DNA from: Elusimicrobia bacterium GWA2_51_34
Lineage (GTDB): Bacteria; Elusimicrobiota; Elusimicrobia; Elusimicrobiales; UBA9959
Direction of reading: 5' to 3'
NCBI GenBank assembly: GCA_001799565.1
Contig: MGTS01000021.1
Location: 192,785-256,784, forward strand
Length of the DNA: 64,000 nucleotides
The first letter of the stretch is position 1. Each line of letters opens with the position of its first letter. Below are positions 1 to 64,000 of the stretch, one piece after another. The translations under genes and the position numbers were made by a program. Below the pieces are notes generated by a model. The model did not search any database and had not been told where the DNA came from. It worked only from the letters and a program-made list of their open reading frames with translations.

Positions 1-505
1 TTATCAGTTCCATGATGACAACGGTCTTGCCCACTCCGGCGCCGCCGAACAGTCCTACCTTGCCGCCTTTCATGAACGGCGCCAGCAGATCTATCACCTT
101 TATGCCGGTTTCAAATATTTCCGGGGACGTTTTCAACTCGGTCATCAGCGGCGGCTCCCGGTGAATGGGCAGGAATTCTTTGGTGTTTATAGGGCCCCGG
201 TAATCTTTGGGTTCGCCCAGAACATCCATCAGGCGCCCGAGGCAGGCCTCCCCCACCGGCACTCTAAGCGGGAAGCCGGTATCTTCGGCTTCAAGCCCCT
301 TGCCGAGGCCCGTAGTGGGCCCAAGGGTTATGGCGCGCACGGTATTGTCACCCAGGTGCTGGGCCACTTCAGCCGTCAGCACCGCCCCGCGGCCGTCTTC
401 CTTATATTTTATTTTCAGCGCATTGTAAATGCCGGGCAGTTTGCCTGGGGCGAATTCAATGTCCAGCACCGGCCCTATTATCTGCACAATTTTTCCAATA
501 TTCAT
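1..505 (-). CDS. atpD: F1 ATP synthase beta subunit, N-terminal part (gene continues beyond window start)
   Basis: Reverse translation from ATG at 505 gives [18 protein letters not shown]... and reaches the Walker A GGAGVGKT at the window edge. It is the last visible gene of the atp cluster. Confidence 0.95.
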
Positions 506-531
506 ATAAGTAGACTCCAGTTGAGTGGTTA

Positions 532-623
532 TCTAGTGATTCAGCGATTTAGTAATTAAGTAATTGAGTTCGGGGCGATTGTTTTTAACCAAATCACTTA
601 ATCACTCTTTACTTAATTACTAT
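532..623. repeat. Intergenic imperfect palindrome, word family GTGATTAAGT/ACTTAATCAC
   Basis: Left arm is ctagtgattcagcgatttagtaattaagtaattgagtt and right arm is aaccaaatcacttaatcactctttacttaattactat. It fills the atpD/atpG spacer. The same words recur at 59136-59262. Confidence 0.8.
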
Positions 624-1520
624 TTATCCTCCAAGTGCTTCTGCTCCGCCTACTATTTCACTCAACTCGGTTGTGATCATGGCCTGGCGGGTTTTATTCA
701 TTTTAAGCGTAAGCCCTTCTATAAGTTCCTCGGCGTTTTTGGAGGCCGATTCCATGGCGTTCATGCGCGCGGCCAGTTCCGCCGCCTGCGATTCCAGCAG
801 CACCCTGTAAAGCTGGGCTTTAAGCTGGCGCGGTAAAAGCGCCTCAAGCAGCTTTGTCTTTGACGGCTCAAAATTAAAATCGCCGCATTTAACCGCCGTG
901 CCGCTTACAAGCGCGCGGCTTTTAAGCGGCAGCAGATCGCCTATAACTATGCGCTGGGTGAGCATTGACTTGAACTCGTTATAAATAAGCGTGACGCGCT
1001 CAATGTCCCTGCCCAGGAACAGCTCAAGCACTTTCTCCCCGATAATTTCCGCTTTGGCGTAATCCGCCTTGGGGAAGATATTCACCATTTCAAAATACAA
1101 TTCCAGATTAAGCCCCTTCAGCCGCTTTAAAAGATCTCGCCCCTTCCTGCCCACCGCAAGCGCGTAAATTTTTTTACCGCGGTATTCTTTCAGCCAGGCG
1201 AGCGCAGCCTTAAGCAGGTTGGTGTTGAAAGAGCCGCATAAGCCCTTGTCTGCCGTTACCAGCACCAGACAAACGGCGCCGGACACGGGTTTTTCCTCAA
1301 ACAGTTTATAGGCCGGGGACGCCATAAAATCTTCCTCTTCCATCTCCCGGTAGAGGTCGCCTATAAGGCTGTCCATTTCATCGGAGAAAGGCCTGGCGGA
1401 CATTATGCCCGACTGGGCGCGTTTTATACGCGCAGCAGCCACCATTTTCATGGCATGGGTTATCTGCTTTATGCTTTTAACCGAGCCTATGTGTTTTCTG
1501 ATGTCGCGTATAGAAGCCAT
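624..1520 (-). CDS. atpG: F1 ATP synthase gamma subunit
   Basis: 298 aa starting MASIRDIRKHIGSVKSIKQITHAMKMVAAARIKRAQ, a typical gamma N-terminus, located within the atp cluster. Confidence 0.93.
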   Translation of the reverse strand: MASIRDIRKHIGSVKSIKQITHAMKMVAAARIKRAQSGIMSARPFSDEMDSLIGDLYREMEEEDFMASPAYKLFEEKPVSGAVCLVLVTADKGLCGSFNTNLLKAALAWLKEYRGKKIYALAVGRKGRDLLKRLKGLNLELYFEMVNIFPKADYAKAEIIGEKVLELFLGRDIERVTLIYNEFKSMLTQRIVIGDLLPLKSRALVSGTAVKCGDFNFEPSKTKLLEALLPRQLKAQLYRVLLESQAAELAARMNAMESASKNAEELIEGLTLKMNKTRQAMITTELSEIVGGAEALGG

Positions 1521-1535
1521 GATATTTGACCGTTA

Positions 1536-1635
1536 GCAACTGAAAGCTACAGAAGGCTACGGAAAGTTTTCGGAAATGATGAATTCTTCTCTTACTTTCT
1601 TTGGCCTTCAGTGGCCTTCTCTATCTTTCTCTTGC
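1536..1635. repeat. Imperfect palindrome, purine/pyrimidine word family AGAAGGC/GCCTTCT
   Basis: Left arm is gcaactgaaagctacagaaggctacggaaag and right arm is cttactttctttggccttcagtggccttct. The right arm overlaps the last codons of hldD. A related element lies at 34091-34187. Confidence 0.6.
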
Positions 1636-2551
1636 TATCCAGTTTCTCCAACTCTTTCACATAATCCGCTATGCCGTCTTCCAGATTCCATTCGGGTCTG
1701 TAATTCAGGCGCGCTTTGGCCCGGCGCAGATCCGCATGGGTTTTATTCTGGTAAAAAGCGTAGGGGTTTTCTATATATTCCGGAGCCAGGTCCGAAACCA
1801 TGGCCTTGTTCAGGCAATCCACCACCTTGTTGAAATTTTCAGGATGGCCGGAAGCCACATTGCACACGCCGAATCCGGATGCGTCAAGAGCGTTCAGGTT
1901 GGCGCGCACCACGTCTTTTATGTAAACAAAATCCCGCGCCTGCTCGCCAAACTTGAAAATACGCGGGCGCCTGCCCGCTTTCATCTGCAGATAAAGCTGA
2001 TACATCATACTCGCCACTTTACCTTTATAAGCTTCACCCGGCCCGTATACGTTAAAATACCGAAGCCCCGTTAAGGCCATATCCGTGTGTACCGCGGCAA
2101 AATCACGCGCGGCTTTGTCCATTATGGCTTTGGAAAAGCCGTAAACGTTCTCCGGCTCGGGCGTCTGTTCCTCTTTCATAGGGCACTGGCCGTTGCCGTA
2201 CACCCCGGCGGAAGAAGCGTAAACCACAGTTTTAACCTCGTACTGAGCGGCGAAGGCGAGCACCGCTTTAAATCCCTCCACATTCACCTGCATCATTTTT
2301 TTCTGGTCCGTCACGGTGGTGTCCGTGATGGCGGCTTCGTGGAACACGGCGTCAACCTTTCCCACTTTGTCAAACCAGCCGGGGGCTAAAATATCTTCGC
2401 CTATAACATTCCCCTGAAAGCCCTGCAGGTTCTTAAAATTCCCTGAAGAAAAATCATCCAGAACCGTAACTTCCGCTTTGCGCTCGCGCTCAAGAGCAAG
2501 AGCAATATTCGATCCCACAAAGCCCGCCCCGCCGGTTACCAGGTATTTCAT
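1592..2551 (-). CDS. hldD: ADP-L-glycero-D-manno-heptose 6-epimerase-like NAD-dependent epimerase
   Basis: 319 aa with the VTGGAGFVGSN Rossmann motif and YASSAGVYG. RYFNVYGPGEAYKGKVASM and QNKTHADL match my memory of E. coli HldD (RYFNVYGPREGHKGSMAS, YQAFTQADL). GGAGG RBS lies upstream. Confidence 0.8.
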   Translation of the reverse strand: MKYLVTGGAGFVGSNIALALERERKAEVTVLDDFSSGNFKNLQGFQGNVIGEDILAPGWFDKVGKVDAVFHEAAITDTTVTDQKKMMQVNVEGFKAVLAFAAQYEVKTVVYASSAGVYGNGQCPMKEEQTPEPENVYGFSKAIMDKAARDFAAVHTDMALTGLRYFNVYGPGEAYKGKVASMMYQLYLQMKAGRRPRIFKFGEQARDFVYIKDVVRANLNALDASGFGVCNVASGHPENFNKVVDCLNKAMVSDLAPEYIENPYAFYQNKTHADLRRAKARLNYRPEWNLEDGIADYVKELEKLDSKRKIEKATEGQRK

Positions 2552-2563
2552 ATTAAGGACCTC

Positions 2564-2643
2564 CTAGCTGGTAGGCGGGTAAGCCAGTAAGCTGGTCTGC
2601 TTTTCAGAGCCTGCTAACTTACTAGCCTACAAGCCTACTAGCC
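2564..2643. repeat. Intergenic imperfect palindrome, word family GGTAGGC/GCCTAC
   Basis: Left arm is ctagctggtaggcgggtaagccagtaagctgg and right arm is gctaacttactagcctacaagcctactagcc, in the hldD/atpA spacer. Related elements lie at 29094-29180 and 41411-41553. Confidence 0.8.
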
Positions 2644-2645
2644 TG

Positions 2646-4160
2646 TCAGCTAAAACTCTTCTTATATCCCGCCACGGCGCCGGCAAGCCTTTCTTCCAGA
2701 TCTTTATTAATTTCCCTTTTTGCTGTAATGTCCGCCAGCAAATTCGGGTAGCTTCCTTTTATGAACCGCGCCAGGCCCTCTTCAAATTTCTTTACCTGGT
2801 CCATAGCGAGGTCGTCCAGATAGCCTCTTGAACCCGCGAAAAGAATTATTATCTGGTCCTGGAGCGGAAGGGGGAGGTACTGGTCCTGTTTAAGCAGTTC
2901 CACCATGCGCTCGCCCCGGCGCAGCTGGTCAAGGCTCGTTTTATCAAGGTCGGAACCGAACTGCGCGAAAGCGGCCAGCTCATTATATTGGGCCAGATCC
3001 AGCCGCAGTTTGCCGGCCACCTGGCGCATAGCCTTAACCTGGGCCGAACCGCCCACGCGCGAAACTGAAATACCCACATTCACCGCCGGGCGCTGGCCCG
3101 CGTGGAACAGCGCGGCTTCAAGATAGATCTGGCCGTCGGTAATTGAAATAACATTGGTGGGAATATAAGCCGACACGTCCCCCGCCTGTGTTTCAATTAT
3201 AGGCAACGCCGTCAAAGAGCCGCCGCCGTTCTTGTCGTTAAGCTTACAGGCGCGCTCTAAAAGCCTTGAATGCAGATAAAACACATCGCCCGGATAGGCT
3301 TCGCGGCCCGGCGGACGGCGCAAAAGAAGCGACATCTGCCTGTAAGCCTGGGCATGCTTTGAAAGGTCGTCATAGACTATCAGGACATGCCTGCCCTGCC
3401 ACAGAAATTCCTCGCCTATGGCGCAGCCGGAATACGGCGCCAGATACAAAAGAGAGGCCGGCTGTGAGGCGGAAGCGGAAACTATTATGGAATATTCCAT
3501 GGCGCCGTTATCTTCAAGGATTTTAGCCACGCGGGCCACTGTGGAGTCCTTCTGGCCTATGGCCACATAGATACAGATAGGGCGTTTTTCAGGCGGCTCG
3601 TTCTTCTGGTTTATAATGGTGTCTATAGCTATGGCTGTTTTGCCGGTCTGGCGGTCGCCTATTATAAGTTCGCGCTGTCCGCGGCCTATGGGGATCATGG
3701 CGTCTATTGCTTTAAGGCCGGTCTGCAGCGGCTCTTTAACCGGCTGCCGCTCCACCACGCCGGGAGCTATTATCTCAACCGGACGCCGCTTGTCCGCTTT
3801 TATGGCCCCCTTGCCGTCAAGGGGATTTCCCAGAGCGTCCACCACCCTGCCTATAAGCCCGGGCCCCACCGGCACGTCCATAACGCGCCCGGTGCGTTTT
3901 ACCCTGTTCCCTTCTTTTATGCGCGAGTCGGCGCCCATTACCACCACGCCCACATTTTCTCTTTCAATGTTTAAAACCATGCCGTGCACGCCGCCCTCAA
4001 ACTCCACTAATTCACCCACCACGCAGCTCTCCAGCCCGTAAACGCGGGCAATACCGTCGCCCACCTGCAGCACCTGGCCGGCCTCGGAAAGCTCCGCGTC
4101 GGGCACAAATTTTTCTATCCTGGTCTTAATAATTTCGGTTATCTCTTCCGGTCGTATCAT
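2646..4160 (-). CDS. atpA: F1 ATP synthase alpha subunit
   Basis: 504 aa with Walker A GDRQTGKT and alpha-subunit sequence throughout. Confidence 0.97.
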
Positions 4161-4180
4161 TTCAAATACCGCCTTTAATA

Positions 4181-4246
4181 GAGCTGAAGAACTGAAGTTC
4201 TGAAGTTAAAGAGAGAATAATCTTCAGCGCTTCAGAGCTTCAGCGC
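4181..4246. repeat. Intergenic imperfect palindrome, word CTGAAG/CTTCAG
   Basis: Left arm is gagctgaagaactgaagttctgaagtt and right arm is cttcagcgcttcagagcttcagcgc, in the atpA/atpH spacer. Confidence 0.8.
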
Positions 4247-4250
4247 TGGT

Positions 4251-4808
4251 CTAAATCGCGAATAATTCTTTTTTAAGACGCTCAAAGCGCCCCTTGACCG
4301 AGGCGTCTATAAGCAAGCCGCCCATTTTTATTTCAAACCCGCCTATCACCCGTTCCGTTATAACTTGCGCCAGATGCATTTTTTTGCCGGAAACTTTACC
4401 CAGCAGTTTTTCAAGCCGCTTGAGTTCCGCTTCGTTCAGGCCGTAGCGGGAATAAACCTCGGCCTTCATTACAGCGCGCCAGGCCTCAAAAAGCCTTAAA
4501 GCTTCCTGCACTATTTCCTCAAAAAGAAAAAACCTGTTTTCCTTTACAAGAAACTCCAAAAAAGCGCGGGCGGGACCGTAAGCCGCGGAAGCCCCCATGA
4601 TCTTTTCTAAAATTTCTTCTTTCACGGCTCCGTTAATAACCGGGTGAACCAGCACCTTCCTGTAAGGCTCAACGGCGGAAAAGACCTTCTTCAGCGCAGA
4701 TATCCTGGCTTTAGCGTCACTCTCAAGAGCGTGATCAAAACCCAGGCCGTCAAGGCCCATGTAAGCCCTGGCGTAGCGTTTGGCAAGCGTCTTGTCGGCC
4801 GCTTTCAT
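4251..4808 (-). CDS. atpH: F1 ATP synthase delta (OSCP) subunit
   Basis: 185 aa located between atpF and atpA, with OSCP-like sequence (LAKRYARAY..., C-terminal GGFEIKMGGLLIDASVKGRFERLK). Confidence 0.88.
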   Translation of the reverse strand: MKAADKTLAKRYARAYMGLDGLGFDHALESDAKARISALKKVFSAVEPYRKVLVHPVINGAVKEEILEKIMGASAAYGPARAFLEFLVKENRFFLFEEIVQEALRLFEAWRAVMKAEVYSRYGLNEAELKRLEKLLGKVSGKKMHLAQVITERVIGGFEIKMGGLLIDASVKGRFERLKKELFAI

Positions 4809-4810
4809 TT

Positions 4811-5332
4811 TCAGTTCTCCGAAAGATTTAAAAATTTATCCGCTTTTTCAAGGTCGTCAATTGCCCTGGCCACAAGCTGGGAATTTGCTTTAGGGTCAAG
4901 ATGTTTTTCAAGCAGCTTTTCAGAAACCGCCAGGGCAAGCCCCACTACCTTTTCCCTGAGCTCGCGCACAGCCTCATTTTTCTGTGAATCTATCTCTATC
5001 TTTGCCGCCGCCACTATAAGGGCCGCGCTTCTGCGCGCCTCTTCCACTATCACTTCCTTTTCTTTCTCGCCTTCCGCCCTTGCCGCATCAAGACGGCGGG
5101 AAAGCTCTGCTTTCAGCTCGGCGAATTTAATTTCCAGTTCGTTTTTTATTTTTTCAGCCTCAACCCTGGCGTTTTCGGCGGCCTCGCGGTCGCGTCTTAG
5201 CGCGTTTTCCCTGTCCTCCACCGCTTTTAAAAGCGGCTTCCAGGCGGTTTTTGAAAGCAAGAAGACCAGCAGGACAAAGCAGGTTATTGTCCAGAAGGCC
5301 AGGCCGAATTCCGGTTTAATCAAAGCTTCCAT
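4811..5332 (-). CDS. atpF: F0 ATP synthase b subunit
   Basis: 173 aa with one N-terminal TM helix followed by a long charged coiled coil. It sits 2 bp upstream of atpH. Confidence 0.88.
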   Translation of the reverse strand: MEALIKPEFGLAFWTITCFVLLVFLLSKTAWKPLLKAVEDRENALRRDREAAENARVEAEKIKNELEIKFAELKAELSRRLDAARAEGEKEKEVIVEEARRSAALIVAAAKIEIDSQKNEAVRELREKVVGLALAVSEKLLEKHLDPKANSQLVARAIDDLEKADKFLNLSEN

Positions 5333-5342
5333 GGGGAACTCC

Positions 5343-5468
5343 AGTCTGAGAGTCTAGAAGTCTGAGAGTCACAGAGTCTTAGCGTCAGAGAGTCCTAAGA
5401 TTTTGGAGTTTATTACTTTCAGACTCCCAGACTCTCAGACTCTTAGACTCTCATGACTCACGACTTCA
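5343..5468. repeat. Intergenic imperfect palindrome, word GAGTCT/AGACTC
   Basis: Left arm has gagtctgagagtc-type repeats and right arm has cagactcccagactctcagactcttagactc, in the atpF/atpE spacer. The same words occur at 31467-31556. Confidence 0.8.
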
Positions 5469-5470
5469 GT

Positions 5471-5764
5471 TTACTTATGCGCTTCGGTCTGCGCGGCTTC
5501 GGGCCCGGCCGGCGCCTTGGGCATGCCGAAATTCATAACCGCGAGCAGGCAGATAACCAGCGCGAAAAACGCGAGGCCTTCTACCAGAGCCGCCGCGATG
5601 ATCATGGTGGTGCGCAGCGCAGGGCCGGCTTCCGGCTGGCGGGCCGTGCCTTCAAGGGCGCTTGCGGCAAGCTTGCCTATACCAAGGCCGGCCCCCACAA
5701 GCGTGATCCCGGCGCCAAGCCCGGCGCCAATGTAACCGAGTCCCAAAAACATCATGTCGTTCAT
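5471..5764 (-). CDS. atpE: F0 ATP synthase c subunit
   Basis: Hairpin proteolipid with GLGIGKLAASALEGTARQPE loop and a carboxylate in ALVEGLAFFAL. I chose the ATG at 5764 (MNDMMFLG) because GGGAGGT lies 6 nt upstream. The ORF-track start at 5779 has no RBS. Confidence 0.9.
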   Translation of the reverse strand: MNDMMFLGLGYIGAGLGAGITLVGAGLGIGKLAASALEGTARQPEAGPALRTTMIIAAALVEGLAFFALVICLLAVMNFGMPKAPAGPEAAQTEAHK

Positions 5765-5801
5765 TATACTACCTCCCATATTTAACAGCGATCATTGACT
5801 A

Positions 5802-5896
5802 GTTGTCAGTGGACAGTGATCAGTAAAGAACAATCCGAAACTGACCACTGGTCACCTGCTTTCTCTGAATTGTGCTTCGCACCCACCACTACCCAC
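5802..5896. repeat. Intergenic imperfect palindrome, word CAGTGG/CCACTG
   Basis: Left arm is gttgtcagtggacagtgatcagt and right arm is ctgaccactggtcacctgc...cccaccactacccac, in the atpE/atpB spacer. Family members lie at 12347-12438 and 63289-63350. Confidence 0.75.
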
Positions 5897-5902
5897 TTTC
5901 CG

Positions 5903-6664
5903 CTAATGCGGATGCATTGCCGCGCCCGTGAAAATAGCCGTCAGGAATGTGAACACATAAGCCTGCAGGAACGCCACGAACAATTCCAGCAGCAGGATGA
6001 ACAGCACCAGCGCAACCGAAACAGGCGCCACGCCCAGCCCCAGGGCGGTGTTCAACGCCCCGAAGATGAAAATGAAACTTACGAAAGCCAATATAACTAT
6101 ATGCCCGGCTATCATGTTGGCGAAAAGACGGATGCAAAGGGCAAAGGTTTTTGTTAAAAGGCCTATAAGTTCTATGGGGAAAAGCAGCGGGTAAAGCCAG
6201 AACGGCACGCCCTTGGGGACGATATGCGCCAGGTAAGAAAAAAGCCCCTGCTCCCTTATGCCGGCGAAATTGACAAGCGCGAAAGTGGTAAGCGCCAGAG
6301 CCGCCGTGACGGCCAGGTTGCCGGTGGCGGTGGCCCCGAAAGGCACCATGCCCAGCAGGTTCATTATAAGTATGAAAAAAAACAGGGTGCAGAAATACCC
6401 CATATAAGCCGCGCCTTTGCGGCCAAGATTGGGCACAACCACCTCATCGCGCAGAAAAACAACCACTATCTCTATCATCGCCCGGAACGGCGCGAGCGCC
6501 AGGGAACGGCTGCGTATTATGAGAGGGAAAACCGCCAGCAGTATGAGGGCCGCTATGCCCATCATAAGCAGATGTTTTGACACCGGAAATTCTAACGGCC
6601 CCAGCGTTTGCCAGGCCCACACATGGTCAACGATATGATGCTCAAGGATCTCTTTTAATTCCAT
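5903..6664 (-). CDS. atpB: F0 ATP synthase a subunit
   Basis: 253 aa polytopic membrane protein with the conserved Arg motif LCIRLFANMIAGH. Confidence 0.93.
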   Translation of the reverse strand: MELKEILEHHIVDHVWAWQTLGPLEFPVSKHLLMMGIAALILLAVFPLIIRSRSLALAPFRAMIEIVVVFLRDEVVVPNLGRKGAAYMGYFCTLFFFILIMNLLGMVPFGATATGNLAVTAALALTTFALVNFAGIREQGLFSYLAHIVPKGVPFWLYPLLFPIELIGLLTKTFALCIRLFANMIAGHIVILAFVSFIFIFGALNTALGLGVAPVSVALVLFILLLELFVAFLQAYVFTFLTAIFTGAAMHPH

Positions 6665-6941
6665 TCTTTTTAATGGGGACGGCTTCGAAAATCAGCTGAA
6701 CCAGTATAAGAGAAACAGCGAACGGAACTATAATTATATATTTTTCACGCCGCAAAAACCAAACTGAGCCGGCAAGGAAAACCAGCCGGTACAAAAGCCC
6801 TCCTGCGAACACGGAATAAAAAACCGTATCCGGCGAGTTAAGCGTTTTTTTAAGCGACCAGCGTGCCAGCGCCCCGTTTAACACCCCCGCGGCAAGCCCC
6901 GAAAGAACAGCCATCCGGACTGAATCAATCATAAAAGACAC
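6642..6941 (-). CDS. Small membrane protein, ATP synthase protein I-like
   Basis: 99 aa with 3-4 hydrophobic segments. It overlaps the atpB start by 23 nt and sits where atpI normally lies. The call rests on position and topology only. Confidence 0.5.
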   Translation of the reverse strand: MSFMIDSVRMAVLSGLAAGVLNGALARWSLKKTLNSPDTVFYSVFAGGLLYRLVFLAGSVWFLRREKYIIIVPFAVSLILVQLIFEAVPIKKNGIKRDP

Positions 6942-7024
6942 CAGGTTGCAGGTGACAGGTAACAGGTGGCAGGCAGCAGGTGATAGGGCTCTCTGCCTGT
7001 GACCTGTAACCTGATACCTGCCGC
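6942..7024. repeat. Intergenic imperfect palindrome, word CAGGT/ACCTG
   Basis: Left arm is caggttgcaggtgacaggtaacaggtggcaggcagcaggtg and right arm is cctgtgacctgtaacctgatacctgcc. A 19-nt stretch cctgtaacctgatacctgc is identical to 45060-45078. Confidence 0.85.
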
Positions 7025-7042
7025 CTTTTGTTGACCGTCACA

Positions 7043-7252
7043 CTACTCTCCCTCTTTTCTGAAAAGTTCCTTCATAACCAGGTAAAAACCCGCCGCCATG
7101 CCGCCGGCCGCCCCGCCAAGCATTAGCCAGGGTGAAGTGCCCATTTTCCCATCCAGCCAGTAGCCGGCCCAAAAGCCAAGCAGCACGCTTACGGCCAATT
7201 CCAGGCCTATCTGCGCGTATTTCCAATAATTTTGGTCGGGCCGGCTATTCAT
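7043..7252 (-). CDS. atpZ: AtpZ/ATPase_gene1-like small membrane protein
   Basis: 69 aa with two TM helices. YWKYAQIGLELAVSVLLGFWAGYWLD is typical of the AtpZ family that heads atp operons. Confidence 0.7.
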   Translation of the reverse strand: MNSRPDQNYWKYAQIGLELAVSVLLGFWAGYWLDGKMGTSPWLMLGGAAGGMAAGFYLVMKELFRKEGE

Positions 7253-7361
7253 CAGCGATCCTCGCGCCGCAAAGCCTTATTTTACCTTTTTTACGCCCCT
7301 CTTAAGGTCGCGGAGGAAATGTAAAGCGCAGTTTTAATTTTGATTTCCAAGGCGGCGAAAA

Positions 7362-7370
7362 TGTTAAAAT
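7362..7370 (+). promoter_or_regulatory. Extended -10 element (TGtTAAAAT) 7 nt upstream of the ATG at 7378, a possible leaderless transcript
   Basis: The sequence atgttaaaatcaatctcATG has no Shine-Dalgarno between the -10-like hexamer and the start codon. Confidence 0.35.
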
Positions 7371-7377
7371 CAATCTC

Positions 7378-9102
7378 ATGGATCCCGAGTTCAGGAAAAG
7401 AATACTGATAGTGGACACAGAGGCCGAAGCGGCCGGAGAACTTAAAACTTTTCTTGAAGAAAATGAGTACAGCGTCCGGCACACCGCGGATTACCAGCAA
7501 TCGCTTGACACCATACAAAACTGGAAACCGGACCTGGTAATTTTAAACATACTGGTGCAAATCTTCAATCCGCTTAACCTGATAAGCGACATCAAGAAAA
7601 ACCCGTTCACAGAAAACCAGAAAATAATAATTTTCTCCAAAACCCCGAAGACCGATATAGTAACGGGGCCCGCCCCCAGGGTGACGGGCTACCTTACAAA
7701 ACCGATTGACTTTGAAGAACTTAAAGCTACCCTGGCCAAAGCACTCAGCGGGGTCAGCGGCCTGGAACAGCCGACGGTTATGATAGCCGATGACGACGAA
7801 GAATTTTCCGACCTGGTAAAAATGTTCCTTGAATCCAATAACTGCAGGCCGGTAACGGTAACCGATCCCTTCAAAGTGCTGGACATGATTAAAAAAACGC
7901 GTCCGCGGGTGCTGCTGCTTGACCTGATGATGCCCGGCAAAGACGGCTTCCGGATAATAGAAGAAATGCAGGATGAGGCCGAAACCGCAAAAATACCGAT
8001 TATAGTTTTAAGCGGCCTGCGCCTTGATAATATTCAGGAACGCGGCATACTTACCGGACTTCCGGAGATAGTGGCGAAGGAAATGCCGAAAGAATTGCTT
8101 TTAAAACTGATAAAAGAACAGACCGCGGGCGTAATCGCGCCAAACAACCAGAGCGAAACGCCGAAAGGCCCTCTAAAGCCGCGGGTGCTTATAGCCGACG
8201 ACCAGATGGAACTTCTGATGCTGATGAAAGAAACGGTGGAGACCGCCGGTTTTGAGGTGGTCACCGCCTCGGACGGCCAGGAAGCGCTTCAGGTTATCTT
8301 TGAAACCAATCCGGATATAGCGGTGCTTGATTACAACATGCCCATAAAAGACGGGCTAAGCGTAGCGAAAAACCTTAAGGACAACCCCCTGTTCGCCCAT
8401 ATTCCGGTAATAATCTGCACCGCTTACAGCGAGAAAAGCACCAAGCTCAAAGGCCTCAGCATGGGCATTGACGACTACCTTATAAAACCCGTAGATACCG
8501 ATGAGCTGGTTGCCCGCATCCGCATGATACTGAAGCGCAACAAACTGGTGCTGGACACAAATCCGCTCTCAAAACTCCCCGGGAACCCCTCCATACAGGC
8601 GCGGGTGGAGAGGAAAATACAGGAAAACCTGCCCTTTGCCGTGCTTTATCTGGACCTGAATAACTTTAAAGCGTACAACGACACTTACGGTTTTGAGTCC
8701 GGAGACCGCGTTATAAAGACCACGGCCAACCTTTTAGTTAAACTCACTATCCGCAACGAGAGCTCCGAAGAGTTTATCGGCCACATAGGCGGAGACGATT
8801 TTATAATTGTCACAAGTTTTGAAAAAGCGGAGGAACTGGCCAGGCACATTACCGCGGCTTTTGATGAAATAGCCCCTTCCTTTTATTCAAAGGAGGACCG
8901 CGAGCGCGGCGCCATAGTTTCTACCGACCGGCAGGGCAATATTAAAAAATTTCCCTTTCTCTCTATCGCTATAGGCATTGTGCACAACCGGCTGCAGCCG
9001 ATCCTCTCTTTCGCCCAGGTCAGCAACATAGGCGCGGAATTAAAAAAGGCGGCCAAGACCTCCGCAAAAAGCCATTATGTAATTGACAGAAGGAAGGACT
9101 AG
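7378..9102 (+). CDS. Response regulator with three receiver domains and a C-terminal GGDEF-family domain carrying a GGDDF motif
   Basis: REC1 (aa ~8-120) reads DLVILNI where the phospho-acceptor Asp is expected. REC2 (LLLDLMMPGKDG) and REC3 (AVLDYNMPIKDG) are canonical. The C-terminus has LPGN...LYLDLNNFKAYNDTYGFESGD...GHIGGDDFIIV. Confidence 0.85.
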   Translation: MDPEFRKRILIVDTEAEAAGELKTFLEENEYSVRHTADYQQSLDTIQNWKPDLVILNILVQIFNPLNLISDIKKNPFTENQKIIIFSKTPKTDIVTGPAPRVTGYLTKPIDFEELKATLAKALSGVSGLEQPTVMIADDDEEFSDLVKMFLESNNCRPVTVTDPFKVLDMIKKTRPRVLLLDLMMPGKDGFRIIEEMQDEAETAKIPIIVLSGLRLDNIQERGILTGLPEIVAKEMPKELLLKLIKEQTAGVIAPNNQSETPKGPLKPRVLIADDQMELLMLMKETVETAGFEVVTASDGQEALQVIFETNPDIAVLDYNMPIKDGLSVAKNLKDNPLFAHIPVIICTAYSEKSTKLKGLSMGIDDYLIKPVDTDELVARIRMILKRNKLVLDTNPLSKLPGNPSIQARVERKIQENLPFAVLYLDLNNFKAYNDTYGFESGDRVIKTTANLLVKLTIRNESSEEFIGHIGGDDFIIVTSFEKAEELARHITAAFDEIAPSFYSKEDRERGAIVSTDRQGNIKKFPFLSIAIGIVHNRLQPILSFAQVSNIGAELKKAAKTSAKSHYVIDRRKD

Positions 9103-9111
9103 CCGGCGCAT

Positions 9112-9151
9112 AAAAAAACGCCGTCCGCCTGAGGCGGACGGCGTTTTAATT
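9112..9151. terminator. Bidirectional intrinsic terminator
   Basis: 12-bp perfect stem acgccgtccgcc/ggcggacggcgt with loop tgag, an A7 run upstream and TTTT downstream. It lies between convergent genes. The stem core CCGCC-N4-GGCGG resembles the CCGCCTAAGGCGG hairpin family. Confidence 0.85.
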
Positions 9152-9162
9152 TACATCCCCGC

Positions 9163-9423
9163 TTATTTCGCGTGTTTGCCGATAAACTTGGCTATCTCAA
9201 ACATGCTGACCTGCTTTTTGCCGCCGAAAAACTTCCCAAGTTTCTCGTCAGCGTTGATCATCCTTCTGTTCTTCTTGTCCTGCAGGTCGTTCTTCTTTAT
9301 GTAGGCCCAGAGTTTCTTCACGATTTCGGTGCGGGCTACCGGCTTGTCGCCGATGATGTCCGAGAGAACCGTGTCGGGTGTAATGGGGGCCATGAACTTA
9401 GAGTTCGTTTTAGCTGATGCCAT
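9163..9423 (-). CDS. Stand-alone SWIB/MDM2-domain protein
   Basis: 86 aa with PITPDTVLSDIIGDKPVARTEIVKKLWAYIKKNDLQDKKNRRMINADEKLGKFFG, the SWIB signature. I chose the ATG at 9423 because AAGGAGGA lies upstream. Confidence 0.8.
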   Translation of the reverse strand: MASAKTNSKFMAPITPDTVLSDIIGDKPVARTEIVKKLWAYIKKNDLQDKKNRRMINADEKLGKFFGGKKQVSMFEIAKFIGKHAK

Positions 9424-9515
9424 GTGTGTACTTCCTCCTTGCGATTGCTGTCTTGCAAAGCATATTAACCTATTTTTCCCCTGTCTTGTCAATAGAAAAA
9501 ATTAATTAATATTTC

Positions 9516-11090
9516 CTATATTTTAGGCCCGGCTTTTACAATGGCTTCATTGGTAACGCCGAATTTGGCGAAATTTTTTGCGAACAGGCCCGCCAGTTCC
9601 AGACATTTCGCCTTGTAGGCGGCCTTATCGGGCCAGATATTTTCCGGGTTGAGTATATCGGAGGGCACTCCGGGACATTCAAGCGGCAGTTCAAAGCCGA
9701 AAACAGGATCTTTGCGGAATTTCGCGCCGACAAGAGCCCCCTCCAACGCCGCGTTCAGCAGCGCCCTGGTGTTTTTAATGCTTATGCGCCTGCCCACACC
9801 GTACGGCCCCCCCGCCAGGCCCGTGTTTATAAGCCAGCAGGAAGCTGATTTCGCGCGCATTTTTTTTTCAAGCAGCTCCGCGTAGACGGAAGGATGGTGG
9901 CTCATGAAAGGCGCGCCGAAGCAGGCGCTGAATGTGGCTTTCGGCTCTTTAATACCCATCTCGGTATTGGCCACCTTTGCCGTGTAGCCGGAAATAAAGT
10001 GATACATAGCCTGCTCATAAGAAAGCCTGGCGATCGGCGGCAAAACGCCGAAAGCGTCGTAGGTAAGCATAACTATGTTATTCGGCTGGGCGAATACCGC
10101 GCCCTTTATGGCGTTATTTATGAATTCAAGCGGATAAGCGGCGCGGGTGTTTTCGGTAAGCGAGCCGTCATTAAGGTCAAGCTCCCTGGTAGCGGGGTTA
10201 TAAACCACATTCTCAAGCACAGTGCCGAAACGCCGGGTGGTAGCGTAGATCTGGGGTTCGGCCTCGGCGGAAAGGTTTATAACCTTGGCGTAGCAGCCGC
10301 CCTCAAAGTTAAAAATTCCGTCATCCGACCAGGCATGTTCGTCATCGCCTATCAGCCGGCGCGCCGGGTCGGAGGAAAGCGTGGTTTTGCCGGTACCGGA
10401 AAGCCCGAAAAATATAGCCGTGTCGCCTTTGGGCCCCAGATTGGCGGAGCAGTGCATGGGCATAACGCCCTTCAAAGGAAGCAGGTAATTCATTATGGTA
10501 AACACGGCCTTCTTTATCTCTCCGGCGTATCCTGTTCCGCCTATAAGCACAAGCTTGCGCCTGAAGTTGACTAAAATGAAAGTGCCGGTGCGGGTGCCGT
10601 CCGATTTAGGCTCGGCCTTGAAACCCGGCGCGGCAATAATGGTAAATTCAGGTTTCACTGTTTCGCCGGCGGCGGGCTCTATCAGCAGGCTTTTAACAAA
10701 CAGGCTGTGCCAGGCGTACTCGGTTATTATCCGCACGCCAAGGCGGTTTTTGGGGTCGGAACCCGCGAAACAATCGCGGACATAGATATCCTTATCCGAA
10801 AGATAGCCCGCCATTTTTGCGGCCAGCGCGTCAAATTTGTCCTCTTCAAAGGGGACATTGTAATCCCCCCACCAGATATTTTTCCGGCTGGTTTCCTCTT
10901 TTACAACAAATTTGTCCTGCGCGGCCCGAGCCGTGTGAAGGCCGGTTTTTACCGCCAATACGCCGCCGGCGGCTATCTGCCCCTCTTTCTTAGCGACAGC
11001 GTGCTCGTAAAGCTCGGGCGCCGACAGATTGCTAAATGTTGTTTTTGAAGTTTTCAAGTCTGCCATCGCGGTTGATGCTTTTATTTCCAT
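9516..11090 (-). CDS. pckA: Phosphoenolpyruvate carboxykinase (ATP)
   Basis: 524 aa with kinase-1a GLSGTGKTTLS and ATP-type PckA similarity along the full length. Confidence 0.95.
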   Translation of the reverse strand: MEIKASTAMADLKTSKTTFSNLSAPELYEHAVAKKEGQIAAGGVLAVKTGLHTARAAQDKFVVKEETSRKNIWWGDYNVPFEEDKFDALAAKMAGYLSDKDIYVRDCFAGSDPKNRLGVRIITEYAWHSLFVKSLLIEPAAGETVKPEFTIIAAPGFKAEPKSDGTRTGTFILVNFRRKLVLIGGTGYAGEIKKAVFTIMNYLLPLKGVMPMHCSANLGPKGDTAIFFGLSGTGKTTLSSDPARRLIGDDEHAWSDDGIFNFEGGCYAKVINLSAEAEPQIYATTRRFGTVLENVVYNPATRELDLNDGSLTENTRAAYPLEFINNAIKGAVFAQPNNIVMLTYDAFGVLPPIARLSYEQAMYHFISGYTAKVANTEMGIKEPKATFSACFGAPFMSHHPSVYAELLEKKMRAKSASCWLINTGLAGGPYGVGRRISIKNTRALLNAALEGALVGAKFRKDPVFGFELPLECPGVPSDILNPENIWPDKAAYKAKCLELAGLFAKNFAKFGVTNEAIVKAGPKI

Positions 11091-11110
11091 AAAGTTCTCA
11101 TCAAGAAGTT

Positions 11111-11176
11111 AGAATACAGTATACAGAATACCGCCTTCCGACTACTGACTACTGACTACTGAATTCTGTCTTCTCT
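11111..11176. repeat. Intergenic repeat: (GACTACT)x3 tandem heptamer plus a short inverted repeat ACAGAAT/ATTCTGT
   Basis: The sequence is agaatacagtatacagaataccgccttccgactactgactactgactactgaattctgtcttct, in the pckA/aminotransferase spacer. Confidence 0.7.
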
Positions 11177-11181
11177 TTTAC

Positions 11182-12342
11182 TTATTCCAACGCCTTTCTG
11201 ATGCGCTCCACGCCTTCAATAATATCCGTCAGGGACCCGCAATAACTTAAACGCAAGTGCCCCTCAAGCCCGAACTCTTTGCCCGGCACGGCAACCACCA
11301 GGGCTTTCTCAAGCAGCATGGCCGCAAGCCGGGCCGAATCGGAATCGTAAGCGCTGAAATCGGGAAAACAGTAGAAGGTGCCCTGCGGCTTGCGCAGTTT
11401 AACCTTTTTTAATTTGGCCAGTTCGGTCAGCATGGTATCGCGCTTTTTTTCAAGGCCGGAGCGCAGAGTTTCCACAAAATCGTCGGTTCCGCGAAGCGCG
11501 CCAAGGGCGGCCTTCTGGCTTAAGGCGGAAGGGCAGGAGGTAACCTGCGCCTGCACCTTAGCCATGGCTTTGGAAACAGCCTCAGACCCCACGCTCCAGC
11601 CTATACGAAAGCCCGTCATGGAATAGGTTTTGGAAACACCGTTTATGGAAACAATAACTGAGTCTTCAAGGCCGCGCGTTGAAAAAGAGAACGCGGACGG
11701 CGCCTTGGCACCGTCAAACACCAGACGGTTGTAAATGTCATCCATAAGAAGGTAGATGTTGCGGTATTCGCAGATTTCCACCATCTCCCGTATAAACTCC
11801 GCGCTGTAAAGCTGGCCGGAGGGATTATTGGGGCTGTTTAAAAGCACCGCTCTGGTATTTGAGGTTATGCGGGCTTCCATGTCTTCCGCCGTTGGAACAA
11901 GTTCGCCGGGCCGCGGCGGCACCGCCACTGGCATGCCGTAAACCATTTTTACCATTTCAGGATAGCTTACCCAGTAGGGCGCCGGAAAAACCACATGGTC
12001 GCCGGGATTAATGACCGCCATTAAAAAATTGTAAATAGCCTGCTTGGCGCCGGAAGAAACCACAATATTCTTCGGTTCTGGTTCCAAACCGTAATGTTTT
12101 TTGGTGTAAAGGCAGAGTTCCTTTTTAAGTTCAGCCGTGCCGGTGGTAGGAGTGTAGCGCACAAAACCGGCGGAAAGGTTTTTTTCAGCCTCTTCACGGG
12201 CGCCCGAAGGGATCATCTCTTCCGGCTCCCCCCCGCCAAGGTGGATAACCGGTTTTCCCGCGGCTTTTAAGTTCCCGGCCAGTTCATTAAGCTTTAAGGT
12301 GGCCGATTGGCCGATAGACATGGCAAGTTGGCTCAAATGCAT
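11182..12342 (-). CDS. Pyridoxal-phosphate aminotransferase, class I (aspartate/aromatic type)
   Basis: 386 aa with NPSG and the PLP-lysine motif SKTYSMTGFRIGW. Substrate was not determined. Confidence 0.85.
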   Translation of the reverse strand: MHLSQLAMSIGQSATLKLNELAGNLKAAGKPVIHLGGGEPEEMIPSGAREEAEKNLSAGFVRYTPTTGTAELKKELCLYTKKHYGLEPEPKNIVVSSGAKQAIYNFLMAVINPGDHVVFPAPYWVSYPEMVKMVYGMPVAVPPRPGELVPTAEDMEARITSNTRAVLLNSPNNPSGQLYSAEFIREMVEICEYRNIYLLMDDIYNRLVFDGAKAPSAFSFSTRGLEDSVIVSINGVSKTYSMTGFRIGWSVGSEAVSKAMAKVQAQVTSCPSALSQKAALGALRGTDDFVETLRSGLEKKRDTMLTELAKLKKVKLRKPQGTFYCFPDFSAYDSDSARLAAMLLEKALVVAVPGKEFGLEGHLRLSYCGSLTDIIEGVERIRKALE

Positions 12343-12346
12343 AGGG

Positions 12347-12438
12347 GTAAGTGGTTAGTGGACAGTGATCAGTGGTTAGTGAACAGCAGTGAAAACTTCC
12401 GGCCATTGCCCACTGGCCACTGCTCACTGACCACTTAG
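12347..12438. repeat. Intergenic imperfect palindrome, word CAGTGG/CCACTG
   Basis: Left arm is gtaagtggttagtggacagtgatcagtggttagtgaacagcagtg and right arm is cattgcccactggccactgctcactgaccactta. Confidence 0.8.
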
Positions 12439-12448
12439 TAAATCTTTA

Positions 12449-12520
12449 AGGCGCGGGCGGGAATCGAACCCGCGAATAGCAGTTTTGCAGACTGCCGCCT
12501 TACCACTTGGCCACCGCGCC
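12449..12520 (-). tRNA. tRNA-Cys (GCA)
   Basis: The reverse complement ggcgcggtggccaagtggtaaggcggcagtctGCAaaactgctattcgcgggttcgattcccgcccgcgcct folds as a cloverleaf. It has a 7-bp acceptor stem, a GGTTCGATTCC T-arm and a U73 discriminator. No CCA is encoded. Confidence 0.93.
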
Positions 12521-12619
12521 GTTATTGATACATATTACAAAACTTGGCATAAAGAAAAAAACGACTTCGGATGCGTCATCATGTTGAATACAAGTGTTTT
12601 ATGGTTTCAATCAGCGCGC

Positions 12620-12647
12620 GGGGAATTAAGTATTATGTCACCGGATT
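12620..12647. repeat. Island module, element A copy 1 (GGGGAATTAAGTATTATGTCACCGGATT)
   Basis: Lies immediately 3' of the Fe-S gene stop. It matches copies at 14584-14611 and 16313-16344 over AAGTATTATGTCACCG. Confidence 0.8.
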
Positions 12648-12648
12648 A

Positions 12649-13536
12649 CTAAAGCCAGGCCGAACTTTTTATGTCCCCTTGCATACTTATTACCACATGC
12701 TTCACGGGGACTTTTCTTTTGGCGCTGCCAAGCGCCTCACGCACCATGGCCACCAGCCCCAGACAGCAGGGCACTTCCATGGTTACCACGGTCAACGTGT
12801 TAATTTGGGCGTCGTCAATAAGGCTTTTTATTTTTTCAATATATATTTCCCGGCCGGCGTCCAGCTTTGGGCAGGCTATGGCAAGGGCTTTGCCTTTGAG
12901 AAAATTATTATGGAAGTCACCATAAGCGTAAGCCGCGCAGTCTGCGGCCAGCACCACATCGGCTTTATTGAAATAAGGCGCCAGCGGTGAAACCAGGTGC
13001 AGCTGCACCGGCCACTGGCGCAGCTGTGATGCAACCGCGGCGGTTTCCACCAAACCGCTTTCTGCGCCGCTAGCCTTGGGGCCGAATGTCATTTCCCGCG
13101 CCCCCGGACACCCGCATGGAGTTCGCTCTGCCGCTTCCGGCTTATGACTTGCGCCCTGTGCCTTGCGGCTTTCCTCTTCCAAAGGGTTTGGAATGCACTT
13201 TTTTTTCAAAAAATCCAGCGCCTGCTTCAAAAAATCAGACTGACCATGGTCGTTAAGATGTTTTAAATGCGCTTTTACAGTGTTCCCGCCCATTTTCACC
13301 ATATTCTCCATCACTTTTTTTTCATCGTAGGGGACAGCCGCGCGCTCCTCTATGGTAATAGCTCCCTTCGGACATTCTCCAAGACAGGCCCCGAGTCCGT
13401 CACACAAAAGGTCGCTGATCAGCCGGGCTTTACCGTCTATAATCTGCAGCGCCCCTTCCGGGCAGTTAGGAATGCAAAGGCCGCAGCCGTCGCATTTGTC
13501 TTCGTCTATTTTTATTATTTTTCGTTTAGTTTTCAT
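12649..13536 (-). CDS. 4Fe-4S dicluster domain protein with a Cys-rich C-terminal domain
   Basis: 295 aa with an N-terminal CDGCGLCIPNCP...CDGLGACLGECP ferredoxin fold, then CGCPG and VPCCLG motifs. Function unknown. Confidence 0.75.
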   Translation of the reverse strand: MKTKRKIIKIDEDKCDGCGLCIPNCPEGALQIIDGKARLISDLLCDGLGACLGECPKGAITIEERAAVPYDEKKVMENMVKMGGNTVKAHLKHLNDHGQSDFLKQALDFLKKKCIPNPLEEESRKAQGASHKPEAAERTPCGCPGAREMTFGPKASGAESGLVETAAVASQLRQWPVQLHLVSPLAPYFNKADVVLAADCAAYAYGDFHNNFLKGKALAIACPKLDAGREIYIEKIKSLIDDAQINTLTVVTMEVPCCLGLVAMVREALGSAKRKVPVKHVVISMQGDIKSSAWL

Positions 13537-13569
13537 AAGCCCTTTAACTTACCGGCAAATTTCTTTCCA

Positions 13570-13604
13570 CCCCTCACTTTTTCCGAAGAGACCAAAGTGC
13601 GGGG
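13570..13604. repeat. H1 hairpin element, degenerate copy (cccctcactttttccgaagagaccaaagtgcgggg)
   Basis: The stem CCCC(T/G)CACTTT/AAAGTGCGGGG is shared with 30977-31013, 41471-41506 and 45900-45934. This copy lies in the 5' leader of the Fe-S gene. Confidence 0.7.
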
Positions 13605-13635
13605 CCAGCCCAGCTTCACAAATTCCTGATTTTCG

Positions 13636-13669
13636 ATCATCATTTTGTTGACCTCAACAAAATGATGAT
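13636..13669. promoter_or_regulatory. Perfect 16+2+16 palindrome ATCATCATTTTGTTGA-cc-TCAACAAAATGATGAT, a candidate operator
   Basis: The arms are exact reverse complements. It lies about 100 bp upstream of the Fe-S gene start, and no T-tract follows on either side, so it is not a classic terminator. Confidence 0.5.
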
Positions 13670-13939
13670 TTAGCCTGGAATAAAAACAGGAACACGGCTA
13701 TTTATTTTGCTTTTGGCCGGCCCCCGGGCAATCCATGAAGTTTTTGCCCTGTTTTAGACACTTTGTCTGAAAACACATTTTCCATCCTCTATAGCCTACC
13801 ACAATATTCACTTAAAAGTGAACATTAACAGAGAGGAGACCTGGTTTATGGGAACTTTCCTGATCTATGCCCGGTAACACAACCTATCGTGCAACCCATG
13901 AAATGAAAGGCCTGGTCCCGCGCCGTATAGCCTTCACCT

Positions 13940-14479
13940 TTACACCGGGCGGAACCCGATTTGCTTTTTAATACCAGATTGTTTGTCGTTTTCCGGCTGG
14001 TGCAGCCCGTTCATAAGCTGGCGTATTACATTAACGATAGCTTTTATTTCCGTGTCATGTCCGGCCAGTCTGCGTTCCAGTTTCATAAGCTTAACGGCAA
14101 GTTCTTTGTGGGCAGAGACCATTTCCCTCAATCGCACAAAGGCACGCACTACGGAGATACTGGCCTGTATTGCAGCTTCTGAGTTTACGGCGTTTGCCGC
14201 CTGTATGGCGCCGTATTCCGTAAAGGCGTATGGCAAATAGCGCCGGCCGCCCCGTCCTTTTGAGGTCGCAAAATGCGACCTCAAAGATTTGGCCTCAGCC
14301 AGCGTCAATTGAAATCTGAAATCCGCAGGGAATCGTTTGATATTGCGTTGTATCTGCTCATTCAACCGTTTCGTGGTTGTGCCGTATATCTCCGCCAATG
14401 AGAAGTCGAGTATTACTCTATGTCCCCGTACAAGAAATATTTTTGACTCAATCAATTCACGCGGAACAATTTCTTTTGA
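13940..14479 (-). CDS. ORF6N-domain (KilA-N-related) DNA-binding protein
   Basis: 179 aa from ATG at 14479 (MSKEIVPRELIESKIFLVRGHRVILDFSLAEIYGTTTKRLNEQIQRNIKRFPADFRFQLT...GGRRYLPYAFTEYGAIQAA) with a coiled-coil C-terminus. The longer ORF-track start lies inside the promoter module. Confidence 0.85.
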   Translation of the reverse strand, partial: SKEIVPRELIESKIFLVRGHRVILDFSLAEIYGTTTKRLNEQIQRNIKRFPADFRFQLTLAEAKSLRSHFATSKGRGGRRYLPYAFTEYGAIQAANAVNSEAAIQASISVVRAFVRLREMVSAHKELAVKLMKLERRLAGHDTEIKAIVNVIRQLMNGLHQPENDKQSGIKKQIGFRPV

Positions 14480-14542
14480 CATAATCCCCCCTTGTATTAC
14501 AAATAGCATAGCAGACCGACACGACACCCTCTTGTCGCGTTG
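14480..14542 (-). promoter_or_regulatory. Island module, element P copy 1: palindromic operator plus extended -10 plus RBS upstream of the ORF6N gene
   Basis: Gene-sense read is CAACGCGACAAGAGGGTGTCGTGTCGGTCTGCTATGCTATTTGTAATACAAGGGGGGATTATG. It contains inverted repeat CGACA/TGTCG and a TGcTATGCT -10. It aligns with 16541-16602 and 18372-18431. Confidence 0.6.
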
Positions 14543-14556
14543 ATTGAGAGAATTTT

Positions 14557-14611
14557 CGGGGGTTTTAAAACAACCCAAGGAGAGGAACTAAGTATTATGT
14601 CACCGGATTCC
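14557..14611. repeat. Island module, GTTTTAAAAC core plus element A copy 2
   Basis: The sequence cgggggttttaaaacaacccaaggagaggaactaagtattatgtcaccggattcc is 47/55 identical to 16288-16342. It starts 6 nt after the SDR stop. Confidence 0.85.
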
Positions 14612-14616
14612 GTATA

Positions 14617-16182
14617 CTACCAATCCGTCGGCTGATAATCCTTCAAAAATTTACCCCAGACATGTACGCCGGTATTGAAGCCGGAGATAATGGGGTCCAC
14701 AATGCGCGCCGCCCCGTCCACAATGTCCAGCGGCGGATGAAAGCGGTGCTCCTTTATTTTGCGCGCGGCTATCTGCGCCGGGTCCTCGTCCGTTACCCAG
14801 CCCGTATCCACGGAGTTCATGTGAATGCCGCCTGCCTGATAGTCCGCCGCTGAAGTGCGCGTCATCATATTAAGCGCGGCCTTGGCCATGTTCGTGTGCG
14901 GATGCCGCGTGGTTTTGAACTTCCTGTAAAATTGCCCCTCCACCGCCGATACGTTTACTATGTGCTTGTCGCGTTCCGGCGCGCGGAGCATAAGGGGTTT
15001 AAGCCGCGCGTTCAGGATGAACGGCGCTACGGCATTAACCAGCTGCACTTCAAGCAATTCCACCGCCGGCACTTCCGCCATAAGCAGCCGCCACGAATTG
15101 CGCTCGCGCAGGTCCACCTGCTGCAGATCCTGGTCAAGCCTGCCTTCGGGAAACAAATCCTTCTGCGCCGCAAGTTCGTCCGGCAGCAGCGGAACCTGCG
15201 ACAGCGCCGCCGCGTGCGTCAGCCCGGCCATCTGCGAAATGCCCGGCAGCGGCGCGGCGGAAAGCCTTTGCCCGCGGGCCGCCGCTCCTTCAGGTAAAAT
15301 GTGGTAGCCGCGCAAGCCCTCGTAAGCTCCCAGCAATTTGCGTGCGCTCTCCGGCATATCGCGCAGCGGCCCCTGCTCGCCTTCCATCATGTGCCCGTAA
15401 TATTCCGGCGGGCGCCGCACGGTCTGACACGCGTTGTTTATTATAAAATCCAGCCGCGTGCGCGTTGCAAGCAGGTGCCCGCAGAACGCTTCCACGCTCG
15501 GCGTATGGCGCAGGTCCAGCCCGAAAATTTCCAGCCTGTTCCCCCATTCCTTAAAATCAGGTTCGGCCGCGTAACGCCGGGCCGAGTCGCGCGGAAACCG
15601 CGTGCTGACAATAAGCTGCGCTCCCGCGCGCAGCAGCTTGATGCCCGCCTGATAACCTATCTTTACGCGCCCGCCGGTGAGCAGCGCCACGCGCCCGCGC
15701 AAATCCGCCGTCTCCGTGCGTTTGCGGAAATTCAGCTCCGCGCACGGCAGGCAAAGCTGGTCGTAGAAATGATGCAGTTGCGTGTAATTCTGTTTGCAGA
15801 TGTAGCAGTTCTGCTCCTCGTGCGCCGAACCAGGTTCCGGCTTGTCCGCTAATTCCAGCTGCTTGAAGCCGGAAGGCGGCTGCGCGTTGGGCGTGGTAAA
15901 AACGGACTGCCGGCGCAATTTGCGGATGCCGGTCCGGTTCAGCACGCTCTCGGCGCGTTCGGATTTGTCGGCCTTACGCTGGCGCACATACGCCTTAACC
16001 AACTGCCGCCGGGCACGGGCGTCGGGGCGGGAAATCTGGCCGGCGGCCGACAGCAACCGGGTGCATTCATCCTTGGAAACGCCGATGAGCAACCCGCGGT
16101 TGCCGGCGATAGCTTCCAGTAATTCAGCGGCGGCCTGCACCCGCTCCGCCAAAGTGGACTGTTTCAATTTATCGGTAGTCAT
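14617..16182 (-). CDS. Short-chain dehydrogenase/reductase-like protein with a long N-terminal extension and a CxxC...CxxC zinc-ribbon-like motif
   Basis: 521 aa. The N-terminal ~170 aa has no fold I recognise and includes [27 protein letters not shown]. Then come the Rossmann motif [18 protein letters not shown], and MAKAALN in the position of the SDR YxxxK motif. The gene is visibly GC-richer than its neighbours. Confidence 0.7.
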
Positions 16183-16219
16183 CTAAATAATTTGCGAAAA
16201 GCGCGCTTCACTGTCATCT

Positions 16220-16272
16220 ATTATAACTATAAACCACCCCTATCAGGCCATGGCCCCCAGGGCCGTGCCATG
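16220..16272 (-). promoter_or_regulatory. Possible SDR promoter: TATAAT (16225-16220, gene sense) preceded by palindrome CATGGC-N13-GCCATG
   Basis: Gene-sense read is gcATGGCacggccctgggggCCATggcctgataggggtggtttatagtTATAATagatgac. It occupies the position taken by element P in the other modules. Confidence 0.3.
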
Positions 16273-16287
16273 CGAATTTACACAATT

Positions 16288-16344
16288 GCGGGGTTTTAAA
16301 ACAGCCCAAAGCGGGGAATTAAGTATTATGTCACCGAATTCCCC
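16288..16344. repeat. Island module, GTTTTAAAAC core plus element A copy 3
   Basis: The sequence is gcggggttttaaaacagcccaaagcGGGGAATTaagtattatgtcaccgAATTCCCC. Element A here forms a perfect 8-bp stem with a 16-nt loop and overlaps the 3' end of the 69-aa ORF. Confidence 0.85.
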
Positions 16345-16540
16345 GTTTCCTTTTGTGTCGATATATTATTTGGGCGGCCAACTCCGGGCTGCAGAGTATG
16401 CCGGTAAATGCGGACTCTCTTCGCGGACCGTTGGGAAACATTTTTGTCCTGACAGATGCCAGCCTTCCGCTGTCATTTCCGCCAGTCACTTCCGCCTTAT
16501 AGTTACGGGTTGAGTACCTGGAAATACTTATTTCACACAT
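16331..16540 (-). CDS. Hypothetical 69-aa protein (coding status uncertain)
   Basis: Starts with ATG at 16540, 4 nt after AGGAGG and directly downstream of element P copy 2. I recognise no similarity, and it could instead be a transcribed leader. Confidence 0.3.
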   Translation of the reverse strand: MCEISISRYSTRNYKAEVTGGNDSGRLASVRTKMFPNGPRRESAFTGILCSPELAAQIIYRHKRKRGIR

Positions 16541-16602
16541 AGCGCCTCCTTTTGATAGCAAAATAGTATAGCAGGCCACCACGACAACGTATTGTCGCGT
16601 TG
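16541..16602 (-). promoter_or_regulatory. Island module, element P copy 2
   Basis: Gene-sense read is CAACGCGACAATACGTTGTCGTGGTGGCCTGCTATACTATTTTGCTATCAAAAGGAGGCGCTATG. The 40-nt core at 16563-16602 is 35/40 identical to 18392-18431. Confidence 0.6.
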
Positions 16603-16751
16603 TTTTTGTGAATGATCCCAATGGTCCCTGTGGTTTCAATCCGCTTTGACGGGGAAAGCATAAAGGAATTAGTTCCGGCCTTATACATAAAGGAGTCGAA
16701 TTCGACCCCTTTAAAACTCGGGGATGATAATATTTTAGCTCCAGCCAATTT

Positions 16752-16776
16752 CTCGCACCAACGGTGCGAGTTTTTC
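16752..16776 (+). terminator. Orphan intrinsic terminator on the + strand
   Basis: ctcgcacc-aac-ggtgcgag followed by TTTTT. It sits in a 350-bp gene-free gap where all annotated genes are on the - strand. Confidence 0.5.
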
Positions 16777-16992
16777 ATTCTGCGAGTAAATCTCATAAAA
16801 AATCCGCATCCGCCACAGGGGAAAAGGCTCCTGCTGCCTTTTGCAAACTTGAGGTAACAAATTGTGACCTCAAGTTACGCGCAGGGTGCCGATATAAAAT
16901 CAGGGTTGAAGATCCGTGGGCTGGCGTGCAATAGCCGTCCCGTCCCGGCGGCGGGTTCTGCCACCGCCGGACCCGTGTTTAATTAAGACTGG

Positions 16993-17301
16993 TCACTCTT
17001 CGTCCGGCTCCACCCAGTCTATGACCGTGCCGCCGCTGTTCGGATAATACGGGCTTACAAGCCAGTCCATATCGTCGCCTCGCAGAACACGGAAATCCCC
17101 CGCCTTGAACTGCTTATCCTCGTGGATATCCAGCAGCACGGCGTCAAGGGAAGGGACCGGCACAAAAGGATAAAGTTTTTTCAGCACTTCCTCCTTTTTA
17201 TCCGCCGGTATAATATACTCGTCCACATAGCCGCCTTCCACCTTAAGAAGCCGGGTGGGAAACGGCAGCGGCAGGTCCCCAGGCTTATCCATAGTTTTCA
17301 T
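16993..17301 (-). CDS. Hypothetical 102-aa acidic protein, translationally coupled to the DUF1016 nuclease gene
   Basis: Its start ATG overlaps the upstream TGA (ATGA at 17298-17301). I recognise no domain. Confidence 0.6.
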   Translation of the reverse strand: MKTMDKPGDLPLPFPTRLLKVEGGYVDEYIIPADKKEEVLKKLYPFVPVPSLDAVLLDIHEDKQFKAGDFRVLRGDDMDWLVSPYYPNSGGTVIDWVEPDEE

Positions 17302-18371
17302 TTTTCCTCCTTATTTTCCATCTGCTCACCAACAAACAGCCGCTCACGGGCATGCGCTATGGCCCGGCGCAGGCGGGTCTCAAGCGCGGCACGCGGCGGA
17401 AGCTCCGTTAAATACTCCGCGACCCTGATTCCGCTCTTGTCCAGCTCCAACAGTTCCACCTGCTCTTCGGATTTGCCGGCACATAATATAAGCCCGATAG
17501 GAGCCTCCTCGTGCGGCTGGCGCTCGTGCTTATTCAGCCAGCGCAGGTAAAGCTCCATCTGCCCCTTAAATTCCGGCTTAAACTTCTCAAGCTTTAGTTC
17601 TATGGCCACCAGCCGCCGCAGTTTCCGGTGGAAGAACAGCAAATCCAGGTAAAAATCGTCCGGGCCGACCTGCATCCTTTTCTGCCGCGCGACAAAAGTA
17701 AAGCCGGCGCCAAGTTCAAGGATAAAAGCCTCCATCTCCCTTAATATGGCGGATTCAAGGTCTTTTTCCTGATAAGCGCCCTTCAAACCCAAAAAATCAA
17801 GAAAATATGGGTCACGGAAAACCAGGTCAGGGCTGAGCGTATCTTCTTCTTTCAATTTCCGCAACTCAAGTTCGGCTAGTTTGGCCGGCTTCCTGGACAA
17901 AGCCGTACGCTCAAAAAGCATACCGCCGATCTTTCGCTCCATGGTGCGGGTATTCCAATTTTCTATGCGGCACATCTCAGCGTAAAAAGCCCGCTTTAAA
18001 GGGTCTTTAATATAAATCAGGATTTTAAAATGGGTCCAGCTCAATTGTCTCCGCAGCGCGGAGACAATCTTTTCATCACGGAACACTTCAAAAAACCGTA
18101 TCATGTGCCGCAGATTCTTTTCAGACACACCTTCGCCGTACTCCGGCGTGAGAGTTGCAGACAATGTCCTGACGATAGCTTCGCCATACCCCGCCCTGCG
18201 GCTACCTAAAATCTCCAGGCTGATCCTGCGTCCTATTGCCCAATACATTGCCGCTATGCCGGAAGTAACCGCACTCGCAACCCCGACACGCGCCTGTGTA
18301 ATAAGCAAGCGAACATCGGCCAGCAGCCGTGGCGGACACTCCCCGGCATGCTCAATTTCTTTTTTTGACAT
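17298..18371 (-). CDS. YhcG/DUF1016-family PD-(D/E)XK nuclease-domain protein
   Basis: 357 aa. The N-terminal DUF1016 helical region has LSWTHFKILIYIKDPLKRAFY. The C-terminal nuclease core is FYLDLLFFHRKLRRLVAIELKLEKFKPEFKGQMELYLRWL. AAGGAGGGG RBS lies upstream. Confidence 0.85.
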   Translation of the reverse strand: MSKKEIEHAGECPPRLLADVRLLITQARVGVASAVTSGIAAMYWAIGRRISLEILGSRRAGYGEAIVRTLSATLTPEYGEGVSEKNLRHMIRFFEVFRDEKIVSALRRQLSWTHFKILIYIKDPLKRAFYAEMCRIENWNTRTMERKIGGMLFERTALSRKPAKLAELELRKLKEEDTLSPDLVFRDPYFLDFLGLKGAYQEKDLESAILREMEAFILELGAGFTFVARQKRMQVGPDDFYLDLLFFHRKLRRLVAIELKLEKFKPEFKGQMELYLRWLNKHERQPHEEAPIGLILCAGKSEEQVELLELDKSGIRVAEYLTELPPRAALETRLRRAIAHARERLFVGEQMENKEEK

Positions 18372-18431
18372 AACCCCTCCTTACCGCGTACATAGCATAG
18401 CAGGCTAACGCGACAACGTATTGTCGCGGTG
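18372..18431 (-). promoter_or_regulatory. Island module, element P copy 3 with perfect palindrome CGCGACAA-tacg-TTGTCGCG
   Basis: Gene-sense read is CACCGCGACAATACGTTGTCGCGTTAGCCTGCTATGCTATGTACGCGGTAAGGAGGGGTTATG. Confidence 0.65.
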
Positions 18432-18537
18432 TTTTTAAAATATTTTTCACAGCTGTCCGGGGAAAGTTTTAAACTGGGGTGGGGTGTAAACCGAGTCGGA
18501 CCTTAGAATAGGCCAAATCTCCTAAGATGGAGGTTAA

Positions 18538-18582
18538 GGTGACACACAACTTAATTCCCGTTCAATTAAGTTGTGTGTCACC
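18538..18582. repeat. Perfect 19-bp-stem hairpin whose right arm is element A copy 4
   Basis: GGTGACACACAACTTAATT-cccgttc-AATTAAGTTGTGTGTCACC. It lies 14 nt 3' of the ABC-F stop with no U-tract. The right arm matches the other A copies (AATTAAGT...TGTCACCG). Confidence 0.8.
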
Positions 18583-18595
18583 GTAATTATGCGCT

Positions 18596-20395
18596 TTATT
18601 TTTGCAGTTCTGACCAGCTTGCGATCAGGGTTTCTACTTTGCGCAGGGCGGCGTCCAGTTTTTTGTGACGCCTGGCCAGTTCTTCAGCGTCGGTGGCTAT
18701 GGAGGCGTCTTCAAGGGCCAAGCGGGCTTTTTGCGCCTGGTTCTCTGCGGTTTGAATCTCTGCTTCCAGTTTCCGGAAAGCATTTTTGTGCTCCCTTGTT
18801 TCTTTGGCGGAAGGGCCGGAGCGGGCGTCACTGTAGGCGGGTGCGGTCGCTGGCGGCGCGCTTTGCGCCTGCTCCGCCATCCAGTTCTCCCACTGCGGGA
18901 GATCGGCGAAAAAACGGGCATTGCCCCGCCCGTCCAGCGCCAGCAGCCGAAGGCTTACCCGTTCAAGCAGGTAGCGGTCGTGTGTGACCAGCACTAACGC
19001 ACCCGGAAATTCCTGCATGCTGGACTCAAGCACCTCAAGGGACTGCAGGTCCAGGTCGTTGGTGGGTTCGTCCAAAAACAGCACGTCGGCGGGCTGAAGC
19101 ATGAAGCCGGCTATAAGCACACGAGCCTGTTCTCCGCCAGAGAGCTGCCTGAGCGGCATGTCCAGCTGTTCCTGGCGGAATAAAAACCGCGAGGCCCAGC
19201 CGCGCACGTGTATGGCGCTGCCTTTGTAGTGCACATGCTCGCCGTTTCCGCAGAGCGCCCGTTTAAGAGTGTGGTCCAGGTTCAGCTGGGCGCGGTGCTG
19301 GTCGAAGGTTACAACCCGCAGGCCTTCAGCCTGCTTGCTGGTTCCAGAGTCGGGCGCCAACTGCCCCGCCAGCATTTTAATCAGGGTGCTCTTGCCAGAA
19401 CCGTTGCCGCCCACAAGGCCCAGCTTATCTCCGGGGCGAAGCGTGAGGTCCAGCGGGCCGAACAGTTTACGCCCGCCCATGCTTTTTACCGCCTTTACCG
19501 CGTATATCAGACGGTTGCCCTGGCGGTCTCCGGCGGTAAAGTCTATATCCGCAGCACGGCCCTGGGCGTTGTGATATTCCAGGTCGGAAAGTTCGTTTAT
19601 AAGTTCGCCGGCCCGGTCTATGCGGGCCTTTTGCTTGGTGGCGCGGGCCCTTGGGCCTTTGCGCAGCCAGGCTATTTCCCCCCGCACAATATTGCGCACA
19701 GAATCTTCTCGCGCGGCCTGCGCGTCAAAGAAGGCTTCACGGTTTTCAAGAAATTGACTGTAGTTGCCCGCGCTGCTGAAGTGTCCTTCCGGGTAGCGCT
19801 TGTTCAGCTCTATCACGCGGTTGGTCACGCGCTCAAGGAAGCGGCGGTCATGCGTGACCACGAGGAATGAAAACTTTAAATCAGAGATGAACCTCTCAAG
19901 CCAGAGAACACCCTCTATATCCAGGTGATTGGTAGGCTCGTCCAGCAAAAGCAGGTCCGGCTCGCGCGCCGCCTGGGCCAGTATAGCCAGGCGCTTGCGC
20001 CAGCCGCCGGAGAGCTCTGACACCTGCCGGGCCGGATCGGTTAAACCCGCCGCGGCAAGGCCTGAGTCCGCGCGGATGTCTATTTCATAATCCTGCAGGC
20101 CGAGGCCCTGCAGGGCCCGCACCACTTCCTCGCGCACGCTCCAGCCGGCGGGAGCCGGCTCAAAGAGGTCCTGTTGGGGCAGATAACCCAGGCGCAGGCC
20201 GCGCCGCGCGGTAACCGCACCGGAGTCCGGGGCCTCGCGGCCGGCCAGTATTTTAAGCAGGGTGGATTTGCCCGCGCCGTTTGGCCCGATCAGGCCGGTG
20301 CGTTCGCCTTCGGAGAGGCCGAAGGAAAGATTTTCAAACAGCGGCCGTGCGCCGAAGGTTTTGGAAAGATTCTGACAACTAAGCAGTATGGCCAT
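18596..20395 (-). CDS. ABC-F family ATPase (Uup/EttA-like, two ABC domains, C-terminal coiled coil)
   Basis: 599 aa with two Walker A motifs (GPNGAGKST, GGNGSGKST), two signature motifs (LSGGWRKR, LSGGEQAR) and no TM domain. Confidence 0.9.
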   Translation of the reverse strand: MAILLSCQNLSKTFGARPLFENLSFGLSEGERTGLIGPNGAGKSTLLKILAGREAPDSGAVTARRGLRLGYLPQQDLFEPAPAGWSVREEVVRALQGLGLQDYEIDIRADSGLAAAGLTDPARQVSELSGGWRKRLAILAQAAREPDLLLLDEPTNHLDIEGVLWLERFISDLKFSFLVVTHDRRFLERVTNRVIELNKRYPEGHFSSAGNYSQFLENREAFFDAQAAREDSVRNIVRGEIAWLRKGPRARATKQKARIDRAGELINELSDLEYHNAQGRAADIDFTAGDRQGNRLIYAVKAVKSMGGRKLFGPLDLTLRPGDKLGLVGGNGSGKSTLIKMLAGQLAPDSGTSKQAEGLRVVTFDQHRAQLNLDHTLKRALCGNGEHVHYKGSAIHVRGWASRFLFRQEQLDMPLRQLSGGEQARVLIAGFMLQPADVLFLDEPTNDLDLQSLEVLESSMQEFPGALVLVTHDRYLLERVSLRLLALDGRGNARFFADLPQWENWMAEQAQSAPPATAPAYSDARSGPSAKETREHKNAFRKLEAEIQTAENQAQKARLALEDASIATDAEELARRHKKLDAALRKVETLIASWSELQK

Positions 20396-20504
20396 AGTAG
20401 GGACCGCGCGGTTCTGGAATTCTGCGGGCTTACGGCCTTCCTGCTGAAAACCGGTCCGCCCTCAAGTTTAGCACTTTTCACAAACCGGCTTCGGGAGAAC
20501 CTTT

Positions 20505-21584
20505 TTATTGGATGGGGATTGCGGAGCGGATAGCCCAGCGGAGTTTCGCGCAGGAAGAACGCGAATTATTTCTTTGCTCTTCCGGCGAGGGGCGCAGGCA
20601 GGTTGGCGCTATGCCGGAATAAATACCCGATTTTTCGCCATTCGCGAAGGCTTTTTTTACCCTGCGGTCCTCGCCCGAATGGAAAGATAAAACAGCCGCC
20701 CGTCCGCCCGGTTTCAGGCACCAGGGAAGCGCGTCCAGAAACCGGTCCAATACGCTTAACTCTTCGTTCACGCCAATGCGCAGCGCCATAAAAACACGCT
20801 GCAGAGATCTCTTTATCGCGTTATCAGTTTCTTTTAAAGGGAGTTTTTCAAGCGCGGCGCGCACGGTGTCCGCCAGCTGCACCGTGGTGTTTATGGGCGT
20901 CAGGCTGCCTTTGATCGCACGCGCTATAACTTCGGCGTGGGGCTCGTCGGAGTTCCCGGACAGCAGCTTTGTAAGCGCGTTGAAACTTATAGATTTCAGC
21001 AGTTCCGAAGCCGGAACTCCGCGCGCCGGGTTAAAACGCAGGTCAAGCGGCCCTTCGAACTTATAGGTAAATCCGCGCCGCGGATCGTCCAACTGCATGG
21101 AAGAAACGCCGAGGTCGGCAAGTATGAGATCAAATCCGCCGCCAGCCTCGGGCAGCAGGCCTATGATACCGGCAAAATTCATTTTGCGGGCAATAAGCGC
21201 TTTTTCTGAAAAACCAAGGCCGCGCAGCCGGGCTTCAGTACGGGGCAGTTCCAACGGGTCCACGTCAAGGCCGAAAAGCCTGCCGCCGGGCTGGAGACGC
21301 GGCAGTATTTCCTGCGCGTGGCCGCCAAAACCAAGCGTGGCGTCCAGGCCGGTTTCGCCGGGCTTTGGCTTCAGTATAGAAAGGATCTCTTTGACGCAAA
21401 TAGGCAGGTGCATTCCGGCAGGGGTGCGGCCGCGTGCGATTACATGCGCCACATCCCGCGCGTATCTGGCGGGATCGTGTTCTTTGTATTTGTCTTCAAA
21501 CCGGCGCGGATTCCTGCCCCTGTAACGGACACGGCGTTTATGGGGTACCTGCGGTTCCGGTGATTGCGGCGGTTCCTGGGTCAT
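20505..21584 (-). CDS. RsmH/MraW-family SAM-dependent rRNA (cytosine-N4) methyltransferase-like protein with an Arg-rich N-terminal extension
   Basis: 359 aa with HLPICVKEILSIL, DATLGFGGHA, GLDVDP, and DLGVSSMQLDDPRRGF. It is not in a dcw/mraZ context. Confidence 0.75.
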   Translation of the reverse strand: MTQEPPQSPEPQVPHKRRVRYRGRNPRRFEDKYKEHDPARYARDVAHVIARGRTPAGMHLPICVKEILSILKPKPGETGLDATLGFGGHAQEILPRLQPGGRLFGLDVDPLELPRTEARLRGLGFSEKALIARKMNFAGIIGLLPEAGGGFDLILADLGVSSMQLDDPRRGFTYKFEGPLDLRFNPARGVPASELLKSISFNALTKLLSGNSDEPHAEVIARAIKGSLTPINTTVQLADTVRAALEKLPLKETDNAIKRSLQRVFMALRIGVNEELSVLDRFLDALPWCLKPGGRAAVLSFHSGEDRRVKKAFANGEKSGIYSGIAPTCLRPSPEEQRNNSRSSCAKLRWAIRSAIPIQ

Positions 21585-21644
21585 GGCGGTAAACTAGCGG
21601 CGCATGGTTTGTTTATAAAGATTTCCCGGCCGCGCGCGCCGGGA

Positions 21645-21977
21645 TCATATCCCCATACGTGCCAGCATCATGCAGATTTCATTGGTTATTTCCACCATCT
21701 TCGGGTGGGAAACTTCAAATCCTTTTACGGAAGCCGCTATTCCGGAGATGGAAAGATCTTTAAGTTCTGCGCTCATCTTGGCCCTGGTGACTTCGTGGGC
21801 GGCAATTTCGGTAAAATGGGCCACGCTGCGCGCGTCGTCCATCCTGGACTCGGGCAGCACCGCGAGTTCTGCCTTCAGCTGATTAAGAAGGGAAACCAGC
21901 CTGGCTTTCTCCTTACCGTCAGCCTCCTGGATCCTGGCTATAGCTGATTCTATCTTTGACAATGTTTCTTTTATCAT
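21645..21977 (-). CDS. DUF4404-like small helical protein
   Basis: 110 aa from the ATG at 21977 (GGAGG 3 nt upstream). The family assignment is from memory of similar small proteins and is weak. Confidence 0.45.
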   Translation of the reverse strand: MIKETLSKIESAIARIQEADGKEKARLVSLLNQLKAELAVLPESRMDDARSVAHFTEIAAHEVTRAKMSAELKDLSISGIAASVKGFEVSHPKMVEITNEICMMLARMGI

Positions 21978-22147
21978 AAGCCTCCAAATCCGCAATTCAG
22001 ACTATTCTATATCTTTTAACGTTGTAAATCTTCTTTTGCATCCTCCGGGGGAGAGCCTGAACCGCCCCATAAACTTCGCTTCTTTTTGGGAAAATGCGGG
22101 AGGAGAGCGGTGTTCAGCGCTTGGTTAAATATATTTTGAAAATGCGG

Positions 22148-22153
22148 TATAAT
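22148..22153 (+). promoter_or_regulatory. Consensus -10 (TATAAT) 7 nt upstream of the ATG at 22161, a possible leaderless transcript
   Basis: In the sequence gcggTATAATcaaagagATG there is no SD sequence between the hexamer and the start codon. Confidence 0.35.
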
Positions 22154-22160
22154 CAAAGAG

Positions 22161-23528
22161 ATGAAAAAAATAATCGTTTTGTTTTTATTTACTGTTCCGG
22201 CTTTCGTGAACGCGCAGAAGATAAAAGCGGCGGAAACAGCAGATAAAACCGTTATTTACAGAACAATCGCCGCCGGACTGCTGCGAAACTGCGCGGGCGC
22301 GGGTAAAAAAATAGCCTTGTACGGCTTTTCCTATTCCGACGGGCGGGATTCCAGGGACGGGGGAGTGGTAGCCGGAAAAATAACCGCAGAACTGGTAAAA
22401 TTAAAAAAAACCAGGGTGATAGAACGGGAAGAAATAGAAAAAGCGCTTGAAGAATTAAAACTTCCGCGCTCCGGCGCCCTAGATCCCGATTACGCCGGAA
22501 CGATAGGCAAAATGCTTGGCGCCGGCTGTGTGGTGACGGGAACTTTAACTGAACTGTCTGATAAACAGTCGGAACTGAACACCCGCCTGGTCAGTGTGGA
22601 ATCCGGTGAAACAATAAGAGCCGCCAACAACCCGATAACAAAAGACTGGCTGGATCAATACAGGGAACTCCTCAAAGAACAAAATAAAGCGGTTGAGAAA
22701 AACTCAAATGACGCAAAGGCATTTTACGAAAGGGGAGTAATATATGCCGATTTGGGCGAATATGACAGCGCTGAAGACAGCTTTGACACAGCGATCAGTA
22801 TTGATCCGGCCTATTTGGCGGCTTATTTAGGAAGGGGAAATGCCTGCGATAAAATGGGAGCATATGATAAGGCAATTGAAGATTATTCCAAAGCGATAGC
22901 CCTCAACCCAAAGTCAGCTCAGGCATATTCCGGCCGCGGGAAGGCCCGCTATGCCGGGGGCGGGCATGGCAAGGCGATTGAAGATTATTCCAAAGCGATA
23001 ACCCTCGCCCCGCGTTGGGGCCAGGCATATTGCGACCGCGGAAACGCCTACTATGCCGGGGGCGGGTATGACAAGGCGGTTGAAGATTATTCCAGGGCGA
23101 TAGTAATAGACCCAAAGCTTGCCAACGCGTATTTATTGCGCGCATCTGTTTATTCCGGGAGAAATGAGCATGAGAAGGCGGTTGAAGATTATTCCAGGGT
23201 GATAGCAATTGACCCCCAATTTGCCGGCGCATATTTATTACGCGGGGATGCCTATTGCAAAAAAGGCTGGTATGACAACGCAGTTGAAGATTATTCCAGG
23301 GTAATAGCAATTGACCCCCAATTTGCCGGCACGTATTTGTTGCGCGGAAATATCTATTACCAGGCAGGCGAATACAACAAAGCAATTAAGGATTTTTCCA
23401 AAGTGATAGAGCTCTCTCCGGAATTTATCGGTTCATATTTATTGCGCGGGGATGTTTATTCTAAGAAAGGCGAGCACGGCAAGGCGGCGGCTGACAGGGA
23501 AAAATTCAAAAGCCTGTCTCAAAAATAA
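22161..23528 (+). CDS. Secreted protein with an N-terminal CsgG/LpoB-like domain and about 7 TPR repeats
   Basis: It has a signal peptide MKKIIVLFLFTVPAFVNA. The repeats have a 34-aa period with motif A(I/V)EDYS(K/R)(A/V)I..(D/N)P..A.AY..RG. Confidence 0.8.
   Translation: MKKIIVLFLFTVPAFVNAQKIKAAETADKTVIYRTIAAGLLRNCAGAGKKIALYGFSYSDGRDSRDGGVVAGKITAELVKLKKTRVIEREEIEKALEELKLPRSGALDPDYAGTIGKMLGAGCVVTGTLTELSDKQSELNTRLVSVESGETIRAANNPITKDWLDQYRELLKEQNKAVEKNSNDAKAFYERGVIYADLGEYDSAEDSFDTAISIDPAYLAAYLGRGNACDKMGAYDKAIEDYSKAIALNPKSAQAYSGRGKARYAGGGHGKAIEDYSKAITLAPRWGQAYCDRGNAYYAGGGYDKAVEDYSRAIVIDPKLANAYLLRASVYSGRNEHEKAVEDYSRVIAIDPQFAGAYLLRGDAYCKKGWYDNAVEDYSRVIAIDPQFAGTYLLRGNIYYQAGEYNKAIKDFSKVIELSPEFIGSYLLRGDVYSKKGEHGKAAADREKFKSLSQK
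22860..23470 (+). repeat. Six 102-bp tandem coding repeats (TPR units)
   Basis: ttgaagattattcca recurs at a 102-bp period. Units starting at 23181 and 23283 are near-identical over about 49 nt (gttgaagattattccagggtRatagcaattgacccccaatttgccggc). Confidence 0.85.
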
Positions 23529-23560
23529 AGGCTTTCCCGCGTTGACAGCCCGCTGAAAAG

Positions 23561-23592
23561 CAGCCGTTACAGAAACGGCTGTTTTTATTTTA
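23561..23592 (+). terminator. Intrinsic terminator of the TPR gene
   Basis: CAGCCGTT-acaga-AACGGCTG followed by TTTTTATTTT. Confidence 0.8.
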
Positions 23593-23599
23593 CCGCGGG

Positions 23600-23968
23600 T
23601 TAAAAAATCATTATCTGGTATCCGCTTTCCACAAAACGCCCTATGCCGGCGTGGCCGTCCAGATCTGAAATAAGCCTGAGACCTTCTTTCCCGGCAATTT
23701 TTGCCACATCTCTGTCTTTTTCATTCGTTGAGCAGCCGCCCGAAGCGGTTTTGCAGGCGCCTTCCAGCAGGCCGCTGTCTTTAGCTCTTTTAAAGAGCTG
23801 GCTGAAGTTCCCTCCTTCCGCAAGCCGGTTAAGGCATGCGGTCGCGGGCCCTTCCAGGATCAAGCGGACCTTATGCCCAAGCGCATGGCATTCCAGGGCG
23901 TACATGAACGCATGATTCTGCCTGCAGGCGTCGTCCGTAAATACCAGGAATAAAAGTTTCTGTTTCAT
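23600..23968 (-). CDS. DsrE/DsrF-like family protein
   Basis: 122 aa with an MKQKLLFLVFTDD... beta-alpha fold pattern and conserved Cys residues. The family call is from memory. Confidence 0.5.
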   Translation of the reverse strand: MKQKLLFLVFTDDACRQNHAFMYALECHALGHKVRLILEGPATACLNRLAEGGNFSQLFKRAKDSGLLEGACKTASGGCSTNEKDRDVAKIAGKEGLRLISDLDGHAGIGRFVESGYQIMIF

Positions 23969-24184
23969 CGTTTCTCCCCAGGCTCCTGTTTTAAAACCTG
24001 TTCAATTATTTGGCCGCGCGCGGCGCTGAACTTCCGCGTTTTTTCGCCTGCCCCGATACGGCCGCTACCGCTATAATACAATCCTCTGAATGTGCCGTCA
24101 AAGGGCTGCCGGTCTGTTATACGGCAAACCGGACCGCCCGCCTCATTTGCTAAAATAACGTAATACGCCATACGGAGGTTTTTT

Positions 24185-25195
24185 ATGAAAAAATTTATTC
24201 TGGCTGCGCTGCTGATCGGGCTTGGCGCGGCGGCGCGCGGCGAAATTATACTCCTTAAAGACGGCACAAAAATAGACGGTGAAATTACCGGGGAAATGGA
24301 CGGCGCGGCGCTGGTAAAAACAAAATACGGCTCGCTTACCATAAACAAGAACGATATATTTCAGCCCGGCATCCCGGAAATAATTGATTCCACGTCCGCC
24401 GGCACAAAGCCGGGGCCCGCGTTAACTTTTAAAACCATAACGCCCGACACTTCCACCACGCAGGGGATCTATTACGCGGACTCGGTTATTATAGCCACTG
24501 AAACTTTCTCGGCCTCCGGCGCCCTGCTTGGCCTTGAAGGAACTATTAAGGACGGAACCTACACGGAATATTACGGCAGCGATACTTTAAAAACCGTAAA
24601 AACCATGTTAAACGGAAAATCCAACGGAACGTTTAAAGCCTTTTTTGAAAACGGAACGGTTCAAACCGAGGCGCAATACGGCAACGGAGTTCTTGACGGC
24701 CCGGTTACAATACGCGGCGCGACAGGAATATTGCAATTTGAACAGAGTTTCAAGAACGGCGTGCCGGACGGCTGGTTCCGGCAGTACGACGCCCTGGGCG
24801 CGGTAAAAACCGAAACGCTGTATGTTAACGGCCTTGTCGCTGAAAACCCGAAATGGAGTGATCAACAACCGGAAAAACAAAAGGAATCCGTCAAAGAACC
24901 CGAAAACGACTCAATGGTAACCGCAAAAACGCAGAGCCTGGCCCGCGGCGAGCGCGTTTCTTTTTATCTCAACAATAAGTATGTGGCCAAGGTGCACTTG
25001 GATAAGTATTTTAATATAGTGGGCAAAGGGGGCAAAGCGCCGGATGGGGCCGTTAAGGCATACTCCAAAGACGGAAAGCTGGAAAAAGAATTTGTTTTTG
25101 AAAAAAATGAAATCAAAATTCTGCGCGTCTACGAACCCGGCGGCGCGCTGAAAGCCGAATACAGCTATAAGGAAGACAAAGCTGTAAAGAAATAA
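24185..25195 (+). CDS. Secreted MORN/YwqK-type repeat protein
   Basis: It has a signal peptide, and repeated G...Y..G.L..E..Y.NG..dG motifs (TEYYGSDTLK, KAFFENGTVQTEAQYGNGVLDGP, FRQYDALGAVKTETLYVNG). Confidence 0.7.
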   Translation: MKKFILAALLIGLGAAARGEIILLKDGTKIDGEITGEMDGAALVKTKYGSLTINKNDIFQPGIPEIIDSTSAGTKPGPALTFKTITPDTSTTQGIYYADSVIIATETFSASGALLGLEGTIKDGTYTEYYGSDTLKTVKTMLNGKSNGTFKAFFENGTVQTEAQYGNGVLDGPVTIRGATGILQFEQSFKNGVPDGWFRQYDALGAVKTETLYVNGLVAENPKWSDQQPEKQKESVKEPENDSMVTAKTQSLARGERVSFYLNNKYVAKVHLDKYFNIVGKGGKAPDGAVKAYSKDGKLEKEFVFEKNEIKILRVYEPGGALKAEYSYKEDKAVKK

Positions 25196-25236
25196 CACTA
25201 CCGGCGGATCTTTCACGCTATTGCCCGGCGCCATAT

Positions 25237-25274
25237 AAAAAGGCTGCCCCGAACATAAGGCAGCCTTTTATATT
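25237..25274 (+). terminator. Intrinsic terminator
   Basis: AAAAGGCTGCC-ccgaacataa-GGCAGCCTTTT followed by ATATT. Confidence 0.75.
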
Positions 25275-25278
25275 GTAC

Positions 25279-25352
25279 TGGGCCCGGTAGGACTTGAACC
25301 TACGACCCAGCGATTATGAGTCGCTTGCTCTAACCAACTGAGCTACGGGCCC
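25279..25352 (-). tRNA. tRNA with CAT anticodon (Met, or lysidine-modified Ile2)
   Basis: The reverse complement gggcccgtagctcagttggttagagcaagcgactCATaatcgctgggtcgtaggttcaagtcctaccgggccca folds as a cloverleaf. The anticodon arm GCGACTCATAATCGC matches E. coli ileX as I remember it, which favours Ile2. Confidence 0.85.
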
Positions 25353-25483
25353 GAAATCCGGCAGACCAAACCCGACGCCCTATTTTATCACTTTTCCCTG
25401 TTCTTTTACCAAAATACCGCTAATCTGCAGGCAGTATAAGCAGTTTCCCCCCTTACCGCTGCCCTTTGCCCGCCTGGAAAAAA

Positions 25484-25512
25484 TTGCAAAAGCATTCCCC
25501 TAACGCTATAAT
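25484..25512 (+). promoter_or_regulatory. Near-consensus sigma70-type promoter (TTGCAA-17 nt-TATAAT)
   Basis: ttgcaaaagcattcccctaacgctataat. It lies about 95 nt upstream of the aminotransferase start at 25607. Confidence 0.6.
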
Positions 25513-25606
25513 ACAAAAGCGGGAGTGCTTTATATAATTTTGTAAAGGTCCCCGCACCGGACAGTTTTGCGCCGCTCAATTTATTTCGCATGATCATGGA
25601 GGTAAT

Positions 25607-27166
25607 ATGACATCTAAGCGCTGCATGGAGCAATTGAAGTATATCCGGAATTCCGCCGGACCGGCCTGCACCCGCGGCCTGGGCCCGGAGGTTATCCGGC
25701 ATTTCCTGACCGGAGACAAGGATCTTGCCAGGGCGATAGAGACCGCCGCGGTGAACCGCCGCAAGCTCTCAACCGACCATGAGGGATTATTCAAAATGGA
25801 AGAAAAAGCCCTCTGCCGGCTGCTGCAGCGGCAGGTGCTGAATTTCTATCCCGCTTCCGGCATCAACCCCTATGTACCCCTGGCGGCTGCAGGCTCCTGG
25901 ATCATCACCTCGCATGGCGCCGTGATCCACGATTCCGGCGGTTACGGTATGCTCGGCATGGGGCATGCTCCCCTGGGTGTTCTGGCGGCCATGAGCGAAC
26001 CCTTCGTAATGGCTAACGTTATGACGCCATCCTTCAGTCATCATCGCCTGACGGAGCGGCTCAGCAGGGAGATAGGCCGCGGACGCGGCAACTGCCCCTT
26101 TGAGAAATTCGTTTTCCTGAACAGCGGTTCCGAGGCCGTTACCTTCACTTGCCGGGTCGCGGACATCAACGCCCGCACGATTACCGATCCGGGGGGCTGG
26201 CACGCGGGAAAGAAGGTAATGCGCCTGGCGGTAGTGGAAGGCTTCCACGGACGCACCGAGGGGCCCGCGCGCCTCTCCCATTCCTGCCGTCCGCTCTATG
26301 CCAGACATCTGGCCTCCTTCCGGGATCCCGACAACCTTCTGTTCGTGCCCATTAATGACCTTGCAACCCTGCGCAGGACGTTCGCGGAGGCCAAAAAAAC
26401 AGGCGTCTTTTTCGAGGCGTTCTTTGTGGAACCGGTGATGGGAGAAGGCATTCCCGGGCTTGCCCTCACCCGCGAATACTATGACGAAGCACGGTCCCTG
26501 ACCCGGAAGATGGGGAGCCTGCTGATAGTGGATTCCATCCAGGCCGCTCTGCGCGCGCAGGGTTGTCTCAGTATCGTGGACTATCCGGGCTTTGAGACCT
26601 GCGTTCCTCCGGACATGGAAACGTTCTCCAAGGCCCTGAACGCGGGGCAGTTCCCCCTTTCCGTGATCGCTTTGAACGGCAAGGTGGCTGCACGTTATGT
26701 CACCGGTCTCTATGGAAACACCATGACCGGCAATCCCCGGGCCATGGAAGTGGGCTGCGCCGTCCTTGATGCCATTACCGACGAAGTCCGCAATAATATA
26801 CGCGAGCGGGGCCTGGAATTTATCTCCCGGCTCCGGGCGCTGACCGGGGAATTCCCGGGGGCTATAGAGCGGGTGGTGGGCACGGGCCTGATGGTGAGCG
26901 CGATGCTCAACCCCAAACGTTACCGCGTGCAGGGCGAGGGCGGATTTGAGGAATTCATGCGCGTCAACGGCATTGAGATGATCCACGGCGGAGAATGCGG
27001 GCTTCGCTTCACGCCTTCCTTCAGTATCACCAGCGCCGAGATCGGCCTCATCGTCTCCGTAGTCCGCAGAGGGTTGAAGGAACTGGCCTCCCCCTCAAAG
27101 AAGGCCCCCGCGGAGAAGGGAACGCGGTCCGCACGGGCGCGGGGCAGTAAACCCCGGCGGAGATAA
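25607..27166 (+). CDS. Class-III (acetylornithine/GABA-type) PLP aminotransferase with a basic C-terminal tail
   Basis: 519 aa with FLNSGSEA, DSIQ, and FSKALNAG (PLP Lys). GGAGGT RBS lies upstream. It is GC-rich, which creates a 399-aa antisense ORF. Confidence 0.8.
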   Translation: MTSKRCMEQLKYIRNSAGPACTRGLGPEVIRHFLTGDKDLARAIETAAVNRRKLSTDHEGLFKMEEKALCRLLQRQVLNFYPASGINPYVPLAAAGSWIITSHGAVIHDSGGYGMLGMGHAPLGVLAAMSEPFVMANVMTPSFSHHRLTERLSREIGRGRGNCPFEKFVFLNSGSEAVTFTCRVADINARTITDPGGWHAGKKVMRLAVVEGFHGRTEGPARLSHSCRPLYARHLASFRDPDNLLFVPINDLATLRRTFAEAKKTGVFFEAFFVEPVMGEGIPGLALTREYYDEARSLTRKMGSLLIVDSIQAALRAQGCLSIVDYPGFETCVPPDMETFSKALNAGQFPLSVIALNGKVAARYVTGLYGNTMTGNPRAMEVGCAVLDAITDEVRNNIRERGLEFISRLRALTGEFPGAIERVVGTGLMVSAMLNPKRYRVQGEGGFEEFMRVNGIEMIHGGECGLRFTPSFSITSAEIGLIVSVVRRGLKELASPSKKAPAEKGTRSARARGSKPRRR

Positions 27167-27269
27167 GGGAGCGGATGTAAACCGGAGATGGAACCTTAAA
27201 GTTCCGCGCTTAAAAGCTGCCCGGATATTATTGCCCGCTTGATCGGCACTGACTGCGTGACTGTTTTTA

Positions 27270-27575
27270 TTATTGCAGTCTCCTGTACCCCTGAATATTT
27301 ATCGGCAGTTTCTCATATGGTGACGTGCCTACAACCGGCTTTTCTTTAAGTAAATACAGTATTTCTTTAGCCTCCTCCGGCGTTAAAGGGTTAGGGACCA
27401 ACTTATCTTTTTTGGCACGACATTGCGCGAATCCGGCACTTTGGCAGGCGTAGCAGGATTCGTCAAGGTCCGTGGTATGAATAATTTTAAAACCGCAGCC
27501 GGACAGGAATGACAGCGCAATAAACAAAGGCATCAGGCAGCTACCGCCATATCTCCGCAATTTTAACGGTTGCAC
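27270..27575 (-). CDS. Small lipoprotein
   Basis: The signal peptide has a basic n-region and a lipobox (LSFLSGC). An alternative start is at 27533. Confidence 0.55.
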   Translation of the reverse strand: MQPLKLRRYGGSCLMPLFIALSFLSGCGFKIIHTTDLDESCYACQSAGFAQCRAKKDKLVPNPLTPEEAKEILYLLKEKPVVGTSPYEKLPINIQGYRRLQ

Positions 27576-27876
27576 TATTCCCCGTGAAAGATCCCGGCAG
27601 TCTTCCTTTACAAATACAGGCGCCGGGGAAGACGGCGCGCTGAAAAGAACCGCCGAGATTTTTAATCTTATGTTTTTTATAACTCCGCCTCGCCTATATT
27701 ATACGGGGCGCAGTTCTGGTCAGCCTCAAGAAGAACTCAAGTCTTGCTCAAGTGTATTTGGAAGAACGAAGCAGATGATTATCAGGTATCTGGCAGATGG
27801 CTGGCTTTTGGAAAAAGTGAGGTGCTGGTCCGGCTGAGAGCCATAGTCAGCCGGGTGACTAAAGGCTTGCGGCTAT

Positions 27877-29079
27877 TCAGTGGTTATGCGTTTGGCAGGC
27901 GTCTATGCCGAACAGCGGTTTGCCGTCGGCAAAAGGCGAGATGGCTCGCAGGCGTTCTATTATCGCCGGCATTTCTTTCAGTACGAAATCCACTTCTTCT
28001 CCGGTATTGTAGACGCTGAGCGAGAATCTTATGGAGCCCTGTGCGAAAGTATGCGGCACGCTCATGGACCTTATTACATGCGACGGCTCAAGCGAGCCGG
28101 AGGTGCAGGCCGAGCCTGAAGAGGCGCAAATTCCCTTTTCGCTCAGCATGATCAGGATAGATTCTCCTTCCACATATTCAAAGCTGATATTTACCGTATT
28201 AGGCAGACGTTCAGCCCCGCTGCCGTTTATCCTGATATTCTTTATGGCGGCGGCTAAGCCGGTTTCAAGGCGGTCGCGCAAGCCCTTAACATAGGTGTTT
28301 TCTTTCTTAAGGTTCGCGGCGGCAAGCTCGGCCGCCTTACCGAGGCCCACTATGTAGGGGACATTCTCGGTGCCGGCCCGGCGCCCGCTCTCCTGATGGC
28401 CGCCCATCATGAAGGGCATAAAACGGGAGCCTTTTTTAAGATAGAACGCGCCTATGCCCTTTGGCGCGTGTAATTTGTGCCCGGAAATGGAAAGCATATC
28501 TATTTTAGCGTCTTTGAGGTTGATGGGCACTTTCCCGGCCGCCTGAACGGCGTCGGTATGAAATAAAACGCCTTTGGCCCGGGTTATGCGGGCCGCTTCC
28601 TCCACCGGAAATATTACGCCTGTTTCATTGTTTGCCCACATCATTGAAACCAAAGCGGTATCGGGGGTAAGCGCGGTTTTTAAATCGTTTAAATCCAGCC
28701 TGCCGTGTTCATCCACGGGAAGCTGTGTTACGCGCCAGCCCTGGCTCTCAAGGAATTTTGCCACATTCATCACCGCCGGGTGCTCAACTTTTGTGGTTAT
28801 GATGTGTTTTTTATCGGGGAAAGCGCGGGCGGCCGACCAAAGCGCGGTGGAATCCGACTCTGTGCCGCAGCTGGTAAAAATTATTTCCTCAGGCGAAGCG
28901 CCAAGAAGGGCAGCCACACGCTCGCGGGCCAGGTCAAGGTGCCCCTGCACCCCGCCGCCGAAAAAGTGCATACTTGAGGGGTTGCCGTATAACTCGCCGA
29001 AGAAGGGCCTCATTTCTTCCGTCACTTCCGGCGCCACGCGGCTGGTAGCGTTGTTGTCAAAATAATAAATCTTATCCAT
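27877..29079 (-). CDS. nifS: Cysteine desulfurase, NifS type
   Basis: It has PLP-Lys SGHKLHAPKG and catalytic Cys SSGSACTSG. I chose the start at 29079 (MDKIYYFDNN) because it has a GAGAGGA RBS. The longer ORF-track start lies inside the intergenic palindrome. Confidence 0.92.
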   Translation of the reverse strand: MDKIYYFDNNATSRVAPEVTEEMRPFFGELYGNPSSMHFFGGGVQGHLDLARERVAALLGASPEEIIFTSCGTESDSTALWSAARAFPDKKHIITTKVEHPAVMNVAKFLESQGWRVTQLPVDEHGRLDLNDLKTALTPDTALVSMMWANNETGVIFPVEEAARITRAKGVLFHTDAVQAAGKVPINLKDAKIDMLSISGHKLHAPKGIGAFYLKKGSRFMPFMMGGHQESGRRAGTENVPYIVGLGKAAELAAANLKKENTYVKGLRDRLETGLAAAIKNIRINGSGAERLPNTVNISFEYVEGESILIMLSEKGICASSGSACTSGSLEPSHVIRSMSVPHTFAQGSIRFSLSVYNTGEEVDFVLKEMPAIIERLRAISPFADGKPLFGIDACQTHNH

Positions 29080-29093
29080 AAAACATCCTCTCG

Positions 29094-29180
29094 CTTGCTG
29101 GTAGGCTAGTATGCTGGTATGCTTTCTGTGGAGTTCCTGAATTAGGCCTACAGGCATACACGCCTACTAGCCTACTCGCC
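29094..29180. repeat. Intergenic imperfect palindrome, word GGTAGGC/GCCTAC
   Basis: Left arm is gcttgctggtaggctagtatgctggtatgc and right arm is gcctacaggcatacacgcctactagcctactcgcc, in the nifU/nifS spacer. Confidence 0.8.
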
Positions 29181-29182
29181 GG

Positions 29183-30016
29183 CTATTGCGCTTCCACTTC
29201 CAGCGTCGGATCTATTTTTTCCCTGAATTCTTTTTCAACCACATTTTTCAGGGTGAGCGCGGAAGACGGGCAGCCCGCGCACATGCCCAGGAAACGCAAC
29301 ACAACCGTTTTGCCGCGCACATCCACCAGTTCTATCCAGCCTCCGTCGGCTTTCAGCCTGGGGTTTATGTCTTCGGACAATACTTTTTCAAGCATTTTTA
29401 TCTTTTCCACCACGGTCATTTTTTCAAAGCTCTTATGCTCAACCTGTGCCCAGTAATCCTTTATTATCTTTTCTATCTCACCCACGCACTGACGGCAGCC
29501 GCCGCCGGCTTTGGTGAAATTGGCAACCTCTTCAACGGTATGCAGCTTGTTTTCTTTTATCGCCTTTAGAATTTTGGCCTCGGTAACGCTGAAACACTTG
29601 CACACAATGCGTTCACCCGCGCCGACAATCACTTTTTCCTGCTTGCCGCCTTTATAGCTTTTTATGGCGGCCTCAAGAGCCTCCATCCCCATTACGGAAC
29701 AATGCATTTTTTGGCTTGGAAGCCCGCCAAGGAATTCGACTATATGCTGGTTGGTTATTTTTGAGGCGGCTTCAAGGGTTATGCCCTTTAGCATTTCGGT
29801 AAGGGCCGAGGAAGAGGCGATGGCGCTGGCGCAGCCGAATGTTTTAAACTTCGCGTCCAGTATCTTTTCAGTGCCTTTTTCCACTTTAAGGGTAAGCTTA
29901 AGGGCATCGCCGCAGATTATGCTGCCCACCTCGCCCACAGCGTCGGGTTTTTCCACCTCGCCCACATTGCGGGGGTTTTTAAAGTATTCATAAACTTTTT
30001 CAGTATAATTCCACAT
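29183..30016 (-). CDS. nifU: Three-domain NifU Fe-S cluster scaffold
   Basis: 277 aa with an IscU-like N-terminus (CGDALKL, FGCASAIASS), a central BFD-like CKCF...CRQC domain, and a C-terminal Nfu domain GMCAGCPSS. Confidence 0.92.
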   Translation of the reverse strand: MWNYTEKVYEYFKNPRNVGEVEKPDAVGEVGSIICGDALKLTLKVEKGTEKILDAKFKTFGCASAIASSSALTEMLKGITLEAASKITNQHIVEFLGGLPSQKMHCSVMGMEALEAAIKSYKGGKQEKVIVGAGERIVCKCFSVTEAKILKAIKENKLHTVEEVANFTKAGGGCRQCVGEIEKIIKDYWAQVEHKSFEKMTVVEKIKMLEKVLSEDINPRLKADGGWIELVDVRGKTVVLRFLGMCAGCPSSALTLKNVVEKEFREKIDPTLEVEAQ

Positions 30017-30026
30017 ATTTTACCTC

Positions 30027-30083
30027 TGGCCTATGGTTGCGCCGTATCTGGCCTATGGGCGATGCCCATCAGACGGCCTAGCC
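30027..30083. repeat. Dispersed copy of the GCCTATGGCTGTGCCGTA... 46-bp unit
   Basis: tggcctatggttgcgccgtatctggcctatgggcgatgcccatcagacggcctagcc resembles the units at 30876-31033 and 37055-37100. Confidence 0.7.
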
Positions 30084-30132
30084 TTCCAACCCTTGTAACT
30101 GATTTTATTAAATACCGGGACCCCGTTCAACA

Positions 30133-30214
30133 AATAGAATATGAATGTAGAACGCAGAAAATACCGGGATTTTATATTATCCCATGTTCTATCTTCTGCA
30201 TTCTATATTCTATT
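30133..30214. repeat. Intergenic imperfect palindrome, AT-rich word AATAGAATAT
   Basis: The left arm aatagaatatgaatgtagaacgcagaaaataccggga pairs with the reverse complement of tcccatgttctatcttctgcattctatattctatt. Confidence 0.75.
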
Positions 30215-30222
30215 CTCGTTCA

Positions 30223-30852
30223 CTAGCCAAATTCTTTCTTTATCTCTTCACTTTCAAATTTTCTGGCAAGCCAGAAAAAAAGCGCCGTCCCAAAACCGCA
30301 AAAAATCTGAAGCACTAATCTGGCCGCTGTAACCGCCGCGTTAAACTCAGGCGCAAGCGATACCCCCTGATAAAACAAAGGTTTAGGCACGAACAGTTCA
30401 GGAAACAGGAAAATAAGAAATAAAGTCGCCGCGCCGATGTAAAGCAATGGAACAAAACCGCCGCGCCCCCATTTAGCGCGCCTCAAAACTCCAAACCCGA
30501 TCGCCGTAACGGAAAGCCACATTATCAGGGAAAAAAAGAAAAATCCCCGGGTGTGCAGCGCTAGAAAAACGACGGCCGGGGGCGTTCCCGCCGGCACAAC
30601 AGCATTCTCCATGGAAAGCTGGAAAACGGGCGAGGAAAACATTGACATAAATATCAAATTAGACATGGCGAAAAAAAAGCTCAGAAAACCGCCTATCACA
30701 AGAGTCAAAACGGCGATTAGAGTTACAAAACGGCTTCTTTTGTTCCCACCCGCGTTGGGACAGGCTGGCGTTATCCCACCACCTGTCCGCCTAAGGCGGA
30801 CAGGTGGTGGGATTGTTTTTTCAGTTTCACCCGGATCTTCCATCAATTCCAT
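30223..30852 (-). CDS. Polytopic membrane protein of unknown function
   Basis: About 5 TM segments. The N-terminal cytoplasmic tail (..IPPPVRLRRTGGGI..) is encoded by the 37-nt palindrome at 30775-30811. The start is either 30852 or 30843. Confidence 0.6.
   Translation of the reverse strand: MELMEDPGETEKTIPPPVRLRRTGGGITPACPNAGGNKRSRFVTLIAVLTLVIGGFLSFFFAMSNLIFMSMFSSPVFQLSMENAVVPAGTPPAVVFLALHTRGFFFFSLIMWLSVTAIGFGVLRRAKWGRGGFVPLLYIGAATLFLIFLFPELFVPKPLFYQGVSLAPEFNAAVTAARLVLQIFCGFGTALFFWLARKFESEEIKKEFG
30775..30811. repeat. H2 hairpin element, long perfect form: CCCACCACCTGTCCGCC-taa-GGCGGACAGGTGGTGGG
   Basis: 17-bp perfect arms. The core CCGCCTAAGGCGG recurs at 45154-45176 and 45880-45894. This copy lies inside the CDS. 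Confidence 0.85.
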
Positions 30853-30875
30853 TGCCTCCCCCGATAAAAATTTAC

Positions 30876-31033
30876 TAGCCTATGGCTGTGCCGTAACAGG
30901 AGCTATGCTCATCAGACGGCCTAGCCTATGGCTGTGCCGTAACAGGGGCTATGCCTATCAGACGGCCTGGCCTATGCCCCGCACTTTTTCCTCAAACGGG
31001 CCAAAGTGCGGGGCTATGGCTGTGCCGTAACCA
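30876..31033. repeat. Tandem array of a 46-bp unit (2 full units plus a third interrupted by an H1 hairpin)
   Basis: Units start at 30876, 30922 and 30968 (TAGCCTATGGCTGTGCCGTAACAGGRGCTATGCYYATCAGACGGCC). The third resumes after the insertion as ctatggctgtgccgtaaccag. Confidence 0.85.
30977..31013. mobile_element. H1 hairpin element (MITE-like) inserted in the third 46-bp unit with a 5-bp duplication CTATG
   Basis: gcCTATG[ccccgcactttttcctcaaacgggccaaagtgcgggg]CTATGgctgtgcc compares with the uninterrupted gcctatggctgtgcc in the two preceding units. Confidence 0.7.
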
Positions 31034-31054
31034 GTATTCAGGAGAAATTAATTT

Positions 31055-31465
31055 ATGCCGGTAAAACTTATAAGACAATACACCGTTTTTATACCCAACA
31101 TCCCAGGCGCGCTCAGCAAGTTTGTAGAGCTATTCGCCAAGGAAGGCGTAAATATTATAGGAATAGCCTCCGAAATACGCGATGATTCCGGAGTGGTACG
31201 CATAGCGATAGACGCGGACCGCAAGTTAAGCCATGTTCTTACCGGCGCCGGCTTTACCACCATAGAAACCTCACTGATTTCCCTGGAACTGCCTGATAAA
31301 CCCGGCCAATTGCTGCGCCTTACAATGATCCTGGGCGCGAACAATATAAACATCACCACCGTTTATGGCACTTCGGTCGGCGGGGCGGCCGGACGCCTGC
31401 TTCTGAATGTTTCTGACGGGGAAAAAGCGCTGGATGTGCTTAAAGCTGAACTGGAGCTGAAATAG
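31055..31465 (+). CDS. Tandem ACT-domain protein
   Basis: 136 aa with two repeats of the pattern ...GALSKFVELFAKEGVNIIGIAS... / ...PGQLLRLTMILGANNINITTVYG... Confidence 0.7.
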   Translation: MPVKLIRQYTVFIPNIPGALSKFVELFAKEGVNIIGIASEIRDDSGVVRIAIDADRKLSHVLTGAGFTTIETSLISLELPDKPGQLLRLTMILGANNINITTVYGTSVGGAAGRLLLNVSDGEKALDVLKAELELK

Positions 31466-31466
31466 T

Positions 31467-31556
31467 GTAGAGTTAAAGAGTTTTAGAGTCAGGCGTTTGG
31501 GAGTTAAGAGTTTAAAATCTTATAACTCACAACTCCCTGACTCCCGACTCTAAACT
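31467..31556. repeat. Intergenic imperfect palindrome, word GAGTY/RACTC
   Basis: Left arm is gtagagttaaagagttttagagtcaggcgtttgggagttaagag and right arm is ctcacaactccctgactcccgactctaaacttc. It lies between convergent ACT and gyrA genes. Confidence 0.8.
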
Positions 31557-31561
31557 TCTTC

Positions 31562-34066
31562 TTACTTTTTACCTTCCGCTGGCGCTTCCGGTGCGCCATC
31601 GTCTATCACCGGTTCAACGGAGGCTATTTTGTCGCCCTCTTCAAGCCGGACCAGGCGGACGCCCTGGGTGTTCCTGGAAATAGCGCGGATATCCTTGCAG
31701 GACATGCGGATAATCTTGCCTTTTTCCGTCATCAACATCAGGTGGTCATCGTCTTCCACAAGATAAATTCCAATGCCCGCGCCATTGCGGTCGTTGGCTT
31801 TAATGGTGATAACTCCGGAGCCGCCGCGGTGCTGGTTGCGATACTCGTCAAGCTTGGTGCGCTTGCCGTAGCCGTTCGCGCATACCGTTAGAAGGGTTTT
31901 TTTGGTTTTCGGTTCCGCCACTTCCATGCCTACCACAATATCTTCCTTGTCAAGGCGTATACCGCGGACCCCCATGGCGTTACGCCCCATGGAGCGCACA
32001 TCCGATTCGTTGAAACGGATAGACATACCTTCCCTGGTGCCGATGATAATTTCATATTTACCGTCGGTGTGGCCGACGCTGGTAAGAATGTCTCCGTCTT
32101 CAAGGCCTATGGCGATAATGCCAGAGTTGCGGATATTAGCGAAGTCTTCAATAGGGGTTTTCTTTATGTTCCCCTGGCGGGTGCACATAACGATATAGCT
32201 TTCTTTTCCCCTGGCCTCTTCAAAAGATTCCACCGCAAGCACAGAGGTAACCTTTTCGTCTTTTATCTGCAGAAGATTTACTATGGCTTTGCCGCGCGAG
32301 GTACGGTTTCCCTCCGGTATTTCATAGCCTTTAAGGGCGTATACTTTGCCGCGCGTGGTGAACATCAGAATGGTGGCGTGGCTTGAGGTGACAAAGAGTT
32401 TTTCAATAAAATCCTCCTCCCTGACCTCGGAGCCTATAATGCCTTTACCGCCGCGGCCCTGCACCTTGTAGGTATCGGCGGGGATGCGCTTTATGTAGCC
32501 GCCGTGCGAGAGCGTTATAACCACCTTTTCTTCCGGGATGAGGTCCTCAATATCAAGTTCCGCGGCCTCGCCTGTTATATCTGTTTTTCGCTTGTCTCCG
32601 TATTTTTCTTTAAGCTCTTTAAGCTCGGCAATTATTATCTGCAGCACTTTCTGGGGGTCGGCAAGTATCGCGCGCAATTCCCCGATAAGTTTCATAAGGG
32701 CTTTATGCTCTTCCTCAATGGCGCCAACTTCAAGGCGGGTAAGCTGGTGCAGGCGCATGTCAAGAATGGCCTGCGCCTGGATGTCAGAGAGGGAGAACTG
32801 GCTCATCAATTTCTGCTTGGCGTCAAGCGCGTCTTTCGCCTTTTTGATTATGGCCACCACGGCGTCAATATTGCGCATGGCTATCAGATAGCCTTCAAGG
32901 ATATGGGCGCGCCGAAGAGCTTTGTTCAAATCGAACTTGGTGCGGTTAACGACCATAAGCTGGCGGTGCCTGATATAATGCCGTATAACTTCTTTAAGCG
33001 GCAGCACACGGGGCCTGCCGTCTACGATGGCAAGCATGATGACCCCGAAAGAGGTATGCATCTGAGTATGCTTGTAAAGCTGGTTAAGCACCACCTGGGC
33101 GTTGCCGTCGCGCTTTATTTCTATATATATGCGCATGCCACGACGGTCCGACTCATCGCGTATATCCGAGATATCGGGTATCTTTTTTTCTTTTACCAGC
33201 TCGGCTATGGACTCAATGAGATTCGCCTTGTTCACCTGATAGGGGATTTCAGTTACTATGATGGCTTCCCTGTTGCCTTTCAATTCCTCTATTTCAGCCC
33301 GGGCCTGGGTTTGAATGGAGCCGCGGCCTGTTTCAAAATAATCCCTTATCCCCGCTCTGCCGCGTATAATACCGCCTGTCGGAAAATCGGGTCCCTTGAT
33401 TATTTTCATCAGGTCTTTAGTCCCGATATCTGGGTTCTCTATCACGGCCATGGTGGCGTCGCAGACCTCGGAAAGGTTATGGGTGGGAATATTGGTGGCC
33501 ATGCCTACCGCTATGCCGGAAGAGCCGTTTACAAGAAGGTTAGGGAGTTTGGCGGGTAAAACGCTGGGTTCGGTAAGCGAACCGTCGTAGTTGGGGGTAA
33601 ATTTTACCGTTCCTTTTTCGATATCAGCCAGAAGCTCGCCGGCTATACCCGAAAGCCTGGCCTCTGTGTAACGCATGGCGGCCGCGGGGTCGCCGTCCAC
33701 CGAACCGAAGTTCCCCTGCCCGTCCACCAATATATAACGAAGTGAAAAATCCTGCGCCATACGGACAAGTGTGTCGTAAATTGCGGAATCGCCGTGCGGG
33801 TGATATTTTCCCATCACATCGCCCACTATGCGGGCGGACTTTTTAAATGGCTTGTTGTGCTGGAGACCCATGTCTTCCATGGTGTAAAGCACGCGTCGAT
33901 GCACCGGCTTTAACCCGTCGCGTACATCGGGGAGCGCACGGCCCACTATAACGCTCATGGAGTATTCAATATACGAGGACTTCATTTCCTCGCTTATATC
34001 GCGATCCACAATATTCACAAAAAGATTTTCAGGATTTTTCGGCGTAGTGTCTTTGGGTTCTGTCAT
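31562..34066 (-). CDS. gyrA: DNA gyrase subunit A
   Basis: 834 aa with [10 protein letters not shown] (catalytic Tyr region), HPHGD, and C-terminal beta-pinwheel repeats. Confidence 0.97.
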
Positions 34067-34090
34067 TTAAATTACTCCTTAAAAATTATA

Positions 34091-34187
34091 GCCACAGAAA
34101 GCAACGGAAGGCGATAAAAGGCAACAGAAGGGAAGAAGCTTCTTACTTTTCTTTGCGTTCCGTATCTTTCACTGGCTTTCCTTTGCA
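34091..34187. repeat. Intergenic imperfect palindrome, purine/pyrimidine arms
   Basis: Left arm is cacagaaagcaacggaaggcgataaaaggcaacagaagggaagaagc and right arm is gcttcttacttttctttgcgttccgtatctttcactggctttcctttg, in the gyrB/gyrA spacer. Confidence 0.8.
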
Positions 34188-36689
<2,502 letters not shown>

Positions 36690-36989
36690 TTAACCGATCG
36701 TTCTTATGCCCTTTATCCAGGGCCTCCTGAAATATCTGTTAAGGCTTCTTACCAGCTGCCTGCCACGCAGCAGTAATTCGTTTGACATAGCGGAAGAATC
36801 GGATTTTACAATTATCCAGCCTTTATTAACGCCGGAAAGCGGGCAATGCGGAGCGAGACGCCCAAGTTCTTTTTTCCATACGGCGTCAAGAATAACCAGC
36901 CGGTCAGGATCAATTCCGCCAAGAAATTTCCAGGAGGATTTTATGTCAAAAGTGCTGGTCCAATTATAACTTCTTCTGGTTAAAAACAT
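36690..36989 (-). CDS. dciA: DUF721/DciA-like protein (putative replicative-helicase loader)
   Basis: 99 aa in the classic position between dnaN and gyrB. The pattern W..lvG..la.h..p..v..g.l.v...ssa...eL matches the DUF721 consensus from memory. Confidence 0.6.
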   Translation of the reverse strand: MFLTRRSYNWTSTFDIKSSWKFLGGIDPDRLVILDAVWKKELGRLAPHCPLSGVNKGWIIVKSDSSAMSNELLLRGRQLVRSLNRYFRRPWIKGIRTIG

Positions 36990-37000
36990 ATAAAAATTTA

Positions 37001-37137
37001 AGCGGTTCCGGGTTCACATTTCCGGGTTCAAGGTTATCTTTTCACTATATTTTTTCGAGGCTATGCCAGTGCCGTATCAGAGACTATGCCTATCATATGG
37101 CCAACCGTTGAACCATTAAACCGCTGAACCTTAAACC
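37001..37137. repeat. Intergenic imperfect palindrome, word GGTTCA/TGAACC, with a nested copy of the GCTATGCC... unit
   Basis: Left arm is gcggttccgggttcacatttccgggttcaaggtt and right arm is aaccgttgaaccattaaaccgctgaaccttaaacc. The centre (37055-37100) is gaggctatgccagtgccgtatcagagactatgcctatcatatggcc. Confidence 0.8.
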
Positions 37138-37149
37138 TTTTTTTATTTA

Positions 37150-38265
37150 TTACTGCGTTCTGAGCGGCATAACTATATAAACAAACGCATCGCTGCCCTC
37201 TATCCGCATTAAAGCTGGTGTGGCCGGAGTGGAAAACTCCATTATAATGTTCTTTTCACCTGAAGTTTTAAAAATATCCATTACAAAACGGGGATTAAAA
37301 TTTATTTGAAAATCTTTTCCTGTATAGTCTATATCAAATTCATCCTCAAAATTCATATTCTGCGATTCAGAACTCACGCATAAAACGCCTTTTTTAAAAA
37401 GATATTTAACAGAACCATTACGTTCATTCGCGCAGATAGACGCCCTTTTTGTGACCGCTAAAAGTTTTTCGGCATTTATTTCAACCGTCATTTCTTTGGT
37501 TTTGGGAATAATCTGTTCATAAGCCGGGAAATTCCCCTCAATAAGCCTTGAAATAAAAACTGTTTTTTCTATTTTAAAACCTATCTGGTTTGAGGATAAA
37601 CCTACTGTAATCTCGGCTTTTACGTTTATTCCAGCGCTTTTTATAAATTTAACAAGTTCTCCAAGTATTTTAGAGGGTACTATAACCTTAAAATCTTTTT
37701 TAATTTTAACTTTATCACTTGACGCTATAGCCAGGCGTCTGCCGTCCGTAGCTACCAGAGAAAAAATATTTTTTTCATATTTCCATAAAAGTCCGTTAAG
37801 AAAATGCCTGTCATCCTCTGTGGAAGCTGAAAAAATGGTGCCGTTTACCATTTCGGACAGGAGTCCGGCGGGAATTTTAAAAGAGTTTGTTTCATCCAGA
37901 TCCGGTATAACCGGATAATCATTTTTTGGCGTACCGCTTATTTTAAATTTTGATTTACCGCTGTTTATAGCTATTTTATTTGATTCATCAACTGAAACAT
38001 TAACATCCGCTTCCTCAGCCAGATTCTGGACTATTTCCATGAATTTTTTAATGGGTATAGTTATACTTCCTTCATTTTTAATATCAACATTAATATGGTG
38101 TTTTATAGCCATTTCAAGATCAGTGAACACTACTTTAAGGCCTTGGTCCTCTGTTTCCATTAAAAAATTCTGCAATATTGGGATGGTGCCTGTTTTTGAA
38201 GAAACGCCGGCTTGTATAGTTTGAATTCCCTTTATTAAGGTTTCTCTGGTAGTATTTATTTTCAT
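37150..38265 (-). CDS. dnaN: DNA polymerase III beta sliding clamp
   Basis: 371 aa with three-domain clamp similarity, located downstream of dnaA. It is markedly AT-rich. Confidence 0.93.
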   Translation of the reverse strand: MKINTTRETLIKGIQTIQAGVSSKTGTIPILQNFLMETEDQGLKVVFTDLEMAIKHHINVDIKNEGSITIPIKKFMEIVQNLAEEADVNVSVDESNKIAINSGKSKFKISGTPKNDYPVIPDLDETNSFKIPAGLLSEMVNGTIFSASTEDDRHFLNGLLWKYEKNIFSLVATDGRRLAIASSDKVKIKKDFKVIVPSKILGELVKFIKSAGINVKAEITVGLSSNQIGFKIEKTVFISRLIEGNFPAYEQIIPKTKEMTVEINAEKLLAVTKRASICANERNGSVKYLFKKGVLCVSSESQNMNFEDEFDIDYTGKDFQINFNPRFVMDIFKTSGEKNIIMEFSTPATPALMRIEGSDAFVYIVMPLRTQ

Positions 38266-38379
38266 CTTAGTATCCTTCTATAAGAGTATGACTTTAATAG
38301 TGTTAGCGGTGTTAGTTATATTAAAGGAAACAGTTAACAATTTATTAAATTTTATTAACACCATCAACAAAAAACAGCT

Positions 38380-39747
38380 TTATTTTGTCTTTTCAGAGTT
38401 ACTAACAACTTTTACCCTGGCAATTATTGAATTAACATTCTCATTAAAATAAGCATCAGTGTGTAAAAGTTGTCGTATTTTATCCCGCGCATACATTACG
38501 GTGGTATGGTCCCGGCTGAAAGCCTCCCCTATATCCGGAAGCGACATATCTGTAAGTTCACAGGCCAGATACATAGCTATCTGGCGTGGGAAAGCTATAG
38601 CATCTGTTTTTTTCTTTGAGTTAAAATCCTTTACATCAACGTTAAATTTTTCACCTACCACTTTTTTTATTAGTTCTATATTAACCTTATTTTCGGTCTG
38701 GTCGGAATCTGTTATATGGTCTTTTATTATTTCTTTTACCGCGTCTATTGTGGGCTGAATCTTCATACTTACAAAAAAATTACCTACTGTTATAAGGCAG
38801 CCTTCAAGCTCTCTTATGTTTTTGCGTACATTTTCAGCTATAAAGGTTATTATGTCGTCCGGAACATCGTATTTATAGAAATCCCTTTTCTGGCGCAGTA
38901 TGGCCACCCGGGTTTCAAAGTCGGGGTTTTTGATGTCGGCCAGTCCCCCTGAAAGGAAGCGTGAAACCAGGCGCTGGTTGAACGCTAGTTCGCGCGGAGG
39001 GCGGTCGGAGGTAACAATTATCTGTTTTTTTGAGTCAGCCAAGGTGTTGAAGGTGTTAAAAAATTCTTCTTCGCTTTTTTCCTTATCCACAAGGAACTGG
39101 ATGTCGTCTAAAAGCAGACAATCCAGGTTCCTGTACTTTTTCCTGAAGTTCTCGGTGGACTTTGATCCGATGGCGTCTATATATTCATTTACAAAATTTT
39201 CGCTCGCGGTATAAAGGATCTTGGCTGAAGGATTATTTTTAAAGATTCCGTGGGCTATGGCGTGCAACAGATGCGTTTTACCAAGGCCTGGTGTGCTGTA
39301 GATAAAAAATGGGTTCGTCTGTCCCGGGGTTTTGGCCACGCTTTCAGCGAGCGCGTAAGCGAACCGGTTTGAACCTCCCACTATGAAAGTTTCAAAGGTA
39401 TAATTCGGATTAAAACTGAACTGGCTCATTAAGGCCGGCCGTTTTCCCTGAGCCGGTTCCGGCGCGGGGAGGGGTTTAGGATCGGCCGGAGCGATTGACA
39501 TTGAATAGTTGATAGAAAGGCTTTTCCCCGTTAATTCTGCGGCGATCTGTAAAATTTTTTCTTCGTAGCGCTGTTTAACCGTGTTGTAAATTACTGAATT
39601 AGGCACTTCAAGTTTTAATCTGTCGGTCTCTATGAGTAAAGGTCTTATAGGCCTTATCCAAAGGTCCACGGCCTCAAGACCGACCTCAGCTTCGAGCTTT
39701 TTAATAAGCTCCTGCCAGAATTCCTTGATATCGGTTAAGTTATCCAC
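38380..39747 (-). CDS. dnaA: Chromosomal replication initiator DnaA
   Basis: 455 aa with AAA+ Walker A GLGKTHLL and a domain IV HTH (DHTTVMYA). The GTG start at 39747 lies within a DnaA box. Confidence 0.96.
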
Positions 39748-39759
39748 AAGTTATCCACA
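39740..39759 (+). promoter_or_regulatory. Two perfect DnaA boxes TTATCCACA (39740-39748 and 39751-39759)
   Basis: The sequence is gTTATCCACAagTTATCCACAac. The first box overlaps the dnaA GTG start codon. Confidence 0.85.
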
Positions 39760-39935
39760 ACTGTTAGTAAGTTTGCCGTATATAGTAAAAAGTGTTGTTT
39801 TTTAAGCCTTTTTTTTGTTGATAACTTTTTTAAAAGTTACTGAACGATTAAGTCCGATAAAAAAGGTTGAATATTTACTAAAACCCTGCCGCCGCCAGTA
39901 ACCTCTAATGATGTTACCCATTTTTTGGTTGCAAG
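39740..39935. other. Putative oriC / dnaA control region
   Basis: It has two perfect DnaA boxes, one 8/9 box (tgttgataa, 39816-39824, opposite orientation) and AT-rich tracts (ttttttaagccttttttttgttgataacttttttaaaag). Confidence 0.6.
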
Positions 39936-41384
39936 TCAATGGTTTTTTACGCCTATTTTTACTTTCTTAAAACGCGCGGGGCTGCTGCCGTGGCACATCA
40001 TCGCGGTTTGTGACGGCTGGCCTTTGCCGCAATTTACAACTCCGTAAAGCCGCCAGTGGTTTTCATCCGCTATGGCGTCGCAGGAATTCCAGAATTCAGG
40101 GGTTATCCCCTGGTAAGTAGGGTTTTTAACTAAAATTGTTTTTTTGCCGTTTTTTACCAGCCAGCCCGACTCACAGCCGAATTGGAAATTCAGGCGCTTC
40201 TGGTCTATACTCCAGGATTTATTATTCTCCATTATAATACCATCTTTGGTTGAAGCGATTATTTCTTCGTAGGGGGTATTACCGGGCATAAGGCTTAAAT
40301 TGCATATTCTTGTTATAGGTATATTGGAAAAACCATCGGCGCGGCAGCTGCCGCGGCTGCGTGCGGCGCCTATGGCGTGCGCGAATTCCCGGTTAGTCAT
40401 GTAGCCGCTTAAAATTCCGTTTCTTACTATGTGCCAGCGCTGGGCCTGTACGGCGTCATCGTCGTACCCCGCGGTGGCGAGCCCGCCCGGTAAAGTAGCG
40501 TCAGCGACAAGATTTACAATGGGCGAAGCGTAACGGAATTTACCCAATTTTTCCGTGGTGGCAAAACTTGAACCCGCGTAAGACTCCTCGTAACCGAGCA
40601 CCCGGTCAAGTTCGGTCGCGTGGCCCACGGATTCGTGGATCTGCAGAGCGAGCTGGTTTTGGCCTATTATAAGGTCTTTTCGGCCCGAGGGGCATTGTGG
40701 CGCCGTTAAAAGCGCCAAAGCCTCTTCCCGCGTCCGTTCGGCGTTACCGGCAAGGTCCAGCGTCTCTATAAGCTCGTAGCCTCCGGAAAGCGCCTGGCCT
40801 CCGTGGGTGGAAGGGTATGAGCGGATCTGTACTTCTCCGCCGGAGATGGCGGTAGCGGAAGCGCCCGCGCCGCTGGAAAGCAGCATCTGCTCTATTCTTG
40901 AGCCCTCCGTGGTCAGGTGCCATTGGTGCTCGCGGATGAAGCTTATATTCCCTGTGGCGGACTTTATTCTCGGGTTTTTCCGCAAAATGGCGTCTGTTTT
41001 AAAAAGCAAATCCAGTTTTTTTTCAATAGGAACGGCAAAAGGGTCTTTTATAAACGGCGTTTGCCAGAAATCCTGCCAGGGCGGTTCAGCGGCCATGCGC
41101 GCCGGTTTTCCCGTTATCATCGCTCCGGCTCTCGCTATTTCAATGGCTTTCAGCGTGCAAAGTTCAATAGAGTGCCTGTTCAGGTTGTTGCTTGAGGCAA
41201 AGCCCCAGGACCCGCGCAGGAGCACGCGCACCCCGAAGCCAAGCGTTACCGTGTCATTTAAACCGGCTATTTCGCCGTTTTTTACGCTCAGGTTCTGACG
41301 CCGGGCCTCTATTATACGTATGTCCGCAAAATCCGCTTTTCTTTTATCGGCTATTTCAATAGCTTTTACCGCTAGTTTGAACAT
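39936..41384 (-). CDS. tldD: TldD-family metalloprotease
   Basis: It has HESVGHATELD metal-binding region and TldD similarity throughout. I chose the ATG at 41384 (AAGGGA RBS) over the TTG at 41402. Confidence 0.88.
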   Translation of the reverse strand: MFKLAVKAIEIADKRKADFADIRIIEARRQNLSVKNGEIAGLNDTVTLGFGVRVLLRGSWGFASSNNLNRHSIELCTLKAIEIARAGAMITGKPARMAAEPPWQDFWQTPFIKDPFAVPIEKKLDLLFKTDAILRKNPRIKSATGNISFIREHQWHLTTEGSRIEQMLLSSGAGASATAISGGEVQIRSYPSTHGGQALSGGYELIETLDLAGNAERTREEALALLTAPQCPSGRKDLIIGQNQLALQIHESVGHATELDRVLGYEESYAGSSFATTEKLGKFRYASPIVNLVADATLPGGLATAGYDDDAVQAQRWHIVRNGILSGYMTNREFAHAIGAARSRGSCRADGFSNIPITRICNLSLMPGNTPYEEIIASTKDGIIMENNKSWSIDQKRLNFQFGCESGWLVKNGKKTILVKNPTYQGITPEFWNSCDAIADENHWRLYGVVNCGKGQPSQTAMMCHGSSPARFKKVKIGVKNH

Positions 41385-41410
41385 GTCGATTTCCCTTTTC
41401 AAATTCGCAA

Positions 41411-41553
41411 CTGTTCAGGTGAATAGGCTGTAGGCAGTTAGACTATTAGGTAAGAATCCGATTTGGCTAACCCCGCACTTTGGCCCTTTTCAGAAAAAGT
41501 GCGGGACTAACAGCCTAATAGCCTACAGCCTTCAGCCTAAACAACCGGTACTG
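41411..41553. repeat. Intergenic imperfect palindrome, word TAGGC/GCCTA, with an H1 hairpin nested at its centre
   Basis: Left arm is ctgttcaggtgaataggctgtaggcagttagactattaggtaag and right arm is ctaacagcctaatagcctacagccttcagcctaaacaaccggtactg. Confidence 0.8.
41471..41506. mobile_element. H1 hairpin element with flanking CTAA duplication
   Basis: ggCTAA[ccccgcactttggcccttttcagaaaaagtgcggga]CTAAcagcc. Confidence 0.6.
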
Positions 41554-41556
41554 TTA

Positions 41557-42885
41557 CTAAAATTCAGTGGCGGAAGAAAAATTAAAAGCTTTCAGTTTGA
41601 AAGCGGGGCAGTTGATCTTGCCCCAAACCTGGCAGAGTACGGCATCACGGCCAACCGCTTCCGTTTCATTGAAGGCTTTTGTCATGCTCTGCGTGAAACG
41701 CATATTTTTAAGAGGCTTTGAAATTTTTCCATTTTCAATAAGAAAGGTGCCGTTCCTGGTCATCCCGGTTATTTCCATGTTAAGCGGTTTAAGCAGATTG
41801 GTGTAGTGGAACTGGGTGACTAAAATGGCCTTTTCCGAATTTTTTATCATTTCCTCAACTGAATTTCCCCCGGGCCGCACGGAAAGGTTAAGCGGGAAAG
41901 GCGTAAAATTGTCCGGCTGCGGCAGGGCATGGCCGGTGGAGGCTGTGCCCGCCGCTGCGGCTGTTTTACGGTCGTGCACCACGGCTTTCAACACCCCTTT
42001 TTCCACCAGAACTACCCTGCGCCTGGGTTGGCCCTCAAAATCGAAAGGCATGCCGGCCGCGGGACCGTACAGCGCGTTATCCTCAATTGAAAGCCCGGCG
42101 CTAAGCAGTTTTTTGCCCAGGTTGCCGCTCGTGAAACTGGAACCTTCGTTGTAAAACCGGCCGCCGAAGCTGTAAGCGCACAGGTAAGATAGAAGGTCGG
42201 CCGCGGCCGCCGGCTCTAATATAACAGGATAAAGGCCCGGTTTTATGTCGCGCGGATTTTTGCTCATGGCAGCTTTCAGGCGGGCGGTTCTGTTTACGGC
42301 TTCAAAATCAATTTTTTCCACGTCCGCCGCCTGCGTCTGGGCCCAGCCGAAACCGGAGCCCGCTTTCACCGTGATATCATAAATTACGTAACTTTCAAGG
42401 TGACTGGCGAACACGCCGCGGGTGTTGGCGACGGTGTATGAGGTGAGGCCGTTTTCAAGCGTTCCATAGGCCGTCTGCCCGGCTTTTTTGCAGATCCGCA
42501 CAAGGTTCTTTATTTTTTGAGCCCTGTAAAGCGGGGACAGTTCCGCGGTTTCCCGTGAGAAAATATTGCTGCCGCGTTCAAGCGGACGCGGCCCGGCCAG
42601 AGGCGGAAGGTTTTTGTCTTTTTTTTGTCTTTTAAGGGTTTCCAGCCCGGTCTTCACGGCGCGTTCAAGAGCTGCCTGATCGAACTGATTAAGCGTTACC
42701 CTGGATGTCCTGCCGTTGTCCACAAAGCGTATGGAAACGGTAGAGGAGCCGTTGTGAACATTTTGGGAAATTTCGTTGTCCGCGAACCGCGTCAGAGCTC
42801 CGGAGGCGCGCTCTATAAGTGTTTCCGTTTGCACGCCTTTTGCCAAAGCAAAGATCCGCTCGCAGATTTTTTCAGGTCTGGTCAT
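41557..42885 (-). CDS. pmbA: PmbA/TldE-family protein (TldD partner)
   Basis: 442 aa from the PmbA_TldD family that lacks the HExxxH-like motif. It is adjacent to tldD. Confidence 0.85.
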   Translation of the reverse strand: MTRPEKICERIFALAKGVQTETLIERASGALTRFADNEISQNVHNGSSTVSIRFVDNGRTSRVTLNQFDQAALERAVKTGLETLKRQKKDKNLPPLAGPRPLERGSNIFSRETAELSPLYRAQKIKNLVRICKKAGQTAYGTLENGLTSYTVANTRGVFASHLESYVIYDITVKAGSGFGWAQTQAADVEKIDFEAVNRTARLKAAMSKNPRDIKPGLYPVILEPAAAADLLSYLCAYSFGGRFYNEGSSFTSGNLGKKLLSAGLSIEDNALYGPAAGMPFDFEGQPRRRVVLVEKGVLKAVVHDRKTAAAAGTASTGHALPQPDNFTPFPLNLSVRPGGNSVEEMIKNSEKAILVTQFHYTNLLKPLNMEITGMTRNGTFLIENGKISKPLKNMRFTQSMTKAFNETEAVGRDAVLCQVWGKINCPAFKLKAFNFSSATEF

Positions 42886-42900
42886 TTGTATTTCCGGTAG

Positions 42901-43677
42901 TTATTGCGGGGCCGGCCCCGCGTGAGGCGGAGGGTTTTCTTTCGGATGCTCGAACTTCGCAGCGGAGTGGACCCTGCGGTTTTTCCTTACGTGATTTTCC
43001 TTGCTGGCGTCAGCGAAAAGCACGTCCGCCGGTGGTGAAGCCGGGAAAACGGCCGTTTCCTGCGTTTTAGAGTCCAGCCACTGGCGCAGTGTTTCTTCGC
43101 TTTTTACCGCGAAGGTTTCAGGCGTTGTAAAAACGGTCAGTTTATTTTTTTTAGCCTTTTCAGCCACTTCAGCCGCGGCATTTGGAGTTTCGTAAGACAC
43201 TCCCTCAAGTATTTTAAGGTTATCATGCGTTATGGCCAGCAGGTAAAAAGATCCGTCCTGATTGAGACCCAGGGAAATTGTTTTTTCTCCGGCGGCGTCA
43301 AAAGCCTGGTAAAGCCAATCAGGCCTGACGGCCGGAGACAAGTGGCTTAAAAACAGGGCTTTTTGCGCGCCGGTATTGAAAGCCAGCGCGAAAGCGCCGG
43401 CAAGTCTTTCGGCCGGTTTTTTCCCCGCTACATCAAGGAACCCCGGATCCTCCGGGTCAAGCCAGGTAAGGTTGGGGTGGGAGGGGACGCTTTCATAGGA
43501 AAGGAGCGATATCGCGTTCTTGAATTTTTTGGATATGGCATAGGAGTTTTTCATCAAATCCGCGGAAATATGCAGCGCTCGTTCTTCGCCAAGGGCTGTC
43601 CGCAGTTCGTAGTTGGCTTTTCCTGATTCGGGCGGATCCACAAGCAGAATGATGCAGTTTTTTCTTTTATCGTCCAT
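42901..43677 (-). CDS. DUF2064-like (glycosyltransferase-fold) protein
   Basis: 258 aa with N-terminal ILLVDPPESGK... and FYLLAIT motifs, reminiscent of the TIGR04282 family. The assignment is weak. Confidence 0.4.
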   Translation of the reverse strand: MDDKRKNCIILLVDPPESGKANYELRTALGEERALHISADLMKNSYAISKKFKNAISLLSYESVPSHPNLTWLDPEDPGFLDVAGKKPAERLAGAFALAFNTGAQKALFLSHLSPAVRPDWLYQAFDAAGEKTISLGLNQDGSFYLLAITHDNLKILEGVSYETPNAAAEVAEKAKKNKLTVFTTPETFAVKSEETLRQWLDSKTQETAVFPASPPADVLFADASKENHVRKNRRVHSAAKFEHPKENPPPHAGPAPQ

Positions 43678-43723
43678 AAAGCTGTTTTGTAAAGCCTCAA
43701 AAGTATATTATACTAAAATAAGT

Positions 43724-43845
43724 TGCGGCTAAGGTTCAAGGTTCAGCGGTTTCAATGGTTCAACGGTTGGGAATCAGGAAACACAAGAATATTCTAAAAA
43801 CAACCTTAAACCGTGAACCTTTGAAACCGCTGAACCGTGAACCCG
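43724..43845. repeat. Intergenic imperfect palindrome, word GGTTCA/TGAACC
   Basis: Left arm is gcggctaaggttcaaggttcagcggtttcaatggttcaacggtt and right arm is aaccttaaaccgtgaacctttgaaaccgctgaaccgtgaaccc. Confidence 0.85.
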
Positions 43846-43856
43846 ACAATTTTTTC

Positions 43857-45029
43857 ATGGAACAGGCCAAAGACGACATTATAATTTACGGTGGCAGTTT
43901 TGACCCTCCGCACAAAGGGCACACTGCGCTGCTTTGCGCGGCCCTGAGGGAAATCAAGCCGCGTCGCATCTACGTGGTTCCTGCGTTCCAATCACCGTTT
44001 AAAGACGCGGCTCCGGTTTCTTTTTTAAACCGTTTCAACATGCTGAAGCTCTCTTTGGGCGCCGTCCGCCCGATACGGACAACAAGGGCAAGCCGTTTTG
44101 AGGGCCAAAAAAAGCGCGTTACTTACACTTTTGAAACCATAAAGCATTTCAGGCGTTTGCACCCTGGGGCAAAAATTTATTTTCTGCTGGGTTCCGACTG
44201 CCTGGCCGGCTTTTGGCGCTGGAAAAACCGCCGGGGGATACTTAAAAACGCCGTTTTACTTGTGGGAGCGCGGCGCGGATTTCCGTTTAAAAATTACTCC
44301 AACTTGCCCGGCAGCGCCGTGCGGCGGGTTCCTTTCAGGCGGCTTAAAGGTTTTTTTCCTGAAATTTCCTCCACGTCTTTGCGCGTCGGATTATTGACAG
44401 GGGTCGATAGCCGGTTTATAGCGGCCCCGGTAAAACGCTATATCAGGCAAAAAAAGCTTTATTTTTCAAAGGAAAGGCGGTTTTTAAAACAGCTGCTTAC
44501 GCCCGCGCGCTACGTTCACAGCCTTTCAGTCGCCCGCCTAGCCGCGGAACTCGCCGCCCTGCACGGCGAAAGCCCGCAGAGAGCGGCATTGGCCGGACTT
44601 TTGCATGACGCCGCCAGAGACTTCGGGGAAGTCCGCCTTATGCGCTACGCCGTTTCAAAAAAACTGAAAATTCCCTGTTTTGCGCGGACAGCCGCGCCGA
44701 TTCTTTTGCATTCTTACGCGTCCGCGGAGGTTGCCCGCGGGCGTTTCGGTGTGAGGGATAAAACTGTTTTACGCGCCATCGCTCTGCATACTTCGGGAGC
44801 CGCCCGCATGGACACGTTGTCTAAAATCATATATGTGGCGGATCTGGCGTCGGAAGACAGGAAGTTTTCGCAGGCAAAAAAAATAGCGCGCCTTGCGCGG
44901 CGGGACCTTGACGAGGCTTTCCTCGCGGCCAATTATGTTAAACTCAAATACGCGGCTAAACGGCAGGCCGTAGTTGGAGGAAAGTCATCAGGTCGCAGGT
45001 TACAGGCAACAGGCAGCGATAGTATGTGA
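43857..45029 (+). CDS. nadD: Fusion of nicotinate-nucleotide adenylyltransferase (NadD) and YqeK-type HD phosphohydrolase
   Basis: The N-terminus has GGSFDPPHKGH and the C-terminus has an HD domain (RYVHSLSVARLAAELA...LLHDAARD). I chose the start at 43857 because the ORF-track start at 43755 lies in the palindrome. The last ~15 codons run into the next palindrome. Confidence 0.85.
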   Translation: MEQAKDDIIIYGGSFDPPHKGHTALLCAALREIKPRRIYVVPAFQSPFKDAAPVSFLNRFNMLKLSLGAVRPIRTTRASRFEGQKKRVTYTFETIKHFRRLHPGAKIYFLLGSDCLAGFWRWKNRRGILKNAVLLVGARRGFPFKNYSNLPGSAVRRVPFRRLKGFFPEISSTSLRVGLLTGVDSRFIAAPVKRYIRQKKLYFSKERRFLKQLLTPARYVHSLSVARLAAELAALHGESPQRAALAGLLHDAARDFGEVRLMRYAVSKKLKIPCFARTAAPILLHSYASAEVARGRFGVRDKTVLRAIALHTSGAARMDTLSKIIYVADLASEDRKFSQAKKIARLARRDLDEAFLAANYVKLKYAAKRQAVVGGKSSGRRLQATGSDSM

Positions 45030-45114
45030 CAGGTGGCAGGTATCAGGTAACAGGAAAATCCTGTAACCTGATACCTGCAACCTGTGACCTGTGACCTGTT
45101 GCCTGATACCTGCC
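44989..45114. repeat. Imperfect palindrome, word CAGGT/ACCTG
   Basis: The inner stem gcaggtatcaggtaacagg-aaaat-cctgtaacctgatacctgc matches 18/19 positions. The outer arms are made of looser caggt/acctg repeats. Confidence 0.9.
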
Positions 45115-45153
45115 CGCCAAACAACCGGCGGGTCCGCCCCAGGCGGATAAACT

Positions 45154-45176
45154 CCCGGCCGCCTAAGGCGGACGGG
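45154..45176. repeat. H2 hairpin element (CCCGGCCGCC-taa-GGCGGACGGG)
   Basis: It has the core CCGCCTAAGGCGG. A related small hairpin TCCGCC-cca-GGCGGA lies at 45133-45147. Confidence 0.7.
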
Positions 45177-45184
45177 TTAACACC

Positions 45185-46270
45185 ATGGAAACTGTGCCAA
45201 AAAAAGAAAGACTGCTGCTGATCTTTGGCTTTACCCTGTGCGCGGCCCTGCTTACGGGGCATTATCTTTCCGGCTTGTCTCGAAACCTTGCCGCCGGCCG
45301 AGACCTTTCAGTAGCGCTGATCGGCGGCAATGCGCCGATGGTGTTTGTTTATCATTCCTTTTCAAAAACTGTGACTGCCGTGCACCTGCCCCGCGAGCGG
45401 TGGAGAAGCGGCGGCTCAAACTATCAAAAAGCCTGCGCGGCGCTGGCCCTGGTTTCCGGCGGACCGCAGGTTCAACGGGAAGATGTTTTTTACCTGGCGC
45501 CGGACGCGCCGGGGGTTGATTTAAGCGCCTTTTATGAAACTTTAAATTCGTGGCGTTCACGGCCCAGGCTGGTTTTAAAAGCCGCGCGCTGGCTGTGGCG
45601 GCTGAAAAAAGAGGAACGAACCAATATCTCTTTCCATGATCTGCTGCTCACGGTTCTTGAATTGTCGCGCCTTAACTCCTCCGACTTTGTTGTTACCGAT
45701 TTTGAACGCGGGGCCGGCCCAAAACCGCAGGCGGACGGTTCAGTCGCGGACAGCGCCAGAGGCCCGCGACAGGCCAGTGTCACAGTCGCGGACAGCGCCA
45801 GGCCGGATGATAGCGCCAGAGGCCACCGGCACGCCGGAGGCAGAAGCCCGCGACAGGCCAGTGTCACAGTCGCGGACAGTCCGCCTAAGGCGGAACAGGC
45901 CCCGCACTTTGGCCCTTTCGGAAAAAGTGCGGGGCAGGCCGGTGTCTTCCCCACACCAGCGGCACGTGTGGGGGCGGTCATACGGGTAGAGGTGTTAAAC
46001 GCCTCCGGCAAAAAAGACCTGGCCATGCAGGTTACCAAATATCTCCGTAAAAAAGGTTTTGACGTAATTGATTTCGGCACTTACACGGGTACCGGGAAGC
46101 TTACAAAAATAGTAAACTGTTCTGGCAATGTGGCCGCCGCCAAAGCCGTTCGTTCGGCTTTGGGGCTTACCGCGCTTGAAATATATTCCAAGTTTGAAGC
46201 GGGCAATGTCGCTGAAGTTTCGGTGATCCTTGGCGAGGATTTTAATGAAGAGATAATAAAAAGTAGATAA
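45185..46270 (+). CDS. Membrane-anchored LytR_C-domain protein with a repeat-derived linker
   Basis: It has an N-terminal TM helix and a C-terminal LytR_C-like domain (IRVEVLNASGKKDLAMQVTKYLRKKGFDVIDFG...VILGEDF). The linker (aa ~185-255) is encoded by palindromic repeats. Confidence 0.7.
   Translation: METVPKKERLLLIFGFTLCAALLTGHYLSGLSRNLAAGRDLSVALIGGNAPMVFVYHSFSKTVTAVHLPRERWRSGGSNYQKACAALALVSGGPQVQREDVFYLAPDAPGVDLSAFYETLNSWRSRPRLVLKAARWLWRLKKEERTNISFHDLLLTVLELSRLNSSDFVVTDFERGAGPKPQADGSVADSARGPRQASVTVADSARPDDSARGHRHAGGRSPRQASVTVADSPPKAEQAPHFGPFGKSAGQAGVFPTPAARVGAVIRVEVLNASGKKDLAMQVTKYLRKKGFDVIDFGTYTGTGKLTKIVNCSGNVAAAKAVRSALGLTALEIYSKFEAGNVAEVSVILGEDFNEEIIKSR
45742..45899. repeat. In-CDS repeat block: 33-nt unit CCCGCGACAGGCCAGTGTCACAGTCGCGGACAG twice (45763-45795 and 45847-45879, 84-nt period), plus H2 hairpin 45880-45894
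   Basis: The units contain inverted repeats GTCGCGG/CCGCGAC and CGCGAC/GTCGCG. The H2 core tccgcctaaggcgga is flanked by ACAG on both sides. Confidence 0.8.
45900..45934. mobile_element. H1 hairpin element inside the LytR_C-protein CDS, flanked by CAGG(C) direct repeats
   Basis: aaCAGG[ccccgcactttggccctttcggaaaaagtgcgggg]CAGGcc. Element plus duplication is 39 nt, or 13 codons, translated as ..APHFGPFGKSAGQ.. Confidence 0.65.
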
Positions 46271-46290
46271 ATGCTCAGGGGGTTTTTATT

Positions 46291-47364
46291 ATGGATCTGG
46301 TAACTATACTCGGCGCTGCGGTGCAACAGGGTGCGTCTGACATTCATATCTGCGCCGGCAAGCCGCCAATGATGCGCCTTAACGGGCAGATAATGCCGGT
46401 AAACGCGAGTTTGGCTCCGCTTAAAGCGGAGGAAACAAAGTTGCTGGTGTATTCCGCGCTGTACGACGAACAGCGGGCTAAGTTTGAAGAGAATTGGGAA
46501 CTGGACTCTTCTTTCGCCGTGAAAGGCGTGTCCCGGTTCCGCCTGAATGTTCTTATCACAAGAGGCGGAGTGGACGCGGTAATGCGCGTTATTCCCTCCA
46601 TTATTCCGACTCCCGAGCAACTGGGCCTTCAGCCGACCATAGTAAATCTTTCCACCCTTCCAAAAGGGCTGGTGCTGGTTACCGGTCCCACCGGCTCCGG
46701 CAAATCCACAACGCTTGCTGCCATTCTGGACCTTATAAACCAGAAGAAAAAAGGCCATATCCTTACCATAGAGGATCCGATAGAATTCACCTACGAAAGC
46801 AAGGAATGCATAGTCCGTCAGCGCGAAATAGGCCAGCATACGAAGTCTTTTAACAACGCGCTCAGGGCCGCCCTGCGCGAGGATCCTAATGTTATTTTAG
46901 TCGGCGAAATGCGCGACCTTGAAACTATTCAGCTGACTATCACCGCGGCGGAAACCGGCCACCTGACGTTCGCCACCCTGCACACGCAGGACGCCCCTTC
47001 AACTATAGACCGCATAATAGACGTTTTTCCCCCTCATCAGCAGACGCAGGTGCGCGTGCAGCTGGCGGCTTCGCTGCAGGCGGTGGTGTCGCAGCTGCTG
47101 CTGCCGCGTATGGACGGAAAAGGCCGCGTAGCCGTGCGCGAGATAATGGTTATGACGCCGGCTATAGCGAATCTTATACGCGAAGGCAAGACGCACATGA
47201 TTTACAGCGCCATAGAAACCGGCGCCAAGTTCGGCATGATTCCCATGGATAAGGCGCTCTCAAACCTGGTAGCGCAGAAACTGATATCTTTTGAAAGTGC
47301 GGTGGCCAAAGCGCATGACCAGGAAATGTTTAAAAAACTCTGCGGTATGGCGGGCGGTTTATGA
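46291..47364 (+). CDS. pilT: Type IV pilus retraction ATPase PilT
   Basis: 357 aa with Walker A GPTGSGKSTT, an Asp box, and the PilT signature GHLTFATLHT. Confidence 0.92.
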   Translation: MDLVTILGAAVQQGASDIHICAGKPPMMRLNGQIMPVNASLAPLKAEETKLLVYSALYDEQRAKFEENWELDSSFAVKGVSRFRLNVLITRGGVDAVMRVIPSIIPTPEQLGLQPTIVNLSTLPKGLVLVTGPTGSGKSTTLAAILDLINQKKKGHILTIEDPIEFTYESKECIVRQREIGQHTKSFNNALRAALREDPNVILVGEMRDLETIQLTITAAETGHLTFATLHTQDAPSTIDRIIDVFPPHQQTQVRVQLAASLQAVVSQLLLPRMDGKGRVAVREIMVMTPAIANLIREGKTHMIYSAIETGAKFGMIPMDKALSNLVAQKLISFESAVAKAHDQEMFKKLCGMAGGL

Positions 47365-48245
47365 CCGAGATCAGCGGGTTTAAAGACATAGCTATCTTTA
47401 AAAATTTCTCCGCAGAAATGCTGGAAGAATTTTCCAGGTATTTTAAGCTGATTTCCTACGCCCCCGACACTGTGGTTTTCAGGGAGAAAAGCGAAGGCGA
47501 CACTATTTTTATTATTATTTCCGGAGAAATTGTAATAGAAAAGCGGCTGGATGAGGAAGGCAAAGAATTCAAGCCGCTCGCCGTGCTGGCCAGGGGCGAA
47601 TTTTTCGGCGAGATGGCGGTTCTTGAGGACCAGAGCCGCACGGCGCAGGCAAGGGCTTCCAGGGAGACCTCGCTTTACGAGATAAAGCGCTCGGAGTTCC
47701 TTAGCTTTATTAAGGAACATCCTGAGACCGGCATAAGCGTTTTTATAGAGATAATGAAAGTGGTTTTACGGCGTCTGCGTCATACCTCAAATGAACTTAC
47801 CATGCTGTTTGATATGAGCCGGGTTATAATGGAAGAGCACACGTCCGCGGCGGCCTTTATGGCAAGGACGGTGGATGAAATAAGCATTTTTTTTGAGGGC
47901 TCCTGGAATATAAACGCCTATTCCTACAACAAGTTCAACGAGGAATACGAGCCGGCCGGGTCAAAAACAAGTTTTAACGAGCCCGCGGTTGTGGCGGCGC
48001 AAAGTTCGCCAAAAGACGGCTGGATTGACGCCCGGACCTACATAATGGCCTGTTCGCGCCGCGGAAAACCGCTAGGGTATGTCCGTTTTTCCAGGTCTTT
48101 GGATGTTTCAAGTTATGAAAAAAACAATCTCGGTACGATATTTAACACACTGTCATCCATTATCAGTTCCGCCACGGAAAATATTGAGCACCGCGTGGAA
48201 GCTGAAATGTTGCTTAAACTTAAAAATCAGAAACACCTTATATGA
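47361..48245 (+). CDS. Cyclic-nucleotide-binding domain protein with an uncharacterised (GAF-like?) C-terminal domain
   Basis: The N-terminal cNMP fold has GDTIFIIISGEIVI...RGEFFGEMAVLEDQSRTAQARA. Its ATGA start overlaps the pilT stop, and its own stop overlaps the rsfS start. Confidence 0.75.
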   Translation: MTEISGFKDIAIFKNFSAEMLEEFSRYFKLISYAPDTVVFREKSEGDTIFIIISGEIVIEKRLDEEGKEFKPLAVLARGEFFGEMAVLEDQSRTAQARASRETSLYEIKRSEFLSFIKEHPETGISVFIEIMKVVLRRLRHTSNELTMLFDMSRVIMEEHTSAAAFMARTVDEISIFFEGSWNINAYSYNKFNEEYEPAGSKTSFNEPAVVAAQSSPKDGWIDARTYIMACSRRGKPLGYVRFSRSLDVSSYEKNNLGTIFNTLSSIISSATENIEHRVEAEMLLKLKNQKHLI

Positions 48246-48805
48246 AAAACACAGAATTCAATCCTCTGGAGGTGCCGTCTCAAAGGCCTCTGGCCCTCAC
48301 AACGGCCAAAAAAATAGCTATTGAAGCCGCAAGGCTTGGCGACTCAAAAAAAGCGGAGAACATAGTAATTTATGAGCTGGGAAAAAACTCATCGCTCGCG
48401 GATTACGCGGTGCTGATGAGCGCCGATTCCGCCCCCCAGCTTGAAGCTGTGGAAGAAGCCGTGAACAAAGCGTTTAAGGATCGGGGCCTTTTTGTGCTTT
48501 ACAAGGAAGGCGGCTCCAGCCATGCCTGGAAAGTGCTGGATTACGGCGGGGTGCTTGTACATATTTTTGAAACCGGGGCCAGGGAATTTTACACTATGGA
48601 CCTGCTTTACGCCTCTTGCCCCCGGATACCCTGGCGTGAGGCCGCCGCCCGGCAAAAAATTGACGCAAAAAAAACCGTATCCACGGCCAAGCCCAAATCA
48701 AAACCGGCGACCGGAAAAAAAGCCAAACCTGCCGCGAAAAAGAAGACCGGTGCTGCCGCGCGCAAAAAAATTAAACCGGCAAAAAAGGCTTCCCGGAAAA
48801 AATGA
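48242..48805 (+). CDS. rsfS: Ribosome silencing factor RsfS (iojap) with a Lys/Ala/Pro-rich C-terminal tail
   Basis: The core has DYAVLMSADSAPQLEAVEEAV...WKVLDYGGVLVHIF. It is followed by a ~55-aa tail KKTVSTAKPKSKPATGKKAKPAAKKKTGAAARKKIKPAKKASRKK. Confidence 0.85.
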   Translation: MKNTEFNPLEVPSQRPLALTTAKKIAIEAARLGDSKKAENIVIYELGKNSSLADYAVLMSADSAPQLEAVEEAVNKAFKDRGLFVLYKEGGSSHAWKVLDYGGVLVHIFETGAREFYTMDLLYASCPRIPWREAAARQKIDAKKTVSTAKPKSKPATGKKAKPAAKKKTGAAARKKIKPAKKASRKK

Positions 48806-48820
48806 CCCCACTATTGTGCA

Positions 48821-48912
48821 AGGGTATAGGGTATAGGGTTTGGGGTATAGGGTTTGGGACAAGAAGTTTTTTATTTCTACCCTCTACCCTCTACCCTCTA
48901 CCCTCTGCCCTA
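48821..48912. repeat. Intergenic imperfect palindrome, word GGGTATAGG/CCTCTACCC
   Basis: Left arm is agggtatagggtatagggtttggggtatagggtttggg and right arm is ctaccctctaccctctaccctctaccctctgccc. Confidence 0.85.
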
Positions 48913-48926
48913 AAGAAGGTGGTGGG

Positions 48927-50537
48927 ATGAAACTGTCTGCGCTTGAAGCGGAACTGAAAAAGCGCGCCTTGCGCGCTTTCGCGCTTGACCAGAACCAGGC
49001 AGCCGCTTTCAGCCTTTGCGCCTCTCCGCCGCATATCCATTCCGACATCTCTGTAGCCTGGCCCATAGCGGCCGCGAAACTGCTGAAAAAGCCGCCTTTA
49101 AAAATAGCCGAAGAACTGAAAACGGCTTTGGAACCTGATTTTGAGGCGGGGATAGCCGCGCCAGGGTTTGTAAATATAAATCTAAAAAATGAATTACTTT
49201 TTGAGGCGCTAAGGGGCATCGTTTCGGGGCCCGCTTATTTTAAAAACCCGGAGCGCGCGGGTCAGAAAATAAACATAGAGTTTGTTTCCGCCAATCCCAC
49301 CGGGCCGATGCACCTGGGCAGCGGCTGTGGAGCGACTCTTGGCGACAGCCTGGCCCGTATATTCCGGACTCTTGGCGCGGATGTCTCCACTGAGTATTAC
49401 GTTAACAACGTGGGCAGGCAGGTTGAGCTGCTGGGCCTCTCGCTGAGGGCCCGTTTAGAAGGCAAGGAGCCGCCTGAAGACGGTTACCAGGGCGAATACC
49501 TTAAGGAACTGGTTGCGGTGATGCCGGGGGAAGCCGCCAGTTGGACAGACGCGCAATTCTCGGAATATGCTGTGACGGAGATGCTGAGTCTTCATAAGGC
49601 CGACATGAAGGCTTTCGGTGTGAATTTCAACCGCTGGTTCCTGGAGTCGGAACTGCATGCGGCGGGCGGGCCTGCCAAGGCACTGGCCGCTTTAAAAGAG
49701 CGCGGTATGGTTTACGAGAAAGAAGGCGCGGTGTGGTTCGGCGCGGCCTCGGAGCTGAAGTCCGACGACAAGGACCGGGTGTTGGTGAAAGCCGACGGGC
49801 GCAATACTTATTTTCTCAACGATATCGCCTACCACCTGAACAAATTTTCCCGCGGTTTCACGCGCCTGATAGATATCTGGGGGGCCGACCATCACGGTTA
49901 CGTCTCGCGCATGGAGGCGGCGGTGGGCGCGTTGGGAGGAGGCAAGGGGGGCTTCAAGGTAATAATACACCAGCAGGTGGCGCTGAAGCGCGGCCAGGAA
50001 CTGATCAAGATGTCCAAGCGCGCCGGCAATTTCATCCCGCTGAAAGAGTTGGTGGAAGAAGTAGGCGCCGACGCCTGCCGGTTCTTTTTTGCCATGCGCG
50101 GCCCCAACACGCACTTGATTTTTGATATAGACCTGGCGAAAAAACGTTCAAACGAGAACCCGGTTTACTATGTGCAGTATGTGCACGCGCGTATTTGCTC
50201 AATTTTCGCTAACGCCGCAGAAAAAGGCGTGGATGTTAAGGCCGGTTTTGAGGAAGCTGAAATAACTTTTAATCCGGAAGAGCGCGCCCTGATTTTAAAA
50301 CTCCTGTGGTTTGAAAAAACGCTTGAAACCTGCGCCGAAGACTTTTCCCCCCACTATCTTACAACCTACCTCACCGAGCTTTCGGCGTTGTTTCATTCCT
50401 TCTACACAAAGCACAAGGTGCTTGTCCCCGAGCAACCGCAAACCACGGCCATGCGGCTGTTCCTGCTTAAAGCCGTAAAAACCGTGATCTCGGACGGCCT
50501 GACCCTGCTTGGTGTTTCCTCCCCCGAAAAAATGTGA
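48927..50537 (+). CDS. argS: Arginyl-tRNA synthetase
   Basis: It has the HIGH-type ANPTGPMHLGS and KMSK-type KMSKRAGN motifs. I chose the start at 48927 (GAAGGTGG RBS) because the ORF-track start lies in the palindrome. Confidence 0.93.
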   Translation: MKLSALEAELKKRALRAFALDQNQAAAFSLCASPPHIHSDISVAWPIAAAKLLKKPPLKIAEELKTALEPDFEAGIAAPGFVNINLKNELLFEALRGIVSGPAYFKNPERAGQKINIEFVSANPTGPMHLGSGCGATLGDSLARIFRTLGADVSTEYYVNNVGRQVELLGLSLRARLEGKEPPEDGYQGEYLKELVAVMPGEAASWTDAQFSEYAVTEMLSLHKADMKAFGVNFNRWFLESELHAAGGPAKALAALKERGMVYEKEGAVWFGAASELKSDDKDRVLVKADGRNTYFLNDIAYHLNKFSRGFTRLIDIWGADHHGYVSRMEAAVGALGGGKGGFKVIIHQQVALKRGQELIKMSKRAGNFIPLKELVEEVGADACRFFFAMRGPNTHLIFDIDLAKKRSNENPVYYVQYVHARICSIFANAAEKGVDVKAGFEEAEITFNPEERALILKLLWFEKTLETCAEDFSPHYLTTYLTELSALFHSFYTKHKVLVPEQPQTTAMRLFLLKAVKTVISDGLTLLGVSSPEKM

Positions 50538-50583
50538 GTTGTTAACCAGGAGCGATGTGTTTTGGTCTGTGAGCGGGCGCTTT

Positions 50584-51120
50584 TTACTTGTGACCTGTGA
50601 CATGTGTCTTGTGACTTGTATTGTGCGCCTTGCAGCTTGCCTGGGCCAGCAGGAACAGGTAATCGGACAGGCGGTTAAGGTAAACGGCGCAGGGTCTGGC
50701 TTTTTTTACATGCCAGGTGAGTATTTCGGCTGAGCGGCATCTCGCGCGGGCTAAATGCAGCACGGCTTCGGCTTCGTTTCTACCCGGGGTCATAAAAGAT
50801 TTAATTTCAGGCAGGTTTTCGGACAGGCAGGCTATTTCTTTTTCAAGCCTGCGGGTTCCGGATTCAATTATTTTTAAATTATCAGCCCCGGCTATATGGG
50901 CGGAAAGCAAAAACAAGGTTTTTTGCTCGCCTTGAAGCCCTGCCCGCTCCCTGGCGGCCGGACCTTTCAATGTTCTGGCAAGACCAAGCCAGGCGCTCAG
51001 CTCATCTATAAGGGCGTTTGCCTTAACGCGCACATCGGTTTTTAAAACCCGTCTGCCCAGAAGCAGGCCGGTTGTGCCGTCATCGCCTCTGCCCATGGCC
51101 GGTTTAAATTTTTTTGGCAT
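50584..51120 (-). CDS. PduO-type ATP:cob(I)alamin adenosyltransferase
   Basis: 178 aa with GRGDDGTTGLL and helical-bundle sequence. The C-terminal tail ..HNTSHKTHVTGHK is encoded by TGTGAC/GTCACA repeat words. Confidence 0.8.
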   Translation of the reverse strand: MPKKFKPAMGRGDDGTTGLLLGRRVLKTDVRVKANALIDELSAWLGLARTLKGPAARERAGLQGEQKTLFLLSAHIAGADNLKIIESGTRRLEKEIACLSENLPEIKSFMTPGRNEAEAVLHLARARCRSAEILTWHVKKARPCAVYLNRLSDYLFLLAQASCKAHNTSHKTHVTGHK

Positions 51121-51196
51121 ATCCTTTTATTTTACAAATATTTTACGGCTTCATATCCCGAACCGGCGGCATTTTTAGCGGCTTTTGCGGCAGACT

Positions 51197-51205
51197 TGCT
51201 ATAAT
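51197..51205 (+). promoter_or_regulatory. Extended -10 promoter element TGcTATAAT
   Basis: The element lies in cagacttgctataatctac, about 20 nt upstream of the nfu start and inside the longer ORF-track reading frame. Confidence 0.5.
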
Positions 51206-51226
51206 CTACTTAAAACAGGAGGGCCC

Positions 51227-51451
51227 GTGAAAAAAGACATTGAAAAGGTGATAGAGCAGATAAAGCCCATGCTGGAGGCCGATGGCGGCTCGGTGGAGCT
51301 TGTAAGTGTGGATGAAACGAAAGGCGTGGTGACAGTGAAGCTTACCGGCGCCTGCGGTTGCTGTCCGCATGCCGCCATGACCCTGAAACACATGGTGGAA
51401 AAGAAGATAAAAGAGGAAGTGCCGGGAGTAAAAGAAGTTCTGGCAGGCTGA
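51227..51451 (+). CDS. nfu: Nfu/NifU C-terminal-domain Fe-S carrier protein
   Basis: 74 aa with ML.ADGGSVELVSV....VTVKLTGACGCCPHA. It has a GTG start after AGGAGG. Confidence 0.85.
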   Translation: MKKDIEKVIEQIKPMLEADGGSVELVSVDETKGVVTVKLTGACGCCPHAAMTLKHMVEKKIKEEVPGVKEVLAG

Positions 51452-51460
51452 GCAATTGCT

Positions 51461-51612
51461 CAGGTTGTCAGGTTCACGGTTCAACGGTTCACAGTTTCCG
51501 CCGGGGGAGGACCCGCCGGCTGTTTTGCGGGCACGGTTATTTTTTCACGATCTTTTTATGTTCCCTGGTTCCCAACCGTTGAACTATTGAACCGTTGAAC
51601 CGTGAACCTTGG
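51461..51612. repeat. Intergenic imperfect palindrome, word GGTTCA/TGAACC
   Basis: Left arm is caggttgtcaggttcacggttcaacggttcacag and right arm is ccaaccgttgaactattgaaccgttgaaccgtgaacc. Confidence 0.8.
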
Positions 51613-51628
51613 TCGTTACATCTTCCTT

Positions 51629-52441
51629 ATGTTCCCGCTTATAAATCTTCACAACCATTCCACTCACTCCGACGGCACGCTTGAGCCCGGCGCCCTGGCC
51701 CGCGAGGCTGCCAGGGCCGGCATAAAGTATTTTTCGCTCACGGACCACGACACGGTTGGCGGCTGGGCGGAAATAGAGCCGGCTTTAAAAGATGCCGGCA
51801 TAAACTACTGCCGCGGAGTGGAGCTTACCACAAATTTCCACGACAACCTCCATATTTTGGGCTATGGAGTGGATATTTTAAACCCGGAATTTCTTTCAGG
51901 GATGGCGGGCTACAGGCAAAAAAGGCTGGAGCGCCTGAAAAAGATCGTGGGCCTGCTGCGCGCTCAAGGACTGGATGTCAATTTTGAAGAGTTGCCCGCA
52001 GACGCCGGCCGCACCGTGGGGCGCCCGCACATAGCGGAGCTGCTTAAAAAGAAAGGTATAGTTAAAAGCCGTAAGCAGGGTTTTCAGCAGTATATCGCCT
52101 CCGGCCGGCCCGCCTACGTGCCGCCGTCCGGGCCGGAGGTTGAAGACGCCATACGCGCAGTGAAAAAGGCCGGTGGGCTGGCCGTGCTGGCGCATCCGGG
52201 TGTTGTAAAAGATGTGCTGGACCTGCCCCGCTGGAAGGACGCGGGTCTTGACGGCATTGAGGCCTTTTATCCGGCGCATACCAACGTTTTTACGCGCGAA
52301 CTTGTCACGCTTGCCGCGCGCTACGGCCTTTTAGTTACCGCCGGCGTGGATTTTCACGGCCCCGGTACGGACCGCGACAAAATGTTCGGGTTTGAATACA
52401 GCGAAGAAATGTTTAAGGGGATCAAAAAGGCGTTTGTGTGA
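51629..52441 (+). CDS. PHP-domain phosphoesterase (TrpH/YciV-like)
   Basis: It has INLHNHSTHSDG, LTDHDT, and AHPG motifs. I prefer the ATG at 51629 over the GTG at 51602, which lies in the palindrome. Confidence 0.8.
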   Translation: MFPLINLHNHSTHSDGTLEPGALAREAARAGIKYFSLTDHDTVGGWAEIEPALKDAGINYCRGVELTTNFHDNLHILGYGVDILNPEFLSGMAGYRQKRLERLKKIVGLLRAQGLDVNFEELPADAGRTVGRPHIAELLKKKGIVKSRKQGFQQYIASGRPAYVPPSGPEVEDAIRAVKKAGGLAVLAHPGVVKDVLDLPRWKDAGLDGIEAFYPAHTNVFTRELVTLAARYGLLVTAGVDFHGPGTDRDKMFGFEYSEEMFKGIKKAFV

Positions 52442-53172
52442 AAATAATAGCTCATCGCGGGGCTTCAGGCTATGCTCCGGAAAATACGCTTAAAGCTTTT
52501 GAACTGGCCGTTAAAATGGGCGCCCGTGATTTTGAGTTTGACATACACCGTACTAAAGACGGCATTCTGGTGGTGCACCACGATTATGACCTGAAGCGGA
52601 CGGCCGCGAAAGAGGCCAAAATAGCGGAGCTCGCATACGAGGAACTTAAAAAAATAAATGTGGCCGCGCATTTCGCCAAAAACCCGTCTTTCCAGCGGAC
52701 GCCACGGCTTGAGGAGGTGCTGGATATTATAGAGCCGGCCGCGCGCTGGCTGAATTTTGAGATAAAAAATGACGGCAATGTCTACCCCGGAGTAGAGGAA
52801 CAGCTGCTGGCTTTTCTGAGAAGCAAGCCCGGACTTTTTGAAAAAGCGGTGGTTTCCAGTTTTGATCAGGGTACTGTCAGGCGTTTTCGCGAGCTTTCGC
52901 CGGAACTGCGGCTGGCCTATTTGAGCCATGGTTTAAGCGCTATGCTGCTTACGCCGGCTCTTAAAAAAGCCAAAGCTATCGGTGCGGTGAACTTCCACAT
53001 CAATTTGCGCCTGGCTTTCAAGCTTAATGTGGCTAAAATAAAAAAAGCCGGTTTCCGCGTCTGCGTTTATACGGTAAATAACAGTAAAGACGCCCTGCGT
53101 ATGAAAGAAATAGGAGCGGACGGTATTTTCAGCAATTATCCGGATATAATGACTAGATGCGTAGATGCGTAG
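52438..53172 (+). CDS. glpQ: Glycerophosphodiester phosphodiesterase
   Basis: IAHRGASGYAPENT, and FEFDIHRTKDGILVVHHD. The GTG start overlaps the preceding stop (GTGA). Confidence 0.85.
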   Translation: MKIIAHRGASGYAPENTLKAFELAVKMGARDFEFDIHRTKDGILVVHHDYDLKRTAAKEAKIAELAYEELKKINVAAHFAKNPSFQRTPRLEEVLDIIEPAARWLNFEIKNDGNVYPGVEEQLLAFLRSKPGLFEKAVVSSFDQGTVRRFRELSPELRLAYLSHGLSAMLLTPALKKAKAIGAVNFHINLRLAFKLNVAKIKKAGFRVCVYTVNNSKDALRMKEIGADGIFSNYPDIMTRCVDA

Positions 53173-53270
53173 AGGCAAAGATGCAAAGAGGAAGGAAAAT
53201 AGAAATTCAGGGGATTCCCATTTCCAAACTGCTACGCATCTAAGTTGCTACGCCTCTGGACTGCTGCGCA
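53153..53270. repeat. Imperfect palindrome, word GATGCGTAG/CTACGCATC
   Basis: Left arm is tagatgcgtagatgcgtagaggcaaagatgcaaagagg and right arm is ctgctacgcatctaagttgctacgcctctggactgctgcgcat. The left arm overlaps the last codons of glpQ. Confidence 0.8.
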
Positions 53271-53290
53271 TTCAACTAACTACCAATTTT

Positions 53291-54316
53291 ATGACTACTT
53301 CCGTTACTGAAAGCGAAATTAACCAGGAATCCGCGCGACTGATGGCGCTTGGGCTTCACAGTAAGTGCGTGGAAGGCCGCCGGGACCATATAGCGGCGCT
53401 TACGCTTAAAATAAACAGGCTTAAAAAAGAAAAAAACGCCGTGATCTGCGCGCATGTCTACCAGGTGCCGGAAATAATACTGGGAATAGGGGATTTTGTC
53501 GGCGACTCCTACAAGCTGGCTGACGATTCGCGCGGGACCGCGGCCGATATTATTGTTTTCTGCGGCGTGCGTTTTATGGCCGAGACGGCGGCCATTTTAA
53601 ACCCCTCAAAGAAAGTTTATATCCCGTCGCTTGACGCCGGTTGCTCGCTAAGTGAAAGCGTTAAAGCCGAAGATGTGCGCGCGCTTAAGGCCGCCCATCC
53701 CGGCGCGCCGGTGGTTACTTACATAAACACCTCCGCCGAAGTTAAGGCGGAGTCCGATTGCATTGTAACAAGCGCCAACGCCGAAAAGATACTGCGCCGC
53801 ATCTACGAAAAGAATAAAGAGGTTATTTTTATACCGGATAAGTTTATGGGCGCAAACCTGGCTAAAGTTCTGGCTAAAAAGCCGGGTGAAGATATGATCT
53901 TATGGAACGGCACCTGTGTGGTGCACGAACATTTTGACGCGCGCGTGATAGCGCTGTACCGTAAAAATTACCCCGGTTTGGCGGTGCTAGCGCACGCGGA
54001 GTGCCCCTCCGACATAATAAACGCCGTAGATTACATGGGTGGAACCGGAGACATGATGCGCTATGTGGAAAATACCAACGCCCCGGCTTATCTGCTGGTC
54101 ACCGAGTGCGGTTTCGGGGAGCTGGCGCGCATAAAATTCCCGGATAAAAATTTTATAGCCATGTGCCGGCTGTGCCCGTACATGAAGGCGGTCACGCTTG
54201 AGAATGTTCTTCAAACGCTTGAAAACCCCTCAAAGGAAAAGCTTGTAACAGTCCCCCCCGATACGGCTGACAAAGCCCGCGTAGCCATAGAAAAAATGTT
54301 CAAACTCGCCGCTTAA
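53291..54316 (+). CDS. nadA: Quinolinate synthase
   Basis: NadA similarity (ICAHVYQVPEI, FCGVRFMAETAA, YINTSAEVKA, HAECP). I chose the start at 53291, downstream of the palindrome. Confidence 0.9.
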   Translation: MTTSVTESEINQESARLMALGLHSKCVEGRRDHIAALTLKINRLKKEKNAVICAHVYQVPEIILGIGDFVGDSYKLADDSRGTAADIIVFCGVRFMAETAAILNPSKKVYIPSLDAGCSLSESVKAEDVRALKAAHPGAPVVTYINTSAEVKAESDCIVTSANAEKILRRIYEKNKEVIFIPDKFMGANLAKVLAKKPGEDMILWNGTCVVHEHFDARVIALYRKNYPGLAVLAHAECPSDIINAVDYMGGTGDMMRYVENTNAPAYLLVTECGFGELARIKFPDKNFIAMCRLCPYMKAVTLENVLQTLENPSKEKLVTVPPDTADKARVAIEKMFKLAA

Positions 54317-54325
54317 GAATAATAA

Positions 54326-55366
54326 ATGGTAAAACCGGATCTTAGGGATTATACCCGCTCTGAGCTTGCGGAAATAATAGGTTCGCTGGGCGGAAAAAAA
54401 ACCTGCGCGGCGCGGGTGTTTGACTGTTTGTACAGGAAAAACGCCGAAAGTTTTGACGCGATGTCCGGCATTTCTGAAAGTGTTAAAGGCAAACTTGCGG
54501 CAGGGTATTCGTTTGCCCAGTTTCCGGTAATTGGCAGGCAGGTTTCAAAGATTGACGGCACGATTAAACTACTTTTCGCCTTCCATGACGGCGCGACGGT
54601 TGAAAGCGTTGTGGTGCCGGGTAAAGGCAGAGTTTCCGCCTGCTTGTCTTCACAGGCGGGGTGCGCCTGCGGCTGCGTTTTTTGTGCCACAGGCGGGCTT
54701 GGGTTTAAGCGGGACCTCAAACCCTCCGAAATACTGGGCCAGTTCGCCGCCTGCCTGCGCGAAGCGGGCGGTGTTTTAAACAGCGTGGTGTTTATGGGAA
54801 TGGGTGAGCCTTTTTTAAACTGGGACAACGTTAAAAAAAGCATTATTATGCTTTCTGATAATAAAGGATATAATTTCCCCCAGTCAAAAATGACGGTGTC
54901 AACGGTAGGTATCGTGCCGGTGATAAAGGAGTTGGCGCAGTCCGACCTTAAGATCAAGCTGGCGGTATCCATAATAACCGCCGATGAGAAGCAGAGGGCC
55001 GAATTAGTGCCGATGGAAGCAAAATATCCCCTGGCGGAAGTTGTTGAAGCCGCGCGGTATTACTGTCTGGCCCGGAAGGCGCAGGTATTCTTTGAATATA
55101 TTATTTTTGACGGGGAAAACGATTCTCCCGCGGATGCGGAGAAGTTCATTCGGCTTATAAAGGGTATTGATTGCCGGGTAAACCTGATACCGCATAATCC
55201 GGTGTATGGCGCGATAAGCACCTTGCCCCAGTCCGTGCGAGTCAAACAATTCCAGAAACTGATGATAGCGGCCGGGGTAAGGACTTACCTGCGCCTGGAA
55301 AAAGGCGCGGATATAATGGCCGCCTGCGGGCAGCTTGCCGGTCAGGGCGCGGTTTCGGGCGCGTGA
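54326..55366 (+). CDS. rlmN: Radical-SAM 23S rRNA/tRNA adenine-C2 methyltransferase RlmN
   Basis: It has the radical-SAM motif in SQAGCACGCVFCATG, MGMGEP, and a C-terminal ACGQL. Confidence 0.9.
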   Translation: MVKPDLRDYTRSELAEIIGSLGGKKTCAARVFDCLYRKNAESFDAMSGISESVKGKLAAGYSFAQFPVIGRQVSKIDGTIKLLFAFHDGATVESVVVPGKGRVSACLSSQAGCACGCVFCATGGLGFKRDLKPSEILGQFAACLREAGGVLNSVVFMGMGEPFLNWDNVKKSIIMLSDNKGYNFPQSKMTVSTVGIVPVIKELAQSDLKIKLAVSIITADEKQRAELVPMEAKYPLAEVVEAARYYCLARKAQVFFEYIIFDGENDSPADAEKFIRLIKGIDCRVNLIPHNPVYGAISTLPQSVRVKQFQKLMIAAGVRTYLRLEKGADIMAACGQLAGQGAVSGA

Positions 55367-55382
55367 ACGCCGCAATAGCGGT

Positions 55383-56180
55383 TTAAGCTTTTGGTTTTGG
55401 AATGGCTAAATCTCCCACCAGCAACACAAGCCTTTCCGGAAGAAGTTTTGTTAATATCTGAAGAAATTTTATTTCCGGATTAATAATAATCAAATGTCTT
55501 TTCCCGCGGGCTTTCTTTAATATCCGTTGTGCCGCGGTATCCGCAGACAAGAGACTCTTTCTGCCGGACGCGGATTTTAACCACGCCGGGGAAGTTGATC
55601 GCTCATAAGCATACTGGGGAGTATCTATATCCGCCGGGCATGCGACATAAACGGAAATATTCTTGCATAAAAGTTCCCTGCGAAGCGATCCTGCGAAATT
55701 AACCACGCCCGCTTTTGCCGCGCAATATGTTGAATATGCCGCCCCGCCTATTATTCCGAACGCGGATGAAATCATAAGAATACGGGAGCCGGAAGCGAGA
55801 AGGGGCAAAAACATACGGGTTGAAATTACCGTCCCGATAAGATCTGTCTTTATGTCCTCCGTCAAAGCATTCATGTCGGTATAATCCGCAAGAAGCCCAA
55901 CATGTACGACTCCCGCGTTAAGTATCAAAAAATCAATATTTCCGCATAAATCCCTGACTTTTTGGGAAACGGTCTGCATATCAGCAGCAGAACTTACATC
56001 TCCCGGCAATCCTATAGCTTCAAACCCCTGCGCTTTAAGGTTCTCAACCGCTTTATTAACTCTGTCTCCGCTGCGCGAAATAATTACCGGGACATATCCC
56101 TGCGAGGCCAGTTCTTTTGATAAACTTAAACCCAGGCCCGATGAACCGCCCGTAATAACCGCATATTTTTTATTTTCCAT
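55383..56180 (-). CDS. Short-chain dehydrogenase/reductase
   Basis: TGGSSGLGLS glycine motif, NAG, and YCAAKAGV active site. Confidence 0.85.
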   Translation of the reverse strand: MENKKYAVITGGSSGLGLSLSKELASQGYVPVIISRSGDRVNKAVENLKAQGFEAIGLPGDVSSAADMQTVSQKVRDLCGNIDFLILNAGVVHVGLLADYTDMNALTEDIKTDLIGTVISTRMFLPLLASGSRILMISSAFGIIGGAAYSTYCAAKAGVVNFAGSLRRELLCKNISVYVACPADIDTPQYAYERSTSPAWLKSASGRKSLLSADTAAQRILKKARGKRHLIIINPEIKFLQILTKLLPERLVLLVGDLAIPKPKA

Positions 56181-56192
56181 GAGCGCAATGTT

Positions 56193-57317
56193 TCACTTTA
56201 AAAGTTTTGTATAACATCGTCTTCTTTTGTGCTGTTCATTTTCGTAATATTTCCATTGCCCCCTTACATTCATATTTGTTTCAAGCTCAGGACATGCGTA
56301 TACGGTTTTAACGCCATATTTTATACAAGCTGTTTGAGCTTCGCGCATTAAAATGGCATTGACCCCTTTGCCCTGAAGGTCCTGGCGGACTGTTATAAGG
56401 TATAAATCCACAAGGTCATTATGTTTAATTGCTCTTAAAAGACGGATAAAACCAAAAGGGAACAATTTACCTTTTGACTTCTGTAAGGCTTTTGATAACG
56501 ACGGCATGGTAATACCTATTGCGGCTAACTCATTATTACTATCCACCACTACCTGTATAAAATCAGGATTTACGAAAGAAAAATATTGCCTGATATAAGC
56601 TTGTATCTGTATATCAGTTAAAGGAACAAATCCGAACAAATTCTTATACCCGTCATTAAGCAGTTTAAATATTTTTTTTGCGTAAGGAAGCAGATCTTTT
56701 GATCTTTTAAGATGTACTACTTTAAGTTTCAAACGGCGTTCGGCAATATTCGCTATGCGGAGAATATCCGGCTGTACTTCGCCCGGGATTTTTATCCTGT
56801 ATTCAACCCAGTCAGTTTCTTTTACATAGCCGATACGTTCCAGATATCCCGGATAATATGGATAATTATATATGGTCGGTAAAGTTCCTGTTTCATTAAA
56901 ACCTTCCACCAGCATGCCTTCTTTATCAAAATCAGTAAAACCTAAAGGGCCCTGAATCCCTGTCATGCCCCGCTCTTTTGCCCAGGTCTCAACAGTATTA
57001 AACAATGCTTCCGCCACGCTGAAATCTTCTATAAAATCAACCCAGCCGAAACGCGCGTATTTATTTTTCCATAACTCTATATAACGGTCATTTATAATGC
57101 CCGCTATTCTCCCCACAATTTCTTTTCCCCTGAATGCAAGAAAATACCTGGCTTTGCAAAATTCAAAAGCGGGATTTTTTTTGGGGTCCAATGTGTTAAT
57201 TTCATCAAAATATAGGGACGGGACCCAATAAGGATTGTTTCTATAAAGAGTATCCGGGAATACTATAAATTGTTTTAACTGTTTTTTTGTTTTTACTTCT
57301 TCTATGTGAATATCCAC
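56193..57317 (-). CDS. GNAT-like N-acetyltransferase-fold protein
   Basis: About 374 aa with the acetyl-CoA motif VRQDLQGKGVNAILM. The GTG start at 57317 follows an AAGGTGA RBS. It is visibly AT-rich relative to its neighbours. Confidence 0.55.
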   Translation of the reverse strand: MDIHIEEVKTKKQLKQFIVFPDTLYRNNPYWVPSLYFDEINTLDPKKNPAFEFCKARYFLAFRGKEIVGRIAGIINDRYIELWKNKYARFGWVDFIEDFSVAEALFNTVETWAKERGMTGIQGPLGFTDFDKEGMLVEGFNETGTLPTIYNYPYYPGYLERIGYVKETDWVEYRIKIPGEVQPDILRIANIAERRLKLKVVHLKRSKDLLPYAKKIFKLLNDGYKNLFGFVPLTDIQIQAYIRQYFSFVNPDFIQVVVDSNNELAAIGITMPSLSKALQKSKGKLFPFGFIRLLRAIKHNDLVDLYLITVRQDLQGKGVNAILMREAQTACIKYGVKTVYACPELETNMNVRGQWKYYENEQHKRRRCYTKLLK

Positions 57318-57433
57318 AAATGTTTCACCTTGTATTCCAGCTCTGCGGGAAATATATGTCCTGCAGCGGGCTGCGCTCTCTATGATACAAAAACGGGGCA
57401 TTTTAATGAAATTTGCGGGGTGTGAAGCGCAAT

Positions 57434-58198
57434 TCAACGCGGTTTTTCACGGCGGAATTTTTTTTCAAATTTTGTTCCGGTTTCTACGCGTAAAACGGCG
57501 GCCGTGTCCCCGGTTACCGCGAAATGCACGTCGTGGTTCCACAGGAAAAATCCCAGGTCCATGCCGTCTTTCATCTGCGCCAGGTCCCGGGCGTTCCGCG
57601 GGTCATGCCGGAGCGTATCGGCCACCAGCTTTCCGAAATTTTTTCCGCCCGCCATTTCAATTACCGCGATGTCCTTGCGCGCCTGCGTTGAAAACACCAC
57701 TTTTAATTCAGGGAAAGCGTTGCGCGTCGTCCAGCCGGCGAGCGCGTGCGCCGCGCTGTCACCCGCGGGAAGGTATGGTTTAATGTCAAGAACCGGCGTG
57801 CCGTTTACAAGGTCCAACCCCGACAAATAAAGCGTATCATTCTCCATACGCTCAAGTTTCGCGAGCGATAGCCCGATGGGACTTGGGCGGTGGGGCGAGC
57901 GCGAGGCAAAAACCCCTATCTTGCCGCCTTTCAGGCGCGGGGGATGAATTTTCGGGTGAAAGGTTTTATTTGTGTTTAAATGGAACCAGGAGAGCAACCA
58001 CACATGGCTGAATTCGGCGAGTCCCGCAAGTGAGTGCGCGGGTGAGTATTGCGGATAAATGCGCAGCTTCGCCGAAGCTCCGGGCACCAGTTGCGGCTGG
58101 CGCGGAGTCCCGAATTTTTCCTGAAAACATGATTCCAGCACGCCGATTATTTTAAATCCCGTAATTTCAGGATGGGCTGCTTTTTGTTTTGAAAGCAT
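57434..58198 (-). CDS. trmO: tRNA (m6t6A37) methyltransferase TrmO/TsaA (YaeB family)
   Basis: GTPRQP, SHVWLLSWFH, RSPHRPSPIGLS, and GTPVLDIKPYLP motifs. Confidence 0.85.
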   Translation of the reverse strand: MLSKQKAAHPEITGFKIIGVLESCFQEKFGTPRQPQLVPGASAKLRIYPQYSPAHSLAGLAEFSHVWLLSWFHLNTNKTFHPKIHPPRLKGGKIGVFASRSPHRPSPIGLSLAKLERMENDTLYLSGLDLVNGTPVLDIKPYLPAGDSAAHALAGWTTRNAFPELKVVFSTQARKDIAVIEMAGGKNFGKLVADTLRHDPRNARDLAQMKDGMDLGFFLWNHDVHFAVTGDTAAVLRVETGTKFEKKFRREKPR

Positions 58199-58236
58199 TC
58201 TGACTTTTTCCTTTCTTTTTGATGCCCAAAAAGTTC

Positions 58237-58366
58237 CAAAAAGGTAGCAGGTACCTTCTTACGCCGTAACGCCGTCTTTTACGCCAAAACCCTTATTTCA
58301 CAAGCACTTTTTTCCGATTATTGCAGAGCTTTTATAAAAAGGTACCTGGTACCTTTTTATAAATAA
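58237..58366. repeat. Two copies of AAAAGGTASCWGGTACCTT, the second a perfect 11+1+11 palindrome AAAAAGGTACC-t-GGTACCTTTTT (58344-58366)
   Basis: The copies are aaaaaggtagcaggtacctt (58241-58260) and aaaaaggtacctggtaccttttt. They lie in the trmO / methyltransferase spacer. Confidence 0.7.
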
Positions 58367-58375
58367 GACGTTTAA

Positions 58376-59134
58376 TTACTTGCCTACTTTTGCCGCCAGC
58401 ACTATCAGGCGGTTCTTTTGCGCGGTGAGCGGGCGGCCTTTGAAATCTCCCCAGAATTTAAGGGGCTTAAAACCGGCTTTTTTAAGCGCCGCGCTCATGT
58501 TTTTTTTGTCGTAGAGGCGGGTATAAAAACTGCGGCTGGCCGGTTTCCTGCCGGGCTTTAGCACAGTCCAGGTGTTGAAAACCCCTTGCCGGTTTTTTTG
58601 TAAAGAGGCATGTTCAAGGTGAAATCCCCCTCCCGGCAGTTCTGTCCAGTTGCGGGGGTGGAAGTGTGTGCGCACAAAATCGCCGTGGATAACGTCTATC
58701 ATCAGCCTGCCTCCGGGTTTCAGCGCGCGGGCCAGGCCTTTCAAAACTTTTACATCGTCCGATAATTTCCGGAAATAGCCGAAACTGGTAAAAAGGTTAA
58801 CGGCGGCGTCGAATTCGCTTTTATATTTAAGAGCGCGCATATCGCCGCGCGTCAGACGGAGCGGTATTTTGTGTTTTTTGGCGCGGGCAGCGGCTTCTTT
58901 CAGATATTCTTTTGAAAAATCATAGCCGGTGACTTTCAGGCCTTTTTTCGCGAACTCCACTGCGTGCCGGCCCGGTCCGCAGCAGAGGTCAAGCAGCGCG
59001 GACCCTTTTTTTAGTTTCAACTGCCTTAAAACAAAACGCGCCTCATGTGGGGCGCGCTCCACTGCCGCCGGTGAGGCAGGGTTATAAAAAGAGTTTTTGA
59101 AAAATTTTTTATGCCAGTCGTTCTTCAATTTCAT
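58376..59134 (-). CDS. Class I SAM-dependent methyltransferase
   Basis: It has motif I LLDLCCGPGRH and a post-I acidic residue. Substrate unknown. Confidence 0.8.
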   Translation of the reverse strand: MKLKNDWHKKFFKNSFYNPASPAAVERAPHEARFVLRQLKLKKGSALLDLCCGPGRHAVEFAKKGLKVTGYDFSKEYLKEAAARAKKHKIPLRLTRGDMRALKYKSEFDAAVNLFTSFGYFRKLSDDVKVLKGLARALKPGGRLMIDVIHGDFVRTHFHPRNWTELPGGGFHLEHASLQKNRQGVFNTWTVLKPGRKPASRSFYTRLYDKKNMSAALKKAGFKPLKFWGDFKGRPLTAQKNRLIVLAAKVGK

Positions 59135-59135
59135 T

Positions 59136-59262
59136 AGTCAGTAATTGAGTGATTAAGTGATTCGTGATTTAGTTGCAAGAGATTCTGATTCTCTTTCCTG
59201 TTTTAATGAATTTTTCAATTGCTTAATCACTGAATTAATCGTCACTTAACTGATCTCTTACC
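59136..59262. repeat. Imperfect palindrome, word GTGATTAAGT/ACTTAATCAC
   Basis: Left arm is agtcagtaattgagtgattaagtgattcgtgatttagtt and right arm is caattgcttaatcactgaattaatcgtcacttaactga. The right arm encodes the last 9 codons of the next gene. Confidence 0.85.
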
Positions 59263-59723
59263 ATATTCTTATAAACACCAGGTTCCGAGTCTTCAATAAC
59301 CGACGCTCCCACGGTTTTTTTGAAGAAATCCACGGGCCCCGCCCAGCCTACTATGGCGTAGCCGTAACCCGCTTCGCGCATGGCTTCAAGTGTTCTTAAA
59401 AGCAGCCCCTTGCCAAGCCCCCCCGCGCGTTCCCCCTCCGCCACGCCTATTGGTCCGAAAAAGCCCCTGGCTGTGGAATCGTAGCAGGCAAAACCAAGCA
59501 TGCGGCCGTTCTTAACAGCGATAAAAATGCCGGGAGGGTTTTGCGAAAATGCCACTTCCGCCTCGCTTGCCCATGCCTTTGAGAAATTCGCCTGCACCCA
59601 GCCGGCCACCGCTATTTTTTCGGGGCCGATGGCCCGTTTTATCTCAACGCCTTTTTCTTTAAGCGCGGAGTAAAGCCCGCCGCTTTCCGGCAGGGTGTAA
59701 AGCTTTACCAGCAGGTCAGCCAT
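59235..59723 (-). CDS. GNAT family acetyltransferase
   Basis: 162 aa with the RAGGLGKGLLL acetyl-CoA motif. Confidence 0.75.
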   Translation of the reverse strand: MADLLVKLYTLPESGGLYSALKEKGVEIKRAIGPEKIAVAGWVQANFSKAWASEAEVAFSQNPPGIFIAVKNGRMLGFACYDSTARGFFGPIGVAEGERAGGLGKGLLLRTLEAMREAGYGYAIVGWAGPVDFFKKTVGASVIEDSEPGVYKNMVRDQLSDD

Positions 59724-60190
59724 TACTGGTCCTCCTCAACGGTATCTGTGGAGTTATTCTCCTGGAAATATGCGGGGTTATCTGCCGGCGGCTCCTGACT
59801 TAAGTCGGAGGCTGTTTGCGGGTTTTGAGAGGGCTGTCCGGCCTTTTTTTTAATATTCCCGGCCGCGGACTTTTTTCTTTTTTTTATTTTTTTTGAGGCG
59901 GCTTTGGTTTTTGGTTTGCCCTTTATTATGGGGTCTGCCTTCTTGTCAAATTTGTATGACGGCGGCGTACCCACGGACTTGAATTTATATTCGGAGGCCG
60001 GCTCCGGCGCCTTTTTTTTCTTTTTGGCCTTTTTTTTCTTCGCCGCCGCTTTTTTGGGCGCGGGCTTGGCTGGCGCGGACATTTTAAATCCTTCATCAGG
60101 CGGCGCCGCGGTTTCATCCTGCGCCAAAACGGGCCCGCAGACCGCCGTGAGGGCGAACGCAGTTAAAAAAAATTTTAATAGATTCTTCAT
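59723..60190 (-). CDS. Secreted lysine-rich low-complexity protein
   Basis: It has a signal peptide MKNLLKFFLTAFALTAVCGPVLA, then KPAPKKAAAKKKKAKKKKKAPEP and similar tracts. Confidence 0.6.
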   Translation of the reverse strand: MKNLLKFFLTAFALTAVCGPVLAQDETAAPPDEGFKMSAPAKPAPKKAAAKKKKAKKKKKAPEPASEYKFKSVGTPPSYKFDKKADPIIKGKPKTKAASKKIKKRKKSAAGNIKKKAGQPSQNPQTASDLSQEPPADNPAYFQENNSTDTVEEDQ

Positions 60191-61086
60191 GTGAGTATTA
60201 TACCCTCTTTCCCGGTTTTAGGAGCAAATTCCGCGGCTTTTACAACCGCCTCAAGCAGGCAGGCCAGCGTTACCGGGCCCACCCCGCCCGGAACGGGCGT
60301 GGCGGCGGCAACGGAGCCTTTTATATCCTCAAAATCCGTGTCTCCGCACATTTTCCCGTTCTCGTCAAAATTTGTGCCCACATCTATTATAACCGCGCCC
60401 TTTGAAAGCATTTCTTTTTTTATCCAGCGCGGTTTGCCCGCCGCGCTTATCACTATATCGCTTCTTTTAAAAACCCCGGGCAAGTCCGGCGTTTTTGTAT
60501 GGCAAAGCGTAACGGTGGCGTCAATCATTGTGAGCATCAGCGCGAGCGGCTTGCCCACCACCGCTGAGCGGCCCGCCAGCGCCACATTTTTCCCGCGCGG
60601 GTCTATGGCGTAATGCTTCAGCAGCCGTGTAACGGCTAAAGCCGTGCAGGGCGTGAAAAATCCGCCGGTTTCAATTTCGCTGTATTTTTTCGCGATTAAA
60701 AGCCGTCCGAGATTCAGGGAGGACATGCCGTCCACATCTTTTGACGCCGGCAGGCAGTCCCAGGTTTCCGGTATTTCAAAACCGTCCGGCAGGGGACGCT
60801 CTATCATTATGGCGTCGCAGCCCGCGTCGGAGCCAAGGGCGGCAAGCAGCCGCTTAAACCCGGCGTAACCCTCTTTTTCTTCCGGTTTGAGCAGTTTAAC
60901 CTTTATTCCCAGTTTCTCGCAGGCGGCTATTTTCATTTTCACGTAAACGGCCGAGGGGGAATTTTCAAAATAGTTTATTACCGCAAGCGCGGGAGAGCGC
61001 CCAAGCCTGGCGGTTACGGCGGCTATTCTGGGCGGCAGTGAGTTTAAAATGGAGTTTGAAAGGGTTTTTCCCTCAAGCAGCTGCAT
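60187..61086 (-). CDS. folD: Bifunctional methylenetetrahydrofolate dehydrogenase/cyclohydrolase
   Basis: 299 aa with YVKMKIAACEKLGI, GRSAVVGKP, and PGGVGPVT motifs. Confidence 0.93.
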   Translation of the reverse strand: MQLLEGKTLSNSILNSLPPRIAAVTARLGRSPALAVINYFENSPSAVYVKMKIAACEKLGIKVKLLKPEEKEGYAGFKRLLAALGSDAGCDAIMIERPLPDGFEIPETWDCLPASKDVDGMSSLNLGRLLIAKKYSEIETGGFFTPCTALAVTRLLKHYAIDPRGKNVALAGRSAVVGKPLALMLTMIDATVTLCHTKTPDLPGVFKRSDIVISAAGKPRWIKKEMLSKGAVIIDVGTNFDENGKMCGDTDFEDIKGSVAAATPVPGGVGPVTLACLLEAVVKAAEFAPKTGKEGIILT

Positions 61087-61214
61087 TGACTATATGTTAT
61101 AAAATTAAAGGCCGCATTCAAAAACATGCCGGTTTTTTTATTATACTATTGTTGAAATAAGCCGGATTTTGTCGTTTAAAGAGGCGATTTACGGAAAGAA
61201 TAATCGAACACCCC

Positions 61215-63287
61215 GTGCTTGAGCCGGAAGAAAAAAAGAAACTCCGTTTTACTTTTGAAGGAAGGGAACTGGAGGCCTTTGAAGATGAGGTTATTTCTTC
61301 CGCTTTGATCGCCGCGGGAATTAAGATTTTCAGCCATCATAAAAAAGACGGCAGCCCGCAGGGCATCTTTTGCGCGAACGGCCAATGCGCCCAATGCACC
61401 GTGGTCGCCGATGGTCTGCCGGTTAAGGCCTGCGTCACCAAAGTAAAGGAAGGTATGAAGGTTGCCGCGCTTAACGGCCTGCCGAAAATGCCGCGGACCG
61501 TATGCGTGCAGGAATTAGGGCGCGTTGAGGAAATTGAAACGGACGCGCTTATAGTGGGGGGAGGGCCCTCGGGGCTTGCCGCCGCGGCGGAGCTTGGAAA
61601 GCTTAACATCCCTACGCTTATAATAGACGACAAACACAAGCTTGGCGGCAAGCTTGTGCTGCAGACGCATAAATTTTTCGGGTCGGTGGAGGATTGTTTC
61701 GCCGGCACGAGAGGCATAGATATCGCCGACAAGCTTGAAGACCGGCTTAAGGCGTATCCTTCCGTTAAAGTGTGGACGAACGCCGTCTGCGCTGCCGTTT
61801 TTTCCGACAAGCGCGCGGGGGTGGTTTACAACGGGGTCTATTACCTTATAAAGCCCAGGGCTTTTATAAGCGCCACCGGCGCGAGGGAAAAAACTCTGGC
61901 TTTCGCCGGCAACACCCTGCCCGGAGTTTACGGCGCGGGGGCTTTTCAGACTTTAGTCAACCGCGACCTGGTGCGGCCCTCAAAAAATCTGTTTATAGCC
62001 GGCGGCGGCAATGTGGGGCTTATCGCCGCGTACCACGCGTTACAGGCCGGAATAAAAGTGGCCGGCCTTATAGAAGCCCTGGACCATTGCGGCGGCTACA
62101 AGGTGCATCTGGATAAAATAAAGCGCCTGGGCGTGCCGGTTTATACCCGTCACACCGTAGTCAGTGCCAATGGGAAAAACGGGGTGGAGTCCGTTACCAT
62201 GGCGCAGGTGGACGCTGATTTCAAGCCGGTTAAAGGCACAGAAAAAACCTTCGCGGCCGACACCCTGCTGGTGGCGGTGGGCTTAAATTCTGTGAGCGAA
62301 TTTCACGACCAGGCAACAGCTTTCGGTATGAACGCGTTCGTGTGCGGAGACGCCGAGGAAATAGCTGAGGCGTCGGCCGCGATGTTCAGCGGCAGGATAA
62401 CCGCGCACAAGGTGCTTAAAAGCCTTGGTGTGATGACGGGTCCCGTGCCGCAGTTCTGGTTTGAGCGCCTGCAAACCCTGAAATCGCGCCCGGGTATTAC
62501 TCAGGAACGCGCCGTAACGGACAAGGATAAGGCGGTTTATCCCGTGCTTCACTGCCGCCAGGAAATCCCCTGCGACCCGTGCGCTACGGTCTGCCCTAAA
62601 AAATCCATAAAAATACCGAAGAACGACATGATGGCCGTCCCAAAATTTGAGGGGGAGTGCATAGGGTGCTTTAAATGCCTGCTTATCTGCCCGGGGCTTG
62701 CCGTTACCATTGTTGACAAGCGTAAAGACCGGCAATTACCCACGGTAGCGCTTCCGTTTGAAATAGGCCGCGGCCTAGTAAAAAAAGGCGACTCTGTAAA
62801 ACTTACTGACTGCGAAGGCGCGGAGCTTGGGGACGCGCAGGTGGTGGACGTGAAGGATTTTAAGGCTGAGAATACTCTGATAGTAATAGCCAAAACAACG
62901 GCCGCCGCAGCCGATAAGGCTGCCGGGCTTAAGCTTTATAAGGCGCAGAATCCGCAAACAGCGGGCGGTGATTTTTCCAGCATGTCCGACGAGGTGATTA
63001 TCTGCCGCTGTGAACGGGTGAGCCTGGGCGAGATCCGCAAGGCTATCCGTTCCGGCATACGGGATTTAAACCAGCTTAAAGCCGTTACACGCGCCGGCAT
63101 GGGCGCCTGCGGGGCTAAAACCTGCGCTTCACTTATTGCTGGAATTTATAAAAGCGAGGGCGTGGACCTTAAAGAAGTTACGGCATTAAGCCAAAGGCCG
63201 CTTTTCGCGGAAGTGCCGCTCGGAACGTTCTCAAATATCAAGTGCCGTACAGAGGAAGAAGAAAAGGCCTCCTGGAGCGGGTTTTAG
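61215..63287 (+). CDS. Multi-cofactor flavoprotein oxidoreductase alpha-type subunit (N-terminal 2Fe-2S, FAD/NAD(P) fold, 2x4Fe-4S, BFD-like 2Fe-2S)
   Basis: It has CANGQCAQC, GGGPSGLAAA and GGGNVGL dinucleotide folds, CDPCATVCP...CIGCFKCLLICP, and CRCERV...CGAKTC. It resembles opine oxidase A, HcnA/B, and the alpha subunit of archaeal-type proline dehydrogenase. GTG start. Confidence 0.7.
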   Translation: MLEPEEKKKLRFTFEGRELEAFEDEVISSALIAAGIKIFSHHKKDGSPQGIFCANGQCAQCTVVADGLPVKACVTKVKEGMKVAALNGLPKMPRTVCVQELGRVEEIETDALIVGGGPSGLAAAAELGKLNIPTLIIDDKHKLGGKLVLQTHKFFGSVEDCFAGTRGIDIADKLEDRLKAYPSVKVWTNAVCAAVFSDKRAGVVYNGVYYLIKPRAFISATGAREKTLAFAGNTLPGVYGAGAFQTLVNRDLVRPSKNLFIAGGGNVGLIAAYHALQAGIKVAGLIEALDHCGGYKVHLDKIKRLGVPVYTRHTVVSANGKNGVESVTMAQVDADFKPVKGTEKTFAADTLLVAVGLNSVSEFHDQATAFGMNAFVCGDAEEIAEASAAMFSGRITAHKVLKSLGVMTGPVPQFWFERLQTLKSRPGITQERAVTDKDKAVYPVLHCRQEIPCDPCATVCPKKSIKIPKNDMMAVPKFEGECIGCFKCLLICPGLAVTIVDKRKDRQLPTVALPFEIGRGLVKKGDSVKLTDCEGAELGDAQVVDVKDFKAENTLIVIAKTTAAAADKAAGLKLYKAQNPQTAGGDFSSMSDEVIICRCERVSLGEIRKAIRSGIRDLNQLKAVTRAGMGACGAKTCASLIAGIYKSEGVDLKEVTALSQRPLFAEVPLGTFSNIKCRTEEEEKASWSGF

Positions 63288-63288
63288 G

Positions 63289-63350
63289 AAAGTAGGCAGT
63301 GCTCAGTGGACAGTATTATGCTGACCACCGATCACTAACCACTAACCACT
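63289..63350. repeat. Intergenic imperfect palindrome, word CAGTGG/CCACTG
   Basis: Left arm is gtaggcagtgctcagtggacagt and right arm is gctgaccaccgatcactaaccactaaccactg. Confidence 0.75.
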
Positions 63351-63366
63351 GAAAAATGGAGATTTT

Positions 63367-64000
63367 ATGAGTGGAAACGATTACGATGTAATAATTATTG
63401 GCGCTGGTTCCGTGGGTGTGCCGCTTGCCATGTCCTTGGCCGAACGCAAGTTGAAAACGCTGGTCCTTGAGGGAGGGCCCTCGGTGGGACAGGGGCAGAA
63501 TAAATGCGCCATAGGGGGCGTGCGCGCCACCCATTCCGACGGCGCCAAAATAAAGGCCTGCCTGCGCAGCCTTGAAATTTTTTCCACCTGGAAGGAAAAG
63601 CGCGGCGACGATATAGGCTGGATCAGGGGCGGTTACGCCTTCCCGGTTTATGAGGAGGCTGACGAGGCTGTGCTGAAAGAGCTGCTTAAGATACAGCTCA
63701 GCTTCGGCCTGAATATCGGCTGGCTGGCGCCGGATAAAATGCGCGTTCTGCTGCCCGGCATCACCGAAAAGGAGCTGCGCGGCGGCACCTACGCGCCCGA
63801 CGACGGCTCGGCCTCGCCGCTGCTGGCTATAAACGCGTTTTACAGGAGGGCGCTGGTTTTGGGAGCTGAGTTCCGCTTTAAGGAGCCGGTGACGGAGATA
63901 ATTTCCGGAAACGGCATGGTAACAGGGGTTGTTACCGCGCTGGGCCGTTACCGCGCCAGGTGGGTGGTAAACGCCGCCGGGGCTGACGCCGCGGAGGTGT
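63367..64000 (+). CDS. FAD-dependent (DAO-family) oxidoreductase beta-type subunit, N-terminal part (runs off the window end)
   Basis: It starts MSGNDYDVIIIGAGSVGVPLAMSLA..., has a GGAG RBS and stays open to the window end. This ORF is absent from the supplied track because it has no stop codon. Confidence 0.8.
   Translation, partial: MSGNDYDVIIIGAGSVGVPLAMSLAERKLKTLVLEGGPSVGQGQNKCAIGGVRATHSDGAKIKACLRSLEIFSTWKEKRGDDIGWIRGGYAFPVYEEADEAVLKELLKIQLSFGLNIGWLAPDKMRVLLPGITEKELRGGTYAPDDGSASPLLAINAFYRRALVLGAEFRFKEPVTEIISGNGMVTGVVTALGRYRARWVVNAAGADAAEV

Follow-up and report, generated by a model that had tools for sequence, protein, structure and literature searches.

A 64-kb stretch of a groundwater Elusimicrobia genome (the window, i.e., the whole stretch of DNA analysed) carries 20 clear dyads and four half or degenerate copies (E02, E08, E15 and E20), which we consider to be family-structured, hairpin-shaped and probably selfish DNA of the STRR/heptamer-inverted-repeat kind (probability roughly 0.6). 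Together the 24 copies make up 3.7% of the window (~2.4 kb). The dyads consist of three to eight tandem words of 7 to 8 nt, a loop of 3 to 100 nt that sometimes holds other small repeats, and then the complementary words. Because the arms are tandem words, the stem is segmented into helices of 4 to 6 bp with a break about every 6 to 8 nt. Units of 8 nt are as frequent as units of 7 nt. At least 10 unrelated word cores or families are found in this one genome, most of them without G-tracts. The elements are listed below in window coordinates (z, RNA folding against shuffled controls).

E01, 532-623: dyad between atpD and atpG; word GTGATTNA (8 nt); arms 535-570 and 591-623; z -5.3; an orthologue with the same word is present in relative L084.
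E02, 1533-1572: one-armed degenerate array between atpG and the epimerase gene; GCTACAGAAG-like words of ~10 nt; no complementary arm; folding no better than shuffles (z -0.5).
E03, 2560-2648: dyad between the epimerase gene and atpA; word CTNGTAGG (8 nt); arms 2564-2593 and 2608-2645; z -3.7; in sense orientation the atpA stop codon lies inside the first word and the last word touches the RBS.
E04, 4175-4250: dyad between atpA and atpH; word CTGAAGNN (8 nt); arms 4179-4209 and 4219-4249; z -5.9.
E05, 5340-5462: dyad between atpF and atpE; word GAGTCTNA (8 nt), ~7+6 units; z -6.8.
E06, 5795-5902: dyad between atpE and atpB; word CAGTGGN; arms 5806-5825 and 5841-5860; additional unpaired CCCACYA words at 5880-5902; whole-spacer z -2.5.
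E07, 6940-7024: dyad between a 96-aa ORF and an AtpI-like gene; word CAGGTNN (7 nt); z -5.2.
E08, 11105-11175: decaying dyad between the PEPCK and aminotransferase genes; one arm is three perfect GACTACT copies (CAGTAGT in sense orientation), the other AGAATAC-type words; z -1.7.
E09, 12344-12440: dyad beside a tRNA gene (12449-12520); word CAGTGGN (7 nt); z -5.0.
E10, 29090-29183: dyad at the nifU/nifS junction, containing the called nifS start (29157); word GTAGGCTA / GTATGCTG (8 nt); z -5.4.
E11, 30128-30218: dyad; word AGAATAN / TTCTATN (7 nt); z -4.4.
E12, 31464-31562: dyad in the convergent gap separating gyrA from the ACT-domain gene; word GAGTYNNA (8 nt); z -6.6.
E13, 34088-34188: dyad between gyrA and gyrB; ~10-nt words (GCAACNGAAG); z -3.0.
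E14, 36998-37140: GGTTCA-family dyad between gyrB and dnaN; the loop holds a copy (37059-37103) of the 46-nt small repeat beginning GGCTATGCC.
E15, 38290-38375: doubtful weak GTGTTAG/TAACAC remnant between dnaN and dnaA; folding no better than shuffles (z +0.95).
E16, 41408-41548: dyad between tldD and pmbA; word TAGGCTG (7 nt); the loop contains a CCCCGCACTTT...AAAGTGCGGG hairpin repeat; z -3.3.
E17, 43722-43848: GGTTCA-family dyad in a divergent spacer, containing the called start of the CTP_transf-HD gene (43755); z -8.8.
E18, 44987-45116: double CAGGT-family dyad; the CTP_transf-HD coding sequence ends with the outer 5' arm (44989-45029); z -10.6.
E19, 48815-48916: dyad between rsfS and argS; word AGGGTAT / TCTACCC (7 nt); z -4.8.
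E20, 50584-50622: half copy of CCTGTGA-type words, forming the C-terminal coding end of the Cob_adeno_trans gene.
E21, 51458-51619: GGTTCA-family dyad; loop with an extra GC-rich hairpin; termini GCTCAGGTT... and ...GGTCGTTAC; z -3.9.
E22, 53145-53274: dyad at the GDPD/nadA junction, containing the called nadA start (53165); word TAGATGCG (8 nt).
E23, 59134-59240: dyad; word GTGATTNA (8 nt); z -2.7.
E24, 63290-63356: short dyad; word CAGTGNN / CACTAAC (7 nt).

The first-pass annotation had described long dyads at named places in the spacers and word families recurring at distant loci. The spacers show the structure at those places, with further copies at 30128, 34088, 48815 and 53145, and the words recur as described. 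Period-7/8 arrays numbered 29 vs. 4.2 ± 2.0 in dinucleotide shuffles, and strictly complementary array pairs nine vs. 0.00. Folding against shuffled controls, which had been suggested as a check, gave z-scores between -2.7 and -10.6 for 12 of the 13 dyads tested; the weakest (E22) had a z of -2.3, with 4 of 200 shuffles folding equally well. Controls taken from coding sequence gave z around zero. It was concluded that the dyad signal exceeds chance. Three independent assemblies carry the identical sequence, and an assembly artefact is therefore excluded.

The 5' arms contain 33% G and 14% C and the 3' arms 14% G and 32% C, a bias that holds in 19 of the 20 dyads, while A and T are not skewed between arms. 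The previous description of a G/T-rich arm coming first is thus half right: the leading arm is G-rich and C-poor. The polarity, taken earlier as fixed for the whole family, applies to the window; C-first dyads exist in other genomes and G-first polarity is lineage-specific. The strong polarity, like the invariant cores of some word families (see below), may reflect selection or a binding factor.

Paralogous copies have word order, loop and termini in common. E14, E17 and E21 can be aligned over arms and non-repetitive loop, E12 aligns with E05, and E23 with E01. E07 and E18 are paralogous, with flanking AAAGNCAYC and a common 19-nt block at 7003-7021 and 45060-45078 (the identity and the second position had been reported correctly; the first had been given as 6999-7017). 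The GGTTCA family, with identical loop start GGTTATCTTTT, is found in another spacer of relative L087, and the composite of E14 (arms plus small repeat) occurs also in metagenome loci L094 and L098. In related genomes the word families of the window recur, but at other junctions.

Gain or loss as whole units, which the first-pass annotation had proposed to look for in orthologous spacers, was seen. The atpH/atpA junction is filled in the window and L087 and empty in L084 and L086, where the empty site is AAGGCGGTTTTAC. The atpA/epimerase junction is filled in the window only and the element is absent in L084, L086, and L087. In the element-free relatives these two spacers are just 1 to 13 nt long (1 to 12 nt at atpA/epimerase). 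E04 has 3+3 units in the window vs. 4+4 in its L087 orthologue, i.e., one more word in both arms. At atpE/atpF the word is GAGTC in the window, GTAGGC in L084 and TAGTGTAGAG in L087, and whichever word is used the element ends at the conserved RBS CTGGAG. Decay is also evident: the E09 site of L087 has a degenerate remnant only, the arms of the L087 orthologue of E08 have stayed complementary, and one-sided homogenisation has destroyed arm complementarity in some copies. No target-site duplication was visible, either when filled sites were compared with empty ones or in the surroundings of the 507-nt cassette described below.

On this comparative evidence the elements are dispersed repeats, not local accidents. 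A purely local origin, with slippage building an array in each spacer and a snap-back or template-switch copy entering the opposite arm without any movement, is quite improbable. It would account for the perfect word runs (three GACTACT in E08, four TCTACCC in E19), which point to recent slippage, for the symmetric change of unit number between orthologues, and for a first word that can resemble the local stop codon and RBS (CTAGGAGG vs. CTAGTAGG at atpA/epimerase); according to Mrazek (2007, as cited in PMC4679880), many bacteria favour heptamers as the slippage unit. It does not explain why a non-repetitive loop, the order of variant words and the termini are common to paralogues at unlinked loci and across genomes, why loops and ends are shared among the GGTTCA-family copies of the window, or how at least six unrelated contexts come to hold identical copies of a related cassette.

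Elements were said to occupy most of the larger spacers; they are present in 24 of 45, about half, with none between 12.6 and 29 kb. By gene arrangement, they occur in 21 of 33 co-directional, 1 of 7 divergent and 2 of 5 convergent larger spacers. The distribution is REP-like: co-directional gaps are favoured and divergent promoter gaps avoided. Some copies provide a stop codon or a short C-terminal tail. In the atp operon a dyad had been claimed for every non-overlapping junction. Six of seven have one; the exception is atpG/epimerase (1521-1591), which holds the degenerate, one-armed and non-folding array E02. The epimerase gene between atpA and atpG had been missed. The ORF overlapping atpB is not atpI as formerly assigned but an unnamed 96-aa ORF, and E07 sets it apart from the AtpI-like gene (7043-7252). 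Enrichment at operon junctions is also expected of a functional RNA element.

A role in segmental mRNA stability, processing or attenuation, proposed in the first-pass annotation, was not borne out, and a host RNA function finds no support. Host-selected structures that protect upstream cistrons against 3' exonucleases, serve as RNase III/RNase E sites or attenuate read-through, and so set operon product ratios, are unlikely. The strong folding, the occupied atp and co-directional gaps, the avoidance of divergent promoter gaps and the exact stop at the RBS would all fit, and REPs are credited with such effects in the literature (PMC3733652). However, the sense strand folds no more stably than the antisense strand (18 elements, Wilcoxon p = 0.91). 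The atpH/atpA and atpA/epimerase elements are entirely absent in the closest relatives, at other junctions the word families of different relatives are unrelated, and decayed, non-folding E02 and E08 persist. Copies are also found where neighbouring genes diverge or converge and extend into the ends of coding sequences, and ordinary short GC-rich terminators with T-runs exist separately (9115-9147 and 23556-23586). Transcribed copies are predicted to fold, and effects on mRNA may still occur.

The link to the PF05635 gene (23S-rRNA-IVS/Avd-like, four-helix bundle) is the new lead. In a metagenome scan with the GGTTCA right arm of the window as query, the arms enclosed an intact 134-aa PF05635 gene in L099 and L097 and a truncated one in L093. 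Complementary word arrays flank 8 of 10 plasmid PF05635 genes on both sides (7 of 9 loci fetched for the test plus a Nostoc gene seen earlier); array alignment scores were 24 to 34 for flanked genes vs. a background median of 11. A 507-nt PF05635 cassette is 99 to 100% identical in at least six contexts with unrelated flanks, and MAGs of several phyla contain proteins with ~80% identity. Judged from these sequences, PF05635 cassettes are clearly mobile, and recently so. Their ends are inverted GTAGTTAC, and the termini of E21 are similar to those of the mobile cassettes. The PF05635-bearing loci come from organisms other than that of the window. The 64-kb window has no PF05635 gene, no Y1 transposase or RAYT gene, and no other mobilising enzyme was found. 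The ORF-less GGTTCA loops show no significant similarity to the cassette interior, so the PF05635 gene could be a guest in existing hairpin loops and not the parent of the ORF-less copies.

The elements could also be arrays of binding sites, each 4- to 6-nt core, every 7 to 8 nt, being one putative site for an oligomeric nucleic-acid-binding protein (a PF05635 oligomer among the candidates), the hairpin then being incidental or serving to expose both strands. This is very unlikely in our estimation. Some families do combine invariant cores with variable spacers (CCTG+NNN in 8/8 words, CAGG+NNN in 6/6), PF05635 genes lie between such arrays, the entry of the solved homologue 2GSC comprises five chains, and heptamer repeats with regulatory effects are reported in Nostoc (bioRxiv 10.1101/2022.06.06.494920). 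But the genome has at least 10 unrelated cores, the window lacks a PF05635 gene, and a pooled test of whether variation differs between word positions was not significant (p = 0.17).

We likewise see little likelihood of a true REP/REPIN-RAYT system, in which single-stranded hairpins are moved by a Y1/HUH transposase encoded elsewhere in the genome. The hairpin shape, the distribution and the lack of target-site duplication are REP-like, the GTAGTTAC cassette ends hold GTAG, the tag of one REP superfamily (PMC3733652), and one cassette, in L120, has a Y1_Tnp gene 6 kb away. The terminal inverted repeats of that gene, however, are its own and unrelated, and no word arrays flank it; more than 10 families would require either many RAYTs or a single RAYT guided only by structure, and the 64 kb contain no Y1 gene.

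Returning to selfish hairpin DNA as the preferred reading, copies are dispersed between loci, as paralogy and families shared across genomes show, and survive where harmless, chiefly in the interval from a stop codon to the following RBS of co-directional genes. In place they change through slippage of whole words and, as the 3+3 vs. 4+4 orthologues suggest, through arm-to-arm correction; their loss is of whole units. The ORF-less copies are presumably non-autonomous counterparts of the PF05635 cassettes, by analogy with MITEs vs. insertion sequences, or ORF-less vs. ORF-bearing rRNA intervening sequences. Altered mRNA decay or RNase III processing may be a side effect of folded transcripts. 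Nothing was found to show that the host needs the elements.

Among known systems, REP/BIME/REPIN elements are also extragenic imperfect palindromes with several families per genome, enriched between co-directional and convergent genes and free of target duplications. The earlier label REP/BIME-like holds as far as the elements are extragenic, hairpin-forming, multi-family and dispersed. Placement in REP/BIME proper finds no support: REPs are 20 to 40 nt long with a conserved GTAG/CGTC tag and a cognate RAYT gene, whereas the window elements are 67 to 162 nt (two to five times REP length) with internally repetitive arms, no common tag, and no RAYT in 64 kb. The 23S rRNA IVSs, described by Warrier et al. 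(2016, PMC4990558) as selfish stem-loops that RNase III cleaves, are, like the window elements, bordered by complementary sequences. An IVS has an optional PF05635 (S23p) ORF in the loop and a sporadic horizontal distribution; the GGTTCA relatives share this layout exactly, but the window copies are located between protein genes, not in rRNA helices, and have no ORF. MITEs are similarly short, ORF-less, multicopy and hairpin-folding with long inverted-repeat arms, and both kinds have larger gene-bearing relatives with the same arms. Unlike MITEs, the window elements show no target-site duplication, and their gene-bearing relatives encode a small four-helix-bundle protein and no recognisable transposase.

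Repeats called STRR (short tandemly repeated repetitive), or heptamer repeats, were reportedly described in heterocystous cyanobacteria by Mazel and co-workers in 1990. Their function is unexplained (bioRxiv 10.1101/2022.06.06.494920). Like the window elements they are intergenic, with tandem units of ~7 nt and many word families per genome, and often stand directly before a start codon. In published work they are treated mainly as direct repeats and fingerprinting targets, but Nostoc punctiforme plasmid pNPUN01 (L092) has the same dyad form of G-rich array, loop and complementary array (e.g., 930-1119, 44784-44915 and 46595-46850). The architecture is also found in Acidobacteriota, Nitrospirota and Thermotalea loci. 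The window elements differ in host phylum (Elusimicrobiota), words, the frequent 8-nt units and higher GC. The TAACTGA heptamer repeats of Beggiatoaceae, cyanobacteria and Bacteroidetes (MacGregor 2015, PMC4679880) also lie just upstream of starts and are patchy across phyla, but they are direct arrays of a single word with an inverted partner in 1 of 170. In Xanthomonas, 70 to 75 GGGAATC heptamer arrays form convergent inverted pairs. According to Rehm et al. (2015, PMC4692102), the arrays lie in intergenic DNA, most are transcribed, their length differs between species, and no link to known mobile elements was found. These arrays on opposite strands are stem-loop capable like the window elements, with one dominant word of G-quadruplex potential instead of many families. 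Of the known kinds, these GGGAATC pairs and the STRR/heptamer repeats of cyanobacteria come closest.

The word-built dyads that the first-pass annotation had described in the spacers are real: the spacers as printed show three to eight tandem words of 7-8 nt, a loop, and then the complementary words. A periodicity detector, used in place of TRF-consensus pairing and strict palindrome alignment, both of which had overlooked most elements, found 29 period-7/8 arrays in the window vs 4.2 ± 2.0 in dinucleotide shuffles, and nine strictly complementary array pairs vs 0.00. The period-7 and period-8 arrays are almost all intergenic; period-6 and period-9 arrays lie mainly within coding sequence. When the dyads were folded against shuffles, 12 of 13 gave RNA z-scores of -2.7 to -10.6 and element E22 (53145-53274) gave -2.3; none of 200 shuffles folded equally well for 11 of the 13. 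The z-scores of coding controls spread around zero. Two of the sites claimed as dyads, the one-armed 1521-1591 and 11091-11181, do not fold. The repeat system is abundant: 20 clear dyads and four partial copies in 64 kb, numbered E01 to E24 along the window, make up 2.4 kb (about 3.7%) and represent 10 or more word families. Elements occupy roughly half of the larger spacers (21 of 33 co-directional, one of seven divergent, and two of five convergent). No dyads were found between 12.6 and 29 kb of the window.

An assembly artefact is excluded because the shared stretch is 100% identical in three assemblies (ENA ERZ978281 k127_32068, GCA_001799915.1 and a JGI assembly). Relative to the 237.6-kb contig k127_32068, which comes from an Elusimicrobia MAG of Rifle groundwater, the window is positions 13852-77851 in reverse complement. 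AtpA has at most 72% identity to GTDB species representatives, with the best matches in Elusimicrobia, and metagenomes hold closer relatives (83-95% identity). Gene calls and Pfam place the atp operon on the minus strand. An NAD-dependent epimerase/dehydratase gene (1592-2551) lies within this F-type ATP synthase operon between atpA and atpG, a position kept in all close relatives examined (L084, L086 and L087, which share the atp synteny). The window also holds the following cluster.

31562-34066, gyrA
34188-36641, gyrB
37150-38265, dnaN
38380-39747, dnaA
39740 and 39751 (span 39740-39759), tandem DnaA boxes TTATCCACA upstream of dnaA

The dnaA-dnaN-gyrB-gyrA cluster and the DnaA boxes therefore place a probable replication origin within the window (38380-39935 region); the cumulative GC skew reaches its lowest point at about 36-38 kb. 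A 455-aa ORF (22161-23528) with no Pfam match on record carries 102-nt (34-aa) tandem repeats at 22864-23400, which we guess to be TPR-like and which are unrelated to the intergenic elements.

The elements are 67-162 nt long, with arms of 19-66 nt, each of three to eight tandem words. The predicted stems are segmented into helices of mainly 4-6 bp, with breaks mostly at 6-8-nt spacing; the mismatches therefore sit at the variable ends of the words. Variation of a core-plus-spacer kind across word positions is obvious in the CAGGT family (E07 and E18) and not significant when all families are pooled (p = 0.17). The fixed G/T-first, C/A-second polarity claimed earlier was confirmed for G and C only: the G-rich arm comes first and the C-rich arm second in 19 of 20 elements (5' arms 33% G and 14% C, 3' arms 14% G and 32% C), and A and T are unskewed. 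This polarity is specific to the lineage, because C-first dyads occur in other genomes. Three-frame stop codons generated by period 7 or 8 were considered as the main cause of the G-first order and rejected, only seven of 20 5' arms qualifying; stop codons per nt amount to 0.082 in 5' arms vs 0.063 in 3' arms, and those of the GGTTCA family are located in the 3' arm.

Elements adjoin or overlap gene ends. In E03 the atpA stop codon lies within the first word and the last word adjoins the RBS. C-terminal coding sequence also comes from elements, namely the E18 outer arm and the CAGGT half copy E20. In the public gene calls, the starts of nifS (29157), CTP_transf-HD (43755) and nadA (53165) fall inside dyads; the 3' arm is stop-free in one frame, and translation therefore probably begins downstream of the dyads. 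ORF starts drawn into elements, together with variable C-terminal tails, are a systematic source of annotation error in MAGs.

Loops range from 3 to about 100 nt, and some enclose further small repeats. E14 has a 46-nt 'GGCTATGCC...' unit there, E16 a CCCCGCACTTT hairpin and E21 a hairpin rich in GC. The units of a second small repeat family, about 46 nt long (CTAGCCTATGGCTGTGCCGTAACAGGAGCTATGCCCATCAGACGGC), stand in tandem or singly at 30017-30080, 30875-31030 and 37059-37103 in the window, and also in the metagenome loci L094 and L098 and in the L084 atpB/atpE spacer. The family nests in GGTTCA dyad loops, and the same composite is found in other metagenome contigs. This is reminiscent of Nostoc, where small dispersed repeats reportedly nest in heptamer contexts, as Elhai et al. 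are said to have described in 2008. The third family is the hairpin CCCCGCACTTT..(loop)..AAAGTGCGGGG (13594, 30977-31013, 41471-41505 and 45900-45934 in the window), to which the copy in the E16 loop belongs. Another copy lies within a called LytR_C ORF and adjoins 42-nt tandem repeats (45741-45879) that recur in an intergenic dyad loop of L087. In L087, 6700-7000 and 17480-17600 have GATTCCCCGCAG[TG]AGCGGGTCG in common, once in a GGTTCA dyad loop and once in another spacer; the stretch has no Rfam match and may represent a further small element, either mobile or structured. The genes at 12.6-18.6 kb (ORF6N, DUF1016/YhcG nuclease and small ORFs) have two recurring modules between them, GGGGTTTTAAAACA.CCCAA..TAAGTATTATGTCACCGGATT and ATAGCATAGCAGGC..CGCGACAACGTATTGTCGCG, at two sets of sites, and the layout resembles that of a cassette array or island.

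12600-12648, 14560-14616 and 16283-16330, recurring-module sites, first set
14505-14545, 16560-16605 and 18395-18440, recurring-module sites, second set

Dispersal and local growth of the elements are both visible, and dispersal is clear. E14, E17 and E21 (GGTTCA family) have the order of variant words and a non-repetitive loop in common. E07 and E18 share their flank and a 19-nt block; this block had been reported as identical at two places, and it is, with the first copy at 7003-7021 (the reported position was off) and the second at 45060-45078. Gain and loss as units, proposed as a check in relatives, was borne out at the atp junctions, where whole elements are present or absent. In L084, L086 and L087 (AtpA 95%, 93% and 88% identical to that of the window) the same word families occupy different atp junctions from those in the window. 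GAGTC words lie at atpE/atpF in the window vs epimerase/atpG in L087, GTAGGC words at atpA/epimerase in the window vs atpE/atpF in L084, and TAGTGTAGAG words at epimerase/atpG in L084 and atpE/atpF in L087. In L087 the GGDEF/atpI spacer, empty in the window, contains a GGTTCA element whose loop opens like those of the window. The atpH/atpA spacer measures 90 nt in the window, 106 nt in L087, and 13 nt (AAGGCGGTTTTAC) in L084 and L086, and the atpA/epimerase spacer measures 94 nt in the window vs 1-12 nt in the relatives. As to target-site duplication, comparison of filled and empty sites at these two junctions gave only ambiguous 2-4-nt similarities (TTA, AGCT). Changes in place proceed by whole words: the atpH/atpA orthologues have 3+3 vs 4+4 units, and homogenisation has turned one arm of E08, a decaying copy, into three perfect CAGTAGT words (sense orientation) that mismatch the other arm, while the arms of the L087 orthologue pair.

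A role in mRNA stability, processing or attenuation had been suggested for the elements. It is unsupported so far: sense and antisense folds of 18 elements did not differ in stability (p = 0.91), and this comparison gave no sign that the transcribed strand is under selection. Rfam 15 gave no family match for the elements in the window or in L087; the only matches above the gathering score in the window were two tRNAs. An intrinsic terminator is a short GC-rich stem followed by a U-tract, whereas the window dyads are long segmented stems, mostly without a T-run; canonical terminators stand apart from the dyads at 9115-9147 and 23556-23586. That elements come and go among relatives speaks against any one junction depending on them. 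They may have effects on mRNA. The likeliest account is that they are selfish hairpin DNA, which spreads, alters in whole-word steps and disappears as complete units.

The lead that most deserves pursuit is a link to mobile cassettes that carry a PF05635 gene. Eight loci were returned when metagenomes were scanned with the right arm that is conserved in the window's GGTTCA family. Five were ORF-less dyads, two of them with the 46-nt loop insert of E14. In the other three, GGTTCA-family arms enclose a gene, of 134 aa in L099 and L097 and in a 72-aa version with an internal deletion in L093. The protein belongs to PF05635/TIGR02436 ('23S rRNA intervening sequence protein'/four-helix bundle, E 1e-26), of which a Xanthomonas homologue has been solved (2GSC). 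A four-helix-bundle gene on a Nostoc plasmid (1617-1982) likewise sits between (CAGGAGT)n and (ACTCCTG)n. For a test unbiased by the repeats, nine non-redundant PF05635 genes were fetched by tblastn against plasmids. In seven, a G-rich word array lies immediately upstream of the gene and the complementary array immediately downstream; a Riemerella (Bacteroidota) gene with GGTTCAA words is among them. Of the remaining two, one has direct arrays and one has none. Including the Nostoc gene, eight of 10 plasmid PF05635 genes are flanked by complementary arrays. The flank scores of the seven are 24-34 vs a median of 11 for background genes. On the Pseudanabaena galeata plasmid pPg_01 (L107), a PF05635 gene (46268-46627) between cas6 and cas4 is flanked by direct heptamer arrays, (AAAAGCT)x14 upstream and (AAAAGCC)x10 downstream.

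The PF05635 ORF lies in the hairpin loop in L099, L097 and L110-L127. Homologues of the L099 protein, 77-100% identical (100% being the query's own record), were found in MAGs named Nitrospirae, Desulfaltia, Pseudomonadota and Thermodesulfobacteriota; most of the contigs concerned are very short. One homologue, P0149, lies in a 507-nt element, 5'-GTAACTAC...GTAGTTAC-3', that is 99-100% identical in at least six contexts with unrelated flanks (identity 0.22-0.37); no target duplication is visible around it in six contexts. Another, P0236, maps to the aroA-aroK interval, and its genome contains ORF-less dyads made of different words as well. PF05635 genes in dyad loops provide a testable link, and at least one cassette has recently spread without sequence change. 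In locus L120 a 248-aa Y1_Tnp (HUH plus Tyr) gene at 16763-17509 lies 6 kb from the PF05635 cassette, and in strain L124 it is disrupted, with the 3' part alone left. It was rejected as a cassette partner: it has its own inverted repeats (GGGACAT..TAGTTTATAAGTT) and no flanking word arrays, so a link between the Y1 gene and the cassette in L120 is unsupported.

The Coxiella IVS is described as a selfish stem-loop element that carries a PF05635 ORF and is cut by RNase III, and an old suggestion is that the IVS ORF serves mobility (PMC4990558). We found no literature that links PF05635 genes to heptamer arrays. It is conceivable, at a probability of about 0.35, that STRR-type dyads, ORF-less rRNA IVSs and PF05635 genes form one unrecognised cross-phylum class of mobile hairpins. 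The array-flanked PF05635 gene would then be the gene-bearing form, its protein may recognise the tandem words, and the Elusimicrobia dyads would be miniature non-autonomous offspring. On the other hand, tblastn and Pfam on small ORFs detected no PF05635 homologue in the window, and ORF-less loops show no similarity to cassette interiors beyond the arms; the PF05635 gene may on this evidence have entered hairpin loops as a guest and not be the parent of the ORF-less copies.

The likeness to REP/BIME systems drawn in the first-pass annotation is fair for behaviour, and family membership fails on unit size and end tag. The window elements are extragenic, dispersed and in sequence families, and paralogues align including their loops. 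However, they measure 67-162 nt and the REP/BIME (REPIN) unit is a 20-40-nt imperfect palindrome, and they have no common terminal motif comparable to the conserved GTAG/CGTC end tag of REPs. Neither GTAGTTAC nor GTAACTAC was found in the window; GTAGTTAC ends only PF05635 cassettes from other organisms. A Y1_Tnp match, which a RAYT gene would give, was not found among the called genes of the window. Like MITEs, the elements are short and ORF-less with terminal inverted repeats, but the autonomous partner of a MITE encodes a transposase and the partners with the same arms here encode PF05635, not a known transposase. As in IVS-type cassettes, complementary sequences that form a long stem border the elements; those cassettes have a PF05635 ORF in the loop, whereas the window loops have none.

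The closest likeness in build is to the STRRs of cyanobacteria, whose STRR1-3 words are CCCCAGT, TTGGTCA and CAACAGT. Tandem units of about 7 nt, intergenic and at many loci, are found in both. The array-then-complement dyad was also detected, with the same detector, in a 50-kb stretch of the Nostoc punctiforme plasmid pNPUN01, e.g., (CAGGAGT)n, loop and (ACTCCTG)n directly before an RBS. The window differs in that its host is an Elusimicrobia MAG, not a cyanobacterium, and in that its words are not those of STRR1-3. To our knowledge, STRRs have been on record since 1990, rRNA IVSs and PF05635/S23p genes since the early 1990s, all with no accepted origin or function. Among 80 atp loci from diverse species the detector matched six, one of which (L065) is apparently a direct array of a near-palindromic word and not a dyad. 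The other five are from Acidobacteriota, a Manganitrophaceae MAG (Nitrospirota) and an alphaproteobacterium, and some use the window words CAGTGG, GGTTCA and GTGATTT. Thermotalea has similar arrays, and the closest GTDB Elusimicrobia loci have no dyads. In Xanthomonas, 70-75 convergent inverted pairs of GGGAATC arrays have been reported (Rehm et al., PMC4692102), and direct TAACTGA arrays were described by MacGregor (PMC4679880). The window repeats are of a known and poorly understood kind, the STRR or heptamer inverted repeats, newly seen in Elusimicrobiota, and the same architecture is abundant far beyond cyanobacteria.

Follow-up and report, generated by a model that had tools for sequence, protein, structure and literature searches.

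The segment between a tRNA-Cys gene and an ABC-F ATPase gene in this Elusimicrobia genome raises the question of whether the repeated sequences that separate its genes delimit cassettes or have some other role. A sequence-only reading had favored the former, proposing a cassette-like accessory segment partitioned by a single module of three parts (herein A, B, and C). Within the window, meaning the whole 64 kb stretch of DNA that was analyzed, the three parts do occur where that reading placed them, and only at 12.6 to 18.6 kb. Its description of the genes is likewise sound. All are on the minus strand, in agreement with the ORF list, and their G+C content differs (0.59–0.65 for the SDR gene versus 0.46–0.50 for the ORF6N gene). 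A Pfam search upheld the Fer4, ORF6N, adh_short, and DUF1016_N plus YhcG_C assignments, and a PADLOC search agreed with a defense-type gene content, wherein ORF6N and YhcG match the candidate systems PDC-S05 and PDC-S02, respectively. The segment includes the following features.

12449–12520, minus strand: tRNA-Cys (GCA), the low-coordinate edge of the segment (ARAGORN; Rfam tRNA, 70.2 bits)
12620–12647, plus strand: part C, a single arm directly past the Fe-S gene stop codon (family D6; exact 16-mer match)
12649–13536, minus strand: 4Fe-4S dicluster protein, 295 aa (Pfam Fer4 families)
13636–13669, unstranded: perfect 16+16 palindrome in the ORF6N/Fe-S spacer (inverted repeat I4)
13940–14482, minus strand: ORF6N-domain protein, 180 aa (Pfam ORF6N, 6.7e-29; PADLOC PDC-S05, 1.6e-46)
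14503–14537, minus strand: part A copy 1 (site 14537–14522; TG-extended −10 TATGCT 14510–14505)
14559–14611, plus strand: part B (14559–14578) and C arm (14584–14611), between the SDR stop codon and A copy 1 (family D17)
14617–16182, minus strand: SDR-family oxidoreductase with a Cys-rich N-terminal extension (Pfam adh_short)
16290–16342, plus strand: part B (16290–16309) and C arm (16315–16342), upstream of the SDR gene (families D17 and D6)
16331–16540, minus strand: “69-aa ORF”, a non-coding remnant downstream of A copy 2 (no family match)
16563–16597, minus strand: part A copy 2 (site 16597–16582; −10 TATACT 16570–16565)
16593–16730, minus strand: KilA-N gene fragment (tblastn, 67% identity over 46 aa, E = 5e-17)
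16717–16875, minus strand: fragment of a second YhcG-type gene (tblastn, E = 5e-14; blastn, 79% to L200 and L096)
16993–17301, minus strand: 102-aa protein of no known family (ORF list)
17298–18371, minus strand: YhcG/DUF1016 PD-(D/E)XK nuclease, 357 aa (Pfam DUF1016_N and YhcG_C; PADLOC PDC-S02, 5e-125)
18392–18426, minus strand: part A copy 3 (site 18426–18411; −10 TATGCT 18399–18394)
18534–18586, unstranded: complete variant C palindrome with 23-nt arms, directly past the ABC-F stop codon (inverted repeat I1)
18596–20395, minus strand: ABC-F (Uup-type) ATPase, a core gene and the high-coordinate edge of the segment

We consider it probable that the segment is a strain-variable islet in which part A provides WYL-activated damage-response promoters, the C arms are REP-like, and ordinary recombination accounts for the exchange of units. 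The single cassette-boundary module does not survive as such: its repeats are separate things, with A fronting at least 48 gene families and C being a dispersed palindrome. Because the module appears to be mostly a stress promoter of a known type, found before many repair, toxin, and candidate anti-phage genes in groundwater Elusimicrobia and here joined to a C arm, the segment is better described as a small islet than as an integron-like cassette array.

On the gene strand, part A reads CGACA-N6-TGTCG-N10-C-TATRCT, or in its fuller form AACC-CGACA-N6-TGTCG-GGTT-N4-TGC-TATGCT. The repeat had been recognized correctly from the start, but its spacer was miswritten and is here corrected to CGACA-N5-TTGTCGCG, which equals CGACA-N6-TGTCG. 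The three copies constitute repeat family D3 (14501–14553, 16561–16613, and 18390–18442; 70–79% identical), and CGACA-N6-TGTCG-N10-CTATRCTAT is matched three times in 64 kb (≤3 mismatches) versus zero times in 100 shuffles. Copies 1 and 3 each end 20 nt before the ATG of ORF6N and YhcG, respectively, and these genes are predicted to be driven by them. Copy 2 is followed only by a remnant and forms one end of a strain deletion or insertion. For the 132 non-redundant A sites among the matches listed, the consensus is cAACC CGACA cgCCgT TGTCG GGtTgGtC TGCTATGCTAT, wherein the unforced TG and GG positions carry information near 2 bits. No conserved −35 is present in this consensus, because the −35 position falls in the variable center of the palindrome. 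With its center at about −31.5, the palindrome overlaps the footprint of RNA polymerase. All 148 CGACA-N4-8-TGTCG palindromes in 658 kb of fetched loci adjoin the −10 box, either exact or slightly altered, and none stands alone. A start codon is faced by every A site examined, and in one A-driven family the ATG is located exactly 7 nt past TATGCT, as expected of a leaderless transcript.

This geometry resembles that of two known WYL activators. The in vivo consensus of PafBC, tGTCgg(N10)tA(N3)T, combines a −26 element with a −10 and lacks a −35 (PMC8635444); the TGTCGG-N10-TATGCT of part A equals it, with identical spacing to the −10, although PafBC sites are non-palindromic. The site of DriD is ATACGAC(X)7GTCGTAT, with ATACGACAGTTACTGTCGTAT as the crystallized version (PMC10853764). 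Part A shares its CGAC and GTCG half-sites and palindromic flanks, but separates the half-sites by N8 rather than N7. DriD promoters also lack a −35, whose place is taken by the DriD site, and in an “optimised −35” construct TTGACA sits in the palindrome center and ends 2 nt before GTCG (PMC13004042), a placement that would fall alike in part A. Since its palindrome is DriD-like whereas PafBC sites are non-palindromic, part A can be viewed as a hybrid of two described architectures. We predict that it comprises the site of a homodimeric HTH-WYL-WCX activator of the DriD/PafBC/DdaA kind plus a −10 box. DdaA is a WYL activator of Moraxellaceae under which damage-response and anti-phage genes are co-regulated (PMC12392091).

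A metagenome scan revealed at least 132 distinct copies of part A, each just upstream of a gene. The families that it precedes are unrelated and include housekeeping recQ and ssb, a distribution that the sequence-only reading had itself named as speaking against cassettes. Among the matches listed, the downstream genes encode ORF6N (at least 15), YhcG (at least 12), Schlafen/AlbA_2, RecQ, Y1_Tnp, and Gp49 toxins (at least six each), SSB (at least five), Bro-N (at least four), and RadC (at least three). Others encode a DnaQ-like exonuclease, SbcD-like and ComM proteins, methylases, HsdM, KilA-N, DUF3800, BrnT, and Xre and Panacea antitoxins. All named downstream proteins among the matches listed come from Elusimicrobia MAGs, and recA, lexA, and uvr are absent from the 135 downstream genes of these matches. 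Other contigs carry two to four A-driven genes in co-oriented arrays (L200, L191, L149, L171, and L085).

Genes for HTH-WYL-WCX regulators adjoin A sites in 11 loci. Genes of the HTH_11/HTH_PafC plus WYL plus WCX type lie by A sites in conserved synteny (L121, L122, L136, L138, L167, and L205–L209), and in L181 a WYL regulator gene is divergent from an A-ORF6N unit and 11 nt away from it. The best PDB matches of the regulator are PafC, DriD, and PafBC. As detected, the family comprises 58 clusters, and every named cluster is from Elusimicrobia. No such gene was found in the 64 kb window; the nearest candidate, P0206, is present in three of the samples that contain this segment, but its contigs have 61% G+C versus ~52% here, which does not permit its assignment to this organism.

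The mechanism that we propose, by analogy with DriD, PafBC, and DdaA, places the activator site where the −35 is missing, with constant spacing to a TG-extended −10. Single-stranded DNA arising from damage or from invading DNA would activate the regulator, and housekeeping RNA polymerase would then fire the A promoters. If so, recQ, ssb, radC, and exonuclease genes would be switched on together with stand-alone nuclease, DNA-binder, and toxin genes, and joint induction of the two sets would follow from their shared promoters.

The islet would contain two candidate defense units, ORF6N and YhcG with its 102-aa partner, each with its own part A, and a decayed third unit of which nothing but part A copy 2 may have been kept. 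The ORF6N protein has a homologue in L016 (81% identical). The start of the 102-aa gene overlaps the YhcG stop codon (ATGA), homologues adjoin YhcG in L016 and L126, and in L085 a homologue stands alone with its own part A; this protein is a conserved YhcG partner. The YhcG gene is missing from strain allele L003 and carries a 20-nt deletion in allele L071. What had been read as a 69-aa ORF does not hold as a gene, as it reads ATG-TGA in strain L003, which is 98% identical here. The 390-nt spacer at 16603–16992 consists of YhcG and KilA-N gene debris. Its KilA-N fragment corresponds to aa 61–106 of a KilA-N protein whose gene is A-driven (blastn, 77% to L149 and L201), and the YhcG-type fragment covers aa 54–115, is interrupted by stop codons and a gap of 9 aa, and encloses the palindrome at 16846–16876 (inverted repeat I6). 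The palindrome at 13636–13669 has a similar copy downstream of another A-driven gene (L159), and a strain SNP at 13655 is located at its center.

The SDR gene, once taken for a cassette, is an ordinary gene without a part A promoter. Its start is called at 16140 in public assemblies (507 aa), and its homologue in L126 (84% identical) is an operon member translationally coupled to an upstream cyclase gene. The Fe-S gene, for which the contig gene table notes AF_0155, has no part A upstream and no blastn homologue in the fetched loci.

Part C is one arm of a REP-like intergenic palindrome that is dispersed in several Elusimicrobia genomes. Family D6 includes 12618–12647, 14580–14609, 16311–16340, and a diverged copy at 18558–18587, and its 16-mer has four matches in the window versus 0.26 expected. 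The B plus C halves at 14559–14611 and 16290–16342 are, as had been noted, closely similar (47/53, 89%). The “expanded copy” at the ABC-F end does contain C, but as a complete near-perfect palindrome, whereas the other copies are single arms; no other hairpin of the set folds as strongly (z = −5.3 for this palindrome), and near-identical copies exist in L089, L152, and L145. Elsewhere, C is a complete palindrome in 19 of 33 copies, is intergenic in all gene orientations, and has no link to accessory genes among these copies. The C-B-A composite recurs in L016, L032, L184, L161, and L198, and A, B, and C occur together at about 6 of the 132 A sites among the matches listed. Part B overlaps an A-rich stretch that precedes many A sites. 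We rejected part B as a conserved hairpin, as the hairpin is not kept in copies from other species. Direct repeats of the 28–30 nt C arm bracket three sub-segments, an arrangement that promoters within an islet leave unexplained.

The segment is accessory and strain-variable, as the first reading supposed, and its suggestion that whole cassettes might be present or absent was borne out by a co-occurring strain lacking YhcG and the 102-aa gene. This allele (L003/L004) matches the window at 100% identity for 11.8 kb, through to the final base of the ABC-F palindrome, then diverges, lacks about 1.83 kb (window 18391–16609, including the debris), and rejoins the window sequence inside part A. In one sample the YhcG plus 102-aa piece was assembled separately as a 1.9 kb unitig, flanked by contigs that end or begin at A. 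The ABC-F ATPase exactly matches a protein of Elusimicrobia bacterium GWF2_52_66, and neighborhoods differ among the orthologues examined (85–89% identity). The abrupt divergence of the alleles at the ABC-F palindrome is a further feature for which the promoter-based account has no explanation.

It is unlikely that the C arms or C-B-A composites are attC-, att-, or dif-like sites for a recombinase, with its gene elsewhere, that integrates small cassettes in tandem by the ABC-F palindrome and removes them again. The bracketing repeats and the allele break would fit such an array, as would the C arm that precedes A by a fixed ~48 nt in no fewer than six unrelated promoters and the three C-type elements, 0.9–1.5 kb apart, by an Xer-like recombinase gene in L061. 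However, no attC-type R′′/R′ pair exists in any spacer, the ATAA-N6-TTAT symmetry that marks dif sites is absent from the 28-mer, and the window holds neither an Xer-type tyrosine recombinase nor an IS200-type (Y1) transposase, consistent with the integrase and transposase absence reported earlier. Furthermore, C elsewhere is mostly a complete palindrome without regard to gene orientation or accessory genes, the sole presence/absence event seen rejoins within A and not C, and the SDR gene belongs to an operon in a relative. Returning to the islet, the units share 45–110 nt of promoter sequence each and are located past the terminator-like palindrome of ABC-F, and therefore ordinary recombination, homologous or illegitimate, most likely added, removed, and truncated them, without a dedicated cassette integrase.

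Other explanations concern part A itself. Slightly more doubtful than the cassette array is a structured nucleic acid, either a 5′-leader RNA hairpin or an ssDNA hairpin like the radC/STAXI motifs, in place of a protein-binding promoter. A stem is predicted in every copy, and the outer pairs of the palindrome covary beyond independence (AACC/GGTT, ATCC/GGAT, ACCC/GGGT, GGC/GCC), a pattern that a folded nucleic acid would also give; the gene set behind part A is, we presume, similar to that of the radC motif. Yet there is no Rfam match even at E ≤ 5, folding of the spacers does not exceed that of shuffled sequence, the region upstream of the hairpin has no conserved promoter while the downstream TG-N-TATRCT box is nearly invariant, and the leaderless family leaves just 7 nt between this box and its ATG. 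DriD sites have palindromic flanks as well, and thus covariation is expected with a dimeric regulator. A repressor operator (a LexA-type SOS box or that of another damage-regulated repressor) over an extended −10 promoter is improbable to the same degree as the cassette array. The overlap with the polymerase footprint and the presence of recQ, ssb, and exonucleases in the regulon accord with repression, and CapW and BrxR are examples of WYL repressors (PMC11662680). Nevertheless, lexA, recA, and uvr are missing from the 135 downstream genes of the matches listed, part A stands at precisely the distance from its −10 that is found in PafBC activator promoters and has the same geometry as DriD activator promoters, and the proteins that the linked regulator resembles most are PafC and DriD. 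It is very improbable that IS200-like (Y1) transposases have spread A and C as selfish REP/MITE-like repeats devoid of any regulatory role. The A-driven Y1_Tnp genes and the REP-type character of C are in keeping with this, but A never occurs without a −10 box and always faces a start codon, C has at most about nine exact 17-mer hits in any genome, and the window has no Y1 gene. Applied to C alone, the selfish reading is compatible with a promoter-bearing islet and is hardly a rival.

Part A would place this segment, as a new member, within WYL-controlled damage and defense regulons, in a recombination-prone islet.

The segment between the tRNA-Cys gene and the ABC-F gene (12449-18595) contains six ORFs, all encoded on the minus strand together with the tRNA-Cys gene. 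Pfam searches assign four of these to a 4Fe-4S protein, an ORF6N protein, an SDR, and a nuclease carrying DUF1016_N and YhcG_C domains, in agreement with the identities given in the sequence-only reading, and the 69-aa and 102-aa ORFs match no Pfam family. The SDR is 521 aa long in our gene calling, versus a 507-aa start in public gene calls. The 69-aa ORF is not borne out as a gene, since it reads ATG-TGA in the public contig L003. The reported contrast in base composition is evident, with a G+C content of 0.59-0.65 over the SDR gene versus 0.46-0.50 over ORF6N. A repeat finder also recovered all three parts of the module previously noted between these genes, at the following positions.

14501-14553, 16561-16613, and 18390-18442, minus strand: part A, copies A1, A2, and A3
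14559-14611 and 16290-16342: parts B and C together, 89% identical to each other
12618, 14580, and 16311: part C
18558: part C, diverged copy

No further copies of A or C with three or fewer mismatches are present in the 64 kb, where the expectation from shuffled sequence is 0 matches for A and 0.26 for C.

On the gene strand, the copies of part A in the window read CGACA-N6-TGTCG-N10-CTATRCTAT, with an ATG located 20 to 22 nt further on. By analogy with characterized systems, part A is a putative promoter that depends on a WYL-domain activator, for which activator binding, sensing of ssDNA, and the transcription start are predicted. In the PafBC-dependent (RecA-NDp) promoters of Actinobacteria, whose in vivo consensus is tGTCgg(N10)tA(N3)T, a -26 element takes the place of the -35 element, and adaptation of the housekeeping sigma factor falls to a WYL-domain activator (PMC8635444). 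All three copies in the window, as well as the consensus of 132 listed sites, share TGTCG(G)-N10-TATRCT. The TGTCGG-N10-TATGCT form of A equals the PafBC in vivo consensus, wherein GTCgg falls near -26 and is separated by exactly N10 from a tA(N3)T -10 box. A sites are identical to PafBC promoters in core and spacing and likewise have no recognizable -35 element: a consensus scan found no -35/-10 pair at A, and the position 17 nt 5′ of TATRCT is the variable center of the palindrome, which carries only ~0.1-1 bit of information. Unlike the site of the PafBC heterodimer, which is not palindromic, A includes a second, inverted half-site (CGACA) 6 nt upstream.

This symmetry is a feature of DriD from Caulobacter crescentus, a homodimeric WYL activator whose site is ATACGAC(X)7GTCGTAT, crystallized as ATACGACAGTTACTGTCGTAT (PMC10853764). 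DriD-regulated promoters are without a -35 element and carry the site at the -35 position, at a fixed distance from the -10 element (PMC13004042). The half-sites CGAC...GTCG of A are identical to those of DriD and likewise would replace the -35 element, but their spacing is N8 in all copies rather than N7. In an "optimized -35" DriD construct, TTGACA was placed in the palindrome center, ending 2 nt before GTCG (PMC13004042), and a -35 element set 17 nt from the TATRCT of A would fall at this same place. Judged from its sequence, the A site joins PafBC spacing with a DriD-like symmetry.

To define the distribution of part A, metagenome contigs were scanned with the A pattern, which yielded at least 120 listed stretches and at least 132 non-redundant sites; the same scan of viral contigs returned zero A sites. 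The consensus of the 132 listed non-redundant sites is aAaaa..cc.tta.cAACC CGACA cgCCgT TGTCG GGtTgGtC TGCTATGCTAT TTgtg..GGGG..ATG. Every listed A site faces a start codon, and every CGACA...TGTCG palindrome in 658 kb of these loci adjoins a -10-like box or a near variant. All downstream proteins whose source is named derive from Elusimicrobia MAGs. The downstream genes represent at least 48 families, among which recQ, ssb, radC, comM, and the genes for DnaQ-like exonuclease and SbcD-like proteins belong to the DNA-damage response.

Families encoded directly downstream of part A, by number among the matches listed
ORF6N: at least 15
YhcG: at least 12
Schlafen/AlbA_2-HATPase_c_4, RecQ, Y1_Tnp, and Gp49 toxins: at least 6 each
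SSB: at least 5
Bro-N: at least 4
RadC: at least 3
DUF2779, N6_N4 methylase, SNF2-PLD helicase, DUF3800, KilA-N, and relatives of the 102-aa protein: at least 2 each
HsdM, SbcD-like, DnaQ-like exonuclease, ComM, BrnT, Xre/Panacea and MbcA antitoxins, and DUF559 endonuclease: at least 1 each

The occurrence of part A upstream of many unrelated genes, including housekeeping genes such as recQ and ssb, runs counter to the proposal that the module marks cassette boundaries, and is an outcome that the sequence-only reading itself had named as refuting it. Other contigs carry two to four co-oriented A-driven genes in a row. These arrays, together with the one in contig L016 from another species, indicate that islets of such units are a recurrent architecture. 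At position 883 of contig L127, one palindrome has -10-like boxes on both sides (TATAGCAG...CGACA-N6-TGTCG...CTGCTAGGATAT), which suggests a divergent promoter pair with a common activator site. In contig L085 (1573-1943), a homologue of the 102-aa YhcG partner (16993-17301 in the window) has its own A promoter and no adjoining YhcG gene. The 102-aa protein may therefore be an independent unit and not an obligate partner of YhcG.

Candidate genes for the activator were identified by tblastn with a hand-made YafY-like consensus, an earlier WYL regular expression having produced no matches. Proteins with HTH_11/HTH_PafC, WYL, and WCX domains (Pfam) adjoin A sites in five public loci (L121, L122, L136, L138, and L167), and in a sixth (L181) an HTH-WYL-WCX gene is divergent from an ORF6N unit driven by A. 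Searches with homologues added five further loci (L205-L209), and the linkage of regulator and A site thus holds for the lineage at a total of 11 loci, but not for the present organism, in whose 64-kb window no such gene was located. The regulator gene consists of one ORF encoding a single HTH-WYL-WCX set, and its product is therefore expected to form a homodimer. Its best matches among solved structures (PDB) are PafC, DriD, and PafBC. The conserved gene order is regulator, ~341-aa protein, DUF350, A site, and a small ORF with its ATG 7 nt past TATGCT, as expected for a leaderless transcript.

This regulator locus spans 9793-11311 in L121 and 386-3279 in L136, and is also present in L138, L122, L167, and L205-L209, the last five of which add a radical SAM/SPASM enzyme. 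The ~341-aa protein has no Pfam match, and the putatively leaderless ORF begins MTNK... and is followed by an ORF of ~90 aa (MxWxIKxWICGGF). This locus may be the primary target of the regulator, possibly encoding a damage-induced peptide (a RiPP-like peptide or a DidA-like division inhibitor).

Several other assignments for part A were considered. A LexA SOS box is disfavored in that the 135 downstream genes listed include no recA, lexA, uvr, or other core SOS gene. A CRP-like class II activator site would be centered at -41.5, and the palindrome of A is centered near -31.5. Sigma-54 and ECF-type promoters have the wrong spacing, as read from the sequence. With regard to structured RNAs, comparison with Rfam families (radC, STAXI, and others) returned only tRNAs at the gathering threshold and nothing relevant for 12400-18700 at E ≤ 5.

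Part C has a distinct character. The copy beside the ABC-F gene is a complete palindrome with 23-nt arms, and the other copies in the window are single arms. When the spacers were folded as RNA, only this ABC-F palindrome stood out as an exceptionally stable hairpin (z = -5.3). When one genome per species was scanned with the 17-mer TAAGTATTATGTCACCG, 61 loci were obtained, which is approximately the chance level for 596 Gb. Nevertheless, 28 of these loci, with conserved flanks, belong to contigs of about a dozen Elusimicrobia MAGs, in which the 17-mer usually forms the right arm of CCGGTGACATAATACYTAT-(10-60 nt)-AATTAAGTATTATGTCACCGG. Of the 33 copies of C in these 28 loci, 19 form full palindromes and 31 lie in intergenic DNA, between tandem, convergent, or divergent genes. 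This distribution within Elusimicrobia, the palindromy, and the intergenic contexts identify C as a dispersed REP-like palindrome. The variant that adjoins ABC-F is also present in other contigs. As in REP/BIME palindromes, C has arms of 15-20 nt and is dispersed, intergenic, and found in both orientations and as single-arm remnants. Y1_Tnp genes, candidates for RAYT/Y1-type mobilization of such elements, are present in the lineage. Unlike them, C has a low copy number, its sequence is conserved over several species, and it is linked non-randomly and at a fixed distance to ~5% of the listed A promoters. Specifically, a C arm is located ~48 nt upstream of the WYL site at copy A1 of the window and in L016, L032, L161, L184, and L198, with different genes downstream. 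Even this small share is far above chance because C is rare, and C beside A may be a site for a second factor or a scar left by recombination. Part B, the stretch between C and A, is not a conserved hairpin and overlaps the A-rich stretch upstream of A. The composite of all three parts recurs in L016, whose order is YhcG, a homologue of the 102-aa protein, C-B-A, a second YhcG, and an ORF6N gene at 81% identity.

Additional repeats were observed in the window and in other contigs. In an Elusimicrobiales MAG (L061, 4002-6432), three genes for secreted proteins are separated by three C-type elements that share a long loop sequence and end beside a gene for a XerC/D-like tyrosine recombinase (6461-7453). 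Intergenic tandem repeats with a period of 7-8 nt (for example, AGTGGTTAGTGGACAGTGATCAGT and CCTGTGACCTGTAACCTG) occur in the window at 12350-12387, 5801-5824, 6931-7027, 45026-45114, 2604-2652, 29149-29181, and 37101/43807/51572, and similar runs lie directly upstream of A sites in the relatives L082, L131, and L157. A tandem repeat with a 102-nt period (22959-23468) comprises four overlapping 204-nt matches that are 67-75% identical to the reference copy. The 400-nt spacer between ORF6N and the Fe-S gene holds a perfect 16+16 palindrome (ATCATCATTTTGTTGA cc TCAACAAAATGATGAT; 13636-13669) with a strain SNP near its center (13655), and a similar palindrome follows an A-driven gene in L159. Coding sequences also contain palindromes whose symmetry is kept by compensatory changes between homologues (18043-18075 and 14259-14287 in the window; 5981-6009, 6091-6119, 4886-4912, and 5121-5148 in L016). 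That of the YhcG N-domain is ATTGTCTCCGC-GCT-GCGGAGACAAT in the window versus ATTGTGTCGAC-AGC-GTCGACACAAT in L016. The ORF6N coding palindrome is GAGGTCGCAAAATGCGACCTC, and in L016 and L181 a palindrome of the ORF6N type also directly precedes the start of ORF6N.

The segment varies among strains. The ABC-F protein is identical to that of Elusimicrobia bacterium GWF2_52_66, a MAG from the Rifle aquifer, and most public contigs of this population have the same gene order as the window, with three exceptions. Contigs L003 and L004 match the window at 100% identity over 11.8 kb, extending to where the ABC-F palindrome ends, beyond which ~30 positions differ within ~100 nt. Missing from both is 18391-16609, with YhcG, the 102-aa gene, and the "spacer" that follows; L003 resumes at part A copy 2 with ~98.4% identity, and L004 stops there. 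Sample SRR6487700 yields the region in three pieces, namely a contig ending at A, a 1.9-kb unitig with only YhcG and the 102-aa gene, and a contig beginning at A2, which indicates that both alleles coexist. The population represented by contig L071 has a 20-nt deletion in YhcG (18219-18238) that splits the gene into ORFs of 276 and 49 aa, suggesting that YhcG is dispensable or on its way out.

Gene debris is also evident in the "spacer" (16603-16992) and its border. In translation, positions 16875-16717 correspond to residues 54-115 of another YhcG type, with stop codons and a gap (E = 5e-14), and 16730-16593 match a KilA-N protein over residues 61-106 (E = 5e-17). In other contigs, both families include A-driven genes, and the remnants imply that several units have turned over in the islet. 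A palindrome at 16846-16876 was considered as an ORF6N pseudogene; a weak tblastn search gave nothing significant, and later searches place it inside the YhcG fragment. Across species, the ABC-F orthologues examined (85-89% identity) lie in other neighborhoods, with rpsO-pnp downstream, and define no "empty site". Logan unitigs from two samples (contigs L072, L073, and L076) break within tRNA-Cys (12477-12493), which could reflect a further variant junction or just a second tRNA-Cys copy in the sample.

These alleles and remnants uphold the view that the segment is a variable, accessory islet. The further suggestion of a cassette array survives only in this respect, as the repeated module consists of a putative regulon promoter and a dispersed palindrome. 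Like integron cassette arrays and CALINs, the islet has small, unrelated, co-oriented genes, an element at each boundary, and presence/absence differences between strains. In contrast to those arrays, its repeated element is a predicted promoter that also precedes unlinked core genes and would give each gene its own start signal, and neither an attC consensus or structure nor an integrase is found in the islet. By a consensus test, no pair of attC R″ (RYYYAAC) and R′ (GTTRRRY) motifs 50-150 nt apart exists in any of the six spacers on either strand. Measured against a 28-bp dif site, with two 11-bp arms of ...ATAA/TTAT... symmetry around a 6-bp center, the C 28-mer shares only TTATGT-A and lacks the arm symmetry: the C arm has TTATGTCACCG without a matching inverted arm 6 bp away, and the arms of full palindromes are 16-60 nt apart. 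Consistent with the reported lack of an integrase or transposase, the 64-kb window encodes no Xer-like recombinase or Y1 transposase, nor a WYL protein. Moreover, the SDR gene does not behave as a cassette, being translationally coupled to a cyclase gene in the relative L126, where A-YhcG-102aa is 9 kb away.

We therefore consider a dedicated cassette mechanism improbable. The variation would be most simply accounted for by exchange among related strains, followed by recombination, whether homologous or illegitimate, between promoter modules of nearly identical sequence and flanking core DNA; in the one presence/absence event observed, the rejoining point lies within A. The promoter reading leaves two observations over, namely the C-arm direct repeats that bracket three sub-segments and the abrupt divergence of the alleles at the ABC-F palindrome. 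A-driven units might act as cassettes because each carries the same 45-110 nt, sometimes with a C arm at a fixed distance. The shared promoter module could then also be the substrate of an integrase-free or Y1-transposase-assisted cassette system, in which gain, loss, and reshuffling would be tied to the ssDNA signal that also activates the genes. We judge this to be very unlikely. If true, Elusimicrobia would possess a damage-inducible, shuffling bank of single-gene defenses, and the two leftover observations would be footprints of cassette exchange.

Returning to part A as a regulon promoter, its predicted targets can be compared with those of known WYL activators. The regulon of PafBC, which has the same HTH-WYL-WCX architecture, is likewise rich in DNA-repair genes, although recA is not among the targets listed here. 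DriD targets also include nuclease and repair genes, but DriD belongs to another phylum, and the regulon here is much larger and made up mostly of accessory genes. A direct precedent is DdaA of Moraxellaceae, a single WYL activator that governs anti-phage systems as well as damage-response genes (ssb, recA, uvrA) (PMC12392091, PMC13010146). The defense targets of DdaA are CRISPR-Cas, RM, and Zorya, whereas those here are stand-alone candidates (ORF6N/PDC-S05, YhcG/PDC-S02, Schlafen/AlbA_2, KilA-N, and Bro-N) and toxin-antitoxin genes; furthermore, the authors of the DdaA work argue against the PafBC -26 mode. No WYL-controlled damage/defense regulon of Elusimicrobia is described in the searchable literature, and by these analogies the present one would be a further example of such regulons and the first from this phylum in that literature.

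The proposed promoter architecture unites traits previously known apart, the -26 element and spacing of PafBC and the palindrome replacing the -35 element in DriD. For genome scans, it cautions that repeats at every gene boundary can signal a regulon and not a recombination site. On our reading, Elusimicrobia are predicted to have a WYL regulon that senses ssDNA and is independent of SOS. This gives an uncultivated phylum a regulatory logic that is open to testing, with a promoter and regulator pair ready for probing these genes. Genes for ORF6N (PDC-S05), YhcG/DUF1016 (PDC-S02), Schlafen/AlbA_2, KilA-N, and Bro-N proteins, as well as several toxins, are predicted to be co-activated with recQ and ssb, which points to a role in the handling of damaged or foreign DNA.

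Follow-up and report, generated by a model that had tools for sequence, protein, structure and literature searches.

A promoter module with a CGAC-N8-GTCG palindrome recurring throughout the phylum Elusimicrobia and its predicted WYL-type regulator

Described WYL-dependent promoters and the Elusimicrobia module

The closest described systems are promoters governed by transcription factors possessing a WYL domain. The PafBC promoters of Actinobacteria (RecA-NDp; sigma adaptation) are characterized by the motif tGTCgg(N10)tA(N3)T and a -26 element, a -35 being absent (PMC8635444). DriD from Caulobacter crescentus, a homodimeric wHTH-WYL-WCX activator that controls the response to DNA damage independently of SOS, uses the box ATACGAC(N7)GTCGTAT, which covers the -35 position and keeps a constant spacing to the -10 (PMC10853764, PMC13004042). 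Among the DriD homologues, 68 of 69 have the box in the regulator's own promoter. The palindrome bound by SiwR from Mycobacterium smegmatis is situated in the region separating the -10 from the -35 (PMC10693628), and WYL repressors are known as well (PMC13004042).

The module present in the studied DNA from Elusimicrobia bacterium GWA2_51_34 probably belongs to this already known kind of promoter—the PafBC/DriD/SiwR type—as a new member. [quoted passage not shown] The PafBC promoters have no -35 either, and their spacing is identical to that seen in all three copies of the module described below, but PafBC is a heterodimer recognizing a non-palindromic site and binding DNA only together with RNA polymerase, whereas the Elusimicrobia site is a full palindrome, which implies a homodimer. 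SiwR resembles the predicted regulator in being a homodimeric WYL activator with an imperfect palindrome and a dependence on the -26 region; it serves, however, one adjacent dinB-like operon and has a GGA triplet, in contrast to the dispersed regulon and the GTCG core of Elusimicrobia.

The three module copies in the window

The window, i.e. the whole stretch of 64 kb that was analysed, contains three copies of the module, all on the minus strand. The copies, their parts and the surrounding genes and gene remnants are as follows:

14501..14553, minus: module copy 1, promoter of the ORF6N gene; family of 53 nt in the repeat search (find_repeats)
Parts of copy 1, minus: palindrome CGCGACAAGAGGGTGTCGTG at 14539..14520; TG at 14513..14512; -10 TATGCT at 14510..14505
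16561..16613, minus: module copy 2, preceding a doubtful 69-aa ORF
Parts of copy 2, minus: palindrome CGCGACAATACGTTGTCGTG at 16599..16580; TG at 16573..16572; -10 TATACT at 16570..16565
18390..18442, minus: module copy 3, promoter of the DUF1016 gene and the 102-aa ORF
Parts of copy 3, minus: perfect palindrome CGCGACAATACGTTGTCGCG at 18428..18409; TG at 18402..18401; -10 TATGCT at 18399..18394
13940..14482, minus: ORF6N-domain protein, 180 aa, cargo of copy 1 (Pfam ORF6N, E 6.7e-29; PADLOC PDC-S05, 1.6e-46)
16331..16540, minus: 69-aa ORF downstream of copy 2, its 3' end overlapping the repeat R2c
16602..16882, minus: fragments left by former cargo genes, immediately upstream of copy 2
16602-16730, minus: KilA-N-type fragment (tblastn, 67% identity, E 1.4e-18)
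16738-16821, minus: DUF1016_N fragment (Pfam DUF1016_N, E 1.7e-4)
16847-16882, minus: weak ORF6N-like ARNLRSQFVTSS
16993..17301, minus: 102-aa ORF, overlapping the DUF1016 stop codon by 4 nt
17298..18371, minus: DUF1016_N + YhcG_C PD-(D/E)XK nuclease, 357 aa, cargo of copy 3 (Pfam, 1.7e-42 and 7.6e-48; PADLOC PDC-S02, 5e-125)

The 40-nt cores at 14503-14542, 16563-16602 and 18392-18431 align without gaps with pairwise identities of 33/40, 32/40 and 35/40, the last value, for copies 2 and 3, being the one given already in the initial annotation, and the repeat family extends beyond them to about 53 nt. The hexamer TTGTCG, read there in each copy, is present in copies 2 and 3, but copy 1 has GTGTCG. 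Downstream of each palindrome come, in this order, cTGCTAT(G/A)CTAT, whose TG occupies -15/-14, a G-rich Shine-Dalgarno sequence and the ATG, 22-24 nt away from the hexamer; the earlier idea of one cis-regulatory module—a dyad site, a well-placed TGn extended -10, a Shine-Dalgarno sequence and a start codon—in front of unrelated genes is borne out. All three copies obey TGTCG[CT]-N10-TAT[GA]CT, and the -35 position is occupied by AATACG or AAGAGG, matching TTGACA by reading in 2/6 positions; no recognisable -35 hexamer is present and these promoters were not called in a sigma-70 scan. No further copy exists elsewhere in the 64 kb, since ATAGYATAGCAG with at most one mismatch, CGAC-N8-GTCG and TGTCG-N11-TAnnnT each give just the three matches there (expected 0.34, 0.45 and 0.77, respectively).

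Concerning the genes served, the 102-aa ORF is probably co-transcribed with the DUF1016 gene. It is doubtful that the 69-aa ORF is a real gene; it has no match in Pfam, and a search of 1.84 billion representatives yielded a single further cluster. At copy 2, no more than about 10 nt separate the truncation point of the KilA-N gene from the module's upstream edge.

Geometry and placement across Elusimicrobia

The three repeats represent a genuine promoter module that is distributed over the whole phylum. The strict pattern CGACAA-N5-TGTCG-N8-TGCTATRCT matches GTDB genomes 59 times, with about 57 of the matches falling in Elusimicrobia; the chance expectation, estimated from the information content of the pattern and the size of the collection, is about 2, and the IMG/VR viral contigs gave zero matches. 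The consensus module is CGAC-N8-GTCG-N11-TAnnnT, usually with the TGn extended -10 and without a -35, both spacings being almost invariant. In 712 kb, the half-sites are N8 apart at 125 sites as compared with 1-12 sites for each other gap within N4-N12. TAnnnT lies exactly 11 nt past GTCG on 42 of 70 sides where the loci were picked solely by protein, and at the non-strict sites on 21 of 48 sides, other offsets scoring at most 5, except for N13 with 14 in the protein-selected set, where T(-15) is found in 37/44 and G(-14) in 31/44 sites. The N11 distance remains constant across very different -10 and spacer sequences, as well as on both sides of single palindromes, one palindrome often serving two divergent promoters. 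It should be noted that the GTCG-N11-TAnnnT geometry is common to Actinobacteria, Alphaproteobacteria and Elusimicrobia, and is found also in one Desulfobacterales MAG.

The motif is not scattered with respect to gene starts, a point that the initial annotation had proposed to check: 124 of 134 sites are positioned just upstream of a start, the median distance from the -10 to the start codon being 22 nt. It is highly unlikely that the palindrome is non-regulatory, i.e. a terminator hairpin, a REP-like element mobilized by Y1 transposases or a site at which recombination moves the cassettes. Such a nature could be seen in the three box-linked genes for IS200-like Y1 transposases (loci L023, L054 and L058), in the hairpin followed by a T-run when copies 2 and 3 are read on the plus strand, in the KilA-N remnant ending at the edge of copy 2 and in the near-identical modules ahead of unrelated genes. 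The strict sites, however, number one to a few per genome, not hundreds, they are located 5' of genes in one orientation and at a fixed distance to the -10 and the start codon, and the IMG/VR viral contigs gave no match to the motif. A REP/RAYT system was rejected on the low number and 5' position of the sites and on the Y1 genes having a single site each rather than a flanking pair; an intrinsic terminator was rejected, too, with no U-run past the hairpins in the gene sense and no plus-strand gene ending at copies 2 or 3. Terminator-like sites in the region are fewer than the shuffle mean.

More than 40 unrelated gene families, spread over dozens of Elusimicrobia species, have the box upstream. 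Some of these are of the repair type, such as a Y-family polymerase, SSB (3 loci), ComM and DUF2779 (3 loci), whereas accessory and defence-type genes dominate the regulon—nucleases, toxins including BrnT and HigB-like ones, methyltransferases, RhuM, Fic and RhuM-Fic, DUF1016 (4 loci) and ORF6N. Since a large share of these genes has no role in DNA repair, the signal may be something other than DNA damage.

The ORF6N protein encoded behind copy 1 was the regulator originally proposed, as a repressor binding the palindrome and controlling the three genes. ORF6N is a predicted DNA-binding domain of the KilA-N/ORF6N class, and the protein is the sole predicted DNA-binding one in the segment. This proposal has become scarcely credible: many box-bearing species and loci have no ORF6N gene nearby, ORF6N is just one among the cargo families with its own box being the most degenerate of the three, the protein matches a single-gene defence candidate (PDC-S05), and the box is associated instead with the genes for WYL regulators related to DriD. 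ORF6N is thus best read as cargo.

The candidate regulator and its predicted mode of action

A DriD/PafBC-like WYL regulator is the most likely protein to bind the palindrome. HTH-WYL-WCX regulators are present and conserved in both gut and groundwater Elusimicrobia. A 306-aa HTH_11-WYL-WCX gene follows the box in 11 loci, and of 24 homologues in the gut-type family, retrieved solely by protein, 16 carry the box in the promoter of their own gene, within 70 nt of the start, the chance rate being, by our own estimate, about 0.002 per locus; this arrangement persists among homologues down to 38% identity. The groundwater-type WYL gene (L018, L097-L102) has an own promoter without the box. No WYL gene was detected in the 64-kb window and the search for the regulator of the source organism did not find it; we infer that the organism possesses one.

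Another global regulator, either a LexA-type SOS repressor or a different factor, would make the likeness to WYL boxes a coincidence. As with the LexA SOS boxes, one type of palindrome is found at several damage-inducible genes, a Y-family polymerase and ssb among them; the classic damage-inducible genes of the regulon (Y-family polymerase, SSB, ComM), the fact that binding by a WYL protein is a prediction and the groundwater WYL gene lacking the box in its own promoter could be taken in favour of such a regulator. Operators of SOS regulons stand at variable distances from the -10 and belong to other sequence classes than the Elusimicrobia box. The fixed position of the latter, its core equal to the DriD half-sites, the strong enrichment of boxes at WYL gene promoters and the conserved DriD-like recognition helix, in which R-[ST]-x-Q-R-D aligns with the base-contacting R37, T38 and R41 of DriD, speak against such a regulator and make it quite improbable; no link of the box to LexA was found in this analysis.

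It appears fairly probable, all in all, that the module is a WYL-dependent, stress-inducible promoter working by activation and that the three genes of the window belong to its phylum-wide regulon. A dimeric HTH-WYL-WCX factor of the DriD/PafBC/SiwR family would bind CGAC-N8-GTCG, the promoter-proximal half-site standing exactly 11 nt upstream of the TGn-extended -10 (TAnnnT), in place of a -35. By analogy with PafBC and DriD, the WYL domain would probably bind ssDNA and so switch the regulator on after DNA damage or, possibly, phage attack; the active regulator would then recruit the housekeeping RNA polymerase, or adapt it, to these -35-less promoters. The three genes would be co-induced as members of the regulon, with transcripts starting about 7 nt past the -10 and having a 5' leader of about 15 nt.

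A more far-reaching view, rather unlikely at present, sees the module as a portable phylum-wide stress promoter acquired by, or travelling with, single-gene defence candidates and toxins, one WYL-type ssDNA sensor firing a dispersed defence-and-repair regulon, the edge of the palindrome being maybe a recombination junction at which cargo is swapped and the geometry being ancient. DUF1016/PDC-S02, ORF6N/PDC-S05, RhuM-Fic, BrnT, HigB-like toxins and methyltransferases would then be examples of such cargo, and the shared GTCG-N11-TAnnnT geometry would point to a single, ancient mechanism by which WYL activators contact RNA polymerase.

As far as the direction of control is concerned, the initial annotation had assumed a repressor operator; the shared regulatory site has held up, whereas repression is doubtful, the geometry and the absent -35 fitting the activator-dependent promoters of PafBC, DriD and SiwR. 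If the factor were a repressor similar to BrxR and CapW—known WYL repressors from BREX and CBASS, encoded beside their single target operon, which bind promoter palindromes and control defence genes—the TGn promoter would be active by default and the bound dimer would block RNA polymerase until a nucleic-acid signal arrives. The well-conserved extended -10 could make a -35 unnecessary, the box spans the -35 and spacer region, and the cargo is of the defence type (PDC-S02, PDC-S05, toxins, methyltransferases), like that of the systems under BrxR and CapW control. This alternative is nevertheless unlikely: a fixed N11 is needed for co-recognition with RNA polymerase and not for simple occlusion, the geometry is identical to that of the PafBC promoters, and in both sequence and fold the Elusimicrobia regulator resembles the activators DriD and PafBC more than BrxR or CapW. 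When the PDB was searched with profiles of the regulators, only DriD, the best match (E 3e-8 and 1e-8), and PafC/PafBC were returned; BrxR and CapW were absent from the matches, which were followed to E <= 1 in the gut and to E <= 10 in the groundwater family. The protein identity to DriD is only 17-20%. Foldseek, run on an AF2 model of moderate quality (pLDDT 72, pTM 0.38), gave 2e-13 for DriD and 5e-13 for PafBC as compared with 2e-8 for CapW and 4e-8 for BrxR, i.e. E-values weaker by a factor of about 1e5 for the two more distant repressors.

Module copies in the window

The three 40-nt strings described in the initial annotation were recovered exactly in place, their pairwise identities being 33/40, 32/40 and 35/40, and a repeat search extending them delimited a 53-nt family at 14501-14553, 16561-16613 and 18390-18442 (copies 1, 2 and 3, respectively), with the neighbouring genes all on the minus strand. 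In gene sense, each copy consists of an A-rich stretch, a 20-bp palindrome (CGCGACAAGAGGGTGTCGTG in copy 1, CGCGACAATACGTTGTCGTG in copy 2 and CGCGACAATACGTTGTCGCG in copy 3), five bases, the element cTGCTAT(G/A)CTAT, a G-rich Shine-Dalgarno sequence and the ATG, the latter located 22-24 nt from the TATRCT hexamer in all three. The TTGTCG half-site originally ascribed to the whole set holds for copies 2 and 3 only, copy 1 reading GTGTCG. Searches of the 64 kb with the different parts of the motif gave no fourth copy, and Rfam detected just two tRNAs in the window, with nothing at the repeats. The genes served are as follows:

13940..14482, minus strand, ORF6N protein gene, downstream of copy 1
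16331..16540, minus strand, 69-aa ORF, downstream of copy 2
17298..18371, minus strand, DUF1016_N/YhcG_C nuclease gene, downstream of copy 3, with an overlapping 102-aa ORF

Both annotated genes are PADLOC defence candidates (DUF1016 as PDC-S02, 5e-125; ORF6N as PDC-S05, 1.6e-46). The contigs encoding the ORF6N protein, which come from Rifle and further groundwater metagenomes, are nearly identical, and the relatives of this protein are from Elusimicrobia. A single further relative of the 69-aa ORF was found among 1.84 billion representative proteins, and this ORF may not be a gene.

Two other readings of the repeats were rejected. The REP/RAYT one does not agree with the number of copies or their position, and flanking pairs are lacking. 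On the plus strand, 16582-16597 (copy 2) and 18409-18428 (copy 3) resemble a terminator hairpin followed by GTGTTTTT or CGTTGTTTTT; no plus-strand gene ends at these hairpins, and the palindromes were not accepted as intrinsic terminators because both strand and context are unfit.

Promoter geometry and distribution

The strict pattern CGACAA-N5-TGTCG-N8-TGCTATRCT, searched in one genome per GTDB species, gave 59 sites, versus approximately two expected by chance, as estimated from the information content of the pattern. About 57 of the 59 belong to MAGs of Elusimicrobia, which originate from groundwater, lakes, rumen and gut. The positions left free by the pattern are likewise conserved, the consensus being aaCCCGACAAGCCCTTGTCGGGTTsssCTGCTATGCTATTT. 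No match to the strict motif was found in the IMG/VR viral contigs. One contig from a Desulfobacterales MAG (L038; JAUYIZ010000310.1) carries three boxes inside 2 kb (at 108, 1863 and 1987) and also encodes DUF2779 and a WYL regulator that shares 37% identity with the family of Elusimicrobia, which may point either to a system extending outside the phylum or to misbinning of the contig.

In order to escape the selection bias of the strict pattern, the bare dyad CGAC-N8-GTCG was scanned for in the loci fetched from other genomes and metagenomes. A gap of N8 between CGAC and GTCG was present at 125 sites in 712 kb and each other gap from N4 to N12 at 1-12 sites, the uniform expectation being about 11. 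The loci selected solely for their WYL protein contained 35 distinct dyads in 227 kb, versus about 3.5 expected, and TAnnnT was located exactly 11 nt past GTCG on 42 of their 70 sides, most other offsets having counts of 0-5; in the motif-selected loci, the 24 dyads outside the strict pattern had TAnnnT at N11 on 21 of 48 sides. Since T at -15 (37/44) and G at -14 (31/44) are frequent in the protein-selected sites, the extended -10 recognized in the initial annotation is real, albeit absent from some sites. Lying within the dyad, the hexamer located 17 nt before the -10 shares 2/6 positions with TTGACA, and a sigma-70 scan did not call the module promoters. At 124 of the 134 directional sites, an ORF of 60 aa or more starts within 100 nt, with a median of 22 nt from the -10 to the start codon.

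In many cases one palindrome serves divergent genes, being flanked on each side by a -10 at N11. Such two-sided palindromes were seen in L019, L022, L026, L028 and L013/L064, among others; the pairs include the WYL regulator with a 146-aa gene or a PAD_porph gene, as well as a Y-family polymerase with a probable ORF6N gene (L064; identified from its first 12 residues only).

Candidate WYL regulator and its proposed mode of action

The gene behind the box in 11 motif loci encodes a 306-aa protein with HTH_11, WYL and WCX domains. Homologues of this gut-type family were fetched from metagenomes by protein similarity alone, and CGAC-N8-GTCG (at most one mismatch) lies within 70 nt of the start in 16 of the 24 genes with enough upstream sequence, most of these 16 also having a -10-like hexamer at N11; the box is kept down to 38% identity, and in two further homologue genes a small ORF stands between box and gene. 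The second, groundwater-type family (314-328 aa), 70-86% conserved among groundwater Elusimicrobia, adjoins tuf and tRNA genes and is homologous to the first over the full length (hhalign E 8e-63). The promoter of the groundwater-type gene itself lacks the box; in the conserved cluster near the tuf/tRNA genes, a box occurs three genes downstream, after the WYL regulator, a 340-aa protein and DUF350 and ahead of small ORFs (L018, 1030-3686; L097, L099 and L100).

No WYL gene was detected in the 64-kb window by tblastn with both families, and the regulator of the source organism was not found, the proteins looked up (P0166, P0213 and P0210) belonging to other organisms or samples. The contigs of P0166, which stems from the same Rifle project, have 57-61% G+C, however, versus 51% for the window.

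Among solved structures, the profiles of both families matched only DriD and PafC/PafBC; phmmer with one WYL protein against the PDB gave no match, a profile being required. The AF2 model (pLDDT 72) ranked DriD (2e-13) and PafBC (5e-13) ahead of CapW (2e-8) and BrxR (4e-8). Both families share an invariant recognition helix, R-[ST]-x-Q-R-D, which aligns with R37/T38/R41 of DriD, where R37 is the residue reading the half-site guanine.

In mycobacteria, ChIP gave tGTCgg(N10)tA(N3)T as the motif of PafBC; at promoters with a -26 element and no -35, this regulator inserts between the DNA and sigma region 4 (PMC8635444). The spacing is identical here, all three window copies reading TGTCG[CT]-N10-TAT[GA]CT. 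DriD of Caulobacter, a homodimeric WYL activator, binds ATACGAC(N7)GTCGTAT, a box that covers the -35 position and keeps a constant distance from the -10, the promoters having no -35; CGxC-N7-GxCG is found in the own promoter of 68/69 DriD homologues (PMC10853764, PMC13004042). By our own reading of the sequences in the Methods of PMC13004042, which is not a statement of its authors, DriD promoters would likewise have an A-N3-T hexamer 11 nt past the proximal G(T/G)CG. The third WYL activator, SiwR, is homodimeric as well and uses a palindrome between -10 and -35 (PMC10693628). The kind of element is already known, i.e. WYL-dependent hybrid promoters, its own features here being the N8 gap, the extended -10, the bidirectional use and the cargo-rich regulon. 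In the searched literature, neither Elusimicrobia nor DUF1016 nor ORF6N was linked with WYL proteins in any paper.

In the proposed mechanism, a WYL homodimer would bind the dyad, the proximal half-site taking the -26 position used by PafBC, and the WYL domain, once bound to ssDNA, would help the housekeeping polymerase onto a promoter having the extended -10 only. In view of the conserved TGn and the defence-type cargo, the box could instead be the site of a BrxR/CapW-like repressor; activation by the WYL homodimer is favoured because N8 and N11 are fixed, single dyads work on two sides and the kinship to DriD/PafBC is closer. If true, this reading would extend the WYL-controlled SOS-independent stress response, characterised until now in Actinobacteria and Caulobacter, to a poorly studied, mostly uncultured phylum, with CGAC-N8-GTCG-N11-TAnnnT as a usable regulon definition. 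The proximal half-site geometry, common to three distant phyla, also bears on how WYL activators engage RNA polymerase.

Genes behind the box and their local turnover

The downstream proteins, clustered and annotated with Pfam and PADLOC, fall into two groups:

DNA metabolism: Y-family polymerase (L013, L064), SSB (3 loci), ComM, DUF2779 (3 loci), two-AAA ATPase (8 loci)
Accessory: DUF1016 (4 loci), ORF6N, KilA-N, RhuM-Fic, Fic, IS200-like Y1 transposases (Y1_Tnp; 3 loci), BrnT (3 loci), Gp49/HigB-like toxins (3 loci), DUF559, PDDEXK_9, Schlafen/AlbA_2, DUF3800, DNA methyltransferases of two kinds

The ORF6N protein, earlier proposed as the repressor of the set, is a poor candidate, being one cargo gene among many. 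DUF1016/YhcG, ORF6N, RhuM and DUF2779 are widespread and found in defence islands; we know of no trigger for them, and the box offers a testable cue for their expression.

Three fragments of genes (16602-16882, minus strand), all upstream of copy 2, were found in the 390 nt that separate this copy from the 102-aa ORF:

minus strand, KilA-N-type fragment, 67% identical to a box-controlled protein of L055 (E 1.4e-18)
minus strand, fragment of a second DUF1016 gene (DUF1016_N, Pfam E 1.7e-4)
minus strand, weak ORF6N-like peptide

Homology to KilA-N extends as far as the upstream edge of copy 2 and no further. A contig of another sample, 99% identical to the window (L004; JGI 3300025309), has a 20-bp deletion inside DUF1016 at about 560-580 (window about 18230), truncating the gene to 276 aa, which reads, at the sequence level, as a population-level loss of a cargo gene. 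Together, the fragments, the KilA-N break and the deletion variant indicate that accessory genes of this class turn over here. Synteny of the SDR gene as a test of cassette insertion was uninformative, since the neighbourhoods of its relatives, at 85% identity, are unrelated.

A second repeat family, R2 (GGGGTTTTAAAACAGCCCAAAGCGGGGAATTAAGTATTATGTCACCGAATTCC), occupies 12618-12647, 14559-14611, 16290-16342 and 18534-18586, each copy directly 3' of a minus-strand stop codon (Fe-S protein, SDR, 69-aa ORF and ABC-F, respectively). It was absent from the other fetched loci, being confined to the source population. The fourth copy contains a perfect 23-bp inverted pair; a structured RNA was rejected, the fold being significant in that copy alone (z -7.4). 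Palindromes of the form TTGAGGT(C/A)...ACCTCAA lie at 14260-14284, where the coding sequence of ORF6N specifies LRSHFATS, and at 16846-16876, inside the ORF6N-like remnant (LRSQFVTS), and may be either a chance product of the conserved peptide or a functional site. Finally, a perfect 16-bp inverted repeat, ATCATCATTTTGTTGA cc TCAACAAAATGATGAT, is found at 13636-13669, in the 400-nt gap between the ORF6N and Fe-S protein genes.
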